A model generated the notes under the pieces. That model was not told where the DNA came from. It did not search any database and saw only the letters and a program-made list of their open reading frames with translations. The translations under genes were made by a program, and so were the position numbers. This document shows, piece by piece, positions 1 through 64,000 of a stretch of DNA of 64,000 nt; positions within the stretch are counted from its first letter, which is position 1; every line of letters begins with the position of its first letter. This DNA is from Octopus vulgaris (lineage: Eukaryota), in the NCBI GenBank assembly GCA_951406725.2, contig OX597819.1, positions 60,822,001 through 60,886,000 of the forward strand, in the 5' to 3' direction.

Positions 1-290
1 CTTACTGAAAAATACACAAATACACACACACGCACAAAGATGTACATTGACACTAACAAGTACACATATACACACGGATATGCACACTCACACACACGTA
101 CATACACAAACAGAAAAACACACGGACGCAAACGCACACTTGCACGCACGGCTGTGCGCTCACATATACATACGAATACAGAAAAATACATACACACAGA
201 CACACACACAAACAGACATACACAAACATACACAGACATACACAAACACAGACAAACACACACGTACACACACCTACACTCATGAACACT
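1..290. repeat. Degenerate (CA)/(CATA)-type microsatellite
   Basis: Low-complexity AC-rich run; the overlapping HT/CV ORFs are artefacts. Confidence 0.9.
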
Positions 291-748
291 CTTACTCATG
301 GATGCGCAATTACATTTACACGGACAGACAAACACAGACGCTAAAGCATACATCGACGAAATATTGTTAAAACATGTGAAAGAAACGGCGATAAGTAAAT
401 ATAAGGTTGGAAGAGCGGATTACATTATCTCTGGTCATTTAGTGTTGACAGTTCGGTGTATACAGCGAGAAGTGAGAAGACTCTGGTGAGAAGAAACATG
501 ATAAACGATGTTTTCCGTTGGCAGTAAGGAAATAAATGGATAACAGTCGTGAAAGCATGTCACCCCGACTGGTTGTATGAAATGATGCTGTTGTCACATC
601 TCAAATGTCTTTTAACAACCTCTGACTTAGCTAAATACCAGACACCTAGCCACCTCAGAACAGCATTCCCCACGCCACTTCTGAACACGTCATCTTTGCC
701 ACTAATCTCGTTGTCTTGGAATACATGGGTGTCGGTCGAAGTTATATG

Positions 749-818
<70 letters not shown>

Positions 819-839
819 TGCAAGCCATGCGACGACGTA

Positions 840-1417
840 GGCGGCGAGCTGGCAGAAACGTTAGCACGTCGGACGAAATGCGTTGTGGTATTTCGTCCGC
901 CATTACGTTCTGAGTTCAAATTCCGCCGAGGTCGACTTTGCCTTTCATCCTTTCGGGGTCGATAAATTAAGTACCGGTTACGCACTGGGGTCGATGTAAT
1001 CGACTTAATCCCTTTCTCTGTCCTTGTTTGTCCCCTCTGTGTTCAGCCTCTTGTAGGTGGTAAAGAAATAGGTATTTCGTCTGCCGCTACGTTCTGAGTT
1101 GAAATTCCGCCGAGGTCGACTTTGCCTTTCGTCCTTTCGGGGTCGATTAAATAAGTACCAGTTACGCACTGGGGTCGATATAATCGACTTAATCCGTTTG
1201 TCTGTCCTTGTTTATCCTCTCTGTGTTTAGCCCCTTGTGGGTAGTAAAAAAATAGGTATTTCGTCCGTCTTCACGTTCTGAGTTCAAATTCCGCTGAGGT
1301 CGACTTTACCTCTCATCCCTTCAGGGTTTCATAAAATAAGTAGCAATTGTGTCCTGGGGTCGGTGTAATCTACTAGCCCCACCACAAAATTTCAGGACTT
1401 GTGACTGTAAAAGAATT

Positions 1418-1422
<5 letters not shown>
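840..1422 (+). mobile_element. SINE-A (tRNA-derived) compound copy: one head plus three bodies
   Basis: Head GGCGGCGAGCTGGCAGAAACGTTAG (A box), B box GAGTTCAAATTCC, central GCCTTTCATCCTTTCGGGGTCGATAAATTAAGTACC. The body restarts at GGTATTTCG at 1071 and 1255. The first two units end in the CCCCTTGTGGG...AAAGAAATA tail; the last ends in the older tail running into (ATT)n. Confidence 0.9.
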
Positions 1423-1458
<36 letters not shown>

Positions 1459-1871
1459 GAGTGAGAGAGCAGTTCATGCCATCAAAGTGACACTGGGGTA
1501 AAATATACGAAGCCCGATATACCCATCATGACTACCCGTCTGATAAGGGTACACCAGGCACATGCATCACAACCATATGTGCGCGACACGGTGATCTCAT
1601 ATCGAGATAAACAGCACATGACCTTGCAGGTGGGGCCCAGTTAGAATTTTCTTCAGGTTGAGTAGCCCATCCCGCTCAAAAGGTCCCCGAATAAGGGTTG
1701 TTTAAGGATGTTGAAAGAACCACCCATGTTTCCAGAGGTGAATTATTCAAATCCCAAACAATCCCTCTCAACACATGGCTATGATGCTCCCCCACTACTT
1801 CTGCTCGTGATCAGAGATGCACTTATCGTCAGCCACTAAGGGACATGCTCAATTGGTTAAAGTCAAACAAC
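1459..1871 (-). mobile_element. Unclassified interspersed element inserted in (AAT)n, probably a non-LTR 3' end or SINE
   Basis: About 410 bp of complex sequence bounded on both sides by (ATT)n; no ORF; strand inferred from the (AAT)n tail. Confidence 0.5.
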
Positions 1872-1901
1872 TATTATTATTATTATTATTATTATTATTA
1901 T

Positions 1902-2211
1902 GTTTTTTCCTTCTTTCTTCAAATTTTCTTCCGTTTCTCGCCGAGTGTTTTCCATACACCTAGGGCAGAAAAGGGCATTGTATGCATTCCCAGATTACAC
2001 ACGCAAATTCACAGATAAAATATGTATTTAAAAATTATTAAATTCATGGATGGATGTTATTTTCACAGCGATAGTGCTCTTCTCAGTACATGAGCTTTTC
2101 CAGTTAATACGATTTTTTGCACTTCCTGTAGGGATGGTAAGCCTGGAATCATTTTCAAATAGGTTTCAGTACCTTTTTTATCATTCCTAGAGATCCTACA
2201 ATCACTGGTAC
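1902..2211 (-). mobile_element. 5'-truncated R4/Dong-clade non-LTR retrotransposon (RLE C-terminus plus 3' UTR)
   Basis: Minus strand reads VPVIVGSLGMIKK/GTETYLKMIPGLPSLQEVQKIVLTGKAHVLRRALSL* (one frameshift), the typical R4/Dong C-terminal motif. Flanked by (AAT)n on both sides, the known Dong target. Confidence 0.8.
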
Positions 2212-2289
<78 letters not shown>

Positions 2290-2304
2290 AAAGGAAAAGA
2301 AAGA

Positions 2305-2756
2305 AGCGGTGAGCTGGCAGAGTCGTTTGCACGCTGGACGAAATGCTAGGCAGTATTTCGCTCGTCGTTACGTTCTGAGTTCAAATTCCGCCGAGGTCGA
2401 CTTTGCTTTTCATCTTTTTGGGTTCGATAAATTAAGTACCAGTGAAATTCTGGGGTCGGTGTAATCAACTAGTCCCCTCCCACCAAAACTTCAGCCTTTG
2501 CATCTATAATAGAAAGGATTATTATATAATAGAAAAGGGCGTCGAGCAAGCAGAATCGTTAGAACGCCGGGAAAATGCTCTGTGGTATTTCGCTCGTCTT
2601 CACGTTGTGAGTTCAAATTTCGCCGAGGTCGACTTTGCCTTTCATCCTTTCGGGGTCGATAAATTAAGTACCAGTTACGCGCTGGGGTCGAGGTAATCGA
2701 CTTAATCTCTTATCCCAAATTTGAAGCCTTGTGTTTTCAGTAGAAAGGATTATTAT
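2305..2756 (+). mobile_element. Two adjacent SINE-A copies (old tail type)
   Basis: Heads at about 2305 and 2537, each with B box, central domain and a ...TAGAAAGGATTATT tail. Confidence 0.85.
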
Positions 2757-3349
2757 GTGAAAGGAATTATTATTATCATCTAGATTGCTAGACAATACTC
2801 ACAGCCTCTACCAACTCTTACATTCTATCGGGGTAGTTTGAGAACAGCTCTAGGCGTCGTCGAGAACTTTTAAGTCGGATATTGTGGACAACTTTCAAAT
2901 GTTCTTGGCATTGGCAGTGCTATCTGTTCGAGATAAGCTATTCAGACACGGAAGTGCCAAAAACTGAAATTGTCCCGGATGTTGCACAGCATGCACGGTG
3001 TCGTTAAATATTCGTGTATTACTGGTTTGTAGGCTTTTGACAAACAACTGCAGCCGTCTGTAGGACGAATACGGTTATCAACCGATTCTATAGTGAAAAT
3101 TGACGTGTCACCTTCCTTTGGCAAGAAAGCGCGGTTCGTCATCCTCTGCCCCCTGGCTATGGCAAAAGAAACGGTAGAGCGGGCTCGACCAAAAAGTTTG
3201 AAGACAGGCATGTTCTTCTGTGGTTAAACTTCGATCAACTTCTTCAAGTAGTTCTTGAAAAGAAAGGTGAGGGTAGAGGAGAAGAAGCTACTATAATAGA
3301 AGGCAAGGTTTACGATATCGGAAGAATATCGTCTTCTTCCATCAGCTTT

Positions 3350-3965
3350 TGTTCTTCGTGCAGTTCGGGCTAACGGCAGGCAAAGAGAGAAGACTTCAAG
3401 TACAAATGCAATTTACAACTGGTTTTATTTACAGGTTTCTACAGGATAGGTGAAGTGTGCTGCTCTCAGCAACCACCTTAAGCTGTGTGCGTTGTGTAGT
3501 AGCTCCGTCAGTGTGGGCGCATTGCCTCTGGAGATACACATGCAGAAAACTTCAGCCAGTGGTGGTGTTCAGCCAGCGCTGCTGTGAGGTGGCGCCAAAA
3601 AGAGAGAGATCTAAATCGGGTCTTCCGTTTATATAGTTCTCCATCGCGAGCCTCGTTGTGATCTCGCGGATGGCAAATGGATGTAGGTGCGGTCTCGCTC
3701 TAGTCTCGGAGATGGCAATGACTGCCGCGAGATCTCATCCAATATGGCGCTGGCTGCTTGTGCCGCTACACTACCTTGTGTATTTACAGAAAAGTGTATG
3801 AGAGTGGCAAGAATGGTGAGTCTGTATGGGCCTACTCTGAGCATGCTTTTCTAAGTAAGGTAAGAGAAGCAACCTTAGAGATGGCAGAATTACCCGGTCT
3901 CTCTTGTGCAGTTTCTCCCGAATTGCTCTAAATTTCTTGTTGCACCGGAACGAATACCGAAAACA
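3350..3965 (-). mobile_element. Candidate LTR (about 616 bp)
   Basis: TG...CA ends with a short terminal inverted repeat (TGTTCTTCG / CGAAAACA). On the minus strand, TATATAAA (~3630) is followed about 200 nt later by AATAAA (~3425). No matching TSD or clear PBS/PPT. Confidence 0.45.
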
Positions 3966-4329
3966 TTCTGTCCGACAGCCTAATGATTAATCCATTTGGC
4001 CTCCACACACACACAGGCACACTCACCCACCCACACGCATACACACACATATACGCATGCACGCACACACACACACACACACAGACACACACGCATACAC
4101 ACAGCACGCACGCATGCACACCACTCGCTACTCGCTTGCGCTCGCGTGCACGCTTTTACGGTTAAAGTTTTAATATAAAACAATACAGGCACTTATTTTT
4201 TCAGGAATAGAGCAACAGGCTCCCCATTAAGAATTGAACCAGGTATTTATCGATTGCAGTGATACAGCTGCATGGATTACACGACAGGAAACCCTGCGTG
4301 TGTGTCTGTGTTTTGATGGATGCACGCAC

Positions 4330-4675
4330 ACACACGCAGAGGTATATACCTAAATTATATAATATACATATATGCATATACATAGATATATACACATATA
4401 TATGCATAAGCATATATGCAAACATATATATACATTCATATACATACATATATATATATACATACGCACACACGTATATACATATATACACATACAAATA
4501 CATACATATATACACGCATATATATACACGTACAGATATACATACACACATATATACACATATACTCATACAAATGCATACATATACACACACATATATA
4601 CACATACATATATAAATACACACATATACATACATGAATATGCATACACACACACTCATAGACACACACACACAT
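4330..4675. repeat. Compound (TA)/(CA)/(TACA) microsatellite
   Basis: Low-complexity run. Confidence 0.9.
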
Positions 4676-5129
4676 GTATCAAACACATCACCAATGGAAA
4701 AGTAACAGAAGTGAAATACAAAACAAGGATTTTGTTTATATTTAAACAGATATTTAAAATAGCAACATACCGTTTCGCTTAAACTGTTACATTATATTGC
4801 CTTACATAGGACTCACAATGATTTCATTTTGATCTTCTGCTTTAATATCTCGTTTCTGCCATTTTTAGATTATCTGTCGCTCTGTTTAGTAATTCCACCC
4901 CACCCCAGAAGAAAAAAAAAACATACATCCGTTACAATTCCTCATAAATTAAAGGATTTATGTATATGTTCCTACAGGTCTCACCTCAAACAATTTTTCT
5001 TTATTTCATCTCAAACTGTTAAATTTCATCGTAATATTTGATTGATTACTCCCCCATTTCTTGTTTTAATTCCATCACTGGCAACCAGCATTGAACATCG
5101 CTTTAACAGTCTCCATGGAAGCATCACTG

Positions 5130-5166
<37 letters not shown>

Positions 5167-6552
5167 TCATGTATCGTATTTCATCTCATCTACTTCACAA
5201 AACTCCATTTTTTTGTATTTTTTCCATTGTTACTTTTATTATTTTTGTTACTTCTGTCTTTGAAATTTAGTCGAATTCTTGCGTGATATCATTTAGTGGA
5301 AATGTTCCAAAATATCATTGATATTGCGTTGCGTTCCTCTCTTTAATCGAACAGTTTTAATGGAACGCTCTACCTGGCTGGCATTCTTCATCGATTCTAA
5401 GCCATTATTCTTAGTCATCTCCCTACCGTTCCCTAAATCCTTAAACATCCAACTCCCACCCATTACCACTACCTTAATTCTGCAGATTATCATTCATATT
5501 GCATGGATTGTTGTTTGTTAATGCTATCCAAAATAGATCGTGCTTTAAAAAGGAAGTTTTAAGTTCAGCAACAGCGTACTAACAACCACTACAGCCCCAG
5601 AAACAGCAACAGCAGCAGCAGCAGTTATAGCAGTTACGTCATCTTCCTCCTCATCATCATCATCAGCAACAACAACAGCAGTAACATTATCGTCACCAGT
5701 AACATTATCGTCACCAGTAACAACAACAATAACATCTCCGATTTCATCGTTTGCGATGACAACGGCAACGACAGCAGCATCTGCACGGAAAACTGCTGCA
5801 CGCAACTGAAACACGAACGACTTTCACGATAACGGCAACGCAGCAATATTAATAACTAATAACTCTAAAAGAAACAACTACAACACTAACTCAAACAGCA
5901 AGACCACCGAGTGAGTCAAGGAAGGAACCCCTCTAAATATATAATGCTTCAGTTCATTCAGTTGTAAACAGGATATAAGCAAATCGCCGCCGTAGGCAGC
6001 GGTTGTATTGGTTGACAAGTAAGATGACTGAGAAGAATCTAGTTTAATGCAGAGCTGACTTCTACTTTTAAAGCCTCCATTTCGTATAGCGTAAAGTCTC
6101 TATTTCGTAAAGTATCAATGCTGCCAAGATGATTTTTCTCTGGGTTACGAAAGCCTCTGAATGGGTGGTCACTCAACTTACTAGATGCTTTACACTGTGC
6201 TCTATTAAATTACACGGATCTTTTCAGAAAATGTTACGGCAGAAATTGTTTTCACCTCAACAGACGTCATTGATTGGTTGAAATTGCCGAAATGCAAGAA
6301 ATTAAACAACAAATATGTTACAAACTACAGAATTTTTCTCAAGAAAGCCTAGAGAAAAAGATGTTTTATAAACACATTCTACCAGTATACGAAGTTTAAA
6401 ATATTTTAGTTACATAGAAATTATTAAAAAAATCTGCCGGTCCAATTACGCTGCATTCCACTGTGATCTAGTCCACTGCGTCTAAATACACTTCCATAGT
6501 ATTGGGATATCGTCATGACTTCTGTTGTAATTTCATTCACATCTACGATGCT

Positions 6553-6856
6553 TTGTGGACTCTCGTCTGTCGTTTACGACAGCAGACGAGGGTTGCGCAG
6601 TTTCTTGCTGAACAAACATGTGCAGATAATCTGTTTATAGTGATTATTACCACATTTGGTGAATCATACGCTGTGCATTAGCTCATCCTGTCCATCAAAT
6701 CGACGTTGTCCGGTGTACCTCAATGCCAGGTGTCGAAGTGATTGCAGAGCAACGCAAGATGAAGTATTTTGCTCAAGAACACAACGCATTGCCCGGTCTA
6801 CGAATCGAAACCATGAGCTGGCGATCATAGGTGTAACACCCTAAGCCATTACGCTA
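6553..6856 (-). mobile_element. SINE-E (tRNA head plus CORE-like TGTGTTCTTGAGCAAAA.ACTTCATCT)
   Basis: The reverse complement aligns by eye with the + copy at 36088-36378 and ends in the hairpin CTCGTCTG..CGAC..CAGACGAG. Confidence 0.7.
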
Positions 6857-8074
6857 GTGATATCAAATCAACTCCGGAACTTGACTGATACTTGACTGAT
6901 CTCGGAAGAGTGAAACGTTAAAGTTCACTTTGAAGGATGATAAAATTCTGATCGAGTAGCGGAGAAGACGAGCGGTCTATATTCTGGGAACTATTAAACT
7001 ATGTTAGTGACATAAACAACTACATTTAAAACAACTCAGTCTATCTAGCTGTAATTAGGTACCCCGCAATTGGAATAACTCGCTACTGTAGGCGGCTGGA
7101 ACGTTCGCATGTAAAACAGGCGAATGTTTCGATAACTTTCAGAACTGACTTTAAATCATCTCGTAGGAATAGCATACTCTTAAAGGTATCGGCTCTGCCT
7201 AGCTGACTTACCTTTGATATGCTGAGCCATCGTGGGAGCCTTTATGCGGTCGCACAACCTGCTAAAAATAACAACCAAATCTTACTCAAATCGCACTCTA
7301 CTGTTTTAAAAGAAGAAAAAGTATATTCGATAGTGTAGTCGTAGATATATTATGCCTGAAAAACAGGCATAATATGTGTGCCTGTGAATGTATGTATTTA
7401 TGTATATATTTATGCATGCATGTATATATGTAGATTTTTATATATGAGGGTTTTTTTTTACTGCAGTCGTCTGCTTTGAGTTTTCCCCCTCTCATTTACT
7501 TGCTCTCTCATTTCAGATAGTTTCTTTCGTTTGCTTTGATACATTCTTTGTAATACAAAACCTGAAAACGGGTTGGTCATCGACGGAATACCCTTGATCT
7601 CCTCGATTACGGCTGAACTGTGGCTAAATAACAATACTAAAAATGCTATGGAAAGTTCCTTACACCAAATGATACTCTGGAACATACTTTAGCTCTACGA
7701 TACAGTACAACCACCTAAAATGCCTTAAGCCTCACTCCTTCAATAGCTCTCAATATTTCCTAATATTTCTTCGTATATTTTTATGAAGCTTCTGAGAAGA
7801 GCAAGAAAACAAGAACATCGGCACATGGCTGATGTTCCTTTGATTAGCGTATGATTCACCAAATGTGGTAATAATGTCTCGATTTGCAAGAAGGACACTA
7901 AAGCATAATAAATGCAATGGCGTCAAAGGTGAAAATATAAATGATAAATGATCTGAAGTCGTTCATTTTCCCCGATCTGGTAGAAATGTTAAAATGCTGA
8001 ATGAACTGCGGCGTTGGGGGTAAGTTATGCATCTCTGATTTATGAGTTCCTGCGACGGTAAAATAAATAACTAA

Positions 8075-8490
8075 ATTGCCACTGTATGGCACCTTGGGCA
8101 AGTATCTTCTACTATAACCCACAACCGACCAAAGCCTTGTGAGTGGACGTGGTGGACAGAAACTGTGTGGAAGCCCAATGTGTGCGCAAGGCGGTGAACT
8201 GGCAAAATAGTTAGCTCGCCGGGAAAAGGTGGTGCTCCAGTATGGCGGTGCTTCAGCATGCCCACAGCCTTAAGGCTGAAACGTATAAAAGAATATATAT
8301 ATATGTGTTTGTGTTTTTTTCATCGCCGCTTGACAATCGGTGTTGATTTGGTTATATCCTTATAACTTAGCTCTTAGGCAAGAGTGATCCATAGAATAAG
8401 TACCAGGCTTTAAAAATTAGTACCTGGGATCAATTTGTTGGACTAAACCTTTCATGGTAGCAGTCCCATGACCGAAACAGGTAAAAACTC
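8075..8490 (+). mobile_element. SINE-B, rearranged or decayed copy
   Basis: GGCACCTTGGGCAAGT.TCTTCTACTATA, CCAAAGCCTTGTGAGTGGA and GCTTGACAA.CGG...TAGAATAAGTAC blocks shared with other SINE-B copies. Confidence 0.75.
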
Positions 8491-8833
8491 AAGGTAACTT
8501 GTATTGAAATCGAATCTATTTTATCGACTACACCTTTTCGTTACAAACCTCTGGTACTCTCTTAGAATGACGGCTCACTATTACTATGGTGGTAGGACGA
8601 AAAACCGTTGATAGCACACACACACACATGCACTCCTCACACATTATTCGCTACATTCTATAGGATGGTCTTAGTCTACAAGAATAACACTCGACTAACT
8701 ATGAAAAAAAAGCAAAAAAAAAAAAAAAGAGCAGTTACACACGTCCAAAACACTCCAAACCTTGAAGATGATGCTTTGAAATCTAGAATCGTTGATGATG
8801 TATTTAGGGAATTTATTTTTCTTTTATATATAA

Positions 8834-9217
8834 CTAGCAGTATCGCCCGGCGTTGCTCAGGTTTGTAAGGGAAATAACTATAAAGCATTTTTAGAGAGTT
8901 ATAGCCAAAAAATAGCAAAAAAATGGAAAAAAAAATGATGGTAAATTTTTTTGAGAGTTAAAACAGGTGGAGTTGCGTCCCCTAGACGGTCTGTGGTTTG
9001 GGTTTCTCATTCTCGACCCCATGTCGAATTTATCGATTTTTTCAGAACTGGGGGAACTTTTCAAAATTTTCGCTGCGTTAGTTTTGAATTATGACATTGG
9101 GCTATGTGTGTGTCAAGTTTCATCAGAATCGGTTGAAAGCCGTGGTCAGAGTGAGGGTACGAGAAAACAGACACACAGAAACACGCACAGACAAACTGCC
9201 GTTTATATAGAGAGAGA
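8834..9217 (-). mobile_element. Non-autonomous Helitron
   Basis: On the minus strand it starts 5'-TC and ends CTAG-3', with a GC-rich subterminal hairpin (CCTGAGCAACGCCGGG). Inserted between A and T with no TSD. Confidence 0.85.
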
Positions 9218-9339
9218 TAGCATTCGCTTGTCCTCCCCTTCGCTTTATGCTCCCCTCCACGTGATCCACTGGTGTTTATAGTAAGGCCTTACGGGAATCG
9301 CCTAAATATCTAAAAGTCACGGAAGGTTACCGAATTATG

Positions 9340-9430
9340 ACTGCGGTTCACTTATCGCGGTTTATTATTTAATTTTACGTCGATTCGTCTGTGGCATTGC
9401 TTTGCATTCATAATAAAATAAATATATACA

Positions 9431-9486
<56 letters not shown>

Positions 9487-9575
9487 CACAGTACAGTACT
9501 GTTTTTACTTCGCGGGTTTTCACCTATCGCGGGCGTTTCTGCAACGTAACATCTGCGATAGTCGAGGGATTACTA
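9340..9575. mobile_element. pogo/Tigger-like MITE remnant with internal (AAT)n
   Basis: Right end CGAGGGATTACTA+TA resembles a Tigger-type TIR; repeated TATCGCGG subterminal motifs; left end eroded. Confidence 0.55.
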
Positions 9576-10874
9576 TAGACACATTTTCTTCATATGGCTA
9601 TATTTGAGGTTCTTTTCTTTTTATTCATCTTACACAAAACTTATAATTACATATAGAGTGGACCTAATAAATATACACTTCGGTTAGACAATTATATATA
9701 GTGCCCAGTGAGGGTTATAGGCGTCTCGTAGTTAACATATAAATCACCAATTCACTTCTTTAAACAATTCCTGTTCATCCACTTCTTTACATGTATCTAT
9801 GTTTACACACACACACACACACACACATTAGGGATTTAAGCGAAATTATTTCAACGGGGATTATCAAACACAGTTTATTGAGAAGTTATGTTAGTTTGGC
9901 ATCATTCATTAAAATATAATAAATTAAATATAAAACACGAAAATATTTCTATTGACTTCGTACATGTCCGTATTTTAATGAATGAGGAGGTACAGAATAT
10001 TAAATCGTAGCTACATGAATGTATTAAGATGAAAAAAAAACTCAAAATTTTTGTAGGAAATTGAGTGAATTTAGAAGACAATAAAATTACAATTAAAAAG
10101 ATATAAAATATATGATCAGGAAAAGGAATACAGATGAACAATTGATAGAAAATATCTAGGCTGGGGTATGCTAGAATCAGTCGGGCAAGAATGTCTGGAC
10201 AAGCAATAAGGAGAACAGGAAACAGAAAACGTATAGTCAAAAGAATTCGTTTTTAGGTTTTGTATTATAAAAAATGTATCAAAGCAAACGAAAGAAACTG
10301 TCTGAAATGAGAGAGCAAGTAAATGGGAGGGAAAAACTCAAAGCAGACGACTGCAGTACAAAACCTCATATATAAAATCTACATATATACATGCTTGTAT
10401 AAATACATACATTCACAGACACACATATGAAAATTAAATTTGTTTTATTAAATTTCTTATATTATTAATAAAAGTATAAATGTTTTCGATGAGTAGATCA
10501 AATTGTAGCATAAAACGATAACCTAGAAATGAAATAAATAAATAATTTAATGAATGACTAAATAAATAAATAAAAACATTATCATCAGAGAAATGAGTGA
10601 AAGAGGCAAATTCGGAAACGGACAGAGAATAAAATAGTGAATTTTGATTACTGCTGAAATTTTTGCACTTTTATTAAATTTCTTATGATCTAAACGATAG
10701 AAAATCTAAATTTATACACAATACACACAATATCGATAGATAGTTATGACACAAATCTATTTGTATTGCTTATCTGGAAGTATGATTGAACAGCAGTGCA
10801 AGATTTACCGCTGTACGTACACTGGACTGTATACAGCATTCATACCGACAAAAAGATTTCCATGTAATACTTAA

Positions 10875-10961
<87 letters not shown>

Positions 10962-11305
10962 CACACATACACACACACCACACACTCTCTCACACATACA
11001 CACACATCTGTGTGTCTGTGTGGCTGTGTGTGTGTATATATATGTGATTACAGTAAAATAATCGTTTATTTAAGAAATTAAATAGATGGTTACATGCATG
11101 CATGCACTCATACATGCATACACATACAAACACGCACGCACATATATACATGCACATATACACAAACAAATAAATTCCTTTACATAGACACAGTATATAT
11201 TTGTATAAATGTGTATATATACGTACGAACGGACTTATGTGTCTATGCATGTATGTGCATACGTATACAAGCATGTATGTGTGAGTGTGTTCGTGCATGT
11301 GTGTG

Positions 11306-11845
<540 letters not shown>

Positions 11846-13239
11846 CATATATACTGTTAACAAAAGTCGGGATGCATGGCGTTCAGTTACTCCATAAATG
11901 AAAGATGCATTAAATACTACAAAATGTACACGTAGGAGAGACACCAGAACCCTAATACTTCATCACTTATCGACCGAAAAATATTAATACCTAGTTTCAT
12001 GCCTTTAACAATAAGACTAGGAACTTCGTATATCAGCGGCACCCGCAAGATTTGTGGATATCACACTAATAACGTTGCAGGATCAGTCGAGTGATCGTGG
12101 TAAAATCACAGTTTGTTAGTATCTAGCATAATCACGGCTTGTATAGAAGATACAGATGATTCGACAACTAATAAAGTTTATTAATGAATGTATGAGATAC
12201 ATTTCGTCCCATAGCGAGATCAGTAAGAAAATTCCGACGACAGTTGCTATGCAACACCATTTCGAAAGCAGTGTGTATGCATTCAGCATGCATGATCAAC
12301 AGATTGAGACACGTTTGTTCTTTTCTCTTCTCTTATTTATCCTTTCCGAAGTTTGAAAGTGTCCGAAGTTTGAAAGTGTTTAGTTACAAAAAATTATTAT
12401 TTAAATCTGTCGGTCAAACAAAGTACCAGTTATTCGATGGTATCAACTAACCCTCCCCTCAAAATGACTGACCTTGTGCCTAAATTAGATACAATTATTA
12501 TTTCTTATTATTTCTCCCAATTGACTTTTCAGATCTATTTTCGTTCTAATTTTTCTCCCTCTTAACGTTTTCCGTTAAAAAATATTTCTTATCGTCTGAA
12601 TATCATGTTTACCTTTATTTAAGTGGACACTTTTTTCCTCCTTCAGTTTGGACAACTTTTTCAGATTTTTGAGTTTAACTTCTTATCCGCATTAATTCCA
12701 CCCATTCTTATAATTATTTCCTAAATTTGATTATGTATTACTCCACTATCCATCTTCACCCACTTTATATAAGTATTTCTGCTATTGGCCTACTTTTCTA
12801 TCAAACATCAGTTCACTTTCCAATGTAAATGTCTCTCTCTCTCTCTCTTTCTCCCTATCTCTCCCTACTCCTCTTTCTCTTCTCCACTGTCTCTCATCGA
12901 CGCAGCCATTTATTTTTGATTTTCTTTGCGTTTTGCTGATAGTTATTTTTTTTAAATATTTTCACATCATCGCAACCAGTTTGTAGAATTGTTTCAAATT
13001 TGGAATTTAATGAAGTCACAGAGGAATCAGCAGACCTCTTTTAATCGAAGAGCTTGGAAACCCACCGGGATTTCGTTTATCTAAGCACGTTTTTGGGAAA
13101 CGTTAGATGCATCAACGCATACATAAGTGTACAGAAAAGAGGTATTAGTTACTAAAAGATAACTTCTGCACTTGGCTTGGACAAGTCATGGCGAGTTTCA
13201 AATCAATAAGTTATTGGAATTTGTGTATAAAAATAGGTA

Positions 13240-13495
13240 AAGAGAGAGAGAAACAGAAGGAGAGAGAGAGAAAGTGAGAGAAAGAGACAGACAGAAGGAG
13301 ACACAGAGAGAGAGAAAGAGAGACAGAAGGAGAGAGAGAGAGACAGAAGTAGAGAGAGAGAGAGAAAGAGAGAGAGACAGAAAGAAGGAGAGAGAGAGAG
13401 AAAGAGAGACAGAAGGAGAGAGAGAAAGATAAAGATAGAGAAAGAAAGAAAATATGGAGAAAGATAGAGATCTCAGGAGAAAAGAAAGATTGGAC

Positions 13496-13533
<38 letters not shown>

Positions 13534-13595
13534 GAAAGATAAAGAGAGAGTGAGAGAGTGAGAGCTAGAAAGAAATAGAGTTAGGGAAAGAGCTA

Positions 13596-13643
<48 letters not shown>

Positions 13644-13701
13644 GAGAGAACAGGTATTTATGTGCACACACATCTTTATTTTGTTATTTCGCTCTCTCTC
13701 G

Positions 13702-13743
<42 letters not shown>

Positions 13744-13760
13744 CCCCCCCCTCTCTCACA
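13240..13760. repeat. (GA)n/(GATA)n/(CTTT)n purine-pyrimidine tract
   Basis: Direct. Confidence 0.9.
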
Positions 13761-14072
13761 CACATTAACACGAACATATCTTTTGTGTGAGTTAGATTAC
13801 AAAATAACAGTAAATGAAGTCAGAGTCCCAGTTTCGATTTCCAGCTAAAAACTGGTGCTGTGTGTATAACTGGATATGGCCATCGAACGTCTGATTGAAA
13901 TCTCAAATGCGTTTCTCTATTTCCAGATTAAACTTCCGAAACATTTTGTCCCGTGTTTCAAGAATTTCTGTGCGTTACTTTTAAGTTCTTATCCACATAA
14001 ATTTCGCCCATGGCAGCGGGGTTACGATGACTCTAATCTCCTCAAGACCGTGAGTTAGCAGAATGGTTAGAG

Positions 14073-14270
14073 CAGTGATCCTCAATCGCAGGCTCCTAGG
14101 GACGCATTTGGCCCTCAAGTACTCTTCCGGCAGCCCTCGACGGTCTTTTCTCTATAAATATAATACATTTATCTTAAATTGACTCATGTTTTACATTGTT
14201 TGGTGCGGTTCTCTAAAGAAACCCATGTTTTGAAACTAGCCCGGATATTTTTAAGGTTTGAGAACCATCG
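14073..14270. mobile_element. hAT (Charlie-like) MITE inserted into a SINE-A head
   Basis: Termini CAGTGATCCTCAA / TTGAGAACCATCG; 8-bp TSD GGTTAGAG at 14065-14072 and 14271-14278. Confidence 0.85.
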
Positions 14271-14599
14271 GGTTAGAGCGTCGGATAAGAGTAAGTTGTA
14301 GTGTTTCTCTGAGTTCAATTCTCGCCTAGGTCAACTTTGCCTGTCATCCTTCCGATAAAAGCACCCATCATATACTGGAGTCTATCATTTCGACTAACTC
14401 CCCGCTTAAAATTGTTTGCCTCGAACCTAAAGCAGAATAGATCTGGGGTAGTAAGTTTGATTCCCGTTTCGTGTGCGGAGAATTTGTGGGAATGTTCCCA
14501 AATTTCACGCCACATCAAAACTTTATATTTTGGTGTATTAAATGTTTCACTTCTTATGCGATTGATATTTTATATAAATACATTCATATTAACAGTCAG

Positions 14600-14963
14600 T
14601 CATACATACATATACTCATTCAGACGTAACACAAACATACATATATACATGCACACGTACATAAGTTCTTGCATAAACATCCACGCATGTATACATACAT
14701 ACATACATACATACATACAAATATACATACATACAAATATACATACATACAAAAATACTTACAAATACATACATACATACATACATAGAAATATACATAC
14801 AAACATACATACAAATATACATACATACAAACATACATACATACAAATACAAATATACATACATACATACATGCATACAAACATACATACAAATATACAT
14901 ACATAAATACATACATACATACATACATACATAAACACATACATACATACATACATACATACA

Positions 14964-14995
<32 letters not shown>
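14600..14995. repeat. (TACA)n microsatellite
   Basis: Direct. Confidence 0.9.
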
Positions 14996-14996
<1 letters not shown>

Positions 14997-15505
14997 CATA
15001 TGATATATAACTTTGCAAAAAGTTATGCATAGTTAAATATTCAGCAAGCTAAAGAATAACAACTCTGTCCGAAAGAGTAGCCGCTCCTGAATCTGTGTTA
15101 GATGCATCACATCTCAGCTGTAAAGCGATGCTTTTGCTATTTAGTAACAGGGGACAGCGACTGCATACTTGATCAATATGGAAGTTCAGGATGCCTCTAA
15201 ACATTTACTTTGTGATAGAAAATATTGATTGCTCCATACCACAAAAGGTTTCTTCACCCACATTCACAGCAAATTCCCCCCAAAATGTCTACAAGGTACT
15301 GCTTGCCCACGAGATATAACACTGATAAAACCATTTATATGCACACACTAATTCGTAGTGTTATCCGTTGGAAGAATTTTTCCAATGGTCATGCCAAAGG
15401 CATATCAGACGCAGAATGCATTCATACTCTTAAAAATAAGAACTACGTTCCAATAAAACTTGCAACAACGTGTAAACAATTGACCTGATATCATTGTATG
15501 GGACT

Positions 15506-15812
15506 AAAAGACCCCCTTCGGTCATGAGTGACCATGGGATTGCACCTAGAAAGTTACCCTTTCAGGCACAAGTCTGGATAAGGTTGTTTATAGAAGACCA
15601 GCAGTCGCCCATGCACATCAGGCTCTCCTCTCCACGCTGTTGATTTTATCCAAGGGAAAAACAAAGGCCGATACAACTTGGCATCAGTGACGTCGCAACT
15701 CATTTCTAAAGCTGAGTGAACTGGAGTAATGTGAAATAAAGTGTCTTGCTAAAGAACGGAAAACATAGCCTAGTCCAGGAATCGAATTCACTACCTCATG
15801 ATTGTGAGCCCG
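15506..15812 (-). mobile_element. SINE-D (tRNA head plus CORE-like domain)
   Basis: Reverse complement has ...GCAAGACACTTTATTTCAC.TT.CTCCAGTTCACTCAGC..TAGAAATGAG (CORE-like); a closely similar copy is at 47341-47666. Confidence 0.85.
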
Positions 15813-16019
15813 ACTAGAAACAAAAAGGTTATTATACACTGTTATGGAGGTCAGCTCTCCTGCTGATATGAACGACACATCTAAAAGTAGAGAAAAGTGA
15901 AATAAAAAGAAATTTACTGCCCTTATATCTAAGCTAAAGATTTTTATTTGTATCAACTCAGAGGTCGGATGCATTCTACCAATGATGTCTACGCAGAATA
16001 TTACCTACAGGGACTGAAG

Positions 16020-16122
16020 TCTTGGGAAGAGCTAATCTGTGCAGCTTGCTGGAGATTGTAACGTGCAAGATGAGCGAATACCCAAGGCAGCTATACAATA
16101 GATACCGCCAAAGTGACAAAAA

Positions 16123-16184
<62 letters not shown>

Positions 16185-16310
16185 GATCTAAGAAGACATG
16201 GTGCGCCATCTTCAAAGATTTGAAGTGACCTAGCATCATCTGGAAAGATGCAGGCAACCATGCTCAAAAGCGGGGTAGCCGGAGATGTCTTGCTGCCTGA
16301 TACATTGGCC
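16020..16310 (+). mobile_element. RTE-clade LINE 3' remnant (interrupted by GA expansion)
   Basis: Decayed translation QLAGDC.VQDERIPKAAIQ*IPPK...SKKTW, matching the RTE C-terminal GH..RM...R.PK....W.P...R.RGRPK.TW pattern. Confidence 0.65.
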
Positions 16311-16581
16311 AGTTGTCCGGCAGTTGAATTGGGCTATTCAACAAGAGATTTGTATGAAAGCGAGGAAATGATGTGGTTCTCCAAGGAAGGCCAAAACTAA
16401 TTCGTATTTTCCAATTATAATCGATTTGTCGCACGGTGAGAAATCTTCAAAACATTCCAGGGATTCTCTATATGAGGTTTCTGGAATGAAGATATGTACA
16501 CAATTCGCATTTGAATACGGTATTCACACACATGCATATACAAACGGTATTCACACACATGCATTACAACATTAATGAAAT

Positions 16582-16651
<70 letters not shown>

Positions 16652-16846
16652 TTTTGTTCTAAAGATACACGCACGTGCAGTAGACGCGTGCAAGTTTATC
16701 GACATATGCACCAACATATGTGCACACACTGATTCATTCATATATTCATAAATACCAGGAATTTGCCTAAATTCATACAAAAGTAGCTTGTCACATTGCT
16801 ATTGGATTTTGCAAAGGAGAAATCTTAACAAAAATTTTAAAGAAAA

Positions 16847-16847
<1 letters not shown>

Positions 16848-16877
<30 letters not shown>

Positions 16878-17512
16878 CATACATACATACATGCAAATAT
16901 AAATACATACATTCATATATAATACATACATACATTCATAAACACATACATACATACATACATACATACATACATACATACATACATACATACATACAAG
17001 CATGCATGCATGCATACATACATACATACATACATACATACATACACACACACATAAATTCATACATGCATAGATACATACATGCAAATATAAATACATA
17101 CATACACACACATATGCATGCATATAAACATACATATATACATACAAACGGACATACATAGATACATACATACATACATACATGCAAATATAAATACATA
17201 TATACATACATTAATACATAATAATACATACATTCATAAACACTAACATACATAAATACATACAAATATAAAGACATGCATGTATTCATACATACACACA
17301 CACACACATACATACATACATACATACATACATGCATACATACATTCATACAAACATACATATATACATACAAACGTACATACATAGATACATACATACA
17401 TACATACATACATACATACATACATACATACATACATACATACATACATACATACATACGTAAATACATTCATATACACATACATGTTTAAGTACATACA
17501 TACTTACATACG
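16848..17512. repeat. (TACA)n compound microsatellite
   Basis: Direct. Confidence 0.9.
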
Positions 17513-17589
17513 AACATGATATTAAACGTGGGAAAACTATTTTCCAAGCTAGAAACATTCATTTCTATGAATGTAACTCTTTGTTCTTC

Positions 17590-17790
17590 CACAAAATACA
17601 AGTAAGTAGGTATTAACGAAAAGGAATCTCAAAGAAATGCTCTGAACAAAGACAGAGTGACCAAAGAATATTGCATCAGAGTTTAAAAATATGGTAGTCG
17701 GAGCTTTAGTCTTACAACAAATAGATATTCTTCAACGTAGATTATCAACGCTATATTTTTTTACTCATTCCAACATTTATTTAAAATTCA
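17590..17790 (+). mobile_element. Old R4/Dong-like RT remnant
   Basis: Decayed KYK*VGI (YKYLG) followed by NKDRVTKEY..RV.KIW.SEL.SYNK. Confidence 0.55.
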
Positions 17791-17967
17791 ATTGCCGAAG
17801 AAATGATAGCTGTTTATTATATGAACTTATAATAAGTCTATTATTGAAATGTGTACAATAGTAATTTGGATAAATCCTTGTCAATATTAATTATGTTACG
17901 CTATGGAATTGTTTTCGATGTAACTAGTAAGAGAAAAATGCTTTTCACAACCTACATCCATACTCCA

Positions 17968-18349
17968 TGTGGAGGCGCAATGGCCCAGTGGTTAGGGTAG
18001 CGGACTCGCGGTCGTAGGATCGCGGTTTCGATTCCCAGACCGGGCATTGTGAGTGTTTATTGAGCGAAAACACCTAAAAGCCCCACGAGGCTCCGGCAGG
18101 GGGTGGTGGTGATCCCTGCTGTACTCTTTCACCACAACTTTCTCTCACTCTTACTTCCTGTTTCTGTTGTACCTGTATTTCAAAGGGCCAGCCTTGTCAC
18201 ACTCTGTGTCACGCTAAATATCCTCGAGAACTACGTTAAGGGTACACGTGTCTGTGGAATGCTCAGCCACTTGCACGTTAATTCCACGAGCAAGCTGTTC
18301 CGTTGATCGTATCAGCTGGGACCCTCATCGTCGTAACCGACGGAGTGCT
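17968..18349 (+). mobile_element. SINE-C full copy, tail type 1
   Basis: tRNA head GGAGGCGCAATGGCCCAGTGGTTAGGG...GGTTTCGATTCC; 17-bp TSD CCTAC(A/T)TCCATACTCCA at 17951-17967 and 18350-18366. Confidence 0.9.
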
Positions 18350-18660
18350 CCTACTTCCATACTCCACATTTAGTTTCTGAGTTTCGGCTTATTGTTCGGG
18401 TCTTAAAATATTTTGATTGGTACATCTCTTCATCGCAGAGACACAGGCTAACAACATCTTTTCTCTGTGAATTTTTTCAAGAAGGAGTCATAATCCCGAA
18501 ATATTGATGTGCTATGAATGCGAAGACTGTATTCCTACCTCATTTAGTAGAGAAGTAATGTGCCTCCGACTAGCAGGTCTGTGGATTCGCTTATATTGCC
18601 AAGAGCATTACAAGTGAGAAAGCGATGGTAACTTCCTGACTGGCTACAACCAACTATTAC

Positions 18661-18745
<85 letters not shown>

Positions 18746-19099
18746 ATACATATACATGTGCATATATATATATATGTGTATACACACACACACACACACA
18801 CACACAGACATGTATATATAAACACACATACATTTCTAGTGCAATCATAAAATTTTGTGGCTATCAAAGAAAGCTCCTCTACTGGACTCAGCTAGCAGAC
18901 CATATAGTGCAGAGGAATATAATGCACATTTTTATGCAACTGAAAGCCAGGAGGTCTGAGAGGTGAATATATTTATGGCTGTGTTGTAAGAAGCTTGCTT
19001 CCCAACCATATGGTTTCGGGTTCAGTTCCACTGCGTGGCACCTTGAGTGAGTGTCTTCTACTATAGCCTCAGGTCCACCAAAGCTTTTGACCGTCATCG

Positions 19100-19297
19100 C
19101 CATGATCGATCGCTAACCACTAAAGCTTTCTTTATTCTCTCTCTGTTTATTTTCTCGTGTTCCTTTATGTTGAAGAGCGTAGGCTCGAAACGTAAAATAC
19201 TTTCTCACCTTCCCGAGTGTTAAACTAATACACGTTTGTTGTTTACATACCTGACTTCGTCTTTTGCTTTTTTGTTTGTTTTTTGTAAATTCCAACT
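19100..19297 (+). mobile_element. Penelope-like/retrozyme-like repeat (HHR family 1) with a hammerhead-like motif at 19163-19197
   Basis: Homologous to copies at 38.3, 38.8, 46.9 and 55.3 kb. Motif CTTT-ATGTTGA-A-GAGC-GTAG-GCTC-GAAA-CG-TA-AAAT (C3 mutated here). The 3' end abuts (TA)n. Confidence 0.7.
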
Positions 19298-19887
19298 ATA
19301 TATATGTGTGTGTGTGTATCCGAGCGTGCATGTGTATGTGTGAGTGTGCATGCGTGTGTGGGTTGCATGCGTGTGTGGGTGTGCATGCGTGTGTGCGTGT
19401 GCGCACACGCGCGCACATGTGTTTGTCCTCCACCACGTCTATGTTTATACACATGTACATATATGTATATGCATACATATGTGCACACACGCATACACGC
19501 ACACATACACACGCACACACACATACACACATACTCACATATACAAGTGCACAAATATATATCTTTTATTAAGCAATTTTCATATTTTCTTAGGCTTTTT
19601 CTTTTTACACTTAATTTGGAAAAATAAAGTTCTTAAATTCATATTCAACGTTTCCAGATATTCACATTTTCATTTCCACGAATTGGATATACATGGTGTC
19701 TGTGTTGCCTCTAATTTACTGATCAAATTTATGTAAACTTTTCCGCCAAAGGGTTTTTTGACCGTTAGACTTTTACGTCAGTAGTCTCATATTGACTTAT
19801 TTGTGGTAGTGAAAACATTTGACCACGCGTTAAATATTTTGATGTGTGTTTGTTTTGGCGTTGTATTGAAATATGTATATATGTTTT

Positions 19888-19978
19888 GCAAGAAGCTTGC
19901 TTCCCAAATATATGGTTCCTAATTCAATCCCTGAGCGTGGCATCTTGGACAAGTGTCGGAAACTGAAAGAAGTTCGTC

Positions 19979-20034
<56 letters not shown>

Positions 20035-20525
20035 CACTCTAGTTGTGTGAGTGTCTGTCCCCTTCGATTTAGATTCCTAACTCCTCCCACATTTTGCGGT
20101 GCAGTTTAACCAAATTCGGGTATCTTATAGTCGTGATTCATATCGAGCCCGTCTGACTATTAGCGCGCGTCAACGATGAGTCTACGATTTTAAAAATAAT
20201 TTAACATCATTTTTTATTCCATTTTAATGCATAAAATGCATCATGTGTCGATGGCGGCGGAGTTGGCGTCCACGCTCACAGCTGCACCTGTTTGCTTCTC
20301 CCCTTCCCTCCCTCGTGAAGCTGTGGGGAAGGGAGTGTAAAGAAATCAACGTCGTAATGCGTTGTGAAGGAAACCAGCGTTCTTTTAGAATAACGACTTC
20401 ATGGCTTGAAGACACCAAAACAAAAATGGCTAAGAAAGCCCGAATTTATAAGGGAAGTAACTCTCTAAAAATGCTTATATAGTTATTTCCCTTACAAACC
20501 CGAGCAACGCCGGGCGATACTGCTA

Positions 20526-20561
<36 letters not shown>

Positions 20562-20800
20562 TGGTGAGGGGGGACAAACACAGACACAGAAATACACACA
20601 TACACATATATGTGTGTGTGTGTGTGTATGTATATTTCTGTGTCTGTGGTTGTCCCTGTGGTTGGCAACTTACCGGTTCGGTAAAAGAGACCGATAGAAG
20701 CAGTACTAAGCTTACAAAAAATAAGTCCTAAGGTCGATTTGTTCGACTGAGGCGATGCCCCAGCATGACTGCAGTCAAATGACTGAAACAAGTAAAAGAA

Positions 20801-20802
<2 letters not shown>
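19888..20802 (+). mobile_element. SINE-B split by a Helitron in its internal (TA)n
   Basis: SINE-B 5' part at 19888-19980 and 3' part at about 20630-20802 (...CAGTCAAATGACTGAAACAAGTAAAAGAATAAA); a local palindrome lies at about 20571-20655. Confidence 0.75.
20030..20526 (+). mobile_element. Non-autonomous Helitron
   Basis: 3' end ...CCCGAGCAACGCCGGGCGATACTGCTAG|T; the last ~65 bp are nearly identical to the 8834-9217 element. The 5' end is obscured by (TA)n. Confidence 0.8.
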
Positions 20803-20874
<72 letters not shown>

Positions 20875-20876
<2 letters not shown>

Positions 20877-21106
20877 GGGTTGGACAAAAGTGATCTGGCA
20901 GAAAATCAAAACCATTTAATTCCAAGATTAAAACAAAGAATTATTTTATATGCGACTTCGCTTATAAATAGACAAATGTTTAAAAAAAACGCGATTTTTA
21001 ACTCACAACATTCAATTATTAAACATTCATAATTGGAATGAATGAATAAAACTGACTATTTAAGTATTTATGGAATTTTGATTTACTGTCGGGTGATTTT
21101 TGGTCA

Positions 21107-21112
<6 letters not shown>
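20875..21112. mobile_element. Tc1/mariner-type MITE in (TA)n
   Basis: About 40-bp imperfect TIRs: CAGGGTTGGACAAAAGTGATCTGGCAGAAAATCAAAA versus the reverse complement of the right end, TAGGGTTGACCAAAAATCACCCGACAGTAAATCAAAA. Confidence 0.75.
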
Positions 21113-21159
<47 letters not shown>

Positions 21160-21428
21160 CGTATCATTTAGTTTGGCGCTCTAACCTCACTGTGAACCAC
21201 CCTCTTCTTTTTGATGAATAACCATGAAGATTTCTGAAACGGATTCGATGCCACACAAAAACGTAGAAAAGCGTAGTCGATGAGGACTTCCTTATTACAT
21301 CTCACGCATTGTATCTTATCAAGACCGGAAGGGGTGAAGCACACAGTCTATCACTGTGGAGAGTTAAACGGACGTACTTAAATCCTCCTCATCATCATAA
21401 TCAACTACAACAGAAACAACAACCTCGG

Positions 21429-21842
21429 TGGAGGCGCAATGGCCTAGTGGTTAGGGCAGCTGACTCGTGGTCGTAAGAACGCGGTTTCGATTCCCAGACC
21501 GGGCATTGTGAACCCCGCTGTACTCATTCACCACAACTTTCTCTCACTCCTACTTCTGCCACAAAGCAGAGGAACCATGGTGTAACCCACTATGGTGTGG
21601 TAAAACTTTCAACCCTAGTCTAGATTGCGAATCCTCTGCACCCCCGGATGGTTCAGCTATCCACTCGTTAAAAGCCACCGTTTACGGAATGAGGATAACA
21701 ACATAGCTTTTGCGCCCCTGCAACCGCCAGTCTATCGCGTGTGGTGGGTAGATCTTTAAGTTGCCACGCGCATTCTTAGTAGGCTCGAATTAGAGATTAT
21801 TCTGTGTGGCTAATGACGTGAGTCCTGATTGGAAGAATAAGA
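21429..21842 (+). mobile_element. SINE-C head with tail type 3
   Basis: Same tRNA head as 17968 with an unrelated ~285-nt 3' part; 15-bp TSD AAACAACAACCTCGG at 21414-21428 and 21843-21857. Confidence 0.85.
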
Positions 21843-21869
21843 AAACAACAACCTCGGACACTACTATCT

Positions 21870-22110
21870 CGATTCCTAGGGTCCGTAGGACCACTTTCCT
21901 GGTTTCCATGGCATATAAAATGACCAAGATAACAGCACCCAACCTGAACGGGACCTAGTCCGTTTCAGGTTTACTCATTTATAACTGAATAAACTGAAGT
22001 AACAAGAAATGAAGTGTTTTGCTCAAGAACGCCACGCACCACCCAGTCTAGTCCGGGAATTGAAACCACAATCTTGCGATCTTGAGTGGCTGAGCCACTT
22101 GGTCACGAGC
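21870..22110 (-). mobile_element. Decayed CORE-like SINE
   Basis: ACTCATTT.TAACTGA.TAAACTG.AG.AAC..GAAATGAAGTGTTTTGCTCAAGAAC block as in SINE-D, with a different tail. Confidence 0.65.
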
Positions 22111-22572
22111 CTAGGTATTTAATCCAATCCATTGCTCTATGTTGTAGCCGCTTTACAGAAATAAAATAAAGCAAAAACTAAATATAGTGAAAGGAGAAAA
22201 AAATCGGAAAAATATTTCTTGATCTAAATTGTTAATGTCAGTTGAAAGACTATGTTATAAATATATTTAATAGAAAACAAAGAAAGACAGAAATATAAGC
22301 GTTAAGAATTTAGAATGAAAGAATGCATGCGATGCATAAGGAAGACTATATTCAACTATTAGAACATTCGTCGAAACATTCGCACTGTTATAGAGAAAGG
22401 AAGAAGTCACTCATGGAAGCTGGCATCTATATAGTACACCGTACAAAAATAGGTATTTGAAAAGATGCGCCATTCTTAGAGGAAGTTGTTATTGAATAGG
22501 CGAACACATACACACTAACATGCATGCATTCATAGTTTATGTAATATGACTGCCCCACCACACACTTATATA

Positions 22573-22637
<65 letters not shown>

Positions 22638-22688
22638 TATATACATGCGTATGTATGCAAGTGTGCATATATATATATATACATACCG

Positions 22689-22719
<31 letters not shown>

Positions 22720-22845
22720 TGTATGTATGTATGTATGTATGTATGTATATATAATAACAAATTAATAAATAAAACATATGCATATATACATACATATATG
22801 TACGTACCTACATCTACATGTATATATACATGCATATATGGGTAC

Positions 22846-22877
<32 letters not shown>

Positions 22878-22891
22878 CCTATATATATACC

Positions 22892-22923
<32 letters not shown>

Positions 22924-22932
22924 CATGCATAA

Positions 22933-22971
<39 letters not shown>

Positions 22972-22973
22972 GC

Positions 22974-23016
<43 letters not shown>

Positions 23017-23664
23017 TGCCTACACACACATACACCCACACACACTTGTATATATAATATACATACACTAACATATATTGACATACATATGTATACGTAT
23101 GTACATATGTATGTATGTGCGCACATATATTTTTTGCAAGAGAGATTCTGAAGTAGATTTTTTTCACAAGGAAGGGAGGAGAAGATGAGAGTGGGTGAAC
23201 AATACAATAGAAATTACGGAGGAGTAAAAGAGAAAGGAAAAAGAGAAAAAGATGGTGAGGAGAAAGAGGAAAAGAAAGTGAGCGAGAAACGCTTTTAGAA
23301 TGGGAAACGCTAAGGAGAGTTGAAAATGGAGATAGTTAACCGCTAGAAAGACAGAATAAAGCAAGTGGCACTTAATGAAATATGGGAGGGTAAAGACTAG
23401 AAGGATGGAGAAGGATATAATAAAGTAGAGAGGATTGGTGGGAAGAGAGGAAGAAAGAGAGAGAGAAAGAAGGGTAGGAGAAAGGGAGAGAAAGAGGGAA
23501 GCGGAGAGGCGGGGAAAGAAATGGGAGGGAGAGAGAAGGAGAGAAAGGGGGAAAAGAGAAAGAAAGTGTGTGGAAGTGAACTGAGACATACAGATAACTA
23601 AATGAGCAAAAGTAAAAAAAAAAACATTAACGAGGAAGTAGGAGACGTTAGGAAAATCCGAAAG

Positions 23665-23707
<43 letters not shown>

Positions 23708-24187
23708 GAAAGAGAGAGATGTAAAGGTAGGGAGAATGAGAAAAAGGAAAGAGAAAGAAGGAGAGAAGGAAAGGAGTGGATGAGAGAGAATGAAGGGAAA
23801 AGAAATGTAATCCTTATAATGAAACATATGCAAGTATATCATGTGTATGTAACCGAAACAATACTAGCTCTTACTCTCATCACCTACGATACACTCCTTG
23901 AGTACTTTATATCTCAGATCGTCTCTTACACAAATTTCCTCTCCGAAGTAATGAAATAGAAGTCACTTATTGTATGTCACATCACCTCACTCACTAGTGG
24001 TCGAACCAGCCAATGAGATACGATAACACGACAATGATCAATGGAAAGAAGTGACAAGTTGTACTTTTGATATAAGTTGAAGTCCTGGAGATAAGCTGTT
24101 GGAAATAAGGTTGGACAATTGTTGTGCTGAAGTCGGCTATAGAGCCAGGAACACGTGTCCACAACTGTCCTCCTATCTCTAGATACC

Positions 24188-24423
24188 TATTTCTTTATTA
24201 CCCACAAGGGGCTAAACACAGAGGGGACAAACAAGGACAGACATAGGTATTAAGTCGATTACATCGACCCCAATGCGTAACTGGTACTTAATTTATCGAC
24301 CAGGAAAGGATGAAAGGCAAAGTCGACCTCGGCGGAATTTGAACTCACAACGTAACGCAGACGAAATACCGCTAAGCATTTCGCCCGGCGTGCTAACGTG
24401 TCTGCCAGCTCGCCGCCTTCTAA
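24188..24423 (-). mobile_element. Young SINE-A, full length, with 14-bp TSD
   Basis: TSD TATCTCTAGATACC at 24174-24187 and 24424-24437. Confidence 0.92.
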
Positions 24424-24929
24424 TATCTCTAGATACCAAGCATGTACTCTTCCTCTACGGTATATCAACTTGTGAGAATTCCTGATTCTTCAGATTACTC
24501 CCCCCACTCCTCACATGGAGCTGGCCCTAATCGATATATGGTGACAGAACGATCGTCAGATTGACAAATGAAAAATAACATGACGTCAATATAAAACACC
24601 ACCTATTTAGAAATATTTAAAAATTGGATAATGAAGGCACAGAAGAATGAACTTGCCCCAATATATATTAAAAAAATGCTTAAAATACCAAAAGCACGTT
24701 TCAAGCTTAAAGGGTTCTGAATTACGCTTTATATTTATGCGTGTGTGTGTATGTGTGTGCGTGTGTGTGTGAGTGTGTGCGTGCATGTGTGTGTGTATTT
24801 ATATATATATATCTATTTCTTAAACAAGAATATTGTTGACAGTGATTTTGAAGTTTCGGTCAGTTAAGCCATCGTCTAATCCCTTAGATTGATGTAAATT
24901 TTTTATTATAACTAAATATAAAAACAAAC

Positions 24930-25028
<99 letters not shown>

Positions 25029-25039
25029 AAATATAGTAT

Positions 25040-25279
25040 AATTGATAAAAAGTATCGAGTGAAATTGCCGTAAGGCGTGGAAAATCTGACGTTTCGGACA
25101 AAGTACCCTTCTTCAAGGAAAACTTGAAGGGAGAGAAATTAATGAGACATCAGAGTTGTATTTGGATATACAACTTTGCTGTCTCTCATTTATTTCTCTC
25201 CTTTCAAATTTTCCCTGGAGAAGGGCACCTTATCCGAAACGTTAGATTTTCCCCGTTCACTCTACGTTTTTTATCGATT
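25040..25279. repeat. About 240-bp fold-back palindrome with a hammerhead-like motif in each arm (Penelope-like inverted terminus)
   Basis: Arms GGAAAATCTGACGTTTCGGA...GAGAC / GTCTC...TCCGAAACGTTAGATTTTCC around the centre GTTGTATTTGGATATACAAC. Confidence 0.75.
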
Positions 25280-25915
25280 TTTCTAAGCAAGTCTTGCCGA
25301 CGCAGCCCAACATCAGCCTCTATGGGCAAATGTCATTTTCTCTAGTCTCAGGTTGACCCAAACTCTGTGATGAAACAGTGTCGGCAGAAACTATGTAGAA
25401 TCCCGTCGAATGGACTATGCTTGCAATTCAAGAGGTACAACTTTATTGCACACCATATCTCTAATGGTACACGTGACTGTAAGATGCTCTGTCGCTTACA
25501 GCGCTTAACACAGGAGCAGGTAACTCCGTTGATAGAACAACTGAATTCTCGCAATGTCGAACGACGGATATCCTATGCCCTACACATGTATGTATTCGTG
25601 TATGTGTATGTTTGAGTATACAAATAAGAGGAAAATACGCTATACAGAAGTAGTATGTAATTATTAATTGTTGAGGTAAATATTCTCTGTTGTTGATCTT
25701 GCTACATGATCAGCAAGACAGTCAAGCTTATGTCTGGCTCAGATATCGGATTTAAAACAACTCCTTAAACACCAAACATATACACAAATAAACACAATGA
25801 CACATGTGTGTATGACGAGCTTCTGTACACTTTTCGCCTACGTATGTATAAGTGTGTGTGTGTGTATGTATGTGTTAATATAAATACTAGTCAACCTATA
25901 TCTATGCACCAGCCG

Positions 25916-25988
<73 letters not shown>

Positions 25989-26105
25989 AATATCTATCTA
26001 CCTACACATCTTTATTTATATTACCGTCTATGAGTATGCGTACGAACTAGACACGTATCTACGTTTTTCGAAAAGAAATGAGAACTACACAAGCGCACAT
26101 ACAAT

Positions 26106-26154
<49 letters not shown>

Positions 26155-26688
26155 TGGTTGAGAGAGAGACAGAATGGGTTGGAGAAGAGTTGGGGCTATC
26201 AAATAAAAGAAGTGGTATATGAAGAAAAGGCAATACAAAATTTAGGGATAAGCAAAAGAAAGTATACATTAAAAAATTATAGAAACTACAGATATTCTGA
26301 GGAAAATATTTGTTTTTGGTTTCAAGATTTTTGTAATAAAATGGAAATGTGTGGAGTAATTTATTTCAGTGAAATAATGATTCAAAGAAGAATAATGTCT
26401 GACGTTAAACGGTTCTGTTGGAAAATGCCTCAACATTTCAGACATTTTAATTTATACGAGGTTTAGATGGCCGAATGGTGAAGAAGTTCGTTTCGCAGCC
26501 GCGAGGTCTCGAGGTCGATCATACTGAGTGGCATCTTGGACAGATTGTTATTTTCTATAGCCTCGGGTCGCGGAAATTGTATAGAATCCCACCAGGTGGA
26601 TTGTACATGTCACATTCCGTGTCACAAAATCCTTGTCACATTCCGTGTCACACTGATTCTACCGGAGAATTATGTTAAGGGTACCAAC

Positions 26689-27040
26689 AGGCGCAGGTGT
26701 GGGTATGTGGTAAGAAGCTTGCTTCCCAACCTCATGGTTCCGGGTTCAGTCACACTGCGTGCTATCTTTGGACAGTGTCTTCTACTATAGTCTCGGGCCA
26801 ACCAAAGGCTTATGAGTGGATTTGGTGTGTGTGTGTGTATGTGGGTGTCCCTTTGTGTCCCTGTTTGTCCCCCCACCACTGCTTGACAACCGGTGTTGTT
26901 GTGTTTACATCCCCGTAACTTAGTGGTTCAGCAAAAGATTCCGATAGAATAAGTACTAGGCTAAAACAAAAGTACTGCGGTCGTTTCATTCGACTGAAAA
27001 GTCTTCAAAGCAGTACCCCAGTATGGCCGCTGTCTAAAGA
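26689..27040 (+). mobile_element. SINE-B near full length
   Basis: Head GGCGCAGGTGTGGGTATGTGGTAAGAAGCTTGC...GGGTTCAGTCAC, internal (TG)n and 3' block. Confidence 0.85.
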
Positions 27041-27059
27041 TGGAGAACCGAAACGATGA

Positions 27060-27792
27060 AAGGTAACGTCGATCTCGTCGGAATTTGAACTTAGAACGCC
27101 AAGATAAACGAGACGTCGATAGGCTTTTGGTACTGTGTGTTGACGATTCTTATTTCTTTATTGCCCACAAGGAGCTAAACATAGAGGGGACAAACAAGGA
27201 CAGACAAAGGGATTAAGTCGATTACATCGACCCCAGTGCGTAACTGGTACTTGATTTATCGACCCCGAAAGGATGAAAGGCAAAGTCGACTTCGGCGGAA
27301 TTTGAACGTATAACGTAACGGCAGACGAAATACGGCTACGCATTTCGCCCGGCGTGCTAACGATTCTGCCAGCTCGCCGCCTTTGGCTTCAAATTTCGGC
27401 ACAAGACCAGTAATTTTGAAGGGAGAGGGCTAGTAGATGGTACTTATTCCATTGACCCTGATAGGATGAACGGCAACGTTGACCTCGGTGGAATTTGAAC
27501 TCAGAACGTAAAGACGGACGAAATGCCGCTCAGCATTTTATCCGGCGTGTTAACAGTCCTCCCACCTCGCCGCCTTAATCTTTTCTACTCAAAGCACAAA
27601 TCCCGAAATTTTTGGAGAGGGGGCCAGTCGATTAGATCGACCCTAGTACGCAACTGGTACCTAATTTATCGACTCCGAAAGCATGAAAGGCAAAGTCGAC
27701 CTCGGCGTCATTTGAACTCAGAACGTAAAGACAGACGAAATGCTACTGAGTGTTCTGTCCGGCGTGCTAATAATCCTGACAGCTCGCCGCCT
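27060..27792 (-). mobile_element. Cluster of four SINE-A copies, including a young copy (27151-27381) nested in an older one
   Basis: Repeated reverse-complement B box/central domain; junction at 27150/27151. Confidence 0.88.
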
Positions 27793-28579
27793 TAATGTAA
27801 TAAATATAATAGAATAAAAGAGACGCTGGTTTTGAATGAAGTATTCTTGGTTTCCATTTTTTTTTCAAATTGTTCTTTCTCTAATCAATATCTAATTTTC
27901 TTTCCAATTTAAGAATTCCAAAGTGATTAAAAATAGCAACCCGACTTGGTCTCCCGGAAGTCATTTGTATTCAGATCCTGCTTTCGTTTTTCTTTTTTGT
28001 AAATTTAAACTTTGCTTGTGTTTAGTTATTTTTTTATCTGTCTTTTTTTTTAACAAGAAATATGCTGCCGATTTGCAGTTTTACAAAACTAACAAACATT
28101 TTGTAAGAGCGACATTTTACTTGCAGCCTTTGCTTTAACATTGGTATGTAATCATTATATTTGTACATATGACTTTATTTTTAGGTGAAGAAAATGGTAT
28201 CCTGTGACGTTCATATCATTTCTTAAGGGTATTAGTGATAGAAAATTGAAAAAGAGCAGCATCTTGAGATCGATGTACTCTTAGCGTAGTTTTATTGTTT
28301 GTTGTTGTCTTGTTTCTTTGTTTACGTTACACATCACTAAAAATAGTATTTTCTGTTATTTCTGTCACACTACGTACTTCCACATCACAATTTACATTCC
28401 GTTGCAGAATTGGAAATTGACGCAGTAAATCAGGAAATAATGTATAAGTTATAAGTAGCAACGTTTGTTTTCTTATTTTTTTACTCGGTTCCTAGGACTA
28501 AAATAAGGCCGACTGCCCTATTTCCTTGGCCAGGATCACAACATCCCTCATACTCGAGATGCTGGTCTGTTGCAGTATT

Positions 28580-28945
28580 CAAAGCTTGAAATATTTGAAG
28601 GAAAGGAGTCAATTACATCGACCCCAATACTTCACTGCTACTTTATTTCATTGACCTCGAAGGGACATGAAGTAAAATTGACTTCGGCAAGATTTGAACT
28701 CAGGACGTTCAGAGCCAGAGGAAATGCCGCTCACTATTTTGTCCGACGTAGAAACGATTCCGCCTGCTCGCCGCCTTAACGCTTGCCTTTTTCTCATTTT
28801 TGGTATAAGGACAGCATTCATAATTTTTTAGAAGAGGGTACGAGTCGATTACATCGACCCCAAATTTAACAGGCATTTTATTTTATCGATTCTGAAAAGA
28901 TGAATAAGCAAAGTCGACCTCGGCAGTATTTGAACTTAGAACGTT
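28580..28945 (-). mobile_element. Two decayed SINE-A copies
   Basis: Diverged central domain and B box. Confidence 0.7.
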
Positions 28946-29168
28946 TAACCGGAAGACTAGTGTTAAATATAATGAAATATTTTACCTTTCGGTGCCAACA
29001 TAAAATTATGTAGGATCTGAAATGAATGGCTTAAACATAGACGTACTACAGTAGCGTTGAATACGTTGGAACATCCCAGCAAAATTTTTTATTCATATAC
29101 AAAAGACATCCCGAAGAACCAAAGCACCAAATATTTTCTTAAATATTATTTACATTATATATACCTAC

Positions 29169-29696
29169 GGGCATATGGCGTAGTGGTTAAGAGCGTAGGC
29201 TACTAACCCCAAGATTCCGAGTTCGATTCCAGGCAGTGACAATGATAATAATAATAATAACAACAACAACAGCGAAAAATACCTTAGGAATGGAAACCCA
29301 GGTTCGAAATTTCCCAAAGACACCTGATGAAGGCTGGAGGGTATATCAGCAACAAAGGCAGCGAACTGGCAGAAACGTTAGCACGCCGGGCGAAGTGCTT
29401 AGCGGTATTTCGTCTGTCTTTACGTTGTGAGTTCAAATTCCGCCGAGGTCAACTTCGCCTTTCATCCTTTCGGTGTCGATAAATTAAGTAATCTCCTTTC
29501 CTTCAAATAAATTAAGTAATCGACTTAATCGATGTAATCGACTTAATCCGTTTGTCTGTCCTTGTTTGTCCTCTCTGTGTTTAGCCCCTTGTGGGTAGTA
29601 AAGAAATAGGTATATCAGCAACAAACAAGATGAGGGCAAATATCCATCAAATGTAAATAATGTACAAAATTCCCCATCTCTTAAATATAGAACTGC
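29169..29696 (+). mobile_element. SINE-F (tRNA head, (AAT)n, CTGATGA-containing tail) interrupted by SINE-A
   Basis: GGGCATATGGCGTAGTGGTTAAGAGC...GAGTTCGATTCC A/B boxes; the 3' boundary is approximate. Confidence 0.65.
29357..29608 (+). mobile_element. Young SINE-A with 17-bp TSD
   Basis: TSD GGTATATCAGCAACAAA at 29340-29356 and 29609-29625. Confidence 0.92.
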
Positions 29697-29707
29697 ATTC
29701 TCTTAAA

Positions 29708-30033
29708 TGTGGAGGCACAATGGCCCAGTGGTTAGACCAGCGGACCTCGCGGTCGGAGGATCGCGGTTTCGATTCCCAGACCGGGCGTTGTGTGTGTGTT
29801 TATTGAGCGAAAATACCTAAAAGCTCCACGAGGCTCCGGCAGGGGGTGGTGGCGACCCCTGTTGTACTCTTTCGCCCCAACTTTCTCTCACTCTCTCTCT
29901 TCCTGTTCTTGAGTAACGCTGCGATGGACTGGCGTCCCGTCTAGCTGGGGGGATCACCTACGTCACAGAAACCGGGAAACCGGGCCGGGCCCATGAGCCT
30001 GGCTAGGCTTGAAAAGGGGCGATCATTTTTTTT
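29708..30033 (+). mobile_element. SINE-C head with tail type 2
   Basis: 10-bp TSD TTCTCTTAAA at 29698-29707 and 30034-30043; tail GCTGCGATGGACTGGCGTCCCG...GGCTAGGCTTGAAAAGGG plus oligo-T. Confidence 0.88.
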
Positions 30034-30595
30034 TTCTCTTAAACAGTTCAAATCACAGTAAAACGAAACATAAAATACAGGAAGTACAGTTAGTATTTTC
30101 CTATTAATCATTCCCGTCACAGAGGAGACCTAATGGCATCATATCTTGACTCTCTTCAGATCTTAAACAGCCCACACTCAAAGCATCCACGCAACTCACC
30201 TAGTTAACTACCATAACTACTCTTCAGGCATAATTTTTGTTTTTGCTCTACCAATATAACATTCTTCTGAAACCCTTGTCAGTCTTTATCGCAATACTCT
30301 CACACATCAATGAACAAAGCAGAAACACTTCAGAAATTTCAAGAGACCTCGACAGAACCACTTCTATCAAGAGAGAAAGTCATAAGGCAAGCACCAGTAT
30401 AGATAGTCTGTAATATATACATATATGCACAGGCGTGACTGTGTGGTAAGAAGTTTGTTTTCCACTTGGTTCAGGGTTCAGTCCAACTGTGTGGCATCTT
30501 GGGAAGTTTTTTTTCTACTATAGCCTAGAGTCGACCAAAGGCTTGTGAGTGGATTTGGTAGATGGAAACTCGAAGAAGCAAGTCAAATATATATG

Positions 30596-30629
<34 letters not shown>

Positions 30630-30694
30630 TGAACGATAAAAGTCGCCCTTTTCAAGCCTAGCCAGGTTCATGGGCCCGGTTTCCCGATCTCTGT

Positions 30695-30764
<70 letters not shown>

Positions 30765-30773
30765 AGGGGTAAG

Positions 30774-30798
30774 GCCCCTTGTGGGTAATAAAGAAATA
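30774..30798 (+). mobile_element. 25-nt 3'-terminal fragment of young SINE-A (or partner LINE) with 16-bp TSD
   Basis: GCCCCTTGTGGGTAATAAAGAAATA between two copies of GTGTGTGAGGGGTAAG (30758-30773, 30799-30814). Confidence 0.85.
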
Positions 30799-31569
30799 GT
30801 GTGTGAGGGGTAAGTCTATTACATCTACTCCAGTATTTGATAGATACTTTATTTTATCGACTCTAAAAGTCGATCTCAACGGCATTTGAACTCAGAGCGT
30901 AAAGAACTGGAAGAAAATATTGTTATGCACTTTGTTCGGCGTGCAACGCTTTAAATAGAATAATAACAATAACAACAAAGTTATTGTTTTTATTAAAATA
31001 TTGTGTTATAAAAGAGGGAGAGAAAAAAAAGTGAAGTTAAATTCAGCCTGGCTCAAAATTTGATTGGTTGAAGTCACATGAAAGACCTAAAATAAATTGC
31101 ATAAAAATACATCGTTTCTTGGAATGCTTAAATTTGTGTAGATTTTTTTTTACGAATATTACTTTTACTCTACGGCCCAACATACTATCTAACAAACGTA
31201 CACATATACGCATACGCATACATATATGCGTATGAGCTCTCCTTCTTACTCACCACCCCACCTCTCTTATCTATCTGTTCGTCTTTTTTCTCTTTCTCAA
31301 ATACACGCTATTTTATGCTTCATAAAACAAATACCGCGAGCAGAGACTTCCGTTTGTCTAGAATTCTGTTAATGTGGTTGGCATAAATATGTACATCGCT
31401 GAAATCTAAACATCCTTAAGGTAACTTTGTGTATATTTTATATCTCAGATTATTCTTGTCTTTTGCCGCCCAACTGCAAAGCTCGTTGAATGACGGCCTT
31501 ATTTAAATCTACCATCGTACCCATCTGCTAACAACCAAGCAGTTTTTGTCTTTTGTTGTCCTCACATTC

Positions 31570-31613
<44 letters not shown>

Positions 31614-31849
31614 CTTTTCGTTTTAGGTCAGTCTTTCCATATAAACATATTCAACTGTTGAGAAAAAAAGCATTCCATTTCAGTTTGCTGTAATTATTTT
31701 GAAAACAATGACAGCCATTAATTCACCTCAGATATTGTTAGAGATACCAGCAAAGAATTACAGGATGTGTTTTAATTCCAAACTAAATTTAGCACAGAGT
31801 TTCTAAAAAATATATTTCTTGTTTCTCAAATATGGAGATAATGATATAG

Positions 31850-32847
31850 GTTTCAAATTTAGCCACAAGGCAAGAAATTCTGAGAGGAGGGGAGCTTAGT
31901 CTATACCTTTGTCTACAACTTGTTCTAGACTGCTATATTATTTTAGCAGCCCCGAAAGTACAAAAGACCCAGTTGACCTCGGCGTGATTTGAACTCGGAG
32001 CATAGAGAACCAGAACAAATACCGCAGGGTATTTTATCCGACGCTCTAACGATTCTGTTGATTCACTTACCCGAATAATGTTTTCAAATTTTGGCCCAGG
32101 ACCACCAATTTCGGGGGAAGGAGTAAGTCGATTACATCGACCCTAGTGCTCAACTAGACAAAAGTTGACCTCGGCGGAATTTGAACTCAGAACGTAAAGA
32201 CGGACGAAATGCCGCTGAGCATTTTGTCCGGCGTGCTAACGTTTCCTCCAGTTCGCCGAACAAGGCTTCAAATTTGTGGGGAGGGGACTGGTTGATTAGC
32301 TCGACCGCAGTAAGCAACTGGTACTTAATTTATCGACCCCGAAAGGATGAAAGGCAAAGTCGACCTTGGCGGATTTTGAAGACAACAGAGCGACGGGCGA
32401 AATACCGTGAGGCATTTCGTCCAACGTGCTAACGGTTCTGCCAGCTAGCCGCCTTAAAAAAATCAAATTTTACCACAAGGGCAGCAATTTTGGGGTAGGG
32501 AAATTAGTCGATTAAATTGACCCCAGACACCAGCTGGTGCTTATTGTATCGACCCCGAAGGATGAAAGGCAAAGTCAACCTCGGCAGAATTTGAACTCAG
32601 AACGTAACGACGGGCGAAATACCTGTTTCTTTATTACCGTCTAAACATAGAGGGGACAAACAAGGACAGACAAACGGATTAAGTCGATTACATCGACCCC
32701 AGTGCGTAACTGGTACTTAATTTATCGACCCCGAAAGGATGAAAGGCAAAGTCGACCTCGGCAGAATTTGAACTCAGAACGTAACGGCAGACGAAATACG
32801 GCTACGCATTTCGCCCGTCGTGCTAACGGTTCTACCAGCTCACCGCC
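31850..32847 (-). mobile_element. Cluster of five SINE-A copies; young copy 32624-32847 nested at GGTATTTCG of an old copy
   Basis: Repeated motifs; junction GAAATACC|TGTTTCTTTATT at 32623/32624. Confidence 0.88.
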
Positions 32848-32861
32848 TTAATAATAATGAT

Positions 32862-33560
32862 CGCTTTTATTGGCCACAAGACATGGAGGACAATATCGAA
32901 AGTCGAGTTACAGCGCAAAAAAATTGCAAAAACATGTGGGTTTAACATCAATCAAGGGTAGATACTACCGATTAAAGAATATAACAGAGGATATATGCTA
33001 GAAAGCAGAGAAATAAATAATAAATAAATAGAATCCCCAACAGCAGGGCAGTCCACTTAGGGTAATCCGAGGTAAACCCCACACAAAAATTCCGGATTCC
33101 TCTGCCATCTCCAAGGCATGGGAAAATGCTCTCTTCCAGTTTCTTTCCTCCTTAGAATATCCTATTCAGAATAGATCCATTTAGTCTCATCAGTCTTGCC
33201 ACTGTCGACCACCTTTTGTTAAACACACTAGGTGGCAGCACCGCTCTCTCTACTCGCACCTTCCACTTCAAAAGATATTTGAAGAAATTGATGAGGGCTT
33301 GACTAGATAGGAATGTGTCTGTCTTCAAACCTTTCAGACGAGTCCACCACACAGCTTTTGCCACAGTCACTAAGAGAAAGCTCTGCCTTCCTTCTGTGTT
33401 TAGGGAAGGTGGTGCGTCGATCTTCACTATACACTCGGCAGATAGCTAACTTCGTCTTATTCGCGACAACAGCTGTTCCACACAATCCCAACAACGTACG
33501 AGCATTGAATTATTGCATACAGGACAGTTTCGTCCCCCAGCAAGCATCTCGGGTAGATTC
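32862..33560 (-). mobile_element. Tx1/L1-clade LINE 3' fragment (ORF2 C-terminus plus 3' UTR)
   Basis: Minus strand YPRCLLGDETVLYAIIQC (decayed CPxC...ETxxHxxxxC zinc knuckle), then ...AKAVWWTRLK...RW, stop at 33152, and a 3' UTR ending TGTCCTCCATGTCTTGTGGCCAATAAAAG. Confidence 0.78.
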
Positions 33561-34564
33561 AGCAACAATAATTTTAAACTTTTGGCACAAGCCAGCACGT
33601 TTAGTTGGGTGTTAGTCGATTACATAGACTCCGATACATTACAAGTACTCTATTTTTATCACCCTGAGAGGACGACAGGAAAAGTTGTCTTCGGTGGGAT
33701 TTGAACTCCGTACACAAAAAGCAGGAACTAGAGCACCCATCAAGTATTGGGTCAATGATATTTACTAACGTTCCACTCTAAAAACTGCTGGCCTTTTGCC
33801 TAAATCAGTAGAGCTATTAATGCAACATCTGACTCCTATGATTCTTTTATACTTTAATTCCATTATACTCTCATTCTATTATTCCTTCATTCTAGTATAC
33901 TCACAGTCTATTATGCTCTCATTCTATTATACTCTCCCTCACTCAGTTATTTTCTATTGATGGCACATTAAAATCGGGAGCAACTAAAGCGAGGAAACAT
34001 GTAATCAATGATAATTTAAAATAACTCGTCAAATGATTATAATCATTTGATTAGTTATTTTAAAAGATTAAATGTAATATAAGTCTTCTAGCACTGGCAG
34101 TTGCAAAAATTACATTTGATTAAATTTAACGAACGTCTTGACGTTTGGCAAGGTTCCATTCTTTGCAGTTATTTCGTATGCAATCTTTTTCCTATGGATT
34201 GATGTATTTAATAAGATAATTTTAATGAGGCCGGCCCTAAGTATTCTTGTCTTCACTGAATGTCTTATCCATACACGAGAAATTGTACGACTTTTAGAAA
34301 TTACATACATATCAAAACTCCATGACTAGTTGTGTGGTTAAGAAGCTCGTTTTGTAACCACCGGAGTTCGGGTTCTATCCAACGACGTGGTGCCTTGGGC
34401 AAGTGTCTTTTCTAGTATGTATGTATACGACGGGCTTTCAGTTTCCGTCTACCAAATCCACTCACAAGTTTTTTGTTAGACCAAGGCTGTAGTAGAAGAC
34501 TCTTGCCCAAAGTGTCACGCAGTGCAACTGAACCCGGGATCTTGTGGGTGGGAAGCAAGCCCAA

Positions 34565-34645
<81 letters not shown>

Positions 34646-34726
34646 CTGATGAATATGATACTTAAGTTGAGGCACCAGAATTTAGTACGGTATTATCCAT
34701 ACAATTTCAAAATAAGGTGATTAAAA

Positions 34727-35013
34727 TCCAGAGTTAATGCAGTATGATCATTTCATGCAACTCCATTTAATTGAACAATGCAATCATTTCATTCATCAAT
34801 TTAAAATGTAGAGCATTCTTCAGCTGCACAGACAGAATTTAATTAAATTAGAACAGAAGGACACATTAGTATAATTTTACCTAAGATCTCCAATAAGTTA
34901 AGGAGATAGACAAAGAACATGTACCGTCAACATCATAGTTGTAACTGGAATTTCAGTTACATTGTTCAATTAAATCTAGTTACATGAAACGATCGTACTG
35001 CATTACCTCTGGA
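34727..35013. mobile_element. MITE with ~58-bp TIRs
   Basis: TCCAGAGTTAATGCAGTATGATCATTTCATGCAACT... versus the reverse complement of ...AGTTACATGAAACGATCGTACTGCATTACCTCTGGA+TA. A related right end is at about 40665-40702. Confidence 0.75.
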
Positions 35014-35568
35014 TATCCTTGTTGCTTATTTTGTGGTTGGGAAGCAAGCTCCTTAATTGCGCAGCGATGCCTGCGCTTACGGATACATATAATACTCCTA
35101 TAACGATAGTAATTTCTAATACAGACACACAGGCGTGTACTTCAAAGAAGTGGTTCACTCAGTTGTATCAGATCCAGTTCTTGACTGTTATTCAGTTTAT
35201 TGATTCCAGGAGGAACGAATAATAAAGAGCAACAAAGGCCGGGCAGCAACTCTGAATATTAAAGGAGCTTATGGAAAAGTGATAAGGATATTTATTGCGT
35301 GCACTATTGCAATAAAGAGTCAATTGTTCAAGCCTAGACTTTCACGACCAGACATGTCCATCAACAAGTTTCCTTTATTTATCTGTTTGTTTTATATAAG
35401 ATTTTTGTTAACAATAGCGTCGTTGGTTACACGTTTGAAATGAGGTAATCACTGGTTCACTGCTCTTAATGATGTCGAGAATGACAAGAGACCGTTTATG
35501 CAACTCGGGTAGGATAAATACCACAAGGTATGTTTGTTCAAAAACATCGGTTTGTCGGCATTCTCATC

Positions 35569-35602
<34 letters not shown>

Positions 35603-36087
35603 CTTCTAATGATCCTGCCAGCTCGCCGCCATAGAAAATGGAACGAGATTGTGACGGTCATATTTCACATGTTGAACGAAATAATTACAATCAGGAATCG
35701 AACCTGGCTTGCTGGCTGCGACTTTACCATATGCACAGCGGCATGCATCATATTTACTGTAGGATCCCTAAATAGTCTTTCTACAATAGGCACAAGGCCT
35801 GACATTTTAGGGAGGGGTTAGTCAATTACATAGATCCAAGTGGTCAACTGCTACTTATTTCCTCGACCCATAAAAGGATGAATAGCAAAGTCAATCTCGG
35901 CAGAATTTGAACTCAGAACGTAAAGACGGACGAAACACCGCTAAGCTTTCTCCCCGGCGTGCTAACGATTCTGTCAGCTAGCCTCCTTAGGACCCGTAAA
36001 TATATCTTTCTGCAATACATACATGCGCATGTATGCAATGTATGCAGTGCAGTGTATGTATGTATGTAGTGTATGTATGTATAAGTG

Positions 36088-36378
36088 AGGGCACATGGTC
36101 TAGTGGTTATGGTATTGAACTTACTATTGCAAGATTGTGGTTTCAGTTCCTGGACCAGGTGGTGCATTGTGTTCTTGAGCAAAACACTTCATCTCTTCTC
36201 GCTCTGTGATGCCTGACGTGTTGTACATCGTACACCTGTCCAAGCAACATCGATTTGATGAAGGGACTGAGCAAATGTACAGCACATACATTTTATCATT
36301 ATCAATAAAATCATTTTGTGCAGGTTCTTTCGGCGAGAAATTTCAGAACTGTCTTTCATGGATCACGAGAGGCTACCA
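36088..36378 (+). mobile_element. SINE-E
   Basis: tRNA-like head GGCACATGGTCTAGTGGTTA...GGTTTCAGTTCC; body shared with 6553-6856. Confidence 0.7.
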
Positions 36379-36399
36379 CCATGTATGCATGTGTAGTAA

Positions 36400-36790
36400 A
36401 TTTCGGATTCCAGACACAGATGGAAGCCGATGTCGTGAGCAATGGTGCACAAGTACAGTTTACGTTGAACAGGACACCTTGTTCGGATGAATGATCAGAG
36501 GATCTTTAAACAGATGCTATATGGTGAACTTTTTTGTGAAAAAGCGCCCCCGGCAAAAGGCAGGACGACAATTCACGTCCTCATTAAAGACATGTGAGAC
36601 ATGGCAGGTCAGTAGGGGAAAGCAATGCTTTTCATCGCTACCAATGGAGTAAACAAGTAAAGGAAAGAGCGGATATTTTCGAAACCCCCTCCCCCCCAAA
36701 AACACGCATTTGCGGCAGAATTTAAGCCAGTTGCTTGAAAACGCACAACCAATGGAGGGAAGCCTGGTCTGTAACATAGGCGGTTGCGCA
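36400..36790 (+). mobile_element. RTE/BovB-like LINE 3' remnant
   Basis: Decayed LR*TGHLVRMNDQRIFKQMLYGEL motif. Confidence 0.7.
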
Positions 36791-36859
36791 TTTCTGTGTG
36801 TGTGTTTGTGCGCGTGTGTGTGTGTGTGTGTATATATAAGGTATGTATGTATGTATGTA

Positions 36860-37240
36860 CAGGCGTGGCTGTGTGGTAAGAAGCCTGCTTTTGTCCCACT
36901 GCAGGGCAACTTGGGCAAGTGTTTGCAAATACAAACTCGGGCCGACTAAAGCCTTTTGAGTGGATTTGGTAGAAGGAAGCGGAAAGAAGCCCGTCGTGTG
37001 TGAGTGTGTGTGTGTTTGTGTGTATACATACATACATACATATATGTGTGTTATATATATGTGTGTGTGTCTGTGTTTGGCCCCACCGATGTTGCTGTAT
37101 TTAGGTCTTCGTAACTTAGCGGTTCGGCAAAAGAAAACCGATAGAATAAATGCTAGGCTTAAAAAATAAGTCCTGGAGTGAATTTGTTGGACTAAAAACC
37201 CTTGGCTGCAGTCAAATGACTGAAACAAATAAAAGAATAA
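36860..37240 (+). mobile_element. SINE-B
   Basis: Head, (TG/TA) spacer and 3' block. Confidence 0.85.
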
Positions 37241-37477
37241 TTCCTTTTAATATTTATCAATCTTGTTTTTCTGACAGGAAACAACTGTCACAAATAAAAG
37301 ATTAGTTTCATAATAAAGAAATCTTTCTTCTATGCGTTACGCTCCTGACCTTTCTATTTACTAGTTTCAATCGAATTTCTAGAAGACATTTTGCATTACA
37401 TTTATAGATATGTCATCTATCTTTCTCTCTCCCCACTCTACCTACCTACCATCTGTCTGTCTGTCTGTCTGTCTATC

Positions 37478-37656
37478 ACTTGTTTCAGTCATTTGACTGC
37501 GGCCATGCTAGAGCACCACCCTTAGTCGAGAAAATCGACCCCAGTACTTATTCTTTGTTAACCTAGCACTTATTCCATCGGTTCTCTTTTGCCGAACCGC
37601 TAAGTTACGGGGACGTAAACACACCAGAATCGGTTGTCAAGCGATGTTGGGGTGAC

Positions 37657-37687
<31 letters not shown>

Positions 37688-37868
37688 CACATACACACAC
37701 ACACAAATATACGACGGGATTCTTTCAGTTTCCATCTACCAAATCCATTCACAAGGCTTTGGTCGGCCTATAGCAGAAGACACTTGCCCAAGGTGCCACG
37801 CAGTGGGACTGAACCCGGAACCATGTGGTTGGTAAGCAAGCTATTTACCACACAGCCACTCCTACGCC
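37478..37868 (-). mobile_element. SINE-B full length
   Basis: Complete reverse-complement copy, in inverted orientation to 36860-37240. Confidence 0.9.
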
Positions 37869-38274
37869 TATCTGTCTGTCTATTAATTTATCTATCTATT
37901 AATAATATGTTCTAATAATAGTATTCTAGGTCATAATGTTGTATAGCCCCATGTCAGGTTAAGTGCTATTAAACAAATCCACGTTAGAAGGTATTCCAGT
38001 CATGGCCATCTCTCCAACTTATGTTTCTATAGGACATTATTCAATGTGTACTTGTCGCATCTAGGACAGTAAACTGTGTGTGTGTGTGTGTGTATCTTTC
38101 CCTCTAAGTTTGTCCATTATCACGTGACAACCGGTGCCAGCTTGTTTATGATATCGTAACTTAGGGGTGAGGCAAAAGTGTACGAGACAGTAAGTATATA
38201 TATCAGGTCATTATGAACCCAGAACCATGTGGTTGGGAAGCAAGCTTCTTACCACACAGTCACGCCTATACATG

Positions 38275-38323
<49 letters not shown>

Positions 38324-38420
38324 CGGGAAGCTTTATGAAAATAAACAAAAGACGAAGGCAGGTGGAAAACAAACGAACAATTGTATTAGTATGACGCTCA
38401 GGAAATATAAATAAAACAAG

Positions 38421-38458
38421 TCTTTAACGTTTCGAGCCTACGCTCTTCAACAGAAAGA
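38421..38458 (-). ncRNA. Minimal type I hammerhead-like motif, variant core CUGUUGA
   Basis: rc = UCUUU-CUGUUGA-A-GAGC(GUAG)GCUC-GAAA-CG-UU-AAAGA; perfect 5-bp stem I, 4-bp stem II, palindromic AACGUU loop 3. Confidence 0.7.
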
Positions 38459-38848
38459 TACACAGAGAGAGAAAAACACAGAAAGAAGGAGAGAAAAAAT
38501 GCGTGCAGTAGCTAACGAATCAACATGGCGATCTGATTTCGGTCAGAGGTCAAAGATCAAACATGAGACGCGAGAGCGAAATAAGGGGAGATAATAGGGT
38601 TGATAAAAGGGTTGAGGGACCAGCTAATAGTGCGTAGGAGGGGTCTGGATGTGTGTATGTATAGGGTTGGTGTATGTATTAGTATGTATAAGGGTGTGTG
38701 TGTGTGTGTGTGTATGAGAGAGTATTAGTGCGTAGGATTGGTCTGGACGTGCGTATGTAGGCAGAGTTTACGAAAAAAAACAAAAGACGAAGACAGGTGG
38801 TGTACAAAACAAACAAATGTATTAGTATAACGCTCAGGAATAGAAAGT

Positions 38849-38884
38849 CTTTTACATTTCGAGCCTACGGTCTTCTACAGAAAG
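38849..38884 (-). ncRNA. Hammerhead-like motif (family 1, core CUGUAGA)
   Basis: rc = CUUU-CUGUAGA-A-GACC(GUAG)GCUC-GAAA-UG-UA-AAAG; second tandem copy. Confidence 0.6.
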
Positions 38885-39263
38885 GGACACAGAAAAAACA
38901 AGGAGAGAAACCAGGAGAGAAAAAAATGTGTAGTGGCTACACGATGTAAATATACATGTATGTATATATACAATGTAAATATACATGTATATATATATGT
39001 AAATATACGTGTATATATATATGTACGTATGCATATATATATAATATGTATGCAGGCATATACATGTATATATATATACATGTGTGTAGATATATATATA
39101 TACACACACACATATACAAAGGCGTGACAGTGGTAAGAAGCTTGCTTCCCAACCAATGGATCGGGGTTCATAATGACCTGATATATATACTTATGTGTAT
39201 ATATTTGTATGTATGTATATATAAATACATGCATATATACACACACACATATATATATACAAA

Positions 39264-39480
39264 AGGCGGCGAGCTGACAGACTCGTTAGCACGCCGGGCG
39301 AAATGCGTAGCCGTATTTCGTCTGCCGTTACGTTCTGAGTTCAAATTCCACCGAGGTCGACTTTGCCTTTCATCCTTTCGGGGTCGAAAAATTAAGTACC
39401 AGTTACGCCCTGGGGTCGATGTAATCGACATAATCCGTTTGTCCCCTCTGTGTTTAGCCCCTTGTGGGCAGTAGTGAAAT
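39264..39480 (+). mobile_element. Young-tail SINE-A
   Basis: Full head, central domain and tail, inserted in an (AC/AT) microsatellite. Confidence 0.88.
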
Positions 39481-39941
39481 ACACACACACATATATATAC
39501 ATATATACATGCATTATCATCATCGTCGCCATCGTTATGATCATTAACATCTCCATTATCTTCATTGGCATCACCGTCGTTTTCATCATCATCGTATTTA
39601 TTATCACCGTCGTTGTCCTCCCCCCTCCTAGTCCTCCTCATCCTCCTCCCCATTCTCGTCCTCCTCCATCCCTTCCTCCACATCATAGTCATCATTATCA
39701 TGTCCTCTCTTTTTCCTTCACCTCATCTGCAACAACATCTGTAATAGTAGAAGAAACAGCGTCAGCAAAACGATTTTGTTCGGCAAACGTTATCACATTG
39801 ATCTCTTTCATACATTTTCTACTTTCTTTTAGTTTTATGAAATTTTCCTAATTGTTTCGCAACTGTAATCAATTTTTATTTCAATCTACGATCATTCAAC
39901 AGATTTTCTTTGTACTTACATATATACACACACACACACAC

Positions 39942-39988
<47 letters not shown>

Positions 39989-40069
39989 GTATTTACAAGT
40001 ATGAATACATACACACATGTGTGTATATATACGTGTATATATCTGTGTGTGTTCGTACCAAAAGCAGAT

Positions 40070-40475
40070 ACATATGTGCATATATATATATGCTATACAT
40101 GTATATATGTGCATATATATATGCTATACATGTATATGTGCATATATATATGCTATACATGTATATATGTGCATATATATATGCTATACGTGTATATATG
40201 TGCATATATATATGCTATACGTGTATATATGTGCATATATATATGCTATACGTGTATATGTGCATATATATATGCTATACGTGTATATGTGCATATATAT
40301 ATGCTATACGTGTATATGTGCATATATATATGCTATACGTGTATATGTGCATATATATATGCTATACGTGTATATGTGCATATATATATGCTATACGTGT
40401 ATATGTGCATATATATATGCTATACGTGTATATGTGCATATATATGCTATACATGTATATATGTGCATATATATA
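40070..40475. repeat. Minisatellite, ~29-31-bp unit GTATATGTGCATATATATATGCTATACGT
   Basis: More than 12 tandem units. Confidence 0.9.
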
Positions 40476-41918
40476 TGTATATTTTTTTTTTAGTTTAAGC
40501 TCAGAGCTGCGGCCATGCTGATGCACCGCCGTTTTGCTACACTGTTATTACTAAGAGCCTCCTCTAATATGTGACACGTGTCCGTTTGATTGGAAAATTT
40601 CTATAAGTGGCTGAAGATTGCTCAACATTTTAAAACTGATGTAATACTTAGTGTTTTATAAAATGAAGTAGCATGAAACGATTGTACCACATTACTTCGG
40701 ATATACTTGCTACTTATTTTGATTATATTATTTTGATTATATTATTATTTTGATTATGTGTGTGTGTGCATATATATACTAAACATGTTTATATATATGC
40801 ATATATGCTACATATATGTATATATATATATATGCAATATATATATGCATGTGTATATACATATACTATATATGTATATATATATGTGCATGTGTGTATA
40901 TACTATATATGTATATATATATGTGCATGTGTGTATATACTATATATGTATATATATATGTGCATGTGTGTATATACTATATATGTATATATATATGTGC
41001 ATGTGTGTATATGCTATATATGTATATATATATGTGTATATGCTATATATGTATATATATATATATGTGTATGTGTATATGCTATATATGTATATATATA
41101 TATATGTGTATGTGTATATATACTATATATATATATATATATGTGTATGTATACTATATATATATATATATATATATGTGTATGTGTATATATATTATAT
41201 ATATATATATGTATGTGTATATATATTATATATATATATGTATGTGTATATATATTATATATATATATATGTGTATGTGTATATATACTACATATATATA
41301 TATATATGTGCTTGTGTATATATATACTATATATGTATATATATACTATATATGTATATATATATATGTGCTTGTGTATATATATACTATATATGTATAT
41401 GCATATATGTGCATGTGTGTATATATATATGCTTGTGTATATATATATATATATATATATTCTATATATATATATTTTCACGTATATGTTCATATACATG
41501 TATATGTAGATATAGTTCCAAGGCAGCTTTATCTCTAAAGTCATCTTCATGATCGATTAAGTAATGCAATATGAAACCCCTGGTTATAGGTGCATGATTA
41601 CCCTAATGCTGAGATAAATTGCTTTGATATAAACATTTTAATTCACGTGGCAGACGATGTTTTGAGTATAAAATAATATAAAAACCACCATAGTAGTACC
41701 GCCGACTGATAGGTTCCTTGATTAATTGTTTGAAAGGTTTCTCATTATTTCAAATTTAACTTTTTATTTATTTATTTATTTATTTATTTTCATTTGAATT
41801 TGTTTTCCTAGAGAGGAGGGTTCTTAGATAGATATATAAAATATGCTTGGCGACCTGACTGAAAGCCTGCCAGTCTGTCTCTCTGTCTGTTGGTCGATCG
41901 GTCTCTGTCTATGTATCT

Positions 41919-42027
41919 AATTTTACTTTTTTTCTTATTTTCCCTCTTTTTTTTCATTTTCGAAAAGAAGAGCTCTACATTTGTATTTGCTCCCTCTGTG
42001 TTCAGCCCTGTGTGGCCAATAAAGAAA
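41919..42027 (+). mobile_element. LINE-type 3' UTR fragment sharing the young SINE-A tail
   Basis: Ends TTTGCTCCCTCTGTGTTCAGCCCTGTGTGGCCAATAAAGAAA, but the upstream sequence is unrelated to the SINE-A body; inserted in (TATC)n. Confidence 0.6.
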
Positions 42028-42136
42028 GTTATCTATCTATCTATCTGTCTGTCTGTCAGTCTGTCTGTCTCTTTCTTTCTTTCTTTCATTATAAATGATT
42101 TAGTAGATGCATAATTTAGCCGCCTATATTCATTTT

Positions 42137-42255
42137 GCTTACGGCCATATCACGTTGAAAGCACCGGTTCTCGTCCGCTCACCGAAGTTAAGCAACATCG
42201 AGCCTAGTTAGTACTTAGATGGGTGACCGCTTGGGAAACCTAGGTGCTGTAAGCA
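42137..42255 (+). rRNA. 5S rRNA: 5S rRNA sequence (full length; probably a retrocopy or SINE head rather than a functional gene)
   Basis: GCTTACGGCCATATCACGTTGAAAGCACCGGTTCTCGTCCG...AGTTAAGCAAC...GATGGGTGACCGCTTGGGAAACCTAGGTGCTGTAAGCA. Terminal helix GCTTAC/GTAAGC and boxes A and C are present. There is no T4+ terminator, the copy is isolated, and a few conserved positions are substituted. Confidence 0.93.
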
Positions 42256-42264
42256 TTCCATTAG

Positions 42265-42664
42265 GGCGGCGAGCTGGCAGAAACGTTAGCACGCCGGGCG
42301 AAATGCGTAGCCCTATTTCGTCTGCCGTTACGTTCTGAGTTCAAATTCCGCCGAGGTCGACTTTGCCTTTCACCCTGTCGGGGTCGATTAAATAAGTACC
42401 AGTTAAGCACTGGGGTCAATATAATCGACTTAATCCGTTTGTCTGTCCTTGTTTGTCCTATCTGCGTCTAGCCCCTTGTGGGTAGTAAAGAAATAGGTAT
42501 TTCGTCTGTCGTTACGTTCTGAGTTCAAATTCCGCCGAGGTCGACTTTGCCTTTCATCCTTTCGGGGTCGATAAAGTACCAGTTTCGCACTGGGGTCTCT
42601 GTAATCGACTTAATCCCTTTGTCGTTGTTTGTCCCCTCTATGTTTAGAGGGTAGTAAAGAAATA
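42265..42664 (+). mobile_element. Young SINE-A, head plus two bodies, fused 3' of 5S
   Basis: The second body starts at GGTATTTCG (42496). The whole 5S+SINE unit is flanked by TATATTCATTT (42125-42135, 42665-42675). Confidence 0.9.
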
Positions 42665-43316
42665 TATATTCATTTATAGGAACTTAGTAAAGGATTCTCC
42701 TCCGGTTCTGACGATGAATATTGATGCTACGTATTAGTGTGTGTTCCTGTGGCCGATTAGACCATAGAGACGCATATACTCCTATCGTATTTATCAGTTA
42801 CAATCATCTCTGATTTCGTCAAGTTCTTTCAAGTACAACACTCGAACAATTTTCTTTCTCAATGAGTCATTATTTTCGATTATGTCTAAGATTTAATTTC
42901 ATAGCTGACAGTGCTTAAATACAAATATAAAGGGAAGTAGGAACAAGCAAAGTAATATTGGTTTTAAATTTTGGCACAAGGCCAACAATTTTGGGGCAGG
43001 ATTTAAGTCGATTACATCAACCTCAGTGCTCAACTGGTACTTATTTTATCGACCCCGAAAGGATGAAACACAAAGTCGAGCGCAGCGGAATATATATATA
43101 TATATTATATTTCTAAATCTCTGAGGGATTTATACAGTAGCAGCACGATAAAGTGATGGTATGTTGGCAACTTAATATGACAGTCTCATGAAAGGGAAGA
43201 ATGCTACTGCTATTTAGCCCTAGGAAACACCGTTTCCTGTTGGCCATGACACATTTTCTGTATCCTTATGTTTTCAAAGGAGGAGATAAGCACCTCTACC
43301 CAAAATAAGACAGCAA

Positions 43317-43359
43317 TCCAGAGACTAGTTTCAGAGTCATTGCTCATCATCAGTCTGGA
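43317..43359 (-). ncRNA. Minimal type I hammerhead ribozyme motif, canonical core
   Basis: rc = UCCAGA-CUGAUGA-U-GAG(CAAUGA)CUC-U-GAAA-CUAG-UC|UCUGGA: 6-bp stem I, GUC cleavage triplet, palindromic ACUAGU loop 3. Confidence 0.78.
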
Positions 43360-43447
43360 GTAGCATGGCTTGCTAGCTGTCGATGCTTATTCGCCTTTAA
43401 AAACATTTCAAGTAAAATACATTCACTGATTTCGAAAATAGAAATAT

Positions 43448-43500
<53 letters not shown>

Positions 43501-43582
43501 TGTTTGTATATGTGTGCGTGTGTATATATATGTGTGTGTATATATATATGTATATATGCGTGATTGTATATGTGTGCTTGTG

Positions 43583-43628
<46 letters not shown>

Positions 43629-44334
43629 TTCAGTGTGTGTGTTAACGATTCTGTCAGCTCGCCGCCTTAACAAGCAAAGGAATATTCTAGCAGCATTTCG
43701 TCTGTTTTAACGTGCTGAGTTCAAATTCCTCCGGGGTTGACTTTGCCTTTCATCCTTTCGTGATCGATAAAATAAGTACAAGTTATGCATTGGGGTCGAT
43801 GTAATTGAATTACTCCCCACCACAAAAAAAAAAAAAATTGCTGACTTTGTGCCAAAAATTGAAACTATTATTGTAGATGTTGTTGAAAGCGTTGATGAAT
43901 TCATGATGTATTTAGCAAGCCGGGAAGAGTAATGAAAAAAAACAGAAAGTAAATAAAGTAATTTAGTTCGAAATAAACGATTATTATAGTGGAGGAGCAA
44001 AAAAATATGGCGGCTTTTTATAAATTTCAACCAGTTGCCTTCTCTAGTTGATTAAATCTCGAGGTGGAGCCTCTTTATTTGATGGGAACCAATTCCTTTT
44101 TTTGTCATTGAAAGATTCTTCCGAATGTAGATGTACAATACTATCACGATAAAACATACATACATAGCGTATACATGCATAACATATACATACATTCATA
44201 GCCACACATACACACACAATCTTTCCCTTCCTTTTAAGCGTTAAACTAATACATTTTTTAAAACTTGTATCCTCGTGCTGTTTGATTTTTTTTGCTCATT
44301 ACCTAATATATGTATTTATGTATGTATTTATTTC

Positions 44335-44550
44335 AATATGTGACCGCGCGTGTATCGTTGGCGATTTTCTTTTTCCGTCTTCCCTTCTTTGAACTTTTTC
44401 TATATTTCTGATGAAGAACTCCGCTCGAAACGTGAAATCCTCTTTTCTTTCCTTTCTTGAGCGTCCAATAATACTGTACTTATTCCACGTCCTCGCGTTG
44501 TTTTTTCTTGCTTGTTCATGTTTGGATTTATTATTCTGTCCCCACAGCGA
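44335..44550 (+). mobile_element. Penelope-like terminal repeat with hammerhead-like motif at 44404-44438
   Basis: ATTT-CTGATGA-A-GAAC(TCC)GCTC-GAAA-CG-TG-AAAT; downstream GAGCGT..AATA block similar to HHR family 1. Confidence 0.6.
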
Positions 44551-44695
44551 TCTTGAAAAACTGGCTTTTCTCAAATCCAGTAAAGTTACGGCTAATTAGG
44601 GAAATTACAATCAGACGCCATTTATAGAACTGTGGAAAGATGTTAAACATTCTAGAGGTTTATTCTATGATACATAAATAGATACATAGAGAAAC

Positions 44696-44732
<37 letters not shown>

Positions 44733-45316
44733 TACGCCTACATAAAATACATAAGCTAAAACAAGGGGTTCACACACAGTGACATGCATGCTTATACCCA
44801 TATACATTTGTGCGCAGATATATATGTACAAGAAGACATACACGTATAGATAGATAAGATAGATAGATAGATACATACATGCGAACACGCACGACTACTT
44901 AGTTTAATGTCAACATTTCAAAGAAAAAGCTTCGTATGTGAAAGCAGTTCTTTCTTTGTTAGTAGGAAATTTAAAAGAAAAAAACCCATCGTCATGTAAG
45001 TGAATCTCCTAGAAAGAAATTGTGGAGGTCCATAGTATATATATATATATAATCTGTGCATCTTACTAAATGATCGATTAAAAAACCTTTTTAAGCGTAG
45101 CCCCAGCGTGTTCGGAAGTCGATGACTGAAACAAGTAAAAGAATAAAAGAATATTTGTACTCCACACGTATGCGCGCCCGCGCGCGCGCGTGTGTGTATA
45201 ATGGATATATGTACGCATATATTTTTACACATATACACACACACACACACACACACTTATATGGGAATCGCAGTAAAGTACAACCAGCCGTCAACAGTAT
45301 GGCTTGGTGATATGTG

Positions 45317-45864
45317 TTGGGTTGTCCGGAAAGTTCGTGCCGATTAATAGTAGCTTACCTTTCGACTTATTTTGAGTCCATAAAATAGGATTTGACTACA
45401 CTTCCATTTCTGCCACAGTTTAAGCTATCTTTTCGTGGAAGAAGGTTTATGTTCCTATAACCTGTGTTAATTCTGTAACCCTTTAAAATGGAAGATAAGT
45501 TCATTTTCAGCACTTGATACTTTGGGAACCAGACAAAAATTGCTGCAACTTAGCTGGGATGTGTCATCCCACCCTCCATATTCACCAGATATTGCTCCTT
45601 CGGATTTCCACTTATTCAGGTCTCTGCAGAATAGTCTTAATGGTAAAAATTTCAATTCCTTGGATGACGTAAAAAAATACCTAGATGAATTCTTTGCCAT
45701 GAAACCACCTCAATTCTGGGAAGGGGGTATTTTCAAGTTAAAGTAAAGATGGAGACGCAGTTTTCAACAAAATGGTTCATATTTAGTTGATTAAAAATGT
45801 GATGGCAAGTATTTGACATTTTTCTTTCCTTTAAAAATCGGCACGAACTTTCCGGACAACCCAA
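45317..45864 (+). mobile_element. Internally deleted mariner (DD34D) element
   Basis: Perfect 29-bp TIRs TTGGGTTGTCCGGAAAGTTCGTGCCGATT, TA at the right; transposase C-terminus HPPYSPDIAPSDFHLFRSLQNSL (ORF 45522-45746). Confidence 0.95.
45522..45746 (+). pseudogene. mariner transposase C-terminal fragment
   Basis: YSPDLAPSD-type motif; the N-terminus and catalytic centre are deleted. Confidence 0.9.
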
Positions 45865-46793
45865 TAGAATGATTTTGCTAGTTCTTTTAGGTGCCTATGT
45901 TGCCGTGAGCAGATATTGATAACCTCTCAGAACTTTAAACTTTAACGCAGCTGAACATCCAGGACACGTGACAACTATAAGGGGAGAGAGAGACGGGGGA
46001 GGGTTTGTATCAATACCCAGGTGGTACCTGTTACAGCTGAGTAAACTGGTGCGAAATCTAATGGAATGCCTCTCTCAAAAACACATAACAGCGCTCGATC
46101 GTAACCCGAACCCGCTAACCTACGCGCCTTCACTGTTTGAAATTAACGGATTGGATAAAGAACTGGACTTATTGGCGAAATATCTAATCGAATGCGCTAC
46201 AGGTGTTTCGTTCTGAAACTACATAGGACATCTATACAGATACCCAGGTACCTTAGTTGTTGGGTATTCTCCATCATTTTCTGGCAAACTGTCAACAGAA
46301 CTAAATATTTATTAACACATACCGTTAATAATTAAGTTGATATAATTATTTATTGTATCCTCATATGTGATAATTATCTCTTTATCTGTCTGACTGCCAG
46401 TCCACCTGCCTGTCTCTGTGTGTATCTGTGTGTGGGTCTGTCTGTATATCAGTTTTTCATGCTCTCGTGCATGCATTCTCTTCCCCTCTCCCTATTCATC
46501 TCTCTCTATGTATATATGAATGTGTATGTGTACACACATACACATGCATGCACACGTACTCACACACACACACACACCTATACACGCACACATTTGTTTT
46601 GGCTGGATGGTTTATTTATATATGCTAGTGTCTATTGCCAATGTGACCAGCGCTTCTCACTGCCAGCGGCAAAAGATTAAGTAGAGTGCTGAAGGATGTC
46701 TTCCCTTATTCTGAAACAAAGTAAATATTTCAAAATCGGACACTAAGTGACACGACACATAATATATCCCTCCAGTTGTTAGAAAAATTCACA

Positions 46794-46845
<52 letters not shown>

Positions 46846-46849
<4 letters not shown>

Positions 46850-47110
46850 AGATTTCACAAAAAAAATAAACAAAAGACGAAGACAGGTGGTGTAGACAAC
46901 AAACATGTATTAGTATAACGTTCGAGAAGTGAAAACGTCTTTTACGTTTCGAGCCTATGCTCTTCCACAGAAAGGAACACAGAAAGAAACAAGGAGAGAA
47001 AATAAAGAATGTGTAGTGGCTAGCTTTCTGTCATGGCAAATGCCGGACAGAAGGGTCACACAGGGGAGCTAGGGAGAAGGGGAGTTAATAAAGTGGTGGT
47101 GTAGGGAGTA
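46846..47110 (-). mobile_element. HHR family 1 repeat; motif at 46939-46974 (core CUGUGGA)
   Basis: rc CUUU-CUGUGGA-A-GAGC(AUAG)GCUC-GAAA-CG-UA-AAAG; abuts (TA)n. Confidence 0.7.
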
Positions 47111-47340
47111 TAACTCCAAACTTACAGGGAAAAATTCAATTTAGTATTAAAAAAATTTCACATTGTAAATATATACTATATATAAATTAGAGAATTTACT
47201 TATTATATATTGTTTATTCATTTTTTTGTACTTTTTGTGATCTAGTTATGTTTTATAATATATTTTACTTTTTCTTTATGATTTGGTTTATGTCTATCAT
47301 TGTTTGAATTACATAGTGGTTTTTCTCTAATTTATATATA

Positions 47341-47666
47341 AAGGTAAAGACCCCCTTCGGTCATGAGTGACCATGGGTTTGCACCTAGAGAGTTACCCTC
47401 TGAGGCACAAGTCTGGGCAAGGTTGTTTTTATGGAAGATCAGTAGTCGCCCATGCATACCGGCCTCCCCTCTCTACGCCACCAGTGTTATCCAAGGGAAA
47501 GACAAAGGTCGATACAGCTTGGCACCTGTGACGTCGCAACTCATTTCTACAGCTGAGTGAACTGGAGCAACGTGAAAATAAAGTGCTTTGCTCAAGAACA
47601 CAACACGCAGCCCGGTCCGGGATTCGAGCTCACAACCTCACGATCGTAAGCTCGACGCTCTAACCA
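47341..47666 (-). mobile_element. SINE-D
   Basis: Homologous to 15506-15812. Confidence 0.88.
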
Positions 47667-48204
47667 TAAATATATACACACGCACATACATACAAGGTGG
47701 CCATAAAGTAGGTTTACAGTTTATTCAACTGTCTCTTCTGTATTCATTTATTAACAGTTTAGATCTTAATTATAAAAAAAATATGAAACCATTATTCTGT
47801 GCTAATTTAGTTAATTTTGTCAGGCTCCCTTTTCAGTTTGTAAGTTAGAAATTTAAATGTAATAAAATGTAACGACAGGTGAAACACCGCTAGGCATTTC
47901 GTCGTCCAGCGTTCTAAGGATTCTGCCAGTTTCAAATTTTGGCCCAAGGCCAGTAATTTTGAGAGGAATGGGGTAAGTCGATACCATCGACCCCCCCCAG
48001 TATTTTATTGACCCCGAAAAGATGAAAGGCATAGTTAAACTCAAAAGGATTTGCACTTAGAATTCAGAACTTAAAAAGCCGATAGAAATTTTGCAAGATA
48101 TGGCACGAGGCCAGCAATTTGGACGTAAGGGTTAGTCCATAAGATCACTCCTTAGCCCAATGCTTGACTGGTTCTTTTATTTTATCTATCCTAAAAGGAT
48201 GCAT

Positions 48205-48430
48205 TGTTTCACGTTGCTCCAGTCCGCTCAGCTGGCAAAAATGAGTAGTGCCTGTATTTCAAAGGGCCAGCCTTGTAACATTCTGTGTCACGCTAAATCT
48301 CCCTGAGAACTACATTAAGGGTACACGTGTCTGTGGAGTGCTCAGTCACTTGCACATTAATTTCACGAGCAGGCTGTTCCATTGACCGGATCGGCCGGAA
48401 CACTCGTCGTCGTACCCGACGGGGTGCCAG
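48205..48430 (+). mobile_element. SINE tail type 1 preceded by a CORE-like segment
   Basis: CCTGTATTTCAAAGGGCCAGCC...CGTCGTACCCGACGG as in 18170-18349. Confidence 0.8.
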
Positions 48431-49006
48431 AAAAGGATGAAAGGCAAAGAGCTGGAAGAGAAGTCCTTAAGTATTTTTGTATTTACCTATGAGACTGACA
48501 ATTCTGCAAATCCAACATCCTTAGGTCGAAACTAATTAACGTAAGACATTTCGCCCGACGCTCTTAACTGAGTCCATCCATCCATTGTACTTATAATAAA
48601 AAAAGAAACCAATACATTTTGTAGGGAGTTAATCAACTATACTGATCCCAATATTTGACAGGCAACTAGAGCATTGGACTGGCAGAATCGTTAGGGCATC
48701 GGAAAATTGCTTGGCGATATTTGTTCCAAATTCATACGTTCGAATTTCAAATACTATAGGGGTCAATTTTTTAAGGTGGTGAATTGGCAGAATCATTACA
48801 ACGCCGGACAAAATGCTGAGCGGCGTTTCTTCCGTCTTTACGTTCTGAGTTCAAACTCCGCCAAGGTTGAATTTGCCTTTCGTCCTTTCGGCGTCGATAA
48901 AATAAATACCAGTTTAACACTGGAGTCGATGTAATCAACTTATACCCCTCCTCCGAAATTGTGCCAAAAGTTGAAGCCAATTTTTAACTGGTAACCTATT
49001 TTATCG

Positions 49007-49938
49007 ACAATAACGTATCCACTCATTCTTAATGCGTTTGACCGATTCGAACGTGAATGTCTGATCTCATTGTTGCTCTTCTGTCAACGGAGAACACTTA
49101 CTTCCTTTAGACCAGTAGTTCTCAACTGGGGTCCATATAAGATTTTAGTGGGGGTCCGCACAAGCAGAATAATAAATTGGGTCTACAGTAGTATTTTATG
49201 GGTCCACGGAAAATTTTTGCTTAAAATGTATTTAACAAGAAACAACTAGTTTTCTTTCTCTTTCAACTTACACATGAGAGTGTGTGATGAACAAAATAGG
49301 AATTCCGAAAGAAGTATCTATAAAACAATGTTTTAAAGCATAAAAATGGCTATGGGCATCCACCAGAATAAAATAATAATCAAAGGGTTCCATAAGTTAA
49401 AAATGGTTGAGAACCACTGCTTTAGCCGATGTGTGTTCATAACACATGGTATTCACTTTGAGATACTGTTTTTTTCATCCCCGTTGTGTGTCTTCTTAGT
49501 CGAAGCTACCCAACCAGACCGATGAGGCCGAGCTCTTGTTTATAGGAATCAGCAGACAGATTATTTGCTGATATGTGCCGATGTTTTCCAAACAAATAAT
49601 AATTCCTAGGGTACGTGTAGAAGAGCGGGAATCCGAACAGTAATGTATTTATTTTTTCTTATTACGTTCAGGCATTTTCGAACGTAAATACCTGATCATT
49701 GTTGCTTTCCGTCGTATCCTTATCATATTAACCAGTCTGGTGAGGTAGCTTCGACCGAGGAGGCATACAATGCGGTCAAAACACTGCGATGTCTCGTGAT
49801 GAATCTCTTGTGCTATGTACAAACATCATCTAGGGGAAGATGAACAAACATAATCTCCGGTGATGCTAAGCAACAGCGTTCAGTTATTCACGTTTGAATC
49901 TGCCATAACGAATTAAGATTGAATAGATACGTTATTGT
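49007..49938. mobile_element. Old long-inverted-repeat (foldback/MULE-like) element
   Basis: Perfect outer 13 bp ACAATAACGTATC/GATACGTTATTGT and ~200-bp degenerate arms (e.g. GTCGAAGCTACC/GGTAGCTTCGAC). Confidence 0.6.
49113..49419. mobile_element. hAT (Charlie-like) MITE nested in the foldback arm
   Basis: CAGTAGTTCTCAAC / GTTGAGAACCACTG; 8-bp TSD CTTTAG(A/C)C. Confidence 0.9.
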
Positions 49939-50814
49939 TTGGATTCTTGATGTTATTCACGCATCCAAGGAATTATTATTTTATCGATTCAGAAAGGTCA
50001 ACTAAAAGGCAAAGCCAACTTCAGGAGCATTCCAAACTTAGAAAGGAGGAAACATGTAACAAAGTCCATCTCGCCTGAGTTATAAAGTAAATAATTCTAT
50101 CTACTATGAGCACAAAACCTGAAATTATGGTGGAAAGAGAGCAAGTCGATTGCATTTACCCCTACTGCTCGTCTGGCTTATCGTTACCGATAAGATGAAA
50201 CGCAAAGTCAGTCTCAGTGGTTTTTGAACCCAGGACGTAAAGTCGGACGAAATGCCACTAAGCATTTTGTCCGTTGCGCTAACCATTCTGCCAACCCGCT
50301 GCCTTACTAAATTATGCTTTCTTCTATGGGAACAAGTCCTGAAGTTTTGAGGGAAGGATAAATAATATAGTCGGTTTCAGCGGCATTTGAACTCAGAATG
50401 AAAAGACGGACTAAATGCCGTTAAGCATTTTGTCCGGTGTGTTAACGATTCTGCCAGCTCGCCGCTTTAACTGCCTTACTGAATAATGCCAGTATTTTGT
50501 TCGGCGCTCCTCGACTGATGATGCTAATCACATCACCTCAAACTAATACACGCAAACGCAAAAGCCATCCTTTCAAAGAATGACACTGACCGGATATTCT
50601 GAAAGATTTTCGTAATAATTCCTTCACATCTACAAGAGACAAGAAAGCTCTTTCCGGCATTTCCATTACTTGCCCTTTTAGACTCAATAGCATCTAAGTA
50701 CTTAATGACATGTCCACCATTTCACATATTTTTCATTACTGCCGACCATGCTTTTAATATATCTATGTTAACATACATGTTTACACAGATTTAGACACGT
50801 GTGTGTATGTTTAT

Positions 50815-50860
<46 letters not shown>

Positions 50861-51323
50861 ACACATATATATACATACACGCACATATATACACATATAC
50901 ACACAATTATATACACACACATGTATATTAATGCATACATAAACACACACACATACATACACGCACAAACACACACACACACCTATATATATACACACAC
51001 ATATACACGCACACATATATGTATATACATGTATACACAAACGCACTCGCATATTGAACATATATATATACATGTACACACATGCACACATACAGAGAGA
51101 GAGAGAGAGAGAGGAAGAGAAAAATGCGTATATAAGTGCAAATATTTTTCGAACATGCATATACATGCATGTATGTAGGCATGCAGACATAATAAGCACA
51201 TACATAGACACCATTGTATTATGTTCTTTTGTTAATTGATATTGTATAAACGTTTCAAATGTTCATTTACAAAATTTGTGTGCTTGAACAAATATATAAT
51301 CAGGTATGCATATGAAGATTATT

Positions 51324-51372
<49 letters not shown>

Positions 51373-51373
51373 G

Positions 51374-51409
<36 letters not shown>

Positions 51410-51861
51410 ATGAATTCTCTTTAAAAGAAAAGTGAAAATATTTCGAATTTAGATAAGTGTACATGTATACACACATAGATACATGTGCAAATGCATATAT
51501 ATATATATATATGTGCGTGTACACGCACATACACTAATACTCACATACGCACACACTGAAATATACAGTGGTCCAATAAGTTTTCAACAGTCAGAAAGAA
51601 CAGGTACTCGTGTATCAGGTAATAGAGTAGATATACTATTATTTAAAAAAAATATTATTATAGTCTCCTTGCAGCCAATTATTGTTACGGAACGGTTTCA
51701 TGTAAATAAGCTTCTAGGGCAAAATATGGGCTCTTTGCTACTGTAGAGAGCCGAGGCCATACTTTTCCATTCAGCTATGTACGATGAGTTAATTTATTTT
51801 TATAGTTTTGGAAAGTTACCAACATGAAACTATTGGGTGGCAATAATAATAATTATTATAA

Positions 51862-52390
51862 CAATACTTTCTACTATAGGCACAAGGCCTGAAATTGGGG
51901 CGGGGAGCTAGTCGATTTCATCGACACCAGTGTGTAACTGGTACTTATTTAATCGACCCCGAAAGAATCAAAGGCTAAGCGACCACTGCGGATTTGAACT
52001 CAGAACGTAGCGGCAGACGAAATACTGCTAAGTATTTTGCCCGGCGTGCTAACGATTCTGCCAGCTCGCCGCCTTAATAAAAATAATAATGATGATAATA
52101 ATAATAATACTTTCTACTATAGGCACAAGGCCTGAAATTTGGGGGAGGATGCTAGTCGATTTCATCGACACCAGTGCGTAACTGGTACTTATTTAATCGA
52201 CTCCGAAAGGATGAAAGGCTAAGTCGACCACGGCAGAATTTGAACTCAGAACTTTACAACGGACGAAGTACCGCTAAGCATTTCGTCCAATGTGCTAACA
52301 ACTCTGCCAGCCCGCCCAACTGACACTTATTTTATCGACCGCGAAAGGGTGAAAAACAAAGACAACCCTCGGCAGAATTTGAACTCAGAA
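51862..52390 (-). mobile_element. Two tandem SINE-A (old tail) plus a fragment
   Basis: Near-identical units starting AATACTTTCTACTATAGGCACAAGGCCTGAAATT. Confidence 0.88.
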
Positions 52391-53284
52391 CGTAGTGCAA
52401 AAAGACACGCTATCAAGCACTTTGTCTGTACACGAGTGCGCGTGTGTATGTATATGAATATCTATCTGTCTGTGTGTCTGTCTTTCCCCACCTGTTTGTC
52501 TATCAATCTGTTTATCAGTCTGTGTTCCTTTTTAATTAATTCAACTTCCATCTCGTTACTCTTTCCCTATCCACCCGTCCATTCTATACAACCATCCATC
52601 CATCCACTCATCCATGTATGTATGTGTATTTCTTACTTCTTTTTACCATCCTTTTATTTAGCTAGTTAGACAGAGGTGTTAAAATTGTATCCCTTTTTAA
52701 TTATCACCTCCGTCCTTTTGATCTTTCTCCCTCATTTTCTCTTCACCTCTATCTCCACACACACACACACACATATATATATACACAAACATACATGTGT
52801 GCGTTTGTATATATATATATATATATATACAAACATACATGTGTGCGTTTGTATGCGAGTGAACATGCGTATTTCTATTTCTTTGCTGTCCTTTATCCTT
52901 CTCTATTTACCAGTTGGATTATTTTATCTCTTGTCTTCCTCATTTGTTTATATAAAAATAATCACCCAGCAATAACTTCCACTTCTTCAATAATTACTTT
53001 ACTGCCAGCCGCATCATTTCTGTATACTTATGTTTGATTTCCGTGTCTGGTCATCGTTAAAAGCGACACCTTTCTCTGTCAAACATTAACCTATCACTTG
53101 CCGTGTTTTCTCGTATCTGTTTTATTTAAACATCGTTTTTTTCTGACAGAGATTGACTGTGTTTTAGACACATTTCACAATTTCCCATTATTACATTACT
53201 GCTCAGTTTCAATGTTCTGTGACTTTCTTTCACGGACAAATTGACAATTTCTTTGAATCCAGAAATAGAGAGAGCGAGAGAGAG

Positions 53285-53319
<35 letters not shown>

Positions 53320-54472
53320 CGGCCAGCTCCTGTGCTTCGTTTCTTTCTTTCGTATTTTTCTATTTTTCTTTTGTTGAATATTTTCTATTGAAGTCATAGT
53401 ACACAATAATCACGAAAGTTTATCGATTTTTTTTTATTGATTCTGACTGTGAAACTATTCATACGACATTTAGTGTCAACTTCAGTGAACGGGGGGAAAA
53501 AAAACATTAAAAATATTACTGTAACATAGATATATAAAACCAGACTATGAAAAGCGATATTTGAAAATGGCGGCAAGAAGGAATAAAAGGAGAAATTATT
53601 ATTAAGATGTTTGATACTTTTAGTAGCAGTGAAAAGAGAACAAAAGATATATCGCATCTGCCCTTTCGCAGAAGATGGCGAAATCTTATGACAAATATAA
53701 GGAAATGAAATCTCAGACAAATATGCAGCTAAACAAATGTGATTTATTTAGATAATATCTAATATTGGAAATAAATAATTTAGACCATGTTGGACCTCGA
53801 ACCTTTCCAGTCTATTGTCTTTATCGTTGCTCTGGTCTTTGTCTTCCGAGAAGATTTAGTCGCTCTTTGAAGTAATTTGACAGCGTTTCACACAATAGAG
53901 CATAAATAACCTATTGCAATAGGTCTAAAATAACGGGTGCATGTGTACATGGTTAAGAAACTCAGTTCCGAATTATGAGTTACCAGGTTCAAACTCACAG
54001 CATGGCATCTTGAACAAGTGTCTTTTTCGACAAACTCGGGTCGTCCCAATCCTTATGAATGAGGCAAAGTTGACGGAAGCTTTATTTATAAAAAAAAAAA
54101 CGCTACGAGGATAAAAACAGTTGGTGAATGCTGTAATTAAAAGACACAATTTTGCCAAGCAATATATGAGACTGATTCTGTTTAACAATAACCTTCAGTG
54201 ATCACGTAACTTTGGAATACTCAGCCGCTTAGACTCTTATTTAATAATTTGAGTAAGTAGTTTAATTGATGGAATAACTAGAATGTTTATTTTTGGGATC
54301 CAATAAGGATGAATTTACATTTATTTTAGATCTGTGGAGACAATGAAAAGTCACCCAAAAGTACACCGGCGTAAGGATTCTCCTAGTATACGTATGCGTG
54401 TCTGTCTGTCTGTGTGTATACAGACATATATATGCATAGATAAATACATCTATCTATCTATCTAATACATCT

Positions 54473-55141
54473 ATCGGGTGCGGCGAACAAACTATCGTCT
54501 AACTTACACAGATATATTTACCAAAATTACATAAAAATATCTTGAAAGACTAAAGAATAAATTTATTCAATAAAATTCCCATTGGCTTCAACCACAGTCT
54601 CCAGACGACTTCAGAATCTCCTGCAACTTTTGGACGCTCTCCTGGTTTAAGTTGGTGAATGCTGCCATAATCTTTGTCTTCAGTTCATATTTGATGTCAC
54701 AAGGAGTTTTGCTGGTCTCTCTCTCAACGCGCCCCACACGTAATAATCAAGGGAGTTAGATGGCCAGATGTTAGGGGTGATAGGGTCGCAGAAATTGTCT
54801 GTGGGAAGATGAATTGAGTCATAACGACGCCATCGCTAGTGATCACCCCAAACACCATGATGCTGACTGGATATTTGATTTTTATCACTCTCGGTACATG
54901 TCCTCAGATTTCACTGTCCTCAAATTGAAACCGAAACTCTGAAATATTCGTATGCGAATGCCAAGCAGTACAGCATGCCGTTTCCAAATTTCTGGCAGAG
55001 TGAATTGGGTCATGGTGCTGTCTTTCTCACAGACTGTGCCCGACTGACCTCACTATACTGTGAAGCCGCCAAAATCAAAAACAAACAATGAACATGCGCG
55101 AAATTAAAAATATAAAATAGTGTCAATTTACCCATTACACC

Positions 55142-55145
<4 letters not shown>
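54473..55145 (-). mobile_element. Decayed Tc1/mariner (maT/DD37D-like) element
   Basis: Minus-strand remnants KYPVSIMVFGVITSDG, NIWPSNS..LDYYVWG and EANGNFIE; degenerate GGGTG termini. Confidence 0.72.
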
Positions 55146-55206
<61 letters not shown>

Positions 55207-55210
<4 letters not shown>

Positions 55211-55365
55211 TGGAATTTACAGAAACACAAAATAAAAGATGAAGACGGGTGTGTAAACAACTAATAGATGTATTAGTTTAACGCTCGGGAAGTGAGAAAG
55301 TCTTTTACGTTTCGAGGCTACTCTCTTCGACAGAAAGGAATACAGAAATAAGCAGAAAGAGAAAA
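55207..55365 (-). mobile_element. HHR family 1 repeat; motif at 55302-55337 (core CUGUCGA)
   Basis: rc CUUU-CUGUCGA-A-GAGA(GUAG)CCUC-GAAA-CG-UA-AAAG; abuts (TA)n. Confidence 0.68.
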
Positions 55366-55388
55366 TATATACAAGAAGCATACATATA

Positions 55389-55605
55389 CGAGGGTGTACT
55401 GAAACGATCCTGGCTTTGGGTAAAAGAAAATATTGGAGGATCAGTTAATTATGATTTGATTCAACATATTCCCCTCTCAGATTCACACACTTATTACAGC
55501 GGTCCTTCAGTTTTTCTAAGCCCTATAAAAGAACTCGGAAGTTTGGGGCTCCAACCAGGCCTTCCGCGATACCCTTAAAGCCAGGAACTTTTCAGCACAT
55601 CCGGG
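55389..55605 (-). mobile_element. mariner-derived MITE
   Basis: TA-flanked imperfect TIRs CGAGGGTGTACTGAAA..TCCTGGCTTT / AAAGCCAGGAACTTTTCAGCAC; minus strand GLEKLKDRCNKCVNLRGEYVE (mariner C-terminus). Confidence 0.82.
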
Positions 55606-57096
55606 TATGTATTGTGTATGTGTGAACCAATAGCTGTTCAGTTTCTGCAGTAATAACTGCAACAAAATGAAAATGACTAACTCTAACATCATCAAATCGT
55701 TAGACAATCCAACATATTTTTCGCCGTCATGAATTTACGATACCTTTTATCTGCATTTACTCTAAAACTAAATAGGATGACAAAATTCTTATTCATTTCA
55801 ATAAACACTGTTTGTCTGTCTTCTAACATTCAATGATATTTCCTCACTTATCTTAAACAACTGCTGCTCATTTCCCTATTTATATCCTCATCTGTGCGCC
55901 TCGGTGCAAGTATGTTCGCTGTAAACAACGCCCCGGACACTTTCGTTATCTAAAACGGTTGTCTTTATGACAAGGAGAGAGTTTATGACTGCAGTGAATC
56001 AAGTATTAACGCTTTTATGATGCATAATTTGATCAGATAATTCTTTGCTACTCATATCCTATTTGTATAATTGTCTGTCTTTGTCCCATGTTTCATAAAA
56101 CCGGAAGTGTCTGTAAGATGCTGCACCTCATTCTCTGTAAAATAAAACTATTATTTTATTCAATGACTAGTTTTAGCTTTGAGATTGTGCTCCTCCTGAG
56201 ACATATTTTTCAATAGTTTACTTGATCCCGTATCATATATACTTTCACAGAGAGTCGGCAAGCTAGCAGAATCGTTTGCACGCCGGAGAAAACCCTTAGC
56301 GGCATTACACCTGTCATCACGTTCTGAGTTCAAATTCGGCTGAGGTCGGCTTTGCTTTTTATTCTTTCGAAGCCGATGAAATAAATACTAGTTGAGCCCT
56401 GAGGTTGACATAATTGAGTAACTCCTCGTGTGGGTTTTTGCAGAGGCCTGTCAAAGGTACAATGTCTTACCGACCTTTCTATCGAGAAGGGTGTTTGTTT
56501 TACTTATTTAGGTATTTAAACTTAACATAGCCAACCAACGAACGCTTGTTGGTGCTACAATGATATGGCTGCTTCTAACTATTTATATACCCTTCTTCCA
56601 AATTAAATCTAGGAGCGTTCGGCACCAAAAAAGTATCGCGTCTTCGTGATGGAAACTGTGCAAAAGTATCAATGGAAGGTCTACTGTAGTCATCTTCATC
56701 TTTTTTGTATTCTTACGATTACATTATCCAGTGTGTCCTTCCCGTTTTTTTTTGTACGATGGAGGGAGAGCTGAGGAAACTTGGCTGTTATTTCTAGAAG
56801 ATTAAGTGACCATACACAGGCATATTGTTGCAATATCTTGGGTTCCAGTAGTTGTGGTTGCCTAGGTCATGGTTGTCGTATGGCTTACAGTTGTAAAGTC
56901 CATAGCTGTTATTTGAATCGTTGCTATTAGGTTGTATGGGCTATGGCTATTGTAAGGGCTACAGTTGTGAGGGAGATCATGGTGGTAATAATCATTGTCT
57001 AAGCCAGTGGTTCCCAGCCCGGGTCCATATGCTCTTTGGGGGGGGGGGGCGATATAACCCACGGGGGTCCAGAAGATCCTTGAAGCTCTATATAAG

Positions 57097-57135
57097 CGAT
57101 GCTGGGGAGACAAACACAGACAAACACACACACAC

Positions 57136-57203
<68 letters not shown>

Positions 57204-57307
57204 GATGGGCTTCTTTCACAAGTAGAAGACATTTGCCCAAGGTGCTACGCGGTGGGACTGAACCCGGAACCATGTGGTTGGTAAGCATGCTACTTACCAC
57301 ACAGCCG
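57097..57307 (-). mobile_element. SINE-B partial, preceded by a hAT MITE left end at 57005
   Basis: Reverse-complement SINE-B head; CAGTGGTTCCCA terminus at 57005. Confidence 0.75.
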
Positions 57308-57339
57308 TGTAAATCTTATATACATCTATGTATAATTCG

Positions 57340-58722
<1,383 letters not shown>

Positions 58723-59286
58723 ATGAGCGCGTTATGTACACGCGTGGCCATGCGTGTGTAGAGTCCGTGGGGTTTGAGTGTTTTTTGTGTGTGTGTGTGT
58801 GGTACCATCAGAATTATGTCTAAGTCATACAGAGAGAGAGAGAGAGAGAGAGACTTGGGGAACTGAAATTTTCGGGCTTTTTTTTCTTTTTCTCACGCGG
58901 CTCCTAATACATGAATTGCTCGAGTTTTCTGAATTCATCGCTTATTGTCGGTTACTTCTTACGACTTTTTTTTCTTTCATCCCCATCACCTGCTTCCACC
59001 ACCCCGAATACCTCCTCTTCCTCCTTCTCCCAGTTAGTGTCTTTTATTATTTAAAAAATTTTTTTCCTTCCTTCAACTTTTTCTCGCACTTCCTGATAGT
59101 TACCGCCACAACGAAAGCACCACCTCACTACCTCTAGTAAGCATCTTCAGGCTAACACAATCATCACCATCAAAATCGTAGTCATCACAAAAACAACAAC
59201 CAACACCGCAATCACTGGAACCGTCATTACAGCCAGCACATCAACGCATCATCATCATCACAATTACTTCATTCATGCCTCGCACA

Positions 59287-59555
59287 CTTTTCTATATTCT
59301 CAGAATGGATACGTATGCACATGCATACACACACACATACCTTTCTGTATTCTTGGAATGGATATATATACCTATATACATAAACACATACAGACACACA
59401 TACACAAACATACATACATACGCACACACACGCACACACATTCGCATACCTTTGTACATTCTCAGAATGTATACGTATACACACATATACAGACACAAAT
59501 ACACGAACACACGCATACACATTCACACACCTTTCTGCATTCTCGGAATGGATAC
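59287..59555. repeat. Four ~25-bp direct repeats separated by variable AC-rich spacers
   Basis: CTTT(C/G)T.(T/C)ATTCTYRGAATG(G/T)ATA with TTCnnnGAA cores at 59297, 59350, 59459 and 59540. Confidence 0.8.
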
Positions 59556-60059
59556 ATACATACATACATACACACACACATTTACATACATTTAGAGATA
59601 TTTTGGACAATACGTTATTGTTGTTGTTGTTAAGCAACAAGACGGGTGAGGGTGATTAGGTGATGGTCTAGGGTTTAGGGGCGGGAGACCCCAGACCTTG
59701 GAAAAAAAAACAAACTTTGGTTGTCTTGTAGTCAAGGGCTATTCGTTGACGCCCGACACCACTGGGAAGTGGCCCTCGAAGTCGCTGGAAATGGAGATCT
59801 CCAGGTTCAAATTCTTGAACGGCTGGACGATACGTTGTCTAATGCACTTCCCCTTTTAGGCGACAAACGAGGAGAGTTAGCGCGCGAAACAAATGCCTTA
59901 CGGCATTCGTTCTGCTGCCCTGCACTCTGAGTTCAAATTCCGCCGGGGCTAACTCCGCCTTTCTTCTTTTTGTGATCGACAAAATAAAGTACTAATTCAG
60001 GGCAATATATTGGATGGATTGTTGCAGCATCAGAAGAGATACCTGACGGAGGAATGTTG

Positions 60060-61572
60060 CAAATCGCTTCATCCAACATTCCAAAAGTAGCGAAAGGTCC
60101 CGCCTAAAATCAACATTGATGGAAATTGAAAAAATCCTGCAACAATCCTATGTGAGGGAAAGAGCACACAAGGAAGCCTGGGTTATAAAATACATTATGC
60201 CAAACCCAAAGTAAAAAACATTATGTCAAACCCAAAGGCCTATTATTTTGCGAAGGAAACAGCATCTGTATGCTGCAAGATAGAACCCCTCTTCCAAAAG
60301 GATGGCTCCCTCACAGATAGTCCAACTAGGATCAGCGAGGTACTGAATGACCAGTTCAAACGTGTCGTTACCACTCCGTTGGAACACAGAGAAGTGAACG
60401 AACCAGTGGATTTCTTTGCCTCCTCTCCTATAACCAGTGAGGCAATTACGATGGAATACATTGACATTAGCGAAGAAGATATACTACAAGTCATAGGTGA
60501 GGTGGACGCAAACTCAATTGCTGGTCCTGATGGTTTTCCAGAAATCCTCCTCAAATCGTGTGAGCGTGCCCTGGCAAAATTTCTAAAGATTCTCTTCCAG
60601 AGCTTTCTCGCAAATGGCAGGCTGCCAAGCAAGCTGGAGGGAATTATATGCCCAATCCATAAAGGGGGAAGCAGAGCAGATGCCAATAACTATAGACCTA
60701 TGTATCTGACTTCACACATCAGCAAAGTCATGGAACGGATAGTTAGAGGGAAACTAATCACATTCCTTGAAGAAAATAACTTGCTGAGTGATACCCGGCA
60801 TGGCTTTCGACGAGCTCTTACAACACTATGACTGGGTGTTGAAGCAGTTACTCAACAACTCAAATGTGGACGTAATATACCTTGATTTTGCAAAATCATT
60901 TGATAAAGTGGATCAAGGTATGATATGCCATAAACTGTGTGATCTCGGCATAGTTGGAAAACTTGAAGAGTGATTACATGACTTTCTGAAACATATGGTA
61001 TATTTTCTTCAAGGAATGTGATTAGTTTTCCTCTAACTATCCGTTAGAGCCACCTCAATGAAAACACAAATAGTGAGTAGTGTTCCACAGGGCACTGTCT
61101 TGGGATCACTGCTTTTCATAGTGGCTCTCTCAGATATGCCCTCAACTACCCGGATAGCCACCCTTACTAGCTACGCAGACGATACGAAAGTCTCGCAGAA
61201 AATGCAGAACCCCAGCGATGTTGCACACCTGCAGCAGGATTTGGACTCAATTTATAAATGGACTGAGAATAATAATATGCAGTTTAATGCTGAAAAAATC
61301 CTAGCCCTGCGCTACCAGCGCCCAAAACTGATTGTGAAACTTACAGGGTCCACAAGGGATTACAATCCCAGAGCCTAAGTCAGTGGGGGACCTGGGTATC
61401 GACATGAGTGATGATACCTCTTTCCAAGTGCACATTACCGGGATGGCGACAAAGTGCAGACGACTGGTTGGCTGGATCCTGAGATCTTTCAGAACCAGAG
61501 AAAAGGAAACCATTATAGCCCTCTGGAGGACATTCGTCCTCAGCCACCTGGATTACTGCTCCCAGCTATGTG
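60060..61572 (+). pseudogene. CR1/Jockey-group LINE reverse-transcriptase region, frameshifted
   Basis: GPDGF, NYRP..LTS.ISKVMERIV, HGFR, DVIYLDFAKSFDKVD, VPQGTVLGSLLF, YADDTK, LQQDLD.I.KW...N.MQFN..K, DLG and LDYCSQL across ORFs 60223-60831, 60788-60973, 61058-61378 and 61383 onward. Confidence 0.93.
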
Positions 61573-61726
61573 GCGAAAGAGTACAACAGGGATCGCCACC
61601 ACCCTCTGCCGGAGCCCCGTGGGGCTTTAGGTGTTTTTGCTCAATAAACACTCACAACGCCCGGTCTGGGAATCGAAACCGCGATCCTACGACCGCGAGT
61701 CCGCTGCCCTAACCACTGGGCCATTG

Positions 61727-61732
<6 letters not shown>
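61573..61732 (-). mobile_element. SINE-C head truncating the LINE
   Basis: Reverse complement of GAGGCGCAATGGCCCAGTGGTTAGGGCAGCGGACTCGCGG... Confidence 0.88.
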
Positions 61733-61777
<45 letters not shown>

Positions 61778-61786
61778 GTATGTATG

Positions 61787-61835
<49 letters not shown>

Positions 61836-62274
61836 ACACACATATTAAACTTACTAACAGAACAAAGGCGGCTGTATTATATTTGCTTTCTTAGAAAACG
61901 TATTTTCCTCGAGTGAACAAACTTCCGGCCTGGAGATGGCAGAGATCTGGATGTGAAGCATCTTTTAATTACAAGGAATTTTTATTTGTTGCTCTCTTTA
62001 GTGACTGTCGTTATGTTTGTTACTTTCGTTGTTATTCTCGTTATTGTTGTTTGTTTAGCTCTAGGTTAGCCTTGTTTGAGCCAATGGCCTTCCAGTGGTG
62101 ATCATCCGGTTATACACTCAGTGTTTTCTGGGACTACATTAGCTTGTGTTTTAAGACCATTGGGTATGGTTTGAGGGATATTTTTCAGCTACTTCTGGTC
62201 GGCCGAACAACCACATATAAGCTCCATCATTAGCTTGTGTGATATGAGGGAAATTCGCCTGGCAGATAAACTCT

Positions 62275-62410
62275 CTTTACTCTCTTTACTTGTTTCAGTC
62301 ACTTGACAGCGGCCATGCTGGAGCACCGCCTTTAGTCGAGCAAATCAACCCCAGGGCTTATTCTTTGTAAACATATGTACATATTCTATCAGTGTCTTTT
62401 GCCGAACCGC
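62275..62410 (-). mobile_element. SINE-B 3' part
   Basis: CTCTTTACTTGTTTCAGTCA...GGCCATGCTGGAGCACCGCC. Confidence 0.8.
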
Positions 62411-62887
62411 TATATATATATTGTATTTTAAAAATACAATATATATATATACATTGGAGATCAAAAGCTTAACCGAGGACTCGAACGGTTTCATTTCTTT
62501 GCATTATTCTGAGAACCAATTTTCGGCTTAGAAAATAATTTTCCTAGTAGTAATTATAATAAACAGTCGATACTGATTGTAATTTCGTTAAGAAATAAAC
62601 AAATAAAAAATACTTGTGAAACATTACATTTTTCCGAGGAGACGAAACTAATAAATGTGCCCCAAGCATTCTTCCGTGGACACAAAAACAAAGCGAAACA
62701 ATGCCGTGTGCAGAAGATACACAATGTAAATATATGAATGCCAAGGTTTGACACTGTTCGCTTTTGGTCACCATATTAGTTTACTTGCCGACAGGAATTT
62801 ATTGTATAACACTTGAAGCGACGAAATAAATAATGGGTAATATTTTATGACTTTTAATATCCTGTATTGTGTCTTGTATGTTTGTTT

Positions 62888-62950
<63 letters not shown>

Positions 62951-63329
62951 TGTGTGTGTATATATGTATTTGTACATACGCATACATACATACCTACAAA
63001 GATTCACCCCCCCCCACAAAGATTACAGTAAAATGTCTGTGGAGAGTGAAATACATATTGTTTACGCATACATGTATGTATGCATGTCTGTATGTGAATA
63101 TATACATGTATATACATACATACATAAATATACATACATATGTATACAGACATACATATATATATATATACATACATATATATACACATACATACATATA
63201 TATACACATACGTATATATACACATATATAAGCACATACATGTGTATGTAATACGTATATATCTTTGTATGTGTATATATATGTGTATATATGTATGTAT
63301 ATATGTTTTTATACATATATGTATATATG

Positions 63330-63685
63330 TATGAATATATATATATGTTGTTATAGATATATGTATATATGTATGAATATATATATATGTTGTTATAGAT
63401 ATATGTATATATGTATGAATATATATATATATGTTATAGATATATGTATGTATGAATATATATATATGTTATAGATATATGTATATATGTATGAATATAT
63501 ATATATGTTATAGATATATGTATATATGTATGAATATATATATATGTTATAGATATATGTATATATGTATGAATATATATATATATGTTGTTATAGATAT
63601 ATGTATATATGTATGAATATATATATATGTTGTTATAGATATATGTATATATGTATGAATATATATATGTTGTTATAGATATATG

Positions 63686-63690
<5 letters not shown>
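63330..63690. repeat. Minisatellite, ~36-41-bp unit ATATATGTT(GTT)ATAGATATATGTATATATGTATGAAT
   Basis: About 9 tandem units within an AT-rich microsatellite. Confidence 0.9.
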
Positions 63691-63720
<30 letters not shown>

Positions 63721-64000
63721 GTATATATATATATATGTATGTATATATATATGCGTATATATATGCATGTATGTATATGCATGTGTGTATATATATATAT
63801 ATGCGTATATATATATGCATGTACGTATATGTATGTATATGCATGTGTGTATATATATATATGCGTATATATATATGCATGTACGTATATGTATGTATAT
63901 GCATGTATGCATATATATGTATATATATATATGCATGTATATATGTGTATATATATATATGTATATGTGTATATATGTGTGTGTATATATATGTATATGT

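Follow-up and report, generated by a model that had tools for sequence, protein, structure and literature searches.

A hammerhead-like motif with U in place of A at core position 6 is fixed throughout a lineage of Penelope-like elements (PLEs) in Octopus vulgaris, and a sister lineage has independently fixed U4C, which is new here. As the motif has otherwise stayed unchanged through many rounds of spread, slowed self-cutting is a likelier account of it than a broken RNA. Comparing sequences, we favour, with a probability of roughly 0.55, an attenuated ribozyme whose cutting would require either a dimer or assistance by the protein of the element. Because U replaces A6, we filed the motif as a variant, and not a plain member, of the PLE minimal type I hammerheads.

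Motif copies in the window and their host element

The window, which is the whole 64,000-nt stretch of O. vulgaris DNA analysed here, holds five copies of the motif (Table 1). A sequence-only reading had given their coordinates, strands and layout correctly, and on re-reading, N7 was again U, U, A, G and C, with U at position 6 in five of five copies. Also present were the C3A change at 19167 and, in the copies at 38849 and 55302, mismatches in stem II. Two details needed correction: CG does not follow GAAA in every copy, the 38849 copy having UG, and what had been called a palindromic loop 3 is A15.1-C15.2-G16.2-U16.1 (ACGU) without any loop 3. Cleavage had been proposed after GUA; this predicted site stands for copies that read GUA, but the others read GUU. 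The (TA)n noted at the 3ʹ end of four of the five copies lies 92–99 nt past the motif (4, 21, 23 and 16 units), and the 38849 copy has no (TA)n and ends at 38760 against the younger 38421 copy, whose host repeat begins right there. These two copies form a head-to-tail pair with motifs about 430 nt apart. The window also contains a sister-lineage motif, absent from the earlier reading, with the same stem II and GAAACGU as the U6 motifs.

Table 1. Motifs and host repeats in the window
Feature	Position	Strand	Details
U6 hammerhead motif, older subfamily	19163..19198	+	N7=U, N17=A; decayed at C3 (19167) and last stem I base
Host repeat, 5ʹ-truncated pseudo-LTR / 3ʹ end of Neptune-like element	19085..19305	+	ends in (TA)4
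U6 hammerhead motif, youngest subfamily, intact	38421..38458	-	N7=U, N17=U, 5-bp stem I
Host repeat of 38421 copy	38314..38759	-	448-nt 3ʹ end; 95% identity to full-length element, locus L133
U6 hammerhead motif, N7=A subfamily	38849..38884	-	stem II and C15.2 decayed
Host repeat of 38849 copy	38760..38971	-	nhmmer match
U6 hammerhead motif	46939..46974	-	N7=G, N17=A; loop 2 AUAG through CpG decay
Host repeat of 46939 copy	46836..47101	-	91% identity to ORF-linked copy, locus L091; (TA)23 end
U6 hammerhead motif, N7=C subfamily	55302..55337	-	decay of last stem II pair
Host repeat of 55302 copy	55198..55425	-	(TA)16 end; 5ʹ boundary uncertain, 55367-55425
Sister-lineage motif	44404..44438	+	canonical CUGAUGA core, loop UCC, G at position 17; nhmmer E 3.7e-6

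The five copies matched an nhmmer model built from those same copies at E values of 1e-54 to 1e-60 across about 220 nt, and an exact 31-letter U6 pattern had 14,238 matches in the genome compared with 0 for a reversed-pattern control; the family is therefore not a product of chance. Each of the five copies is a 5ʹ-truncated 3ʹ end, or pseudo-LTR, belonging to a Neptune-like Penelope retroelement. That the host is Penelope-like, as had been suggested, was confirmed by motifs flanking the RT-EN ORF of a coding element: at locus L133, two motifs lie 4,446 nt apart on the same strand around the ORF, marking both pseudo-LTRs. The ORF starts about 740 nt past the motif and encodes an RT followed by a C-terminal GIY-YIG nuclease, with Pfam RVT_1 above the cut-off (E 5e-7 and 1e-7) and Pfam GIY-YIG weak and below it (E 0.0055 and 0.077). 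CX4CxxC ahead of the nuclease, CxxC within it and two later H correspond to the Neptune CX2-5CxxC linker and CCHH motif, and the nuclease layout, compared by eye, was like that of Neptune1_Nv and unlike that of Nematis. The name Neptune-like reflects these domains and this layout; the RT tree, made by a quick method, covered unnamed homologues only. A (TA)n target, partial tandems and 5ʹ truncation were all seen, and very young intact elements exist for both the U6 and the sister lineages. Non-LTR retrozymes, which are non-coding short tandem units that each carry a hammerhead, were rejected as the host, as the copies derive by truncation from an element with coding capacity.

Fixation of U6 and constancy of the motif

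The exact motif occurs 14,734 times genome-wide, with U6 in 14,238, A6 in 140 and C or G6 in 356, so that the fixed U6 proposed from the window copies holds for 96.6% of matches. U6 was also present in all 8 readable copies from 40 blind 10-kb stretches and in all 19 motifs found 3ʹ of the ORF at 30 loci picked by endonuclease protein, and the genome is estimated to carry 56,000–70,000 copies of the U6 motif. No A6 subfamily that keeps this stem I and could be an intermediate was found, the matches numbering only 199 with any loop allowed. Old-looking A6 copies were rejected as an ancestral A6 group, their subfamily reading U in 20, C in 8 and A in 1 of 29. The same stem II and GAAACGU recur in sister families that have canonical CUGANGA (4,979 matches), in keeping with the proposed hammerhead lineage, and the sister lineage with U4C has 7,965 matches. 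Its youngest copies combine U4C with a U.U mismatch in stem I, and G17 occurs in a few sister copies with the canonical core; both features look like erosion and speak against an attenuated ribozyme.

Strict searches had been expected to miss the motif, and indeed no Rfam hammerhead was found among the best 150 of 497 matches listed for the whole window or with one single copy. Descriptor searches thus miss this genome's most abundant motif of its kind, which bears on claims of elements without a hammerhead. The U6 motif had 0 matches in viral contigs and 1 in metagenome contigs. MDSQ01015757.1 contains another U6 motif, whose stem I is unrelated.

Eight subfamilies were defined from the flanks alone, without use of the motif. 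Across them, only N7 (3 steps) and N17 (2 steps, A/U only) varied in the 36-nt motif, with 0 changes in the other 34 columns, compared with changes in 60 of 134 flank columns (Fisher P 3e-8) or 31 of 87 in the downstream flank alone (P 5e-6), flank counts that are inflated by misaligned pyrimidine runs. N7 and N17 are the two positions that are free in any hammerhead, and four public runs labelled organisms A–D likewise listed them as the only variable positions within the motif. C3, U4, G5, G8, A9, G12, A13, A14 and A15.1-U16.1 were invariant in the eight subfamily majorities, with C3-G8 kept, and the extra base after A9, G10.1-C11.1 and a palindrome replacing helix III could all be read from the sequence. 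With the ORF of two subfamilies as the yardstick, 32 of 148 fourfold sites differed versus 1 of 36 motif sites (P 0.002), while the conservation of the 11 core bases alone was not significant on this one pair (P 0.07).

N7 was A in 11/11 and G in 35/40 copies of the respective subfamilies. As N7 = A and G mark whole subfamilies, the variation is not CpG decay, which upholds the free N7 of the sequence-only reading and largely removes the possibility, raised there, of CpG or random decay only. As to stem covariation, which the earlier reading had set as a check, stem I had two-sided changes at two of four pairs (C-G versus G-C between lineages, among 8 related representatives with one row partly misaligned), but inside the U6 lineage there was no covariation, stems I and II never changing, and stem II did not vary among the 8 related rows. 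Overall, these comparisons supported all the sequence-level inferences of the earlier reading. The constancy of the motif in source lineages probably reflects selection, and the host element appears to have been spreading recently.

Cut-site junctions, folding and competing explanations

Among full-length young copies, 5ʹ ends lay at the cut site in 0 of 30 loci (27 distinct insertions). Of 118 anchored copies, chosen for the most part because they hold the motif, 4 were truncated, and none of these was a short 3ʹ fragment starting at the cut site. Genomic copies were made from RNA that was not left cut at the motif. In folding predictions, G5:C15.2 pairing was 0.33–0.99 with U6, compared with 0.00–0.23 with A6 and 0.00–0.06 with C6. 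A swapped dimer (-14.9 kcal/mol) was predicted to be less stable than two closed monomers (-10.8 kcal/mol each), and the z-scores for folding of single copies, at -2.0 to +1.1, did not stand out.

The attenuated ribozyme that we favour would be a minimal type I hammerhead located in the element's terminal repeat, with A6 changed to U lineage-wide and the rest constant. U6 would remove the A6 contacts, and U4-G5-U6 is predicted to base-pair with ACG in the ACGU palindrome, so that a lone copy would be shut; in a tandem transcript, two copies would join via ACGU and cut slowly after N17, and dimer cutting would free or circularise unit-length RNA. Slow cutting may be favoured, as reverse transcription begins about 100 nt downstream of the cut site, which the enzyme must then copy across. 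Natural variants with U4C or A6C are reported to be slower yet still active (PMC3088659, PMC7151607), which argues for attenuation, as does the predicted G5:C15.2 pairing with U6; against it, U6 may leave no activity on a weak minimal scaffold, no full-length young copy examined starts at the cut site, and the closed monomers are the predicted more stable form.

All copies extend about 100 nt beyond the cut site; among 30 upstream repeats, 26 continue across this site and none stops there, as would also suit a motif that does not cut, with the fold and ACGU end kept for RT/endonuclease binding or for positioning internal priming or strand transfer. A6U and U4C would then be first steps of catalytic loss, and two sister lineages did each lose one core base and go on spreading. 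Loop 2 (GUAG) is as invariant across the eight subfamilies as the core, and, in the published accounts available, in vitro insertion is normal for catalytic mutants, and Naiads, which lack canonical hammerheads, spread nonetheless. We regard this explanation, the main rival, as possible rather than probable: N7 and N17 are the only variable sites and N17 is restricted to A/U, the 5ʹ strand C3-U4-G5/G8-A9 is unchanged in 8/8 subfamilies, and both fixed changes fall at positions with known residual activity. It is improbable that U6 belongs to a true alternative core, compensated by contacts between loop 2 and a stem I bulge, by protein or by Mn2+, whose dimer would cut at about the canonical minimal rate. 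Reversion to A6 is a single change, yet it was never fixed in eight subfamilies, neither loop 2 nor the bulged stem I varies in the U6 lineage, and A6C ribozymes reach 0.18–0.31 per min in Mn2+ in the text of PMC7151607; however, no compensating core change is visible, and the mutational studies, as far as their texts go, have double-mutant rescue in this region only for C3-G8. Finally, a ribozyme killed once by A6U and carried neutrally, with N7 varying by CpG or random decay, agrees with the equal per-copy decay of motif (4.4%) and flank (4.8%), as for any inserted copy. This account is already largely refuted and has very little probability left, given that source lineages kept 34 columns free of any change against 20–45% change in flanks and fourfold sites, and given subfamily-wide A and G at N7 that CpG decay could not produce.

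A wider and rather tentative idea is that PLEs were selected for throttled hammerheads, the sisters having independently fixed different slowing changes (A6U, U4C), with monomer folds that hide the dimerisation palindrome and cutting only in protein-bound tandem precursors. If so, the ribozyme would stay shut in the (possibly circular) template, and CUGUNGA would be a functional natural core of a kind that is common and missed by CUGANGA searches. The role of PLE hammerheads is an open question in the texts available (PMC4209133, PMC8557442, PMC11167929). Here, two very successful sister lineages have different core changes at near-fixed positions, and canonical relatives exist alongside them; the A6U, U4C and canonical lineages thus offer a natural series in which to ask if transposition depends on cutting or on the fold alone.

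Comparison with known hammerheads

A 2017 study by Lunse, Weinberg and Breaker reportedly describes short PLE hammerhead variants that cut as dimers, and may list position-6 variants. Judged from its title, motif class and host are the same as here. Outside that study and the supplements of PMC3088659 and PMC9901934, the literature searched, as far as its texts go, held no natural A6U hammerhead, and the one A6U match for 'hammerhead ribozyme' was due to twister numbering. From published work on position 6, strong slowing of the ribozyme is to be expected. In the texts available, single mutants around CUGA were low in activity in a saturation study (PMC9901934), and the phage Bcep176 hammerhead has a natural position-6 change, A6C, slow in Mg2+ and good in Mn2+ (Perreault 2011, PMC3088659; Naghdi 2020, PMC7151607), with kobs down to 3.55e-6 per min at 0.3 mM Mg2+ for one ribozyme (PMC7151607). 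Bcep176 is one non-minimal phage sequence with C at position 6, whereas the motif here has U in a minimal, dimer-type lineage of >14,000 copies that is probably under selection. The U4C viroid hammerhead (Ambros and Flores 1998, as cited in PMC3088659) is a slowed core that sufficed in vivo; it is a single variant at position 4, a change that the sister lineage here has also fixed.

The hammerhead of the Anolis Poseidon element requires the element's protein for cutting, and insertion in vitro proceeds without cleavage, according to the text of Frangieh et al. (2024, PMC11167929). As in Octopus, it lies upstream of an internal RT start about 90–100 nt on, with no ends at the cut site; unlike the Octopus motif, its core is canonical as far as the text shows, and it belongs to another clade. 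In the available text of Cervera and De la Pena (2014, PMC4209133), the descriptor demanded A6, the 56 representatives in Fig. S3 all have A6 and the sole core variant reported is U3-A8. The closest likeness there is the Neptune motif of Acropora digitifera, which is also type I without helix III, with a palindromic ACGU, an extra base after A9, G10.1-C11.1 and a 4-bp stem II ending in GCUC, and which occupies both pseudo-LTRs of an RT-EN element. Unlike the metazoan PLE minimal hammerheads of that text, the Octopus motif has U at position 6.

Motif copies in the window and their host element

Reading of the window sequence confirmed five hammerhead-like motifs of the layout proposed earlier. 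Their common repeat spans about 220 nt or more, with a 3ʹ end at a constant 92–99 nt past the motif and 5ʹ ends that differ between the five copies. (TA)n directly follows the repeat 3ʹ end in four of them, as noted before, and at the fifth (38849) the younger 38421 copy starts right after. The U6 copies had been expected to escape strict motif searches, and an Rfam search listed neither them nor the canonical-core sister copy among its best 150 of 497 matches; a profile search with the motif family retrieved the sister copy. This sister copy has G at position 17, as do loci L157 and L179, and the three may form a small subfamily; under the NUH rule, G at position 17 should not allow cutting.

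Table. Features in the window and at other loci
Location	Strand	Feature
19163-19198	+	U6 motif
38421-38458	-	U6 motif
38849-38884	-	U6 motif
46939-46974	-	U6 motif
55302-55337	-	U6 motif
44404-44438		related motif, canonical core
44218-44290	+	short piece resembling U6-family 3ʹ tail, just upstream of the 44404 sister copy
43318-43358	-	hammerhead-like motif of a different repeat family: CUGAUGA canonical core, 5-bp stem I, ACUAGU palindrome; related copies in L053 and L190
42137-42255	+	solitary 5S rRNA gene or pseudogene (Rfam 110 bits)
887-1374		184-nt SINE-like unit, 2.6 copies head-to-tail
L371 (MDSQ01015757.1) 1501-1529	-	U6 minimal hammerhead, unrelated flanks; metagenome record, other organism
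L020 2033-3009	+	second, more distant GIY-YIG Penelope-like element directly after a U6 copy
L027 / L098 (G000:C20:14.30 Mb)		four short U6 copies head-to-tail, ~290 nt apart, and one inverted
G000:C8:18600428-18602187		element 5ʹ UTR x4 at ~492-nt spacing; possibly a short non-coding tandem derivative

The genome assembly containing the window (G000; 2.8 Gb, 227 contigs) was searched for longer copies, which reach upstream via a 3ʹ UTR rich in pyrimidines to an ORF with the same orientation as the motif. This ORF contains RVT_1 over the Pfam cut-off and, at the C terminus, a weak match to GIY-YIG. It also has a CX4CxxC linker and a CCHH motif, and its layout, compared by eye, resembles that of Neptune1_Nv in the PMC8557442 supplement. 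A homologue search found proteins 40–60% identical to it in corals, snails, crinoids and sharks. At one locus (L133), two motifs lie 4,446 nt apart, one on each side of the ORF. The five window copies are 5ʹ-truncated ends of this Neptune-like Penelope-like element (PLE), and no ORF match to the element was found across the window. Over the initial 280 nt of the 5ʹ UTR, 24 top-ranked loci (chosen as best matches, four of them being one insertion assembled four times) differed by just 0.03%, indicating that the U6 lineage spread very recently.

Fixation of U6 and variation at N7

The sequence-only reading had claimed that U6 is fixed, and the genome bore this out: exact 31-letter matches in G000 numbered 14,238 with U6, 140 with A6 and 356 with C6 or G6, and the reversed control gave 0. 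The A6 and C6 copies (30 loci each examined) were spread over U6 subfamilies, as would be expected of later point mutations. Forty blind 10-kb stretches held 10 family copies, with U in all eight in which position 6 was readable, and gave a copy number estimate of 56,000–70,000 (95% range about 24,000–129,000). Among 30 loci chosen by the endonuclease protein, the downstream motif was detected in 19, with U6 in 19/19. The exception is the oldest U6 subfamily (L222–L250), where C6 occurred in 8/29 copies (P 6e-5 vs a 5% rate), which hints at a C6 source lineage or an A-C-U path. In MDSQ01015757.1, stem I is paired and wholly different from that of the window family; U6 in this single copy may be decay.

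Among the first 100 U6 matches listed, N7 was U in 46, A in 25, C in 18 and G in 11, and every state was accompanied by its own flanking sequence. When 221 of 238 aligned copies were clustered by flanks only, with pattern-picked loci dropped, eight subfamilies of 8–40 copies each were obtained. N7 was A in 11/11 copies of one and G in 35/40 of another, in agreement with the proposal that N7 is unconstrained rather than decayed at CpG; C/U mixtures in two subfamilies may partly be CpG decay.

Related PLE families with a GUUU/AAAC stem I have stem II and GAAACGU in common with the U6 family and showed canonical CUGANGA in 4,979 matches. Their ORF is 64–67% identical to the U6-element ORF and, in a tree made by a quick method, branched as its sister (support 100). 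Because these families and the Acropora Neptune motif have the canonical core, A6U is probably derived. Unexpectedly, the sister lineage (in G000, e.g. L382–L401 and L402–L431) fixed U4C, with 7,965 matches carrying non-U at position 4 and C4 in 98 of the first 100 of these listed. Its youngest intact elements combine U4C with a U.U mismatch in stem I, and the youngest copies have intact 880–1,000-codon frames and a very long (CA)-rich 3ʹ UTR. A check for stem covariation, suggested earlier, used eight representatives with related rows, one of them partly misaligned. Stem I showed two-sided changes at two of four pairs, between the lineages (C-G vs G-C) and never inside the U6 lineage, and may thus covary; stem II was without variation.

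Constraint on the motif and possible mechanisms

On a flank tree of the eight subfamily majorities, the 36-nt motif varied only at N7 (three steps) and N17 (two steps, A/U), compared with changes in 60/134 flank columns (Fisher P 3e-8), or 31/87 in the downstream flank alone (P 5e-6); the longest unchanged flank run was 13. As pyrimidine-run misalignment inflates the flank count, the ORF was taken as a second yardstick. Between the majorities of the youngest and G7 subfamilies (built from 10 and 8 copies; ORF-linked copies were too scarce in the three oldest subfamilies), 32/148 fourfold sites, 13/267 second positions and 1/36 motif sites differed (P 0.002), and the 11 core bases taken alone gave P 0.07. 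In contigs of four public runs (organisms A–D, three studies), only N17 and N7 were listed as variable within the motif at a 3% threshold; run X20 was thin, a single alternative letter was listed for N7, and absence of a row proves nothing. Beside these counts, a motif carried neutrally seems very improbable. Individual copies showed decay of 4.4% in the motif vs 4.8% in the flank, indicating that source elements alone are under the constraint.

At the 3ʹ side, genomic copies extend beyond the predicted cut site. The junction of the 3ʹ end with the 5ʹ UTR was constant in 30 full-length loci and the upstream repeat, 31 to over 1,300 nt long, passed through the cut site in 26 and began there in none, indicating that templates were uncut or re-joined. 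This fits a circle formed by cutting and ligation; without any cutting, strand transfer or long tandem transcripts would fit as well. In nearest-neighbour predictions on weak helices, U6 would allow U4-G5-U6 to pair with the palindrome ACG (0.33–0.99 vs at most 0.23 with A6), and in the sister lineage C7 would give the same pairing in another register with U4 or C4. We favor, with a probability of about 0.55, a slowed ribozyme that would be dimer- or protein-assisted. A non-cutting fold that binds protein is a weaker contender, and a core compensated for its substitution is unlikely. The L027 / L098 array is a natural multimer suited to dimer tests.

Comparison with related hammerheads

A minimal PLE hammerhead is inactive as a monomer and weakly active as a dimer (PMC4209133). 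The Anolis PLE hammerhead cuts only with its protein and is dispensable for insertion in vitro, reverse transcription initiating internally, downstream of the hammerhead (PMC11167929). Core variants at positions 4 and 6 are already known: A6C cuts slowly in Mg2+ and well in Mn2+ (PMC7151607, PMC3088659), U4C is slow but sufficient in vivo (as cited in PMC3088659), and single mutants near CUGA have low activity (PMC9901934). No natural A6U hammerhead, and no report for the host's animal group, was found in the literature searched, outside which lie Lunse et al. 2017 (the likeliest place) and some supplements. The case for the U6 motif, a putative ribozyme, is strong at the sequence level, and the lineage allows the open question of what PLE hammerheads do to be tested directly. 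The motif descends from the minimal type I hammerheads of Neptune-type PLEs and putatively works like them; as position 6 is U instead of A, we regard it as a variant.

Follow-up and report, generated by a model that had tools for sequence, protein, structure and literature searches.

Two homologous units that lie in the same orientation between positions 38323 and 38945 of the window (the whole stretch of Octopus vulgaris DNA that was analysed, 64 kb) are best explained as adjacent, 5'-truncated copies of one dispersed repeat family, made from two templates, whether in separate insertions or through a single template switch, and carrying a hammerhead core with U at position 6 that would cleave poorly. 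We put the probability of this reading at about 0.65. The pair is likely a juxtaposition of Penelope-type copies of the usual kind, and nothing in the tandem arrangement is out of the ordinary; what deserves attention is the odd core. A sequence-only reading of the same DNA had proposed a retrozyme-like tandem and named independent insertion as its own alternative, and of the two it is the alternative that fits better.

Anatomy of the unit pair

BLAST within the window aligned unit 1 (38323 to about 38530) with unit 2 (38760 to about 38945) at 78.3% identity over 189 nt (E 2e-36), and pairwise alignment of the two gave 78.1% over 183 columns in the same orientation, as the sequence-only reading had described. 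Its start for unit 1 (38323) also stands, while unit 2 begins at 38760 and not at 38762. A 49-nt block with the hammerhead motif is repeated at 427-nt spacing, and the predicted cuts, which fall after H17 at 38426/38425 in unit 1 and 38853/38852 in unit 2, lie exactly 427 nt apart, the distance claimed earlier. The features of the pair are as follows.

38280–38322, no strand assigned: (TA)n run adjoining the 3' end of unit 1, the likely insertion target
38323–38425, minus strand: unit 1 tail, 103 nt from the predicted cut to the common 3' end of the family
38421–38458, minus strand: minimal type I hammerhead motif of unit 1
38459–38530, minus strand: U-rich leader upstream of the unit 1 motif, common to family copies
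38531–38759, minus strand: spacer, a repeated sequence that ends at 38759 by truncation and is likely the 5' body of unit 1's element
38625–38759, no strand assigned: internal 98-bp tandem repeat of the spacer (full unit 38625–38722 and 37 nt of the next)
38760–38945, minus strand: unit 2, a 5'-truncated family copy with its 3' end 93 nt beyond the predicted cut
38849–38884, minus strand: hammerhead motif of unit 2, core CUG-U-A-GA-A
38944–39100, no strand assigned: TA-rich degenerate microsatellite on the 5' side of unit 2

Relative to unit 2, the tail of unit 1 carries a 9-nt insertion. The 3' end of unit 2 adjoins TACATAC, not a pure (TA)n run. The spacer contains a 37-nt duplication (38625–38661 and 38723–38759, 86% identical, period 98), which confirms the internal duplication reported before. 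This 98-bp repeat is cut in mid-unit at 38759, exactly where unit 2 begins, and does not resume beyond unit 2; nor does the spacer have a counterpart beside unit 2. The spacer would likely be the repeated 5' body of the element to which unit 1 belongs, broken off within a repeat unit; unit 2 would have joined it at a TA-like spot. A candidate for spacer homology upstream of the family copy at 46.9 kb was rejected, its score of 38 falling below the shuffle maximum of 50; element bodies may differ among subfamilies.

The unit pair is flanked by SINE-like repeats at 37700–37870, 38214–38270 and 39265–39480, and the look of these and of the microsatellites would suggest a cephalopod host. Further along are a tandem array of 29–31-bp AT-rich units (40007–40476) and a full-length 5S rRNA match (42137–42255, 110 bits) with a SINE-like repeat close behind it.

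An abundant family with a common 3' end

A BLAST search of the window with the units detected five family copies, at 19.1, 38.4, 38.8, 46.9 and 55.3 kb, a 23-nt fragment at 44237–44259 being excluded from the count. Besides units 1 and 2, these are:

19098–19293, plus strand: family copy with U6, C3 changed to A
46847–47040, minus strand: family copy whose U6 motif is intact and whose 3' end lies at (TA)n
55209–55375, minus strand: family copy with the U6 motif, 3' end at (TA)n

These three are single, not paired. The 5' ends of the copies are ragged and differ from one another, that of the 19.1-kb copy running into SINE-like sequence. The 3' ends lie 93, 96, 99, 102 and 103 nt beyond the cut site and are adjoined by a (TA)n run in four of the five (chance about 7e-6), unit 2 being the only copy without pure (TA)n at this end. 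Because they extend past the cut, the family copies were not made from RNA cleaved at the hammerhead site.

Contigs and reads from four public runs were placed on 38323–38960 at 80% likeness, giving 5,239 records for run X9, 9,882 for X8 and 16,499 for X5. The raw-read run X23 was set aside for copy number and copy ends (18 of 12.9 million reads, most of them less than 90% alike, none reaching 23% of the way to useful depth). Summed contig depth, which is not a copy number and was used as a relative profile only, is 1e5–2e6 over most of the units, as against 4–47 for the single contigs listed, and the family is a very abundant dispersed repeat. Over the spacer, depth is 2e4–2.7e5 across 38521–38630 in the three contig runs and falls away from the motif (in X8, 1.8e5 at 38521–38542, then 1.2e5, 9.7e4, 7.2e4 and 2.9e4, the last at 38609–38630); it climbs over the first internal repeat and reaches its minimum, 3.8e3 at 38719–38740, just before unit 2. 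At least four contigs (two from X9 and two from X8, among the 21 loose ends listed of about 700) continue the 98-bp repeat at 38759 and do not enter unit 2. The G-rich internal repeat at 38631–38762 shows X9/X8 and X9/X5 depth ratios of about 3–7, as against mostly 0.2–1.0 over the units. Transcription, open chromatin or longer arrays could account for the raised X9 depth; X9 is only guessed to be RNA, and the kind of X8 and X5 is not on record.

Among the 124 complex reading frames of at least 70 aa in the window there was no match to a Penelope reverse transcriptase (RT) or GIY-YIG domain. The only frame above the Pfam cut-off was an RT fragment (61037–61375), seemingly part of a LINE remnant; the broken LINE-like reverse transcriptase there spans 60130–61375 on the plus strand (RVT_1, E 2e-09). 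Exact-pattern scans of metagenome, prokaryote genome and viral contigs gave no matches. Given the common 3' end, 5' truncation, (TA)n context and lack of an ORF, the family is likely a non-coding, non-autonomous retroelement of Penelope-like type, or else the end repeat of such an element, in line with the earlier suggestion of a Penelope-mobilised element. The lack of an autonomous partner among these frames weighs the other way.

The geometry of the copies resembles that reported for PAc, the Poseidon element of Anolis, in which the ribozyme cuts at +26 and reverse transcription starts at +111–118, 85–92 nt further on, using uncut RNA (PMC11167929, Frangieh et al. 2024). PAc likewise cuts AT-rich DNA, and in vitro its catalytic ribozyme mutants still insert; the Octopus copies, too, extend about 90 nt past the hammerhead cut before they end, and lie at AT-rich targets. 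PAc is, however, described as autonomous, with a canonical core and an ORF starting at stem II, whereas the Octopus family reads AAG at the position of the PAc ORF start and has no ORF after it. Naiad elements are described as preferring (TA)n, and the same preference has been suggested for Neptune elements (Craig et al. 2021, PMC8557442); (TA)n insertion is listed there for both octopus Naiad families, and target site duplications (TSDs) are said to be hard to see. Naiads are described in the same source as lacking canonical hammerheads, and none of six family motifs of 10–14 nt occurs in the supplementary text with the consensus sequences of the octopus Naiads, where line breaks could hide a match; this gives no ground for placing the Octopus family in these clades. 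A seventh motif, of 9 nt, has five matches in that text, all inside the coding sequence of other elements.

A hammerhead core with U at position 6

In unit 1, stem I (UCUUU/AAAGA) pairs 38458–38454 with 38425–38421, and the core reads C3 U4 G5 U6 U7 G8 A9 plus an extra A (38453–38446). Stem II (GAGC/GCUC, loop GUAG) occupies 38445–38434 and is followed by GAAA, the palindromic ACGU of helix III and H17=U at 38426; the palindromic helix is a point on which the sequence-only reading is supported. Unit 2 has stem II broken by a C-C mismatch at 38870, C15.2 changed to U at 38856, and A as H17 at 38853. The sequence-only reading called both units hammerhead-bearing, which holds in so far as each has a minus-strand minimal type I motif, but the core is non-canonical (A6U, with the extra A after A9).

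Position 6 is U in all five window copies, the core reading CUG-U-N-GA-A in place of a form with the conserved A6. Position 7 is U, A, G, U and C in the five, and the register of the motif is supported by this variation of position 7 over all four bases while position 6 stays U. In the contigs, A6 at 38877 accounts for 0.12%, 0.22% and 0.08% of depth in X9, X8 and X5, respectively, and none of the 40 difference rows listed (of 47) falls at position 6 of unit 1. A descriptor with U6 had three matches in the window (unit 1 and two of the dispersed copies) and none in 60 shuffles, more than chance would give; unit 2, with its C-C mismatch, and the 19.1-kb copy each fail it by one change. With A6, the same window gave no match. 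Rfam returned no hammerhead at gathering score anywhere in the window, and none among the 52 matches up to E 10 in 38200–39100. A register that would keep A6 (U3 N4 G5 A6 A7 G8 A9) was rejected: the conserved U4 would then be a base that varies freely, the second pair of stem II would be lost and stem I would not pair. Five X23 reads with two starts, less than 90% alike, carry the canonical A6 at 38877 in an otherwise homologous motif; these would come from a more distant copy and give a weak hint that the ancestor was canonical.

Stem I is 4 bp long in four of the five copies, within the 3–7 bp of the minimal hammerheads (min-HHR) of Penelope elements; the G10.1–C11.1 pair that closes stem II is present in all five, and 90% of stem II cells are paired. 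The extra A after A9 and the GAAA are also found in all five copies, and ACGU in four, with AUGU in unit 2. Two-sided (compensatory) changes were seen in none of nine stem pairs, in a set of only five sequences. The 39-nt motif is 88.5% identical among the copies, compared with 78.6% downstream and 66.1% upstream (the pairs are not independent), and this difference argues that the motif may still do something. Folding of a single unit did not give the hammerhead shape, as expected where no helix III forms.

The published consensus of Penelope min-HHRs has a U-rich leader, CUGANGAH, G...C, GAAAN, a palindrome and UH (PMC4209133 supplement), and the Octopus family matches it throughout except at A6 (Cervera and De la Pena 2014, PMC4209133). 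As described there, the shared traits include the type I fold, the U-rich leader, a helix I of 4–5 bp, the G10.1–C11.1 pair, an extra base between A9 and G10.1, a palindromic 15.2–16.2 without loop 3, and a dispersal as mostly single, truncated copies. The Octopus family differs from that set in having U6 throughout, in place of a CUGANGA core or its U3–A8 swap; all 44 min-HHR alignment rows inspected have A6, a circular result as the descriptor (cuganga) required it; and it differs from most in its shorter, 4-bp helix II and in showing no linked RT/EN ORF in the window. A natural change at position 6 has been reported in the phage Bcep176 hammerhead (Perreault et al. 2011, PMC3088659), but that is a single phage sequence with C6 that cleaves slowly (<0.1 per min), whereas the Octopus U6 is nearly fixed in a high-copy repeat. 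A type III hammerhead examined in a saturation study likewise had low activity when its CUGA turn carried a single change (PMC9901934). From these analogues, the U6 core is predicted to cleave poorly.

A core with A6U nearly fixed would, as far as could be checked, be new, no description of it having been found in the literature searched. A survey by Lunse et al. (RNA Biol; cited in PMC6765202) of small hammerhead variants of Penelope-like elements may already list it, and the family may well be catalogued as a repeat. Published descriptors would miss the family because they require A6, and standard descriptors undercount hammerhead motifs such as these.

Cleavage is reported in one study to be dispensable for insertion in vitro (PMC11167929), and a U6 family bears on what role the hammerhead has in Penelope-like elements. 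It is possible, although we think the odds are against it, that the U6 hammerhead is the working form in this abundant family, either still cleaving (as a dimer or with an element protein) or serving as a non-catalytic landmark that sets the start of reverse transcription about 95 nt downstream. If it still cleaves, the known hammerhead core would be widened. Massive amplification despite a predicted near-dead core, together with a motif better conserved than the sequence around it, would favour a structural or protein-assisted role, and a family that CUGANGA searches cannot see would then be a natural test of what the Penelope hammerhead is for.

Two further observations concern hammerheads and their surroundings in the window. 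On the minus strand, a strong polypyrimidine tract lies directly before the unit 1 motif (38459–38500), with ACUAAU and then a U-rich tract after it (38325–38390), and these are possible splice signals; in Drosophila virilis a Penelope intron ends at helix I (PMC4209133). An inverted pair of a different minimal-hammerhead family lies at 25040–25150 and 25185–25290, with arms that align, similar to an inverted pLTR arrangement, and with cores UUGAAGA-A (minus strand) and CUGGAGA-A (plus strand).

Origin of the pair

In the mechanism we favour, a Penelope-type RT/endonuclease supplied in trans would nick TA-rich DNA, cDNA would start on uncut RNA at a point about 95–100 nt beyond the hammerhead cut, and an early stop of reverse transcription would leave the product 5'-truncated. 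Unit 1 and the spacer, about 435 nt together, would be one such product. Unit 2 (about 185 nt, likely from another subfamily) would either have been primed at this product's TA-like end or be a later insertion at the same place. Chance alone would bring a same-orientation pair this close together in 6.8% of windows, given five copies per 64 kb and uniform placement, and across a large genome such pairs would presumably be many; moreover, Penelope-like elements are reported to tend to insert beside each other (PMC6765202). The candidate TSD, ATGTA (38755–38759 and 38944–38948), is worthless alone because the pentamer is locally too common, with 11 occurrences in 357 nt of flank.

The main competing account, which we judge unlikely, is a single old insertion of a partial tandem (pLTR), unit 2 being the truncated upstream copy of unit 1's own template, since diverged. 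Partial tandems are described as typical of Penelope-like elements (PMC8557442, PMC6765202), and the absence of pure (TA)n at the 3' end of unit 2 is what a pLTR junction would show. The relationships within the window can be read in its favour, as the nearest window copy to unit 1 is unit 2 (78.1%, against 68–74% for the others) and the two share an 8–9-nt insertion in the leader; these units agree at three of eight informative sites, and the tree of copies is unresolved. Unit 2, however, has higher identity to the three dispersed copies (83.9, 79.5 and 78.9%) than to unit 1, and the junction interrupts the 98-bp repeat of the body in mid-unit, a repeat that the contigs described above continue. 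The contig letters also weigh against decay of a single template: at 28 of the 33 substitutions between the units, the rows listed (40 of 47) do not show the unit's own letter outvoted in two or more of the contig runs, while at five they do, a count that is biased as contigs go where they fit best, and the 9-nt insertion of unit 1 lies under a depth of more than 1e5. With so few near-fixed private changes per unit, two subfamilies fit better than 22% decay, and the letters and insertion at high depth fit an origin of the units from two subfamilies.

We consider it very improbable that the whole composite of unit 2, spacer and unit 1 is a chimeric element amplified as such. Every scored bin has high summed depth in the three runs, the lowest being the minimum at 38719–38740 given above, which speaks in its favour. 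Depth at 38719–38762 is nevertheless several-fold to more than 100-fold below that of the main bins of unit 2, the low bins could be filled by the internal repeat, and none of the 24 pieces listed (of about 31,900) bridges 38759/38760 with 31 letters on each side; the other three window copies, moreover, stand alone.

Slightly less probable still is an active non-LTR retrozyme, in which the hammerheads would fold as a dimer and cut out a 427-nt RNA that circularises, as the sequence-only reading had it. That proposal did not hold up: since the spacer has no counterpart beside unit 2, there are no like monomers, and only about 185 of 435 nt are repeated, at 78%. Like metazoan non-LTR retrozymes (Cervera and De la Pena 2020, PMC7229834), the DNA is non-coding, hammerhead-bearing and likely Penelope-derived, and its 427 nt and 42% GC are within the published range (150–450 bp, <45% GC); published retrozymes are, however, described as like repeats with canonical type I motifs and high self-pairing, whereas here both cores have A6U, unit 2 is damaged and the putative monomer is not self-paired. 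Its circular fold reaches -44.1 kcal/mol with 37% of bases paired, which 65 of 100 shuffles equal, and its linear fold has a z of +0.62. Crossed dimer helices can be drawn (helix III of 4 bp including one G-U, stems I of 4 and 5 bp), but the RNA pays about 23.5 kcal/mol relative to its free fold when held in the dimer form, and the C-C mismatch in the 4-bp stem II of unit 2 is absent from 99% of contig depth.

In a dimeric hammerhead each core cuts its partner's site. The 427-nt product would for this reason need the damaged core of unit 2, or another copy in trans. In animal retrozymes, cleavage is reported for only one of nine predicted dimers tested (bioRxiv 10.64898/2026.07.22.740005). Among the 15 joints listed of 56, ten go back by 398–435 nt between homologous places, none of them a clean 427, and nine of the ten also occur in X8 or X5, a pattern expected of chimeras between homologous copies; family copies matching unit 1 on one side and unit 2 on the other would give such joints. 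A separate joint, listed as 38361–38766 and seen in X9 (four contigs, depth 2505) and X8 (one contig), connects 38361 of unit 1 to a place matching 38331, and can be read as about 30 nt duplicated in tandem at the family 3' end, reminiscent of the Penelope 'tail'.
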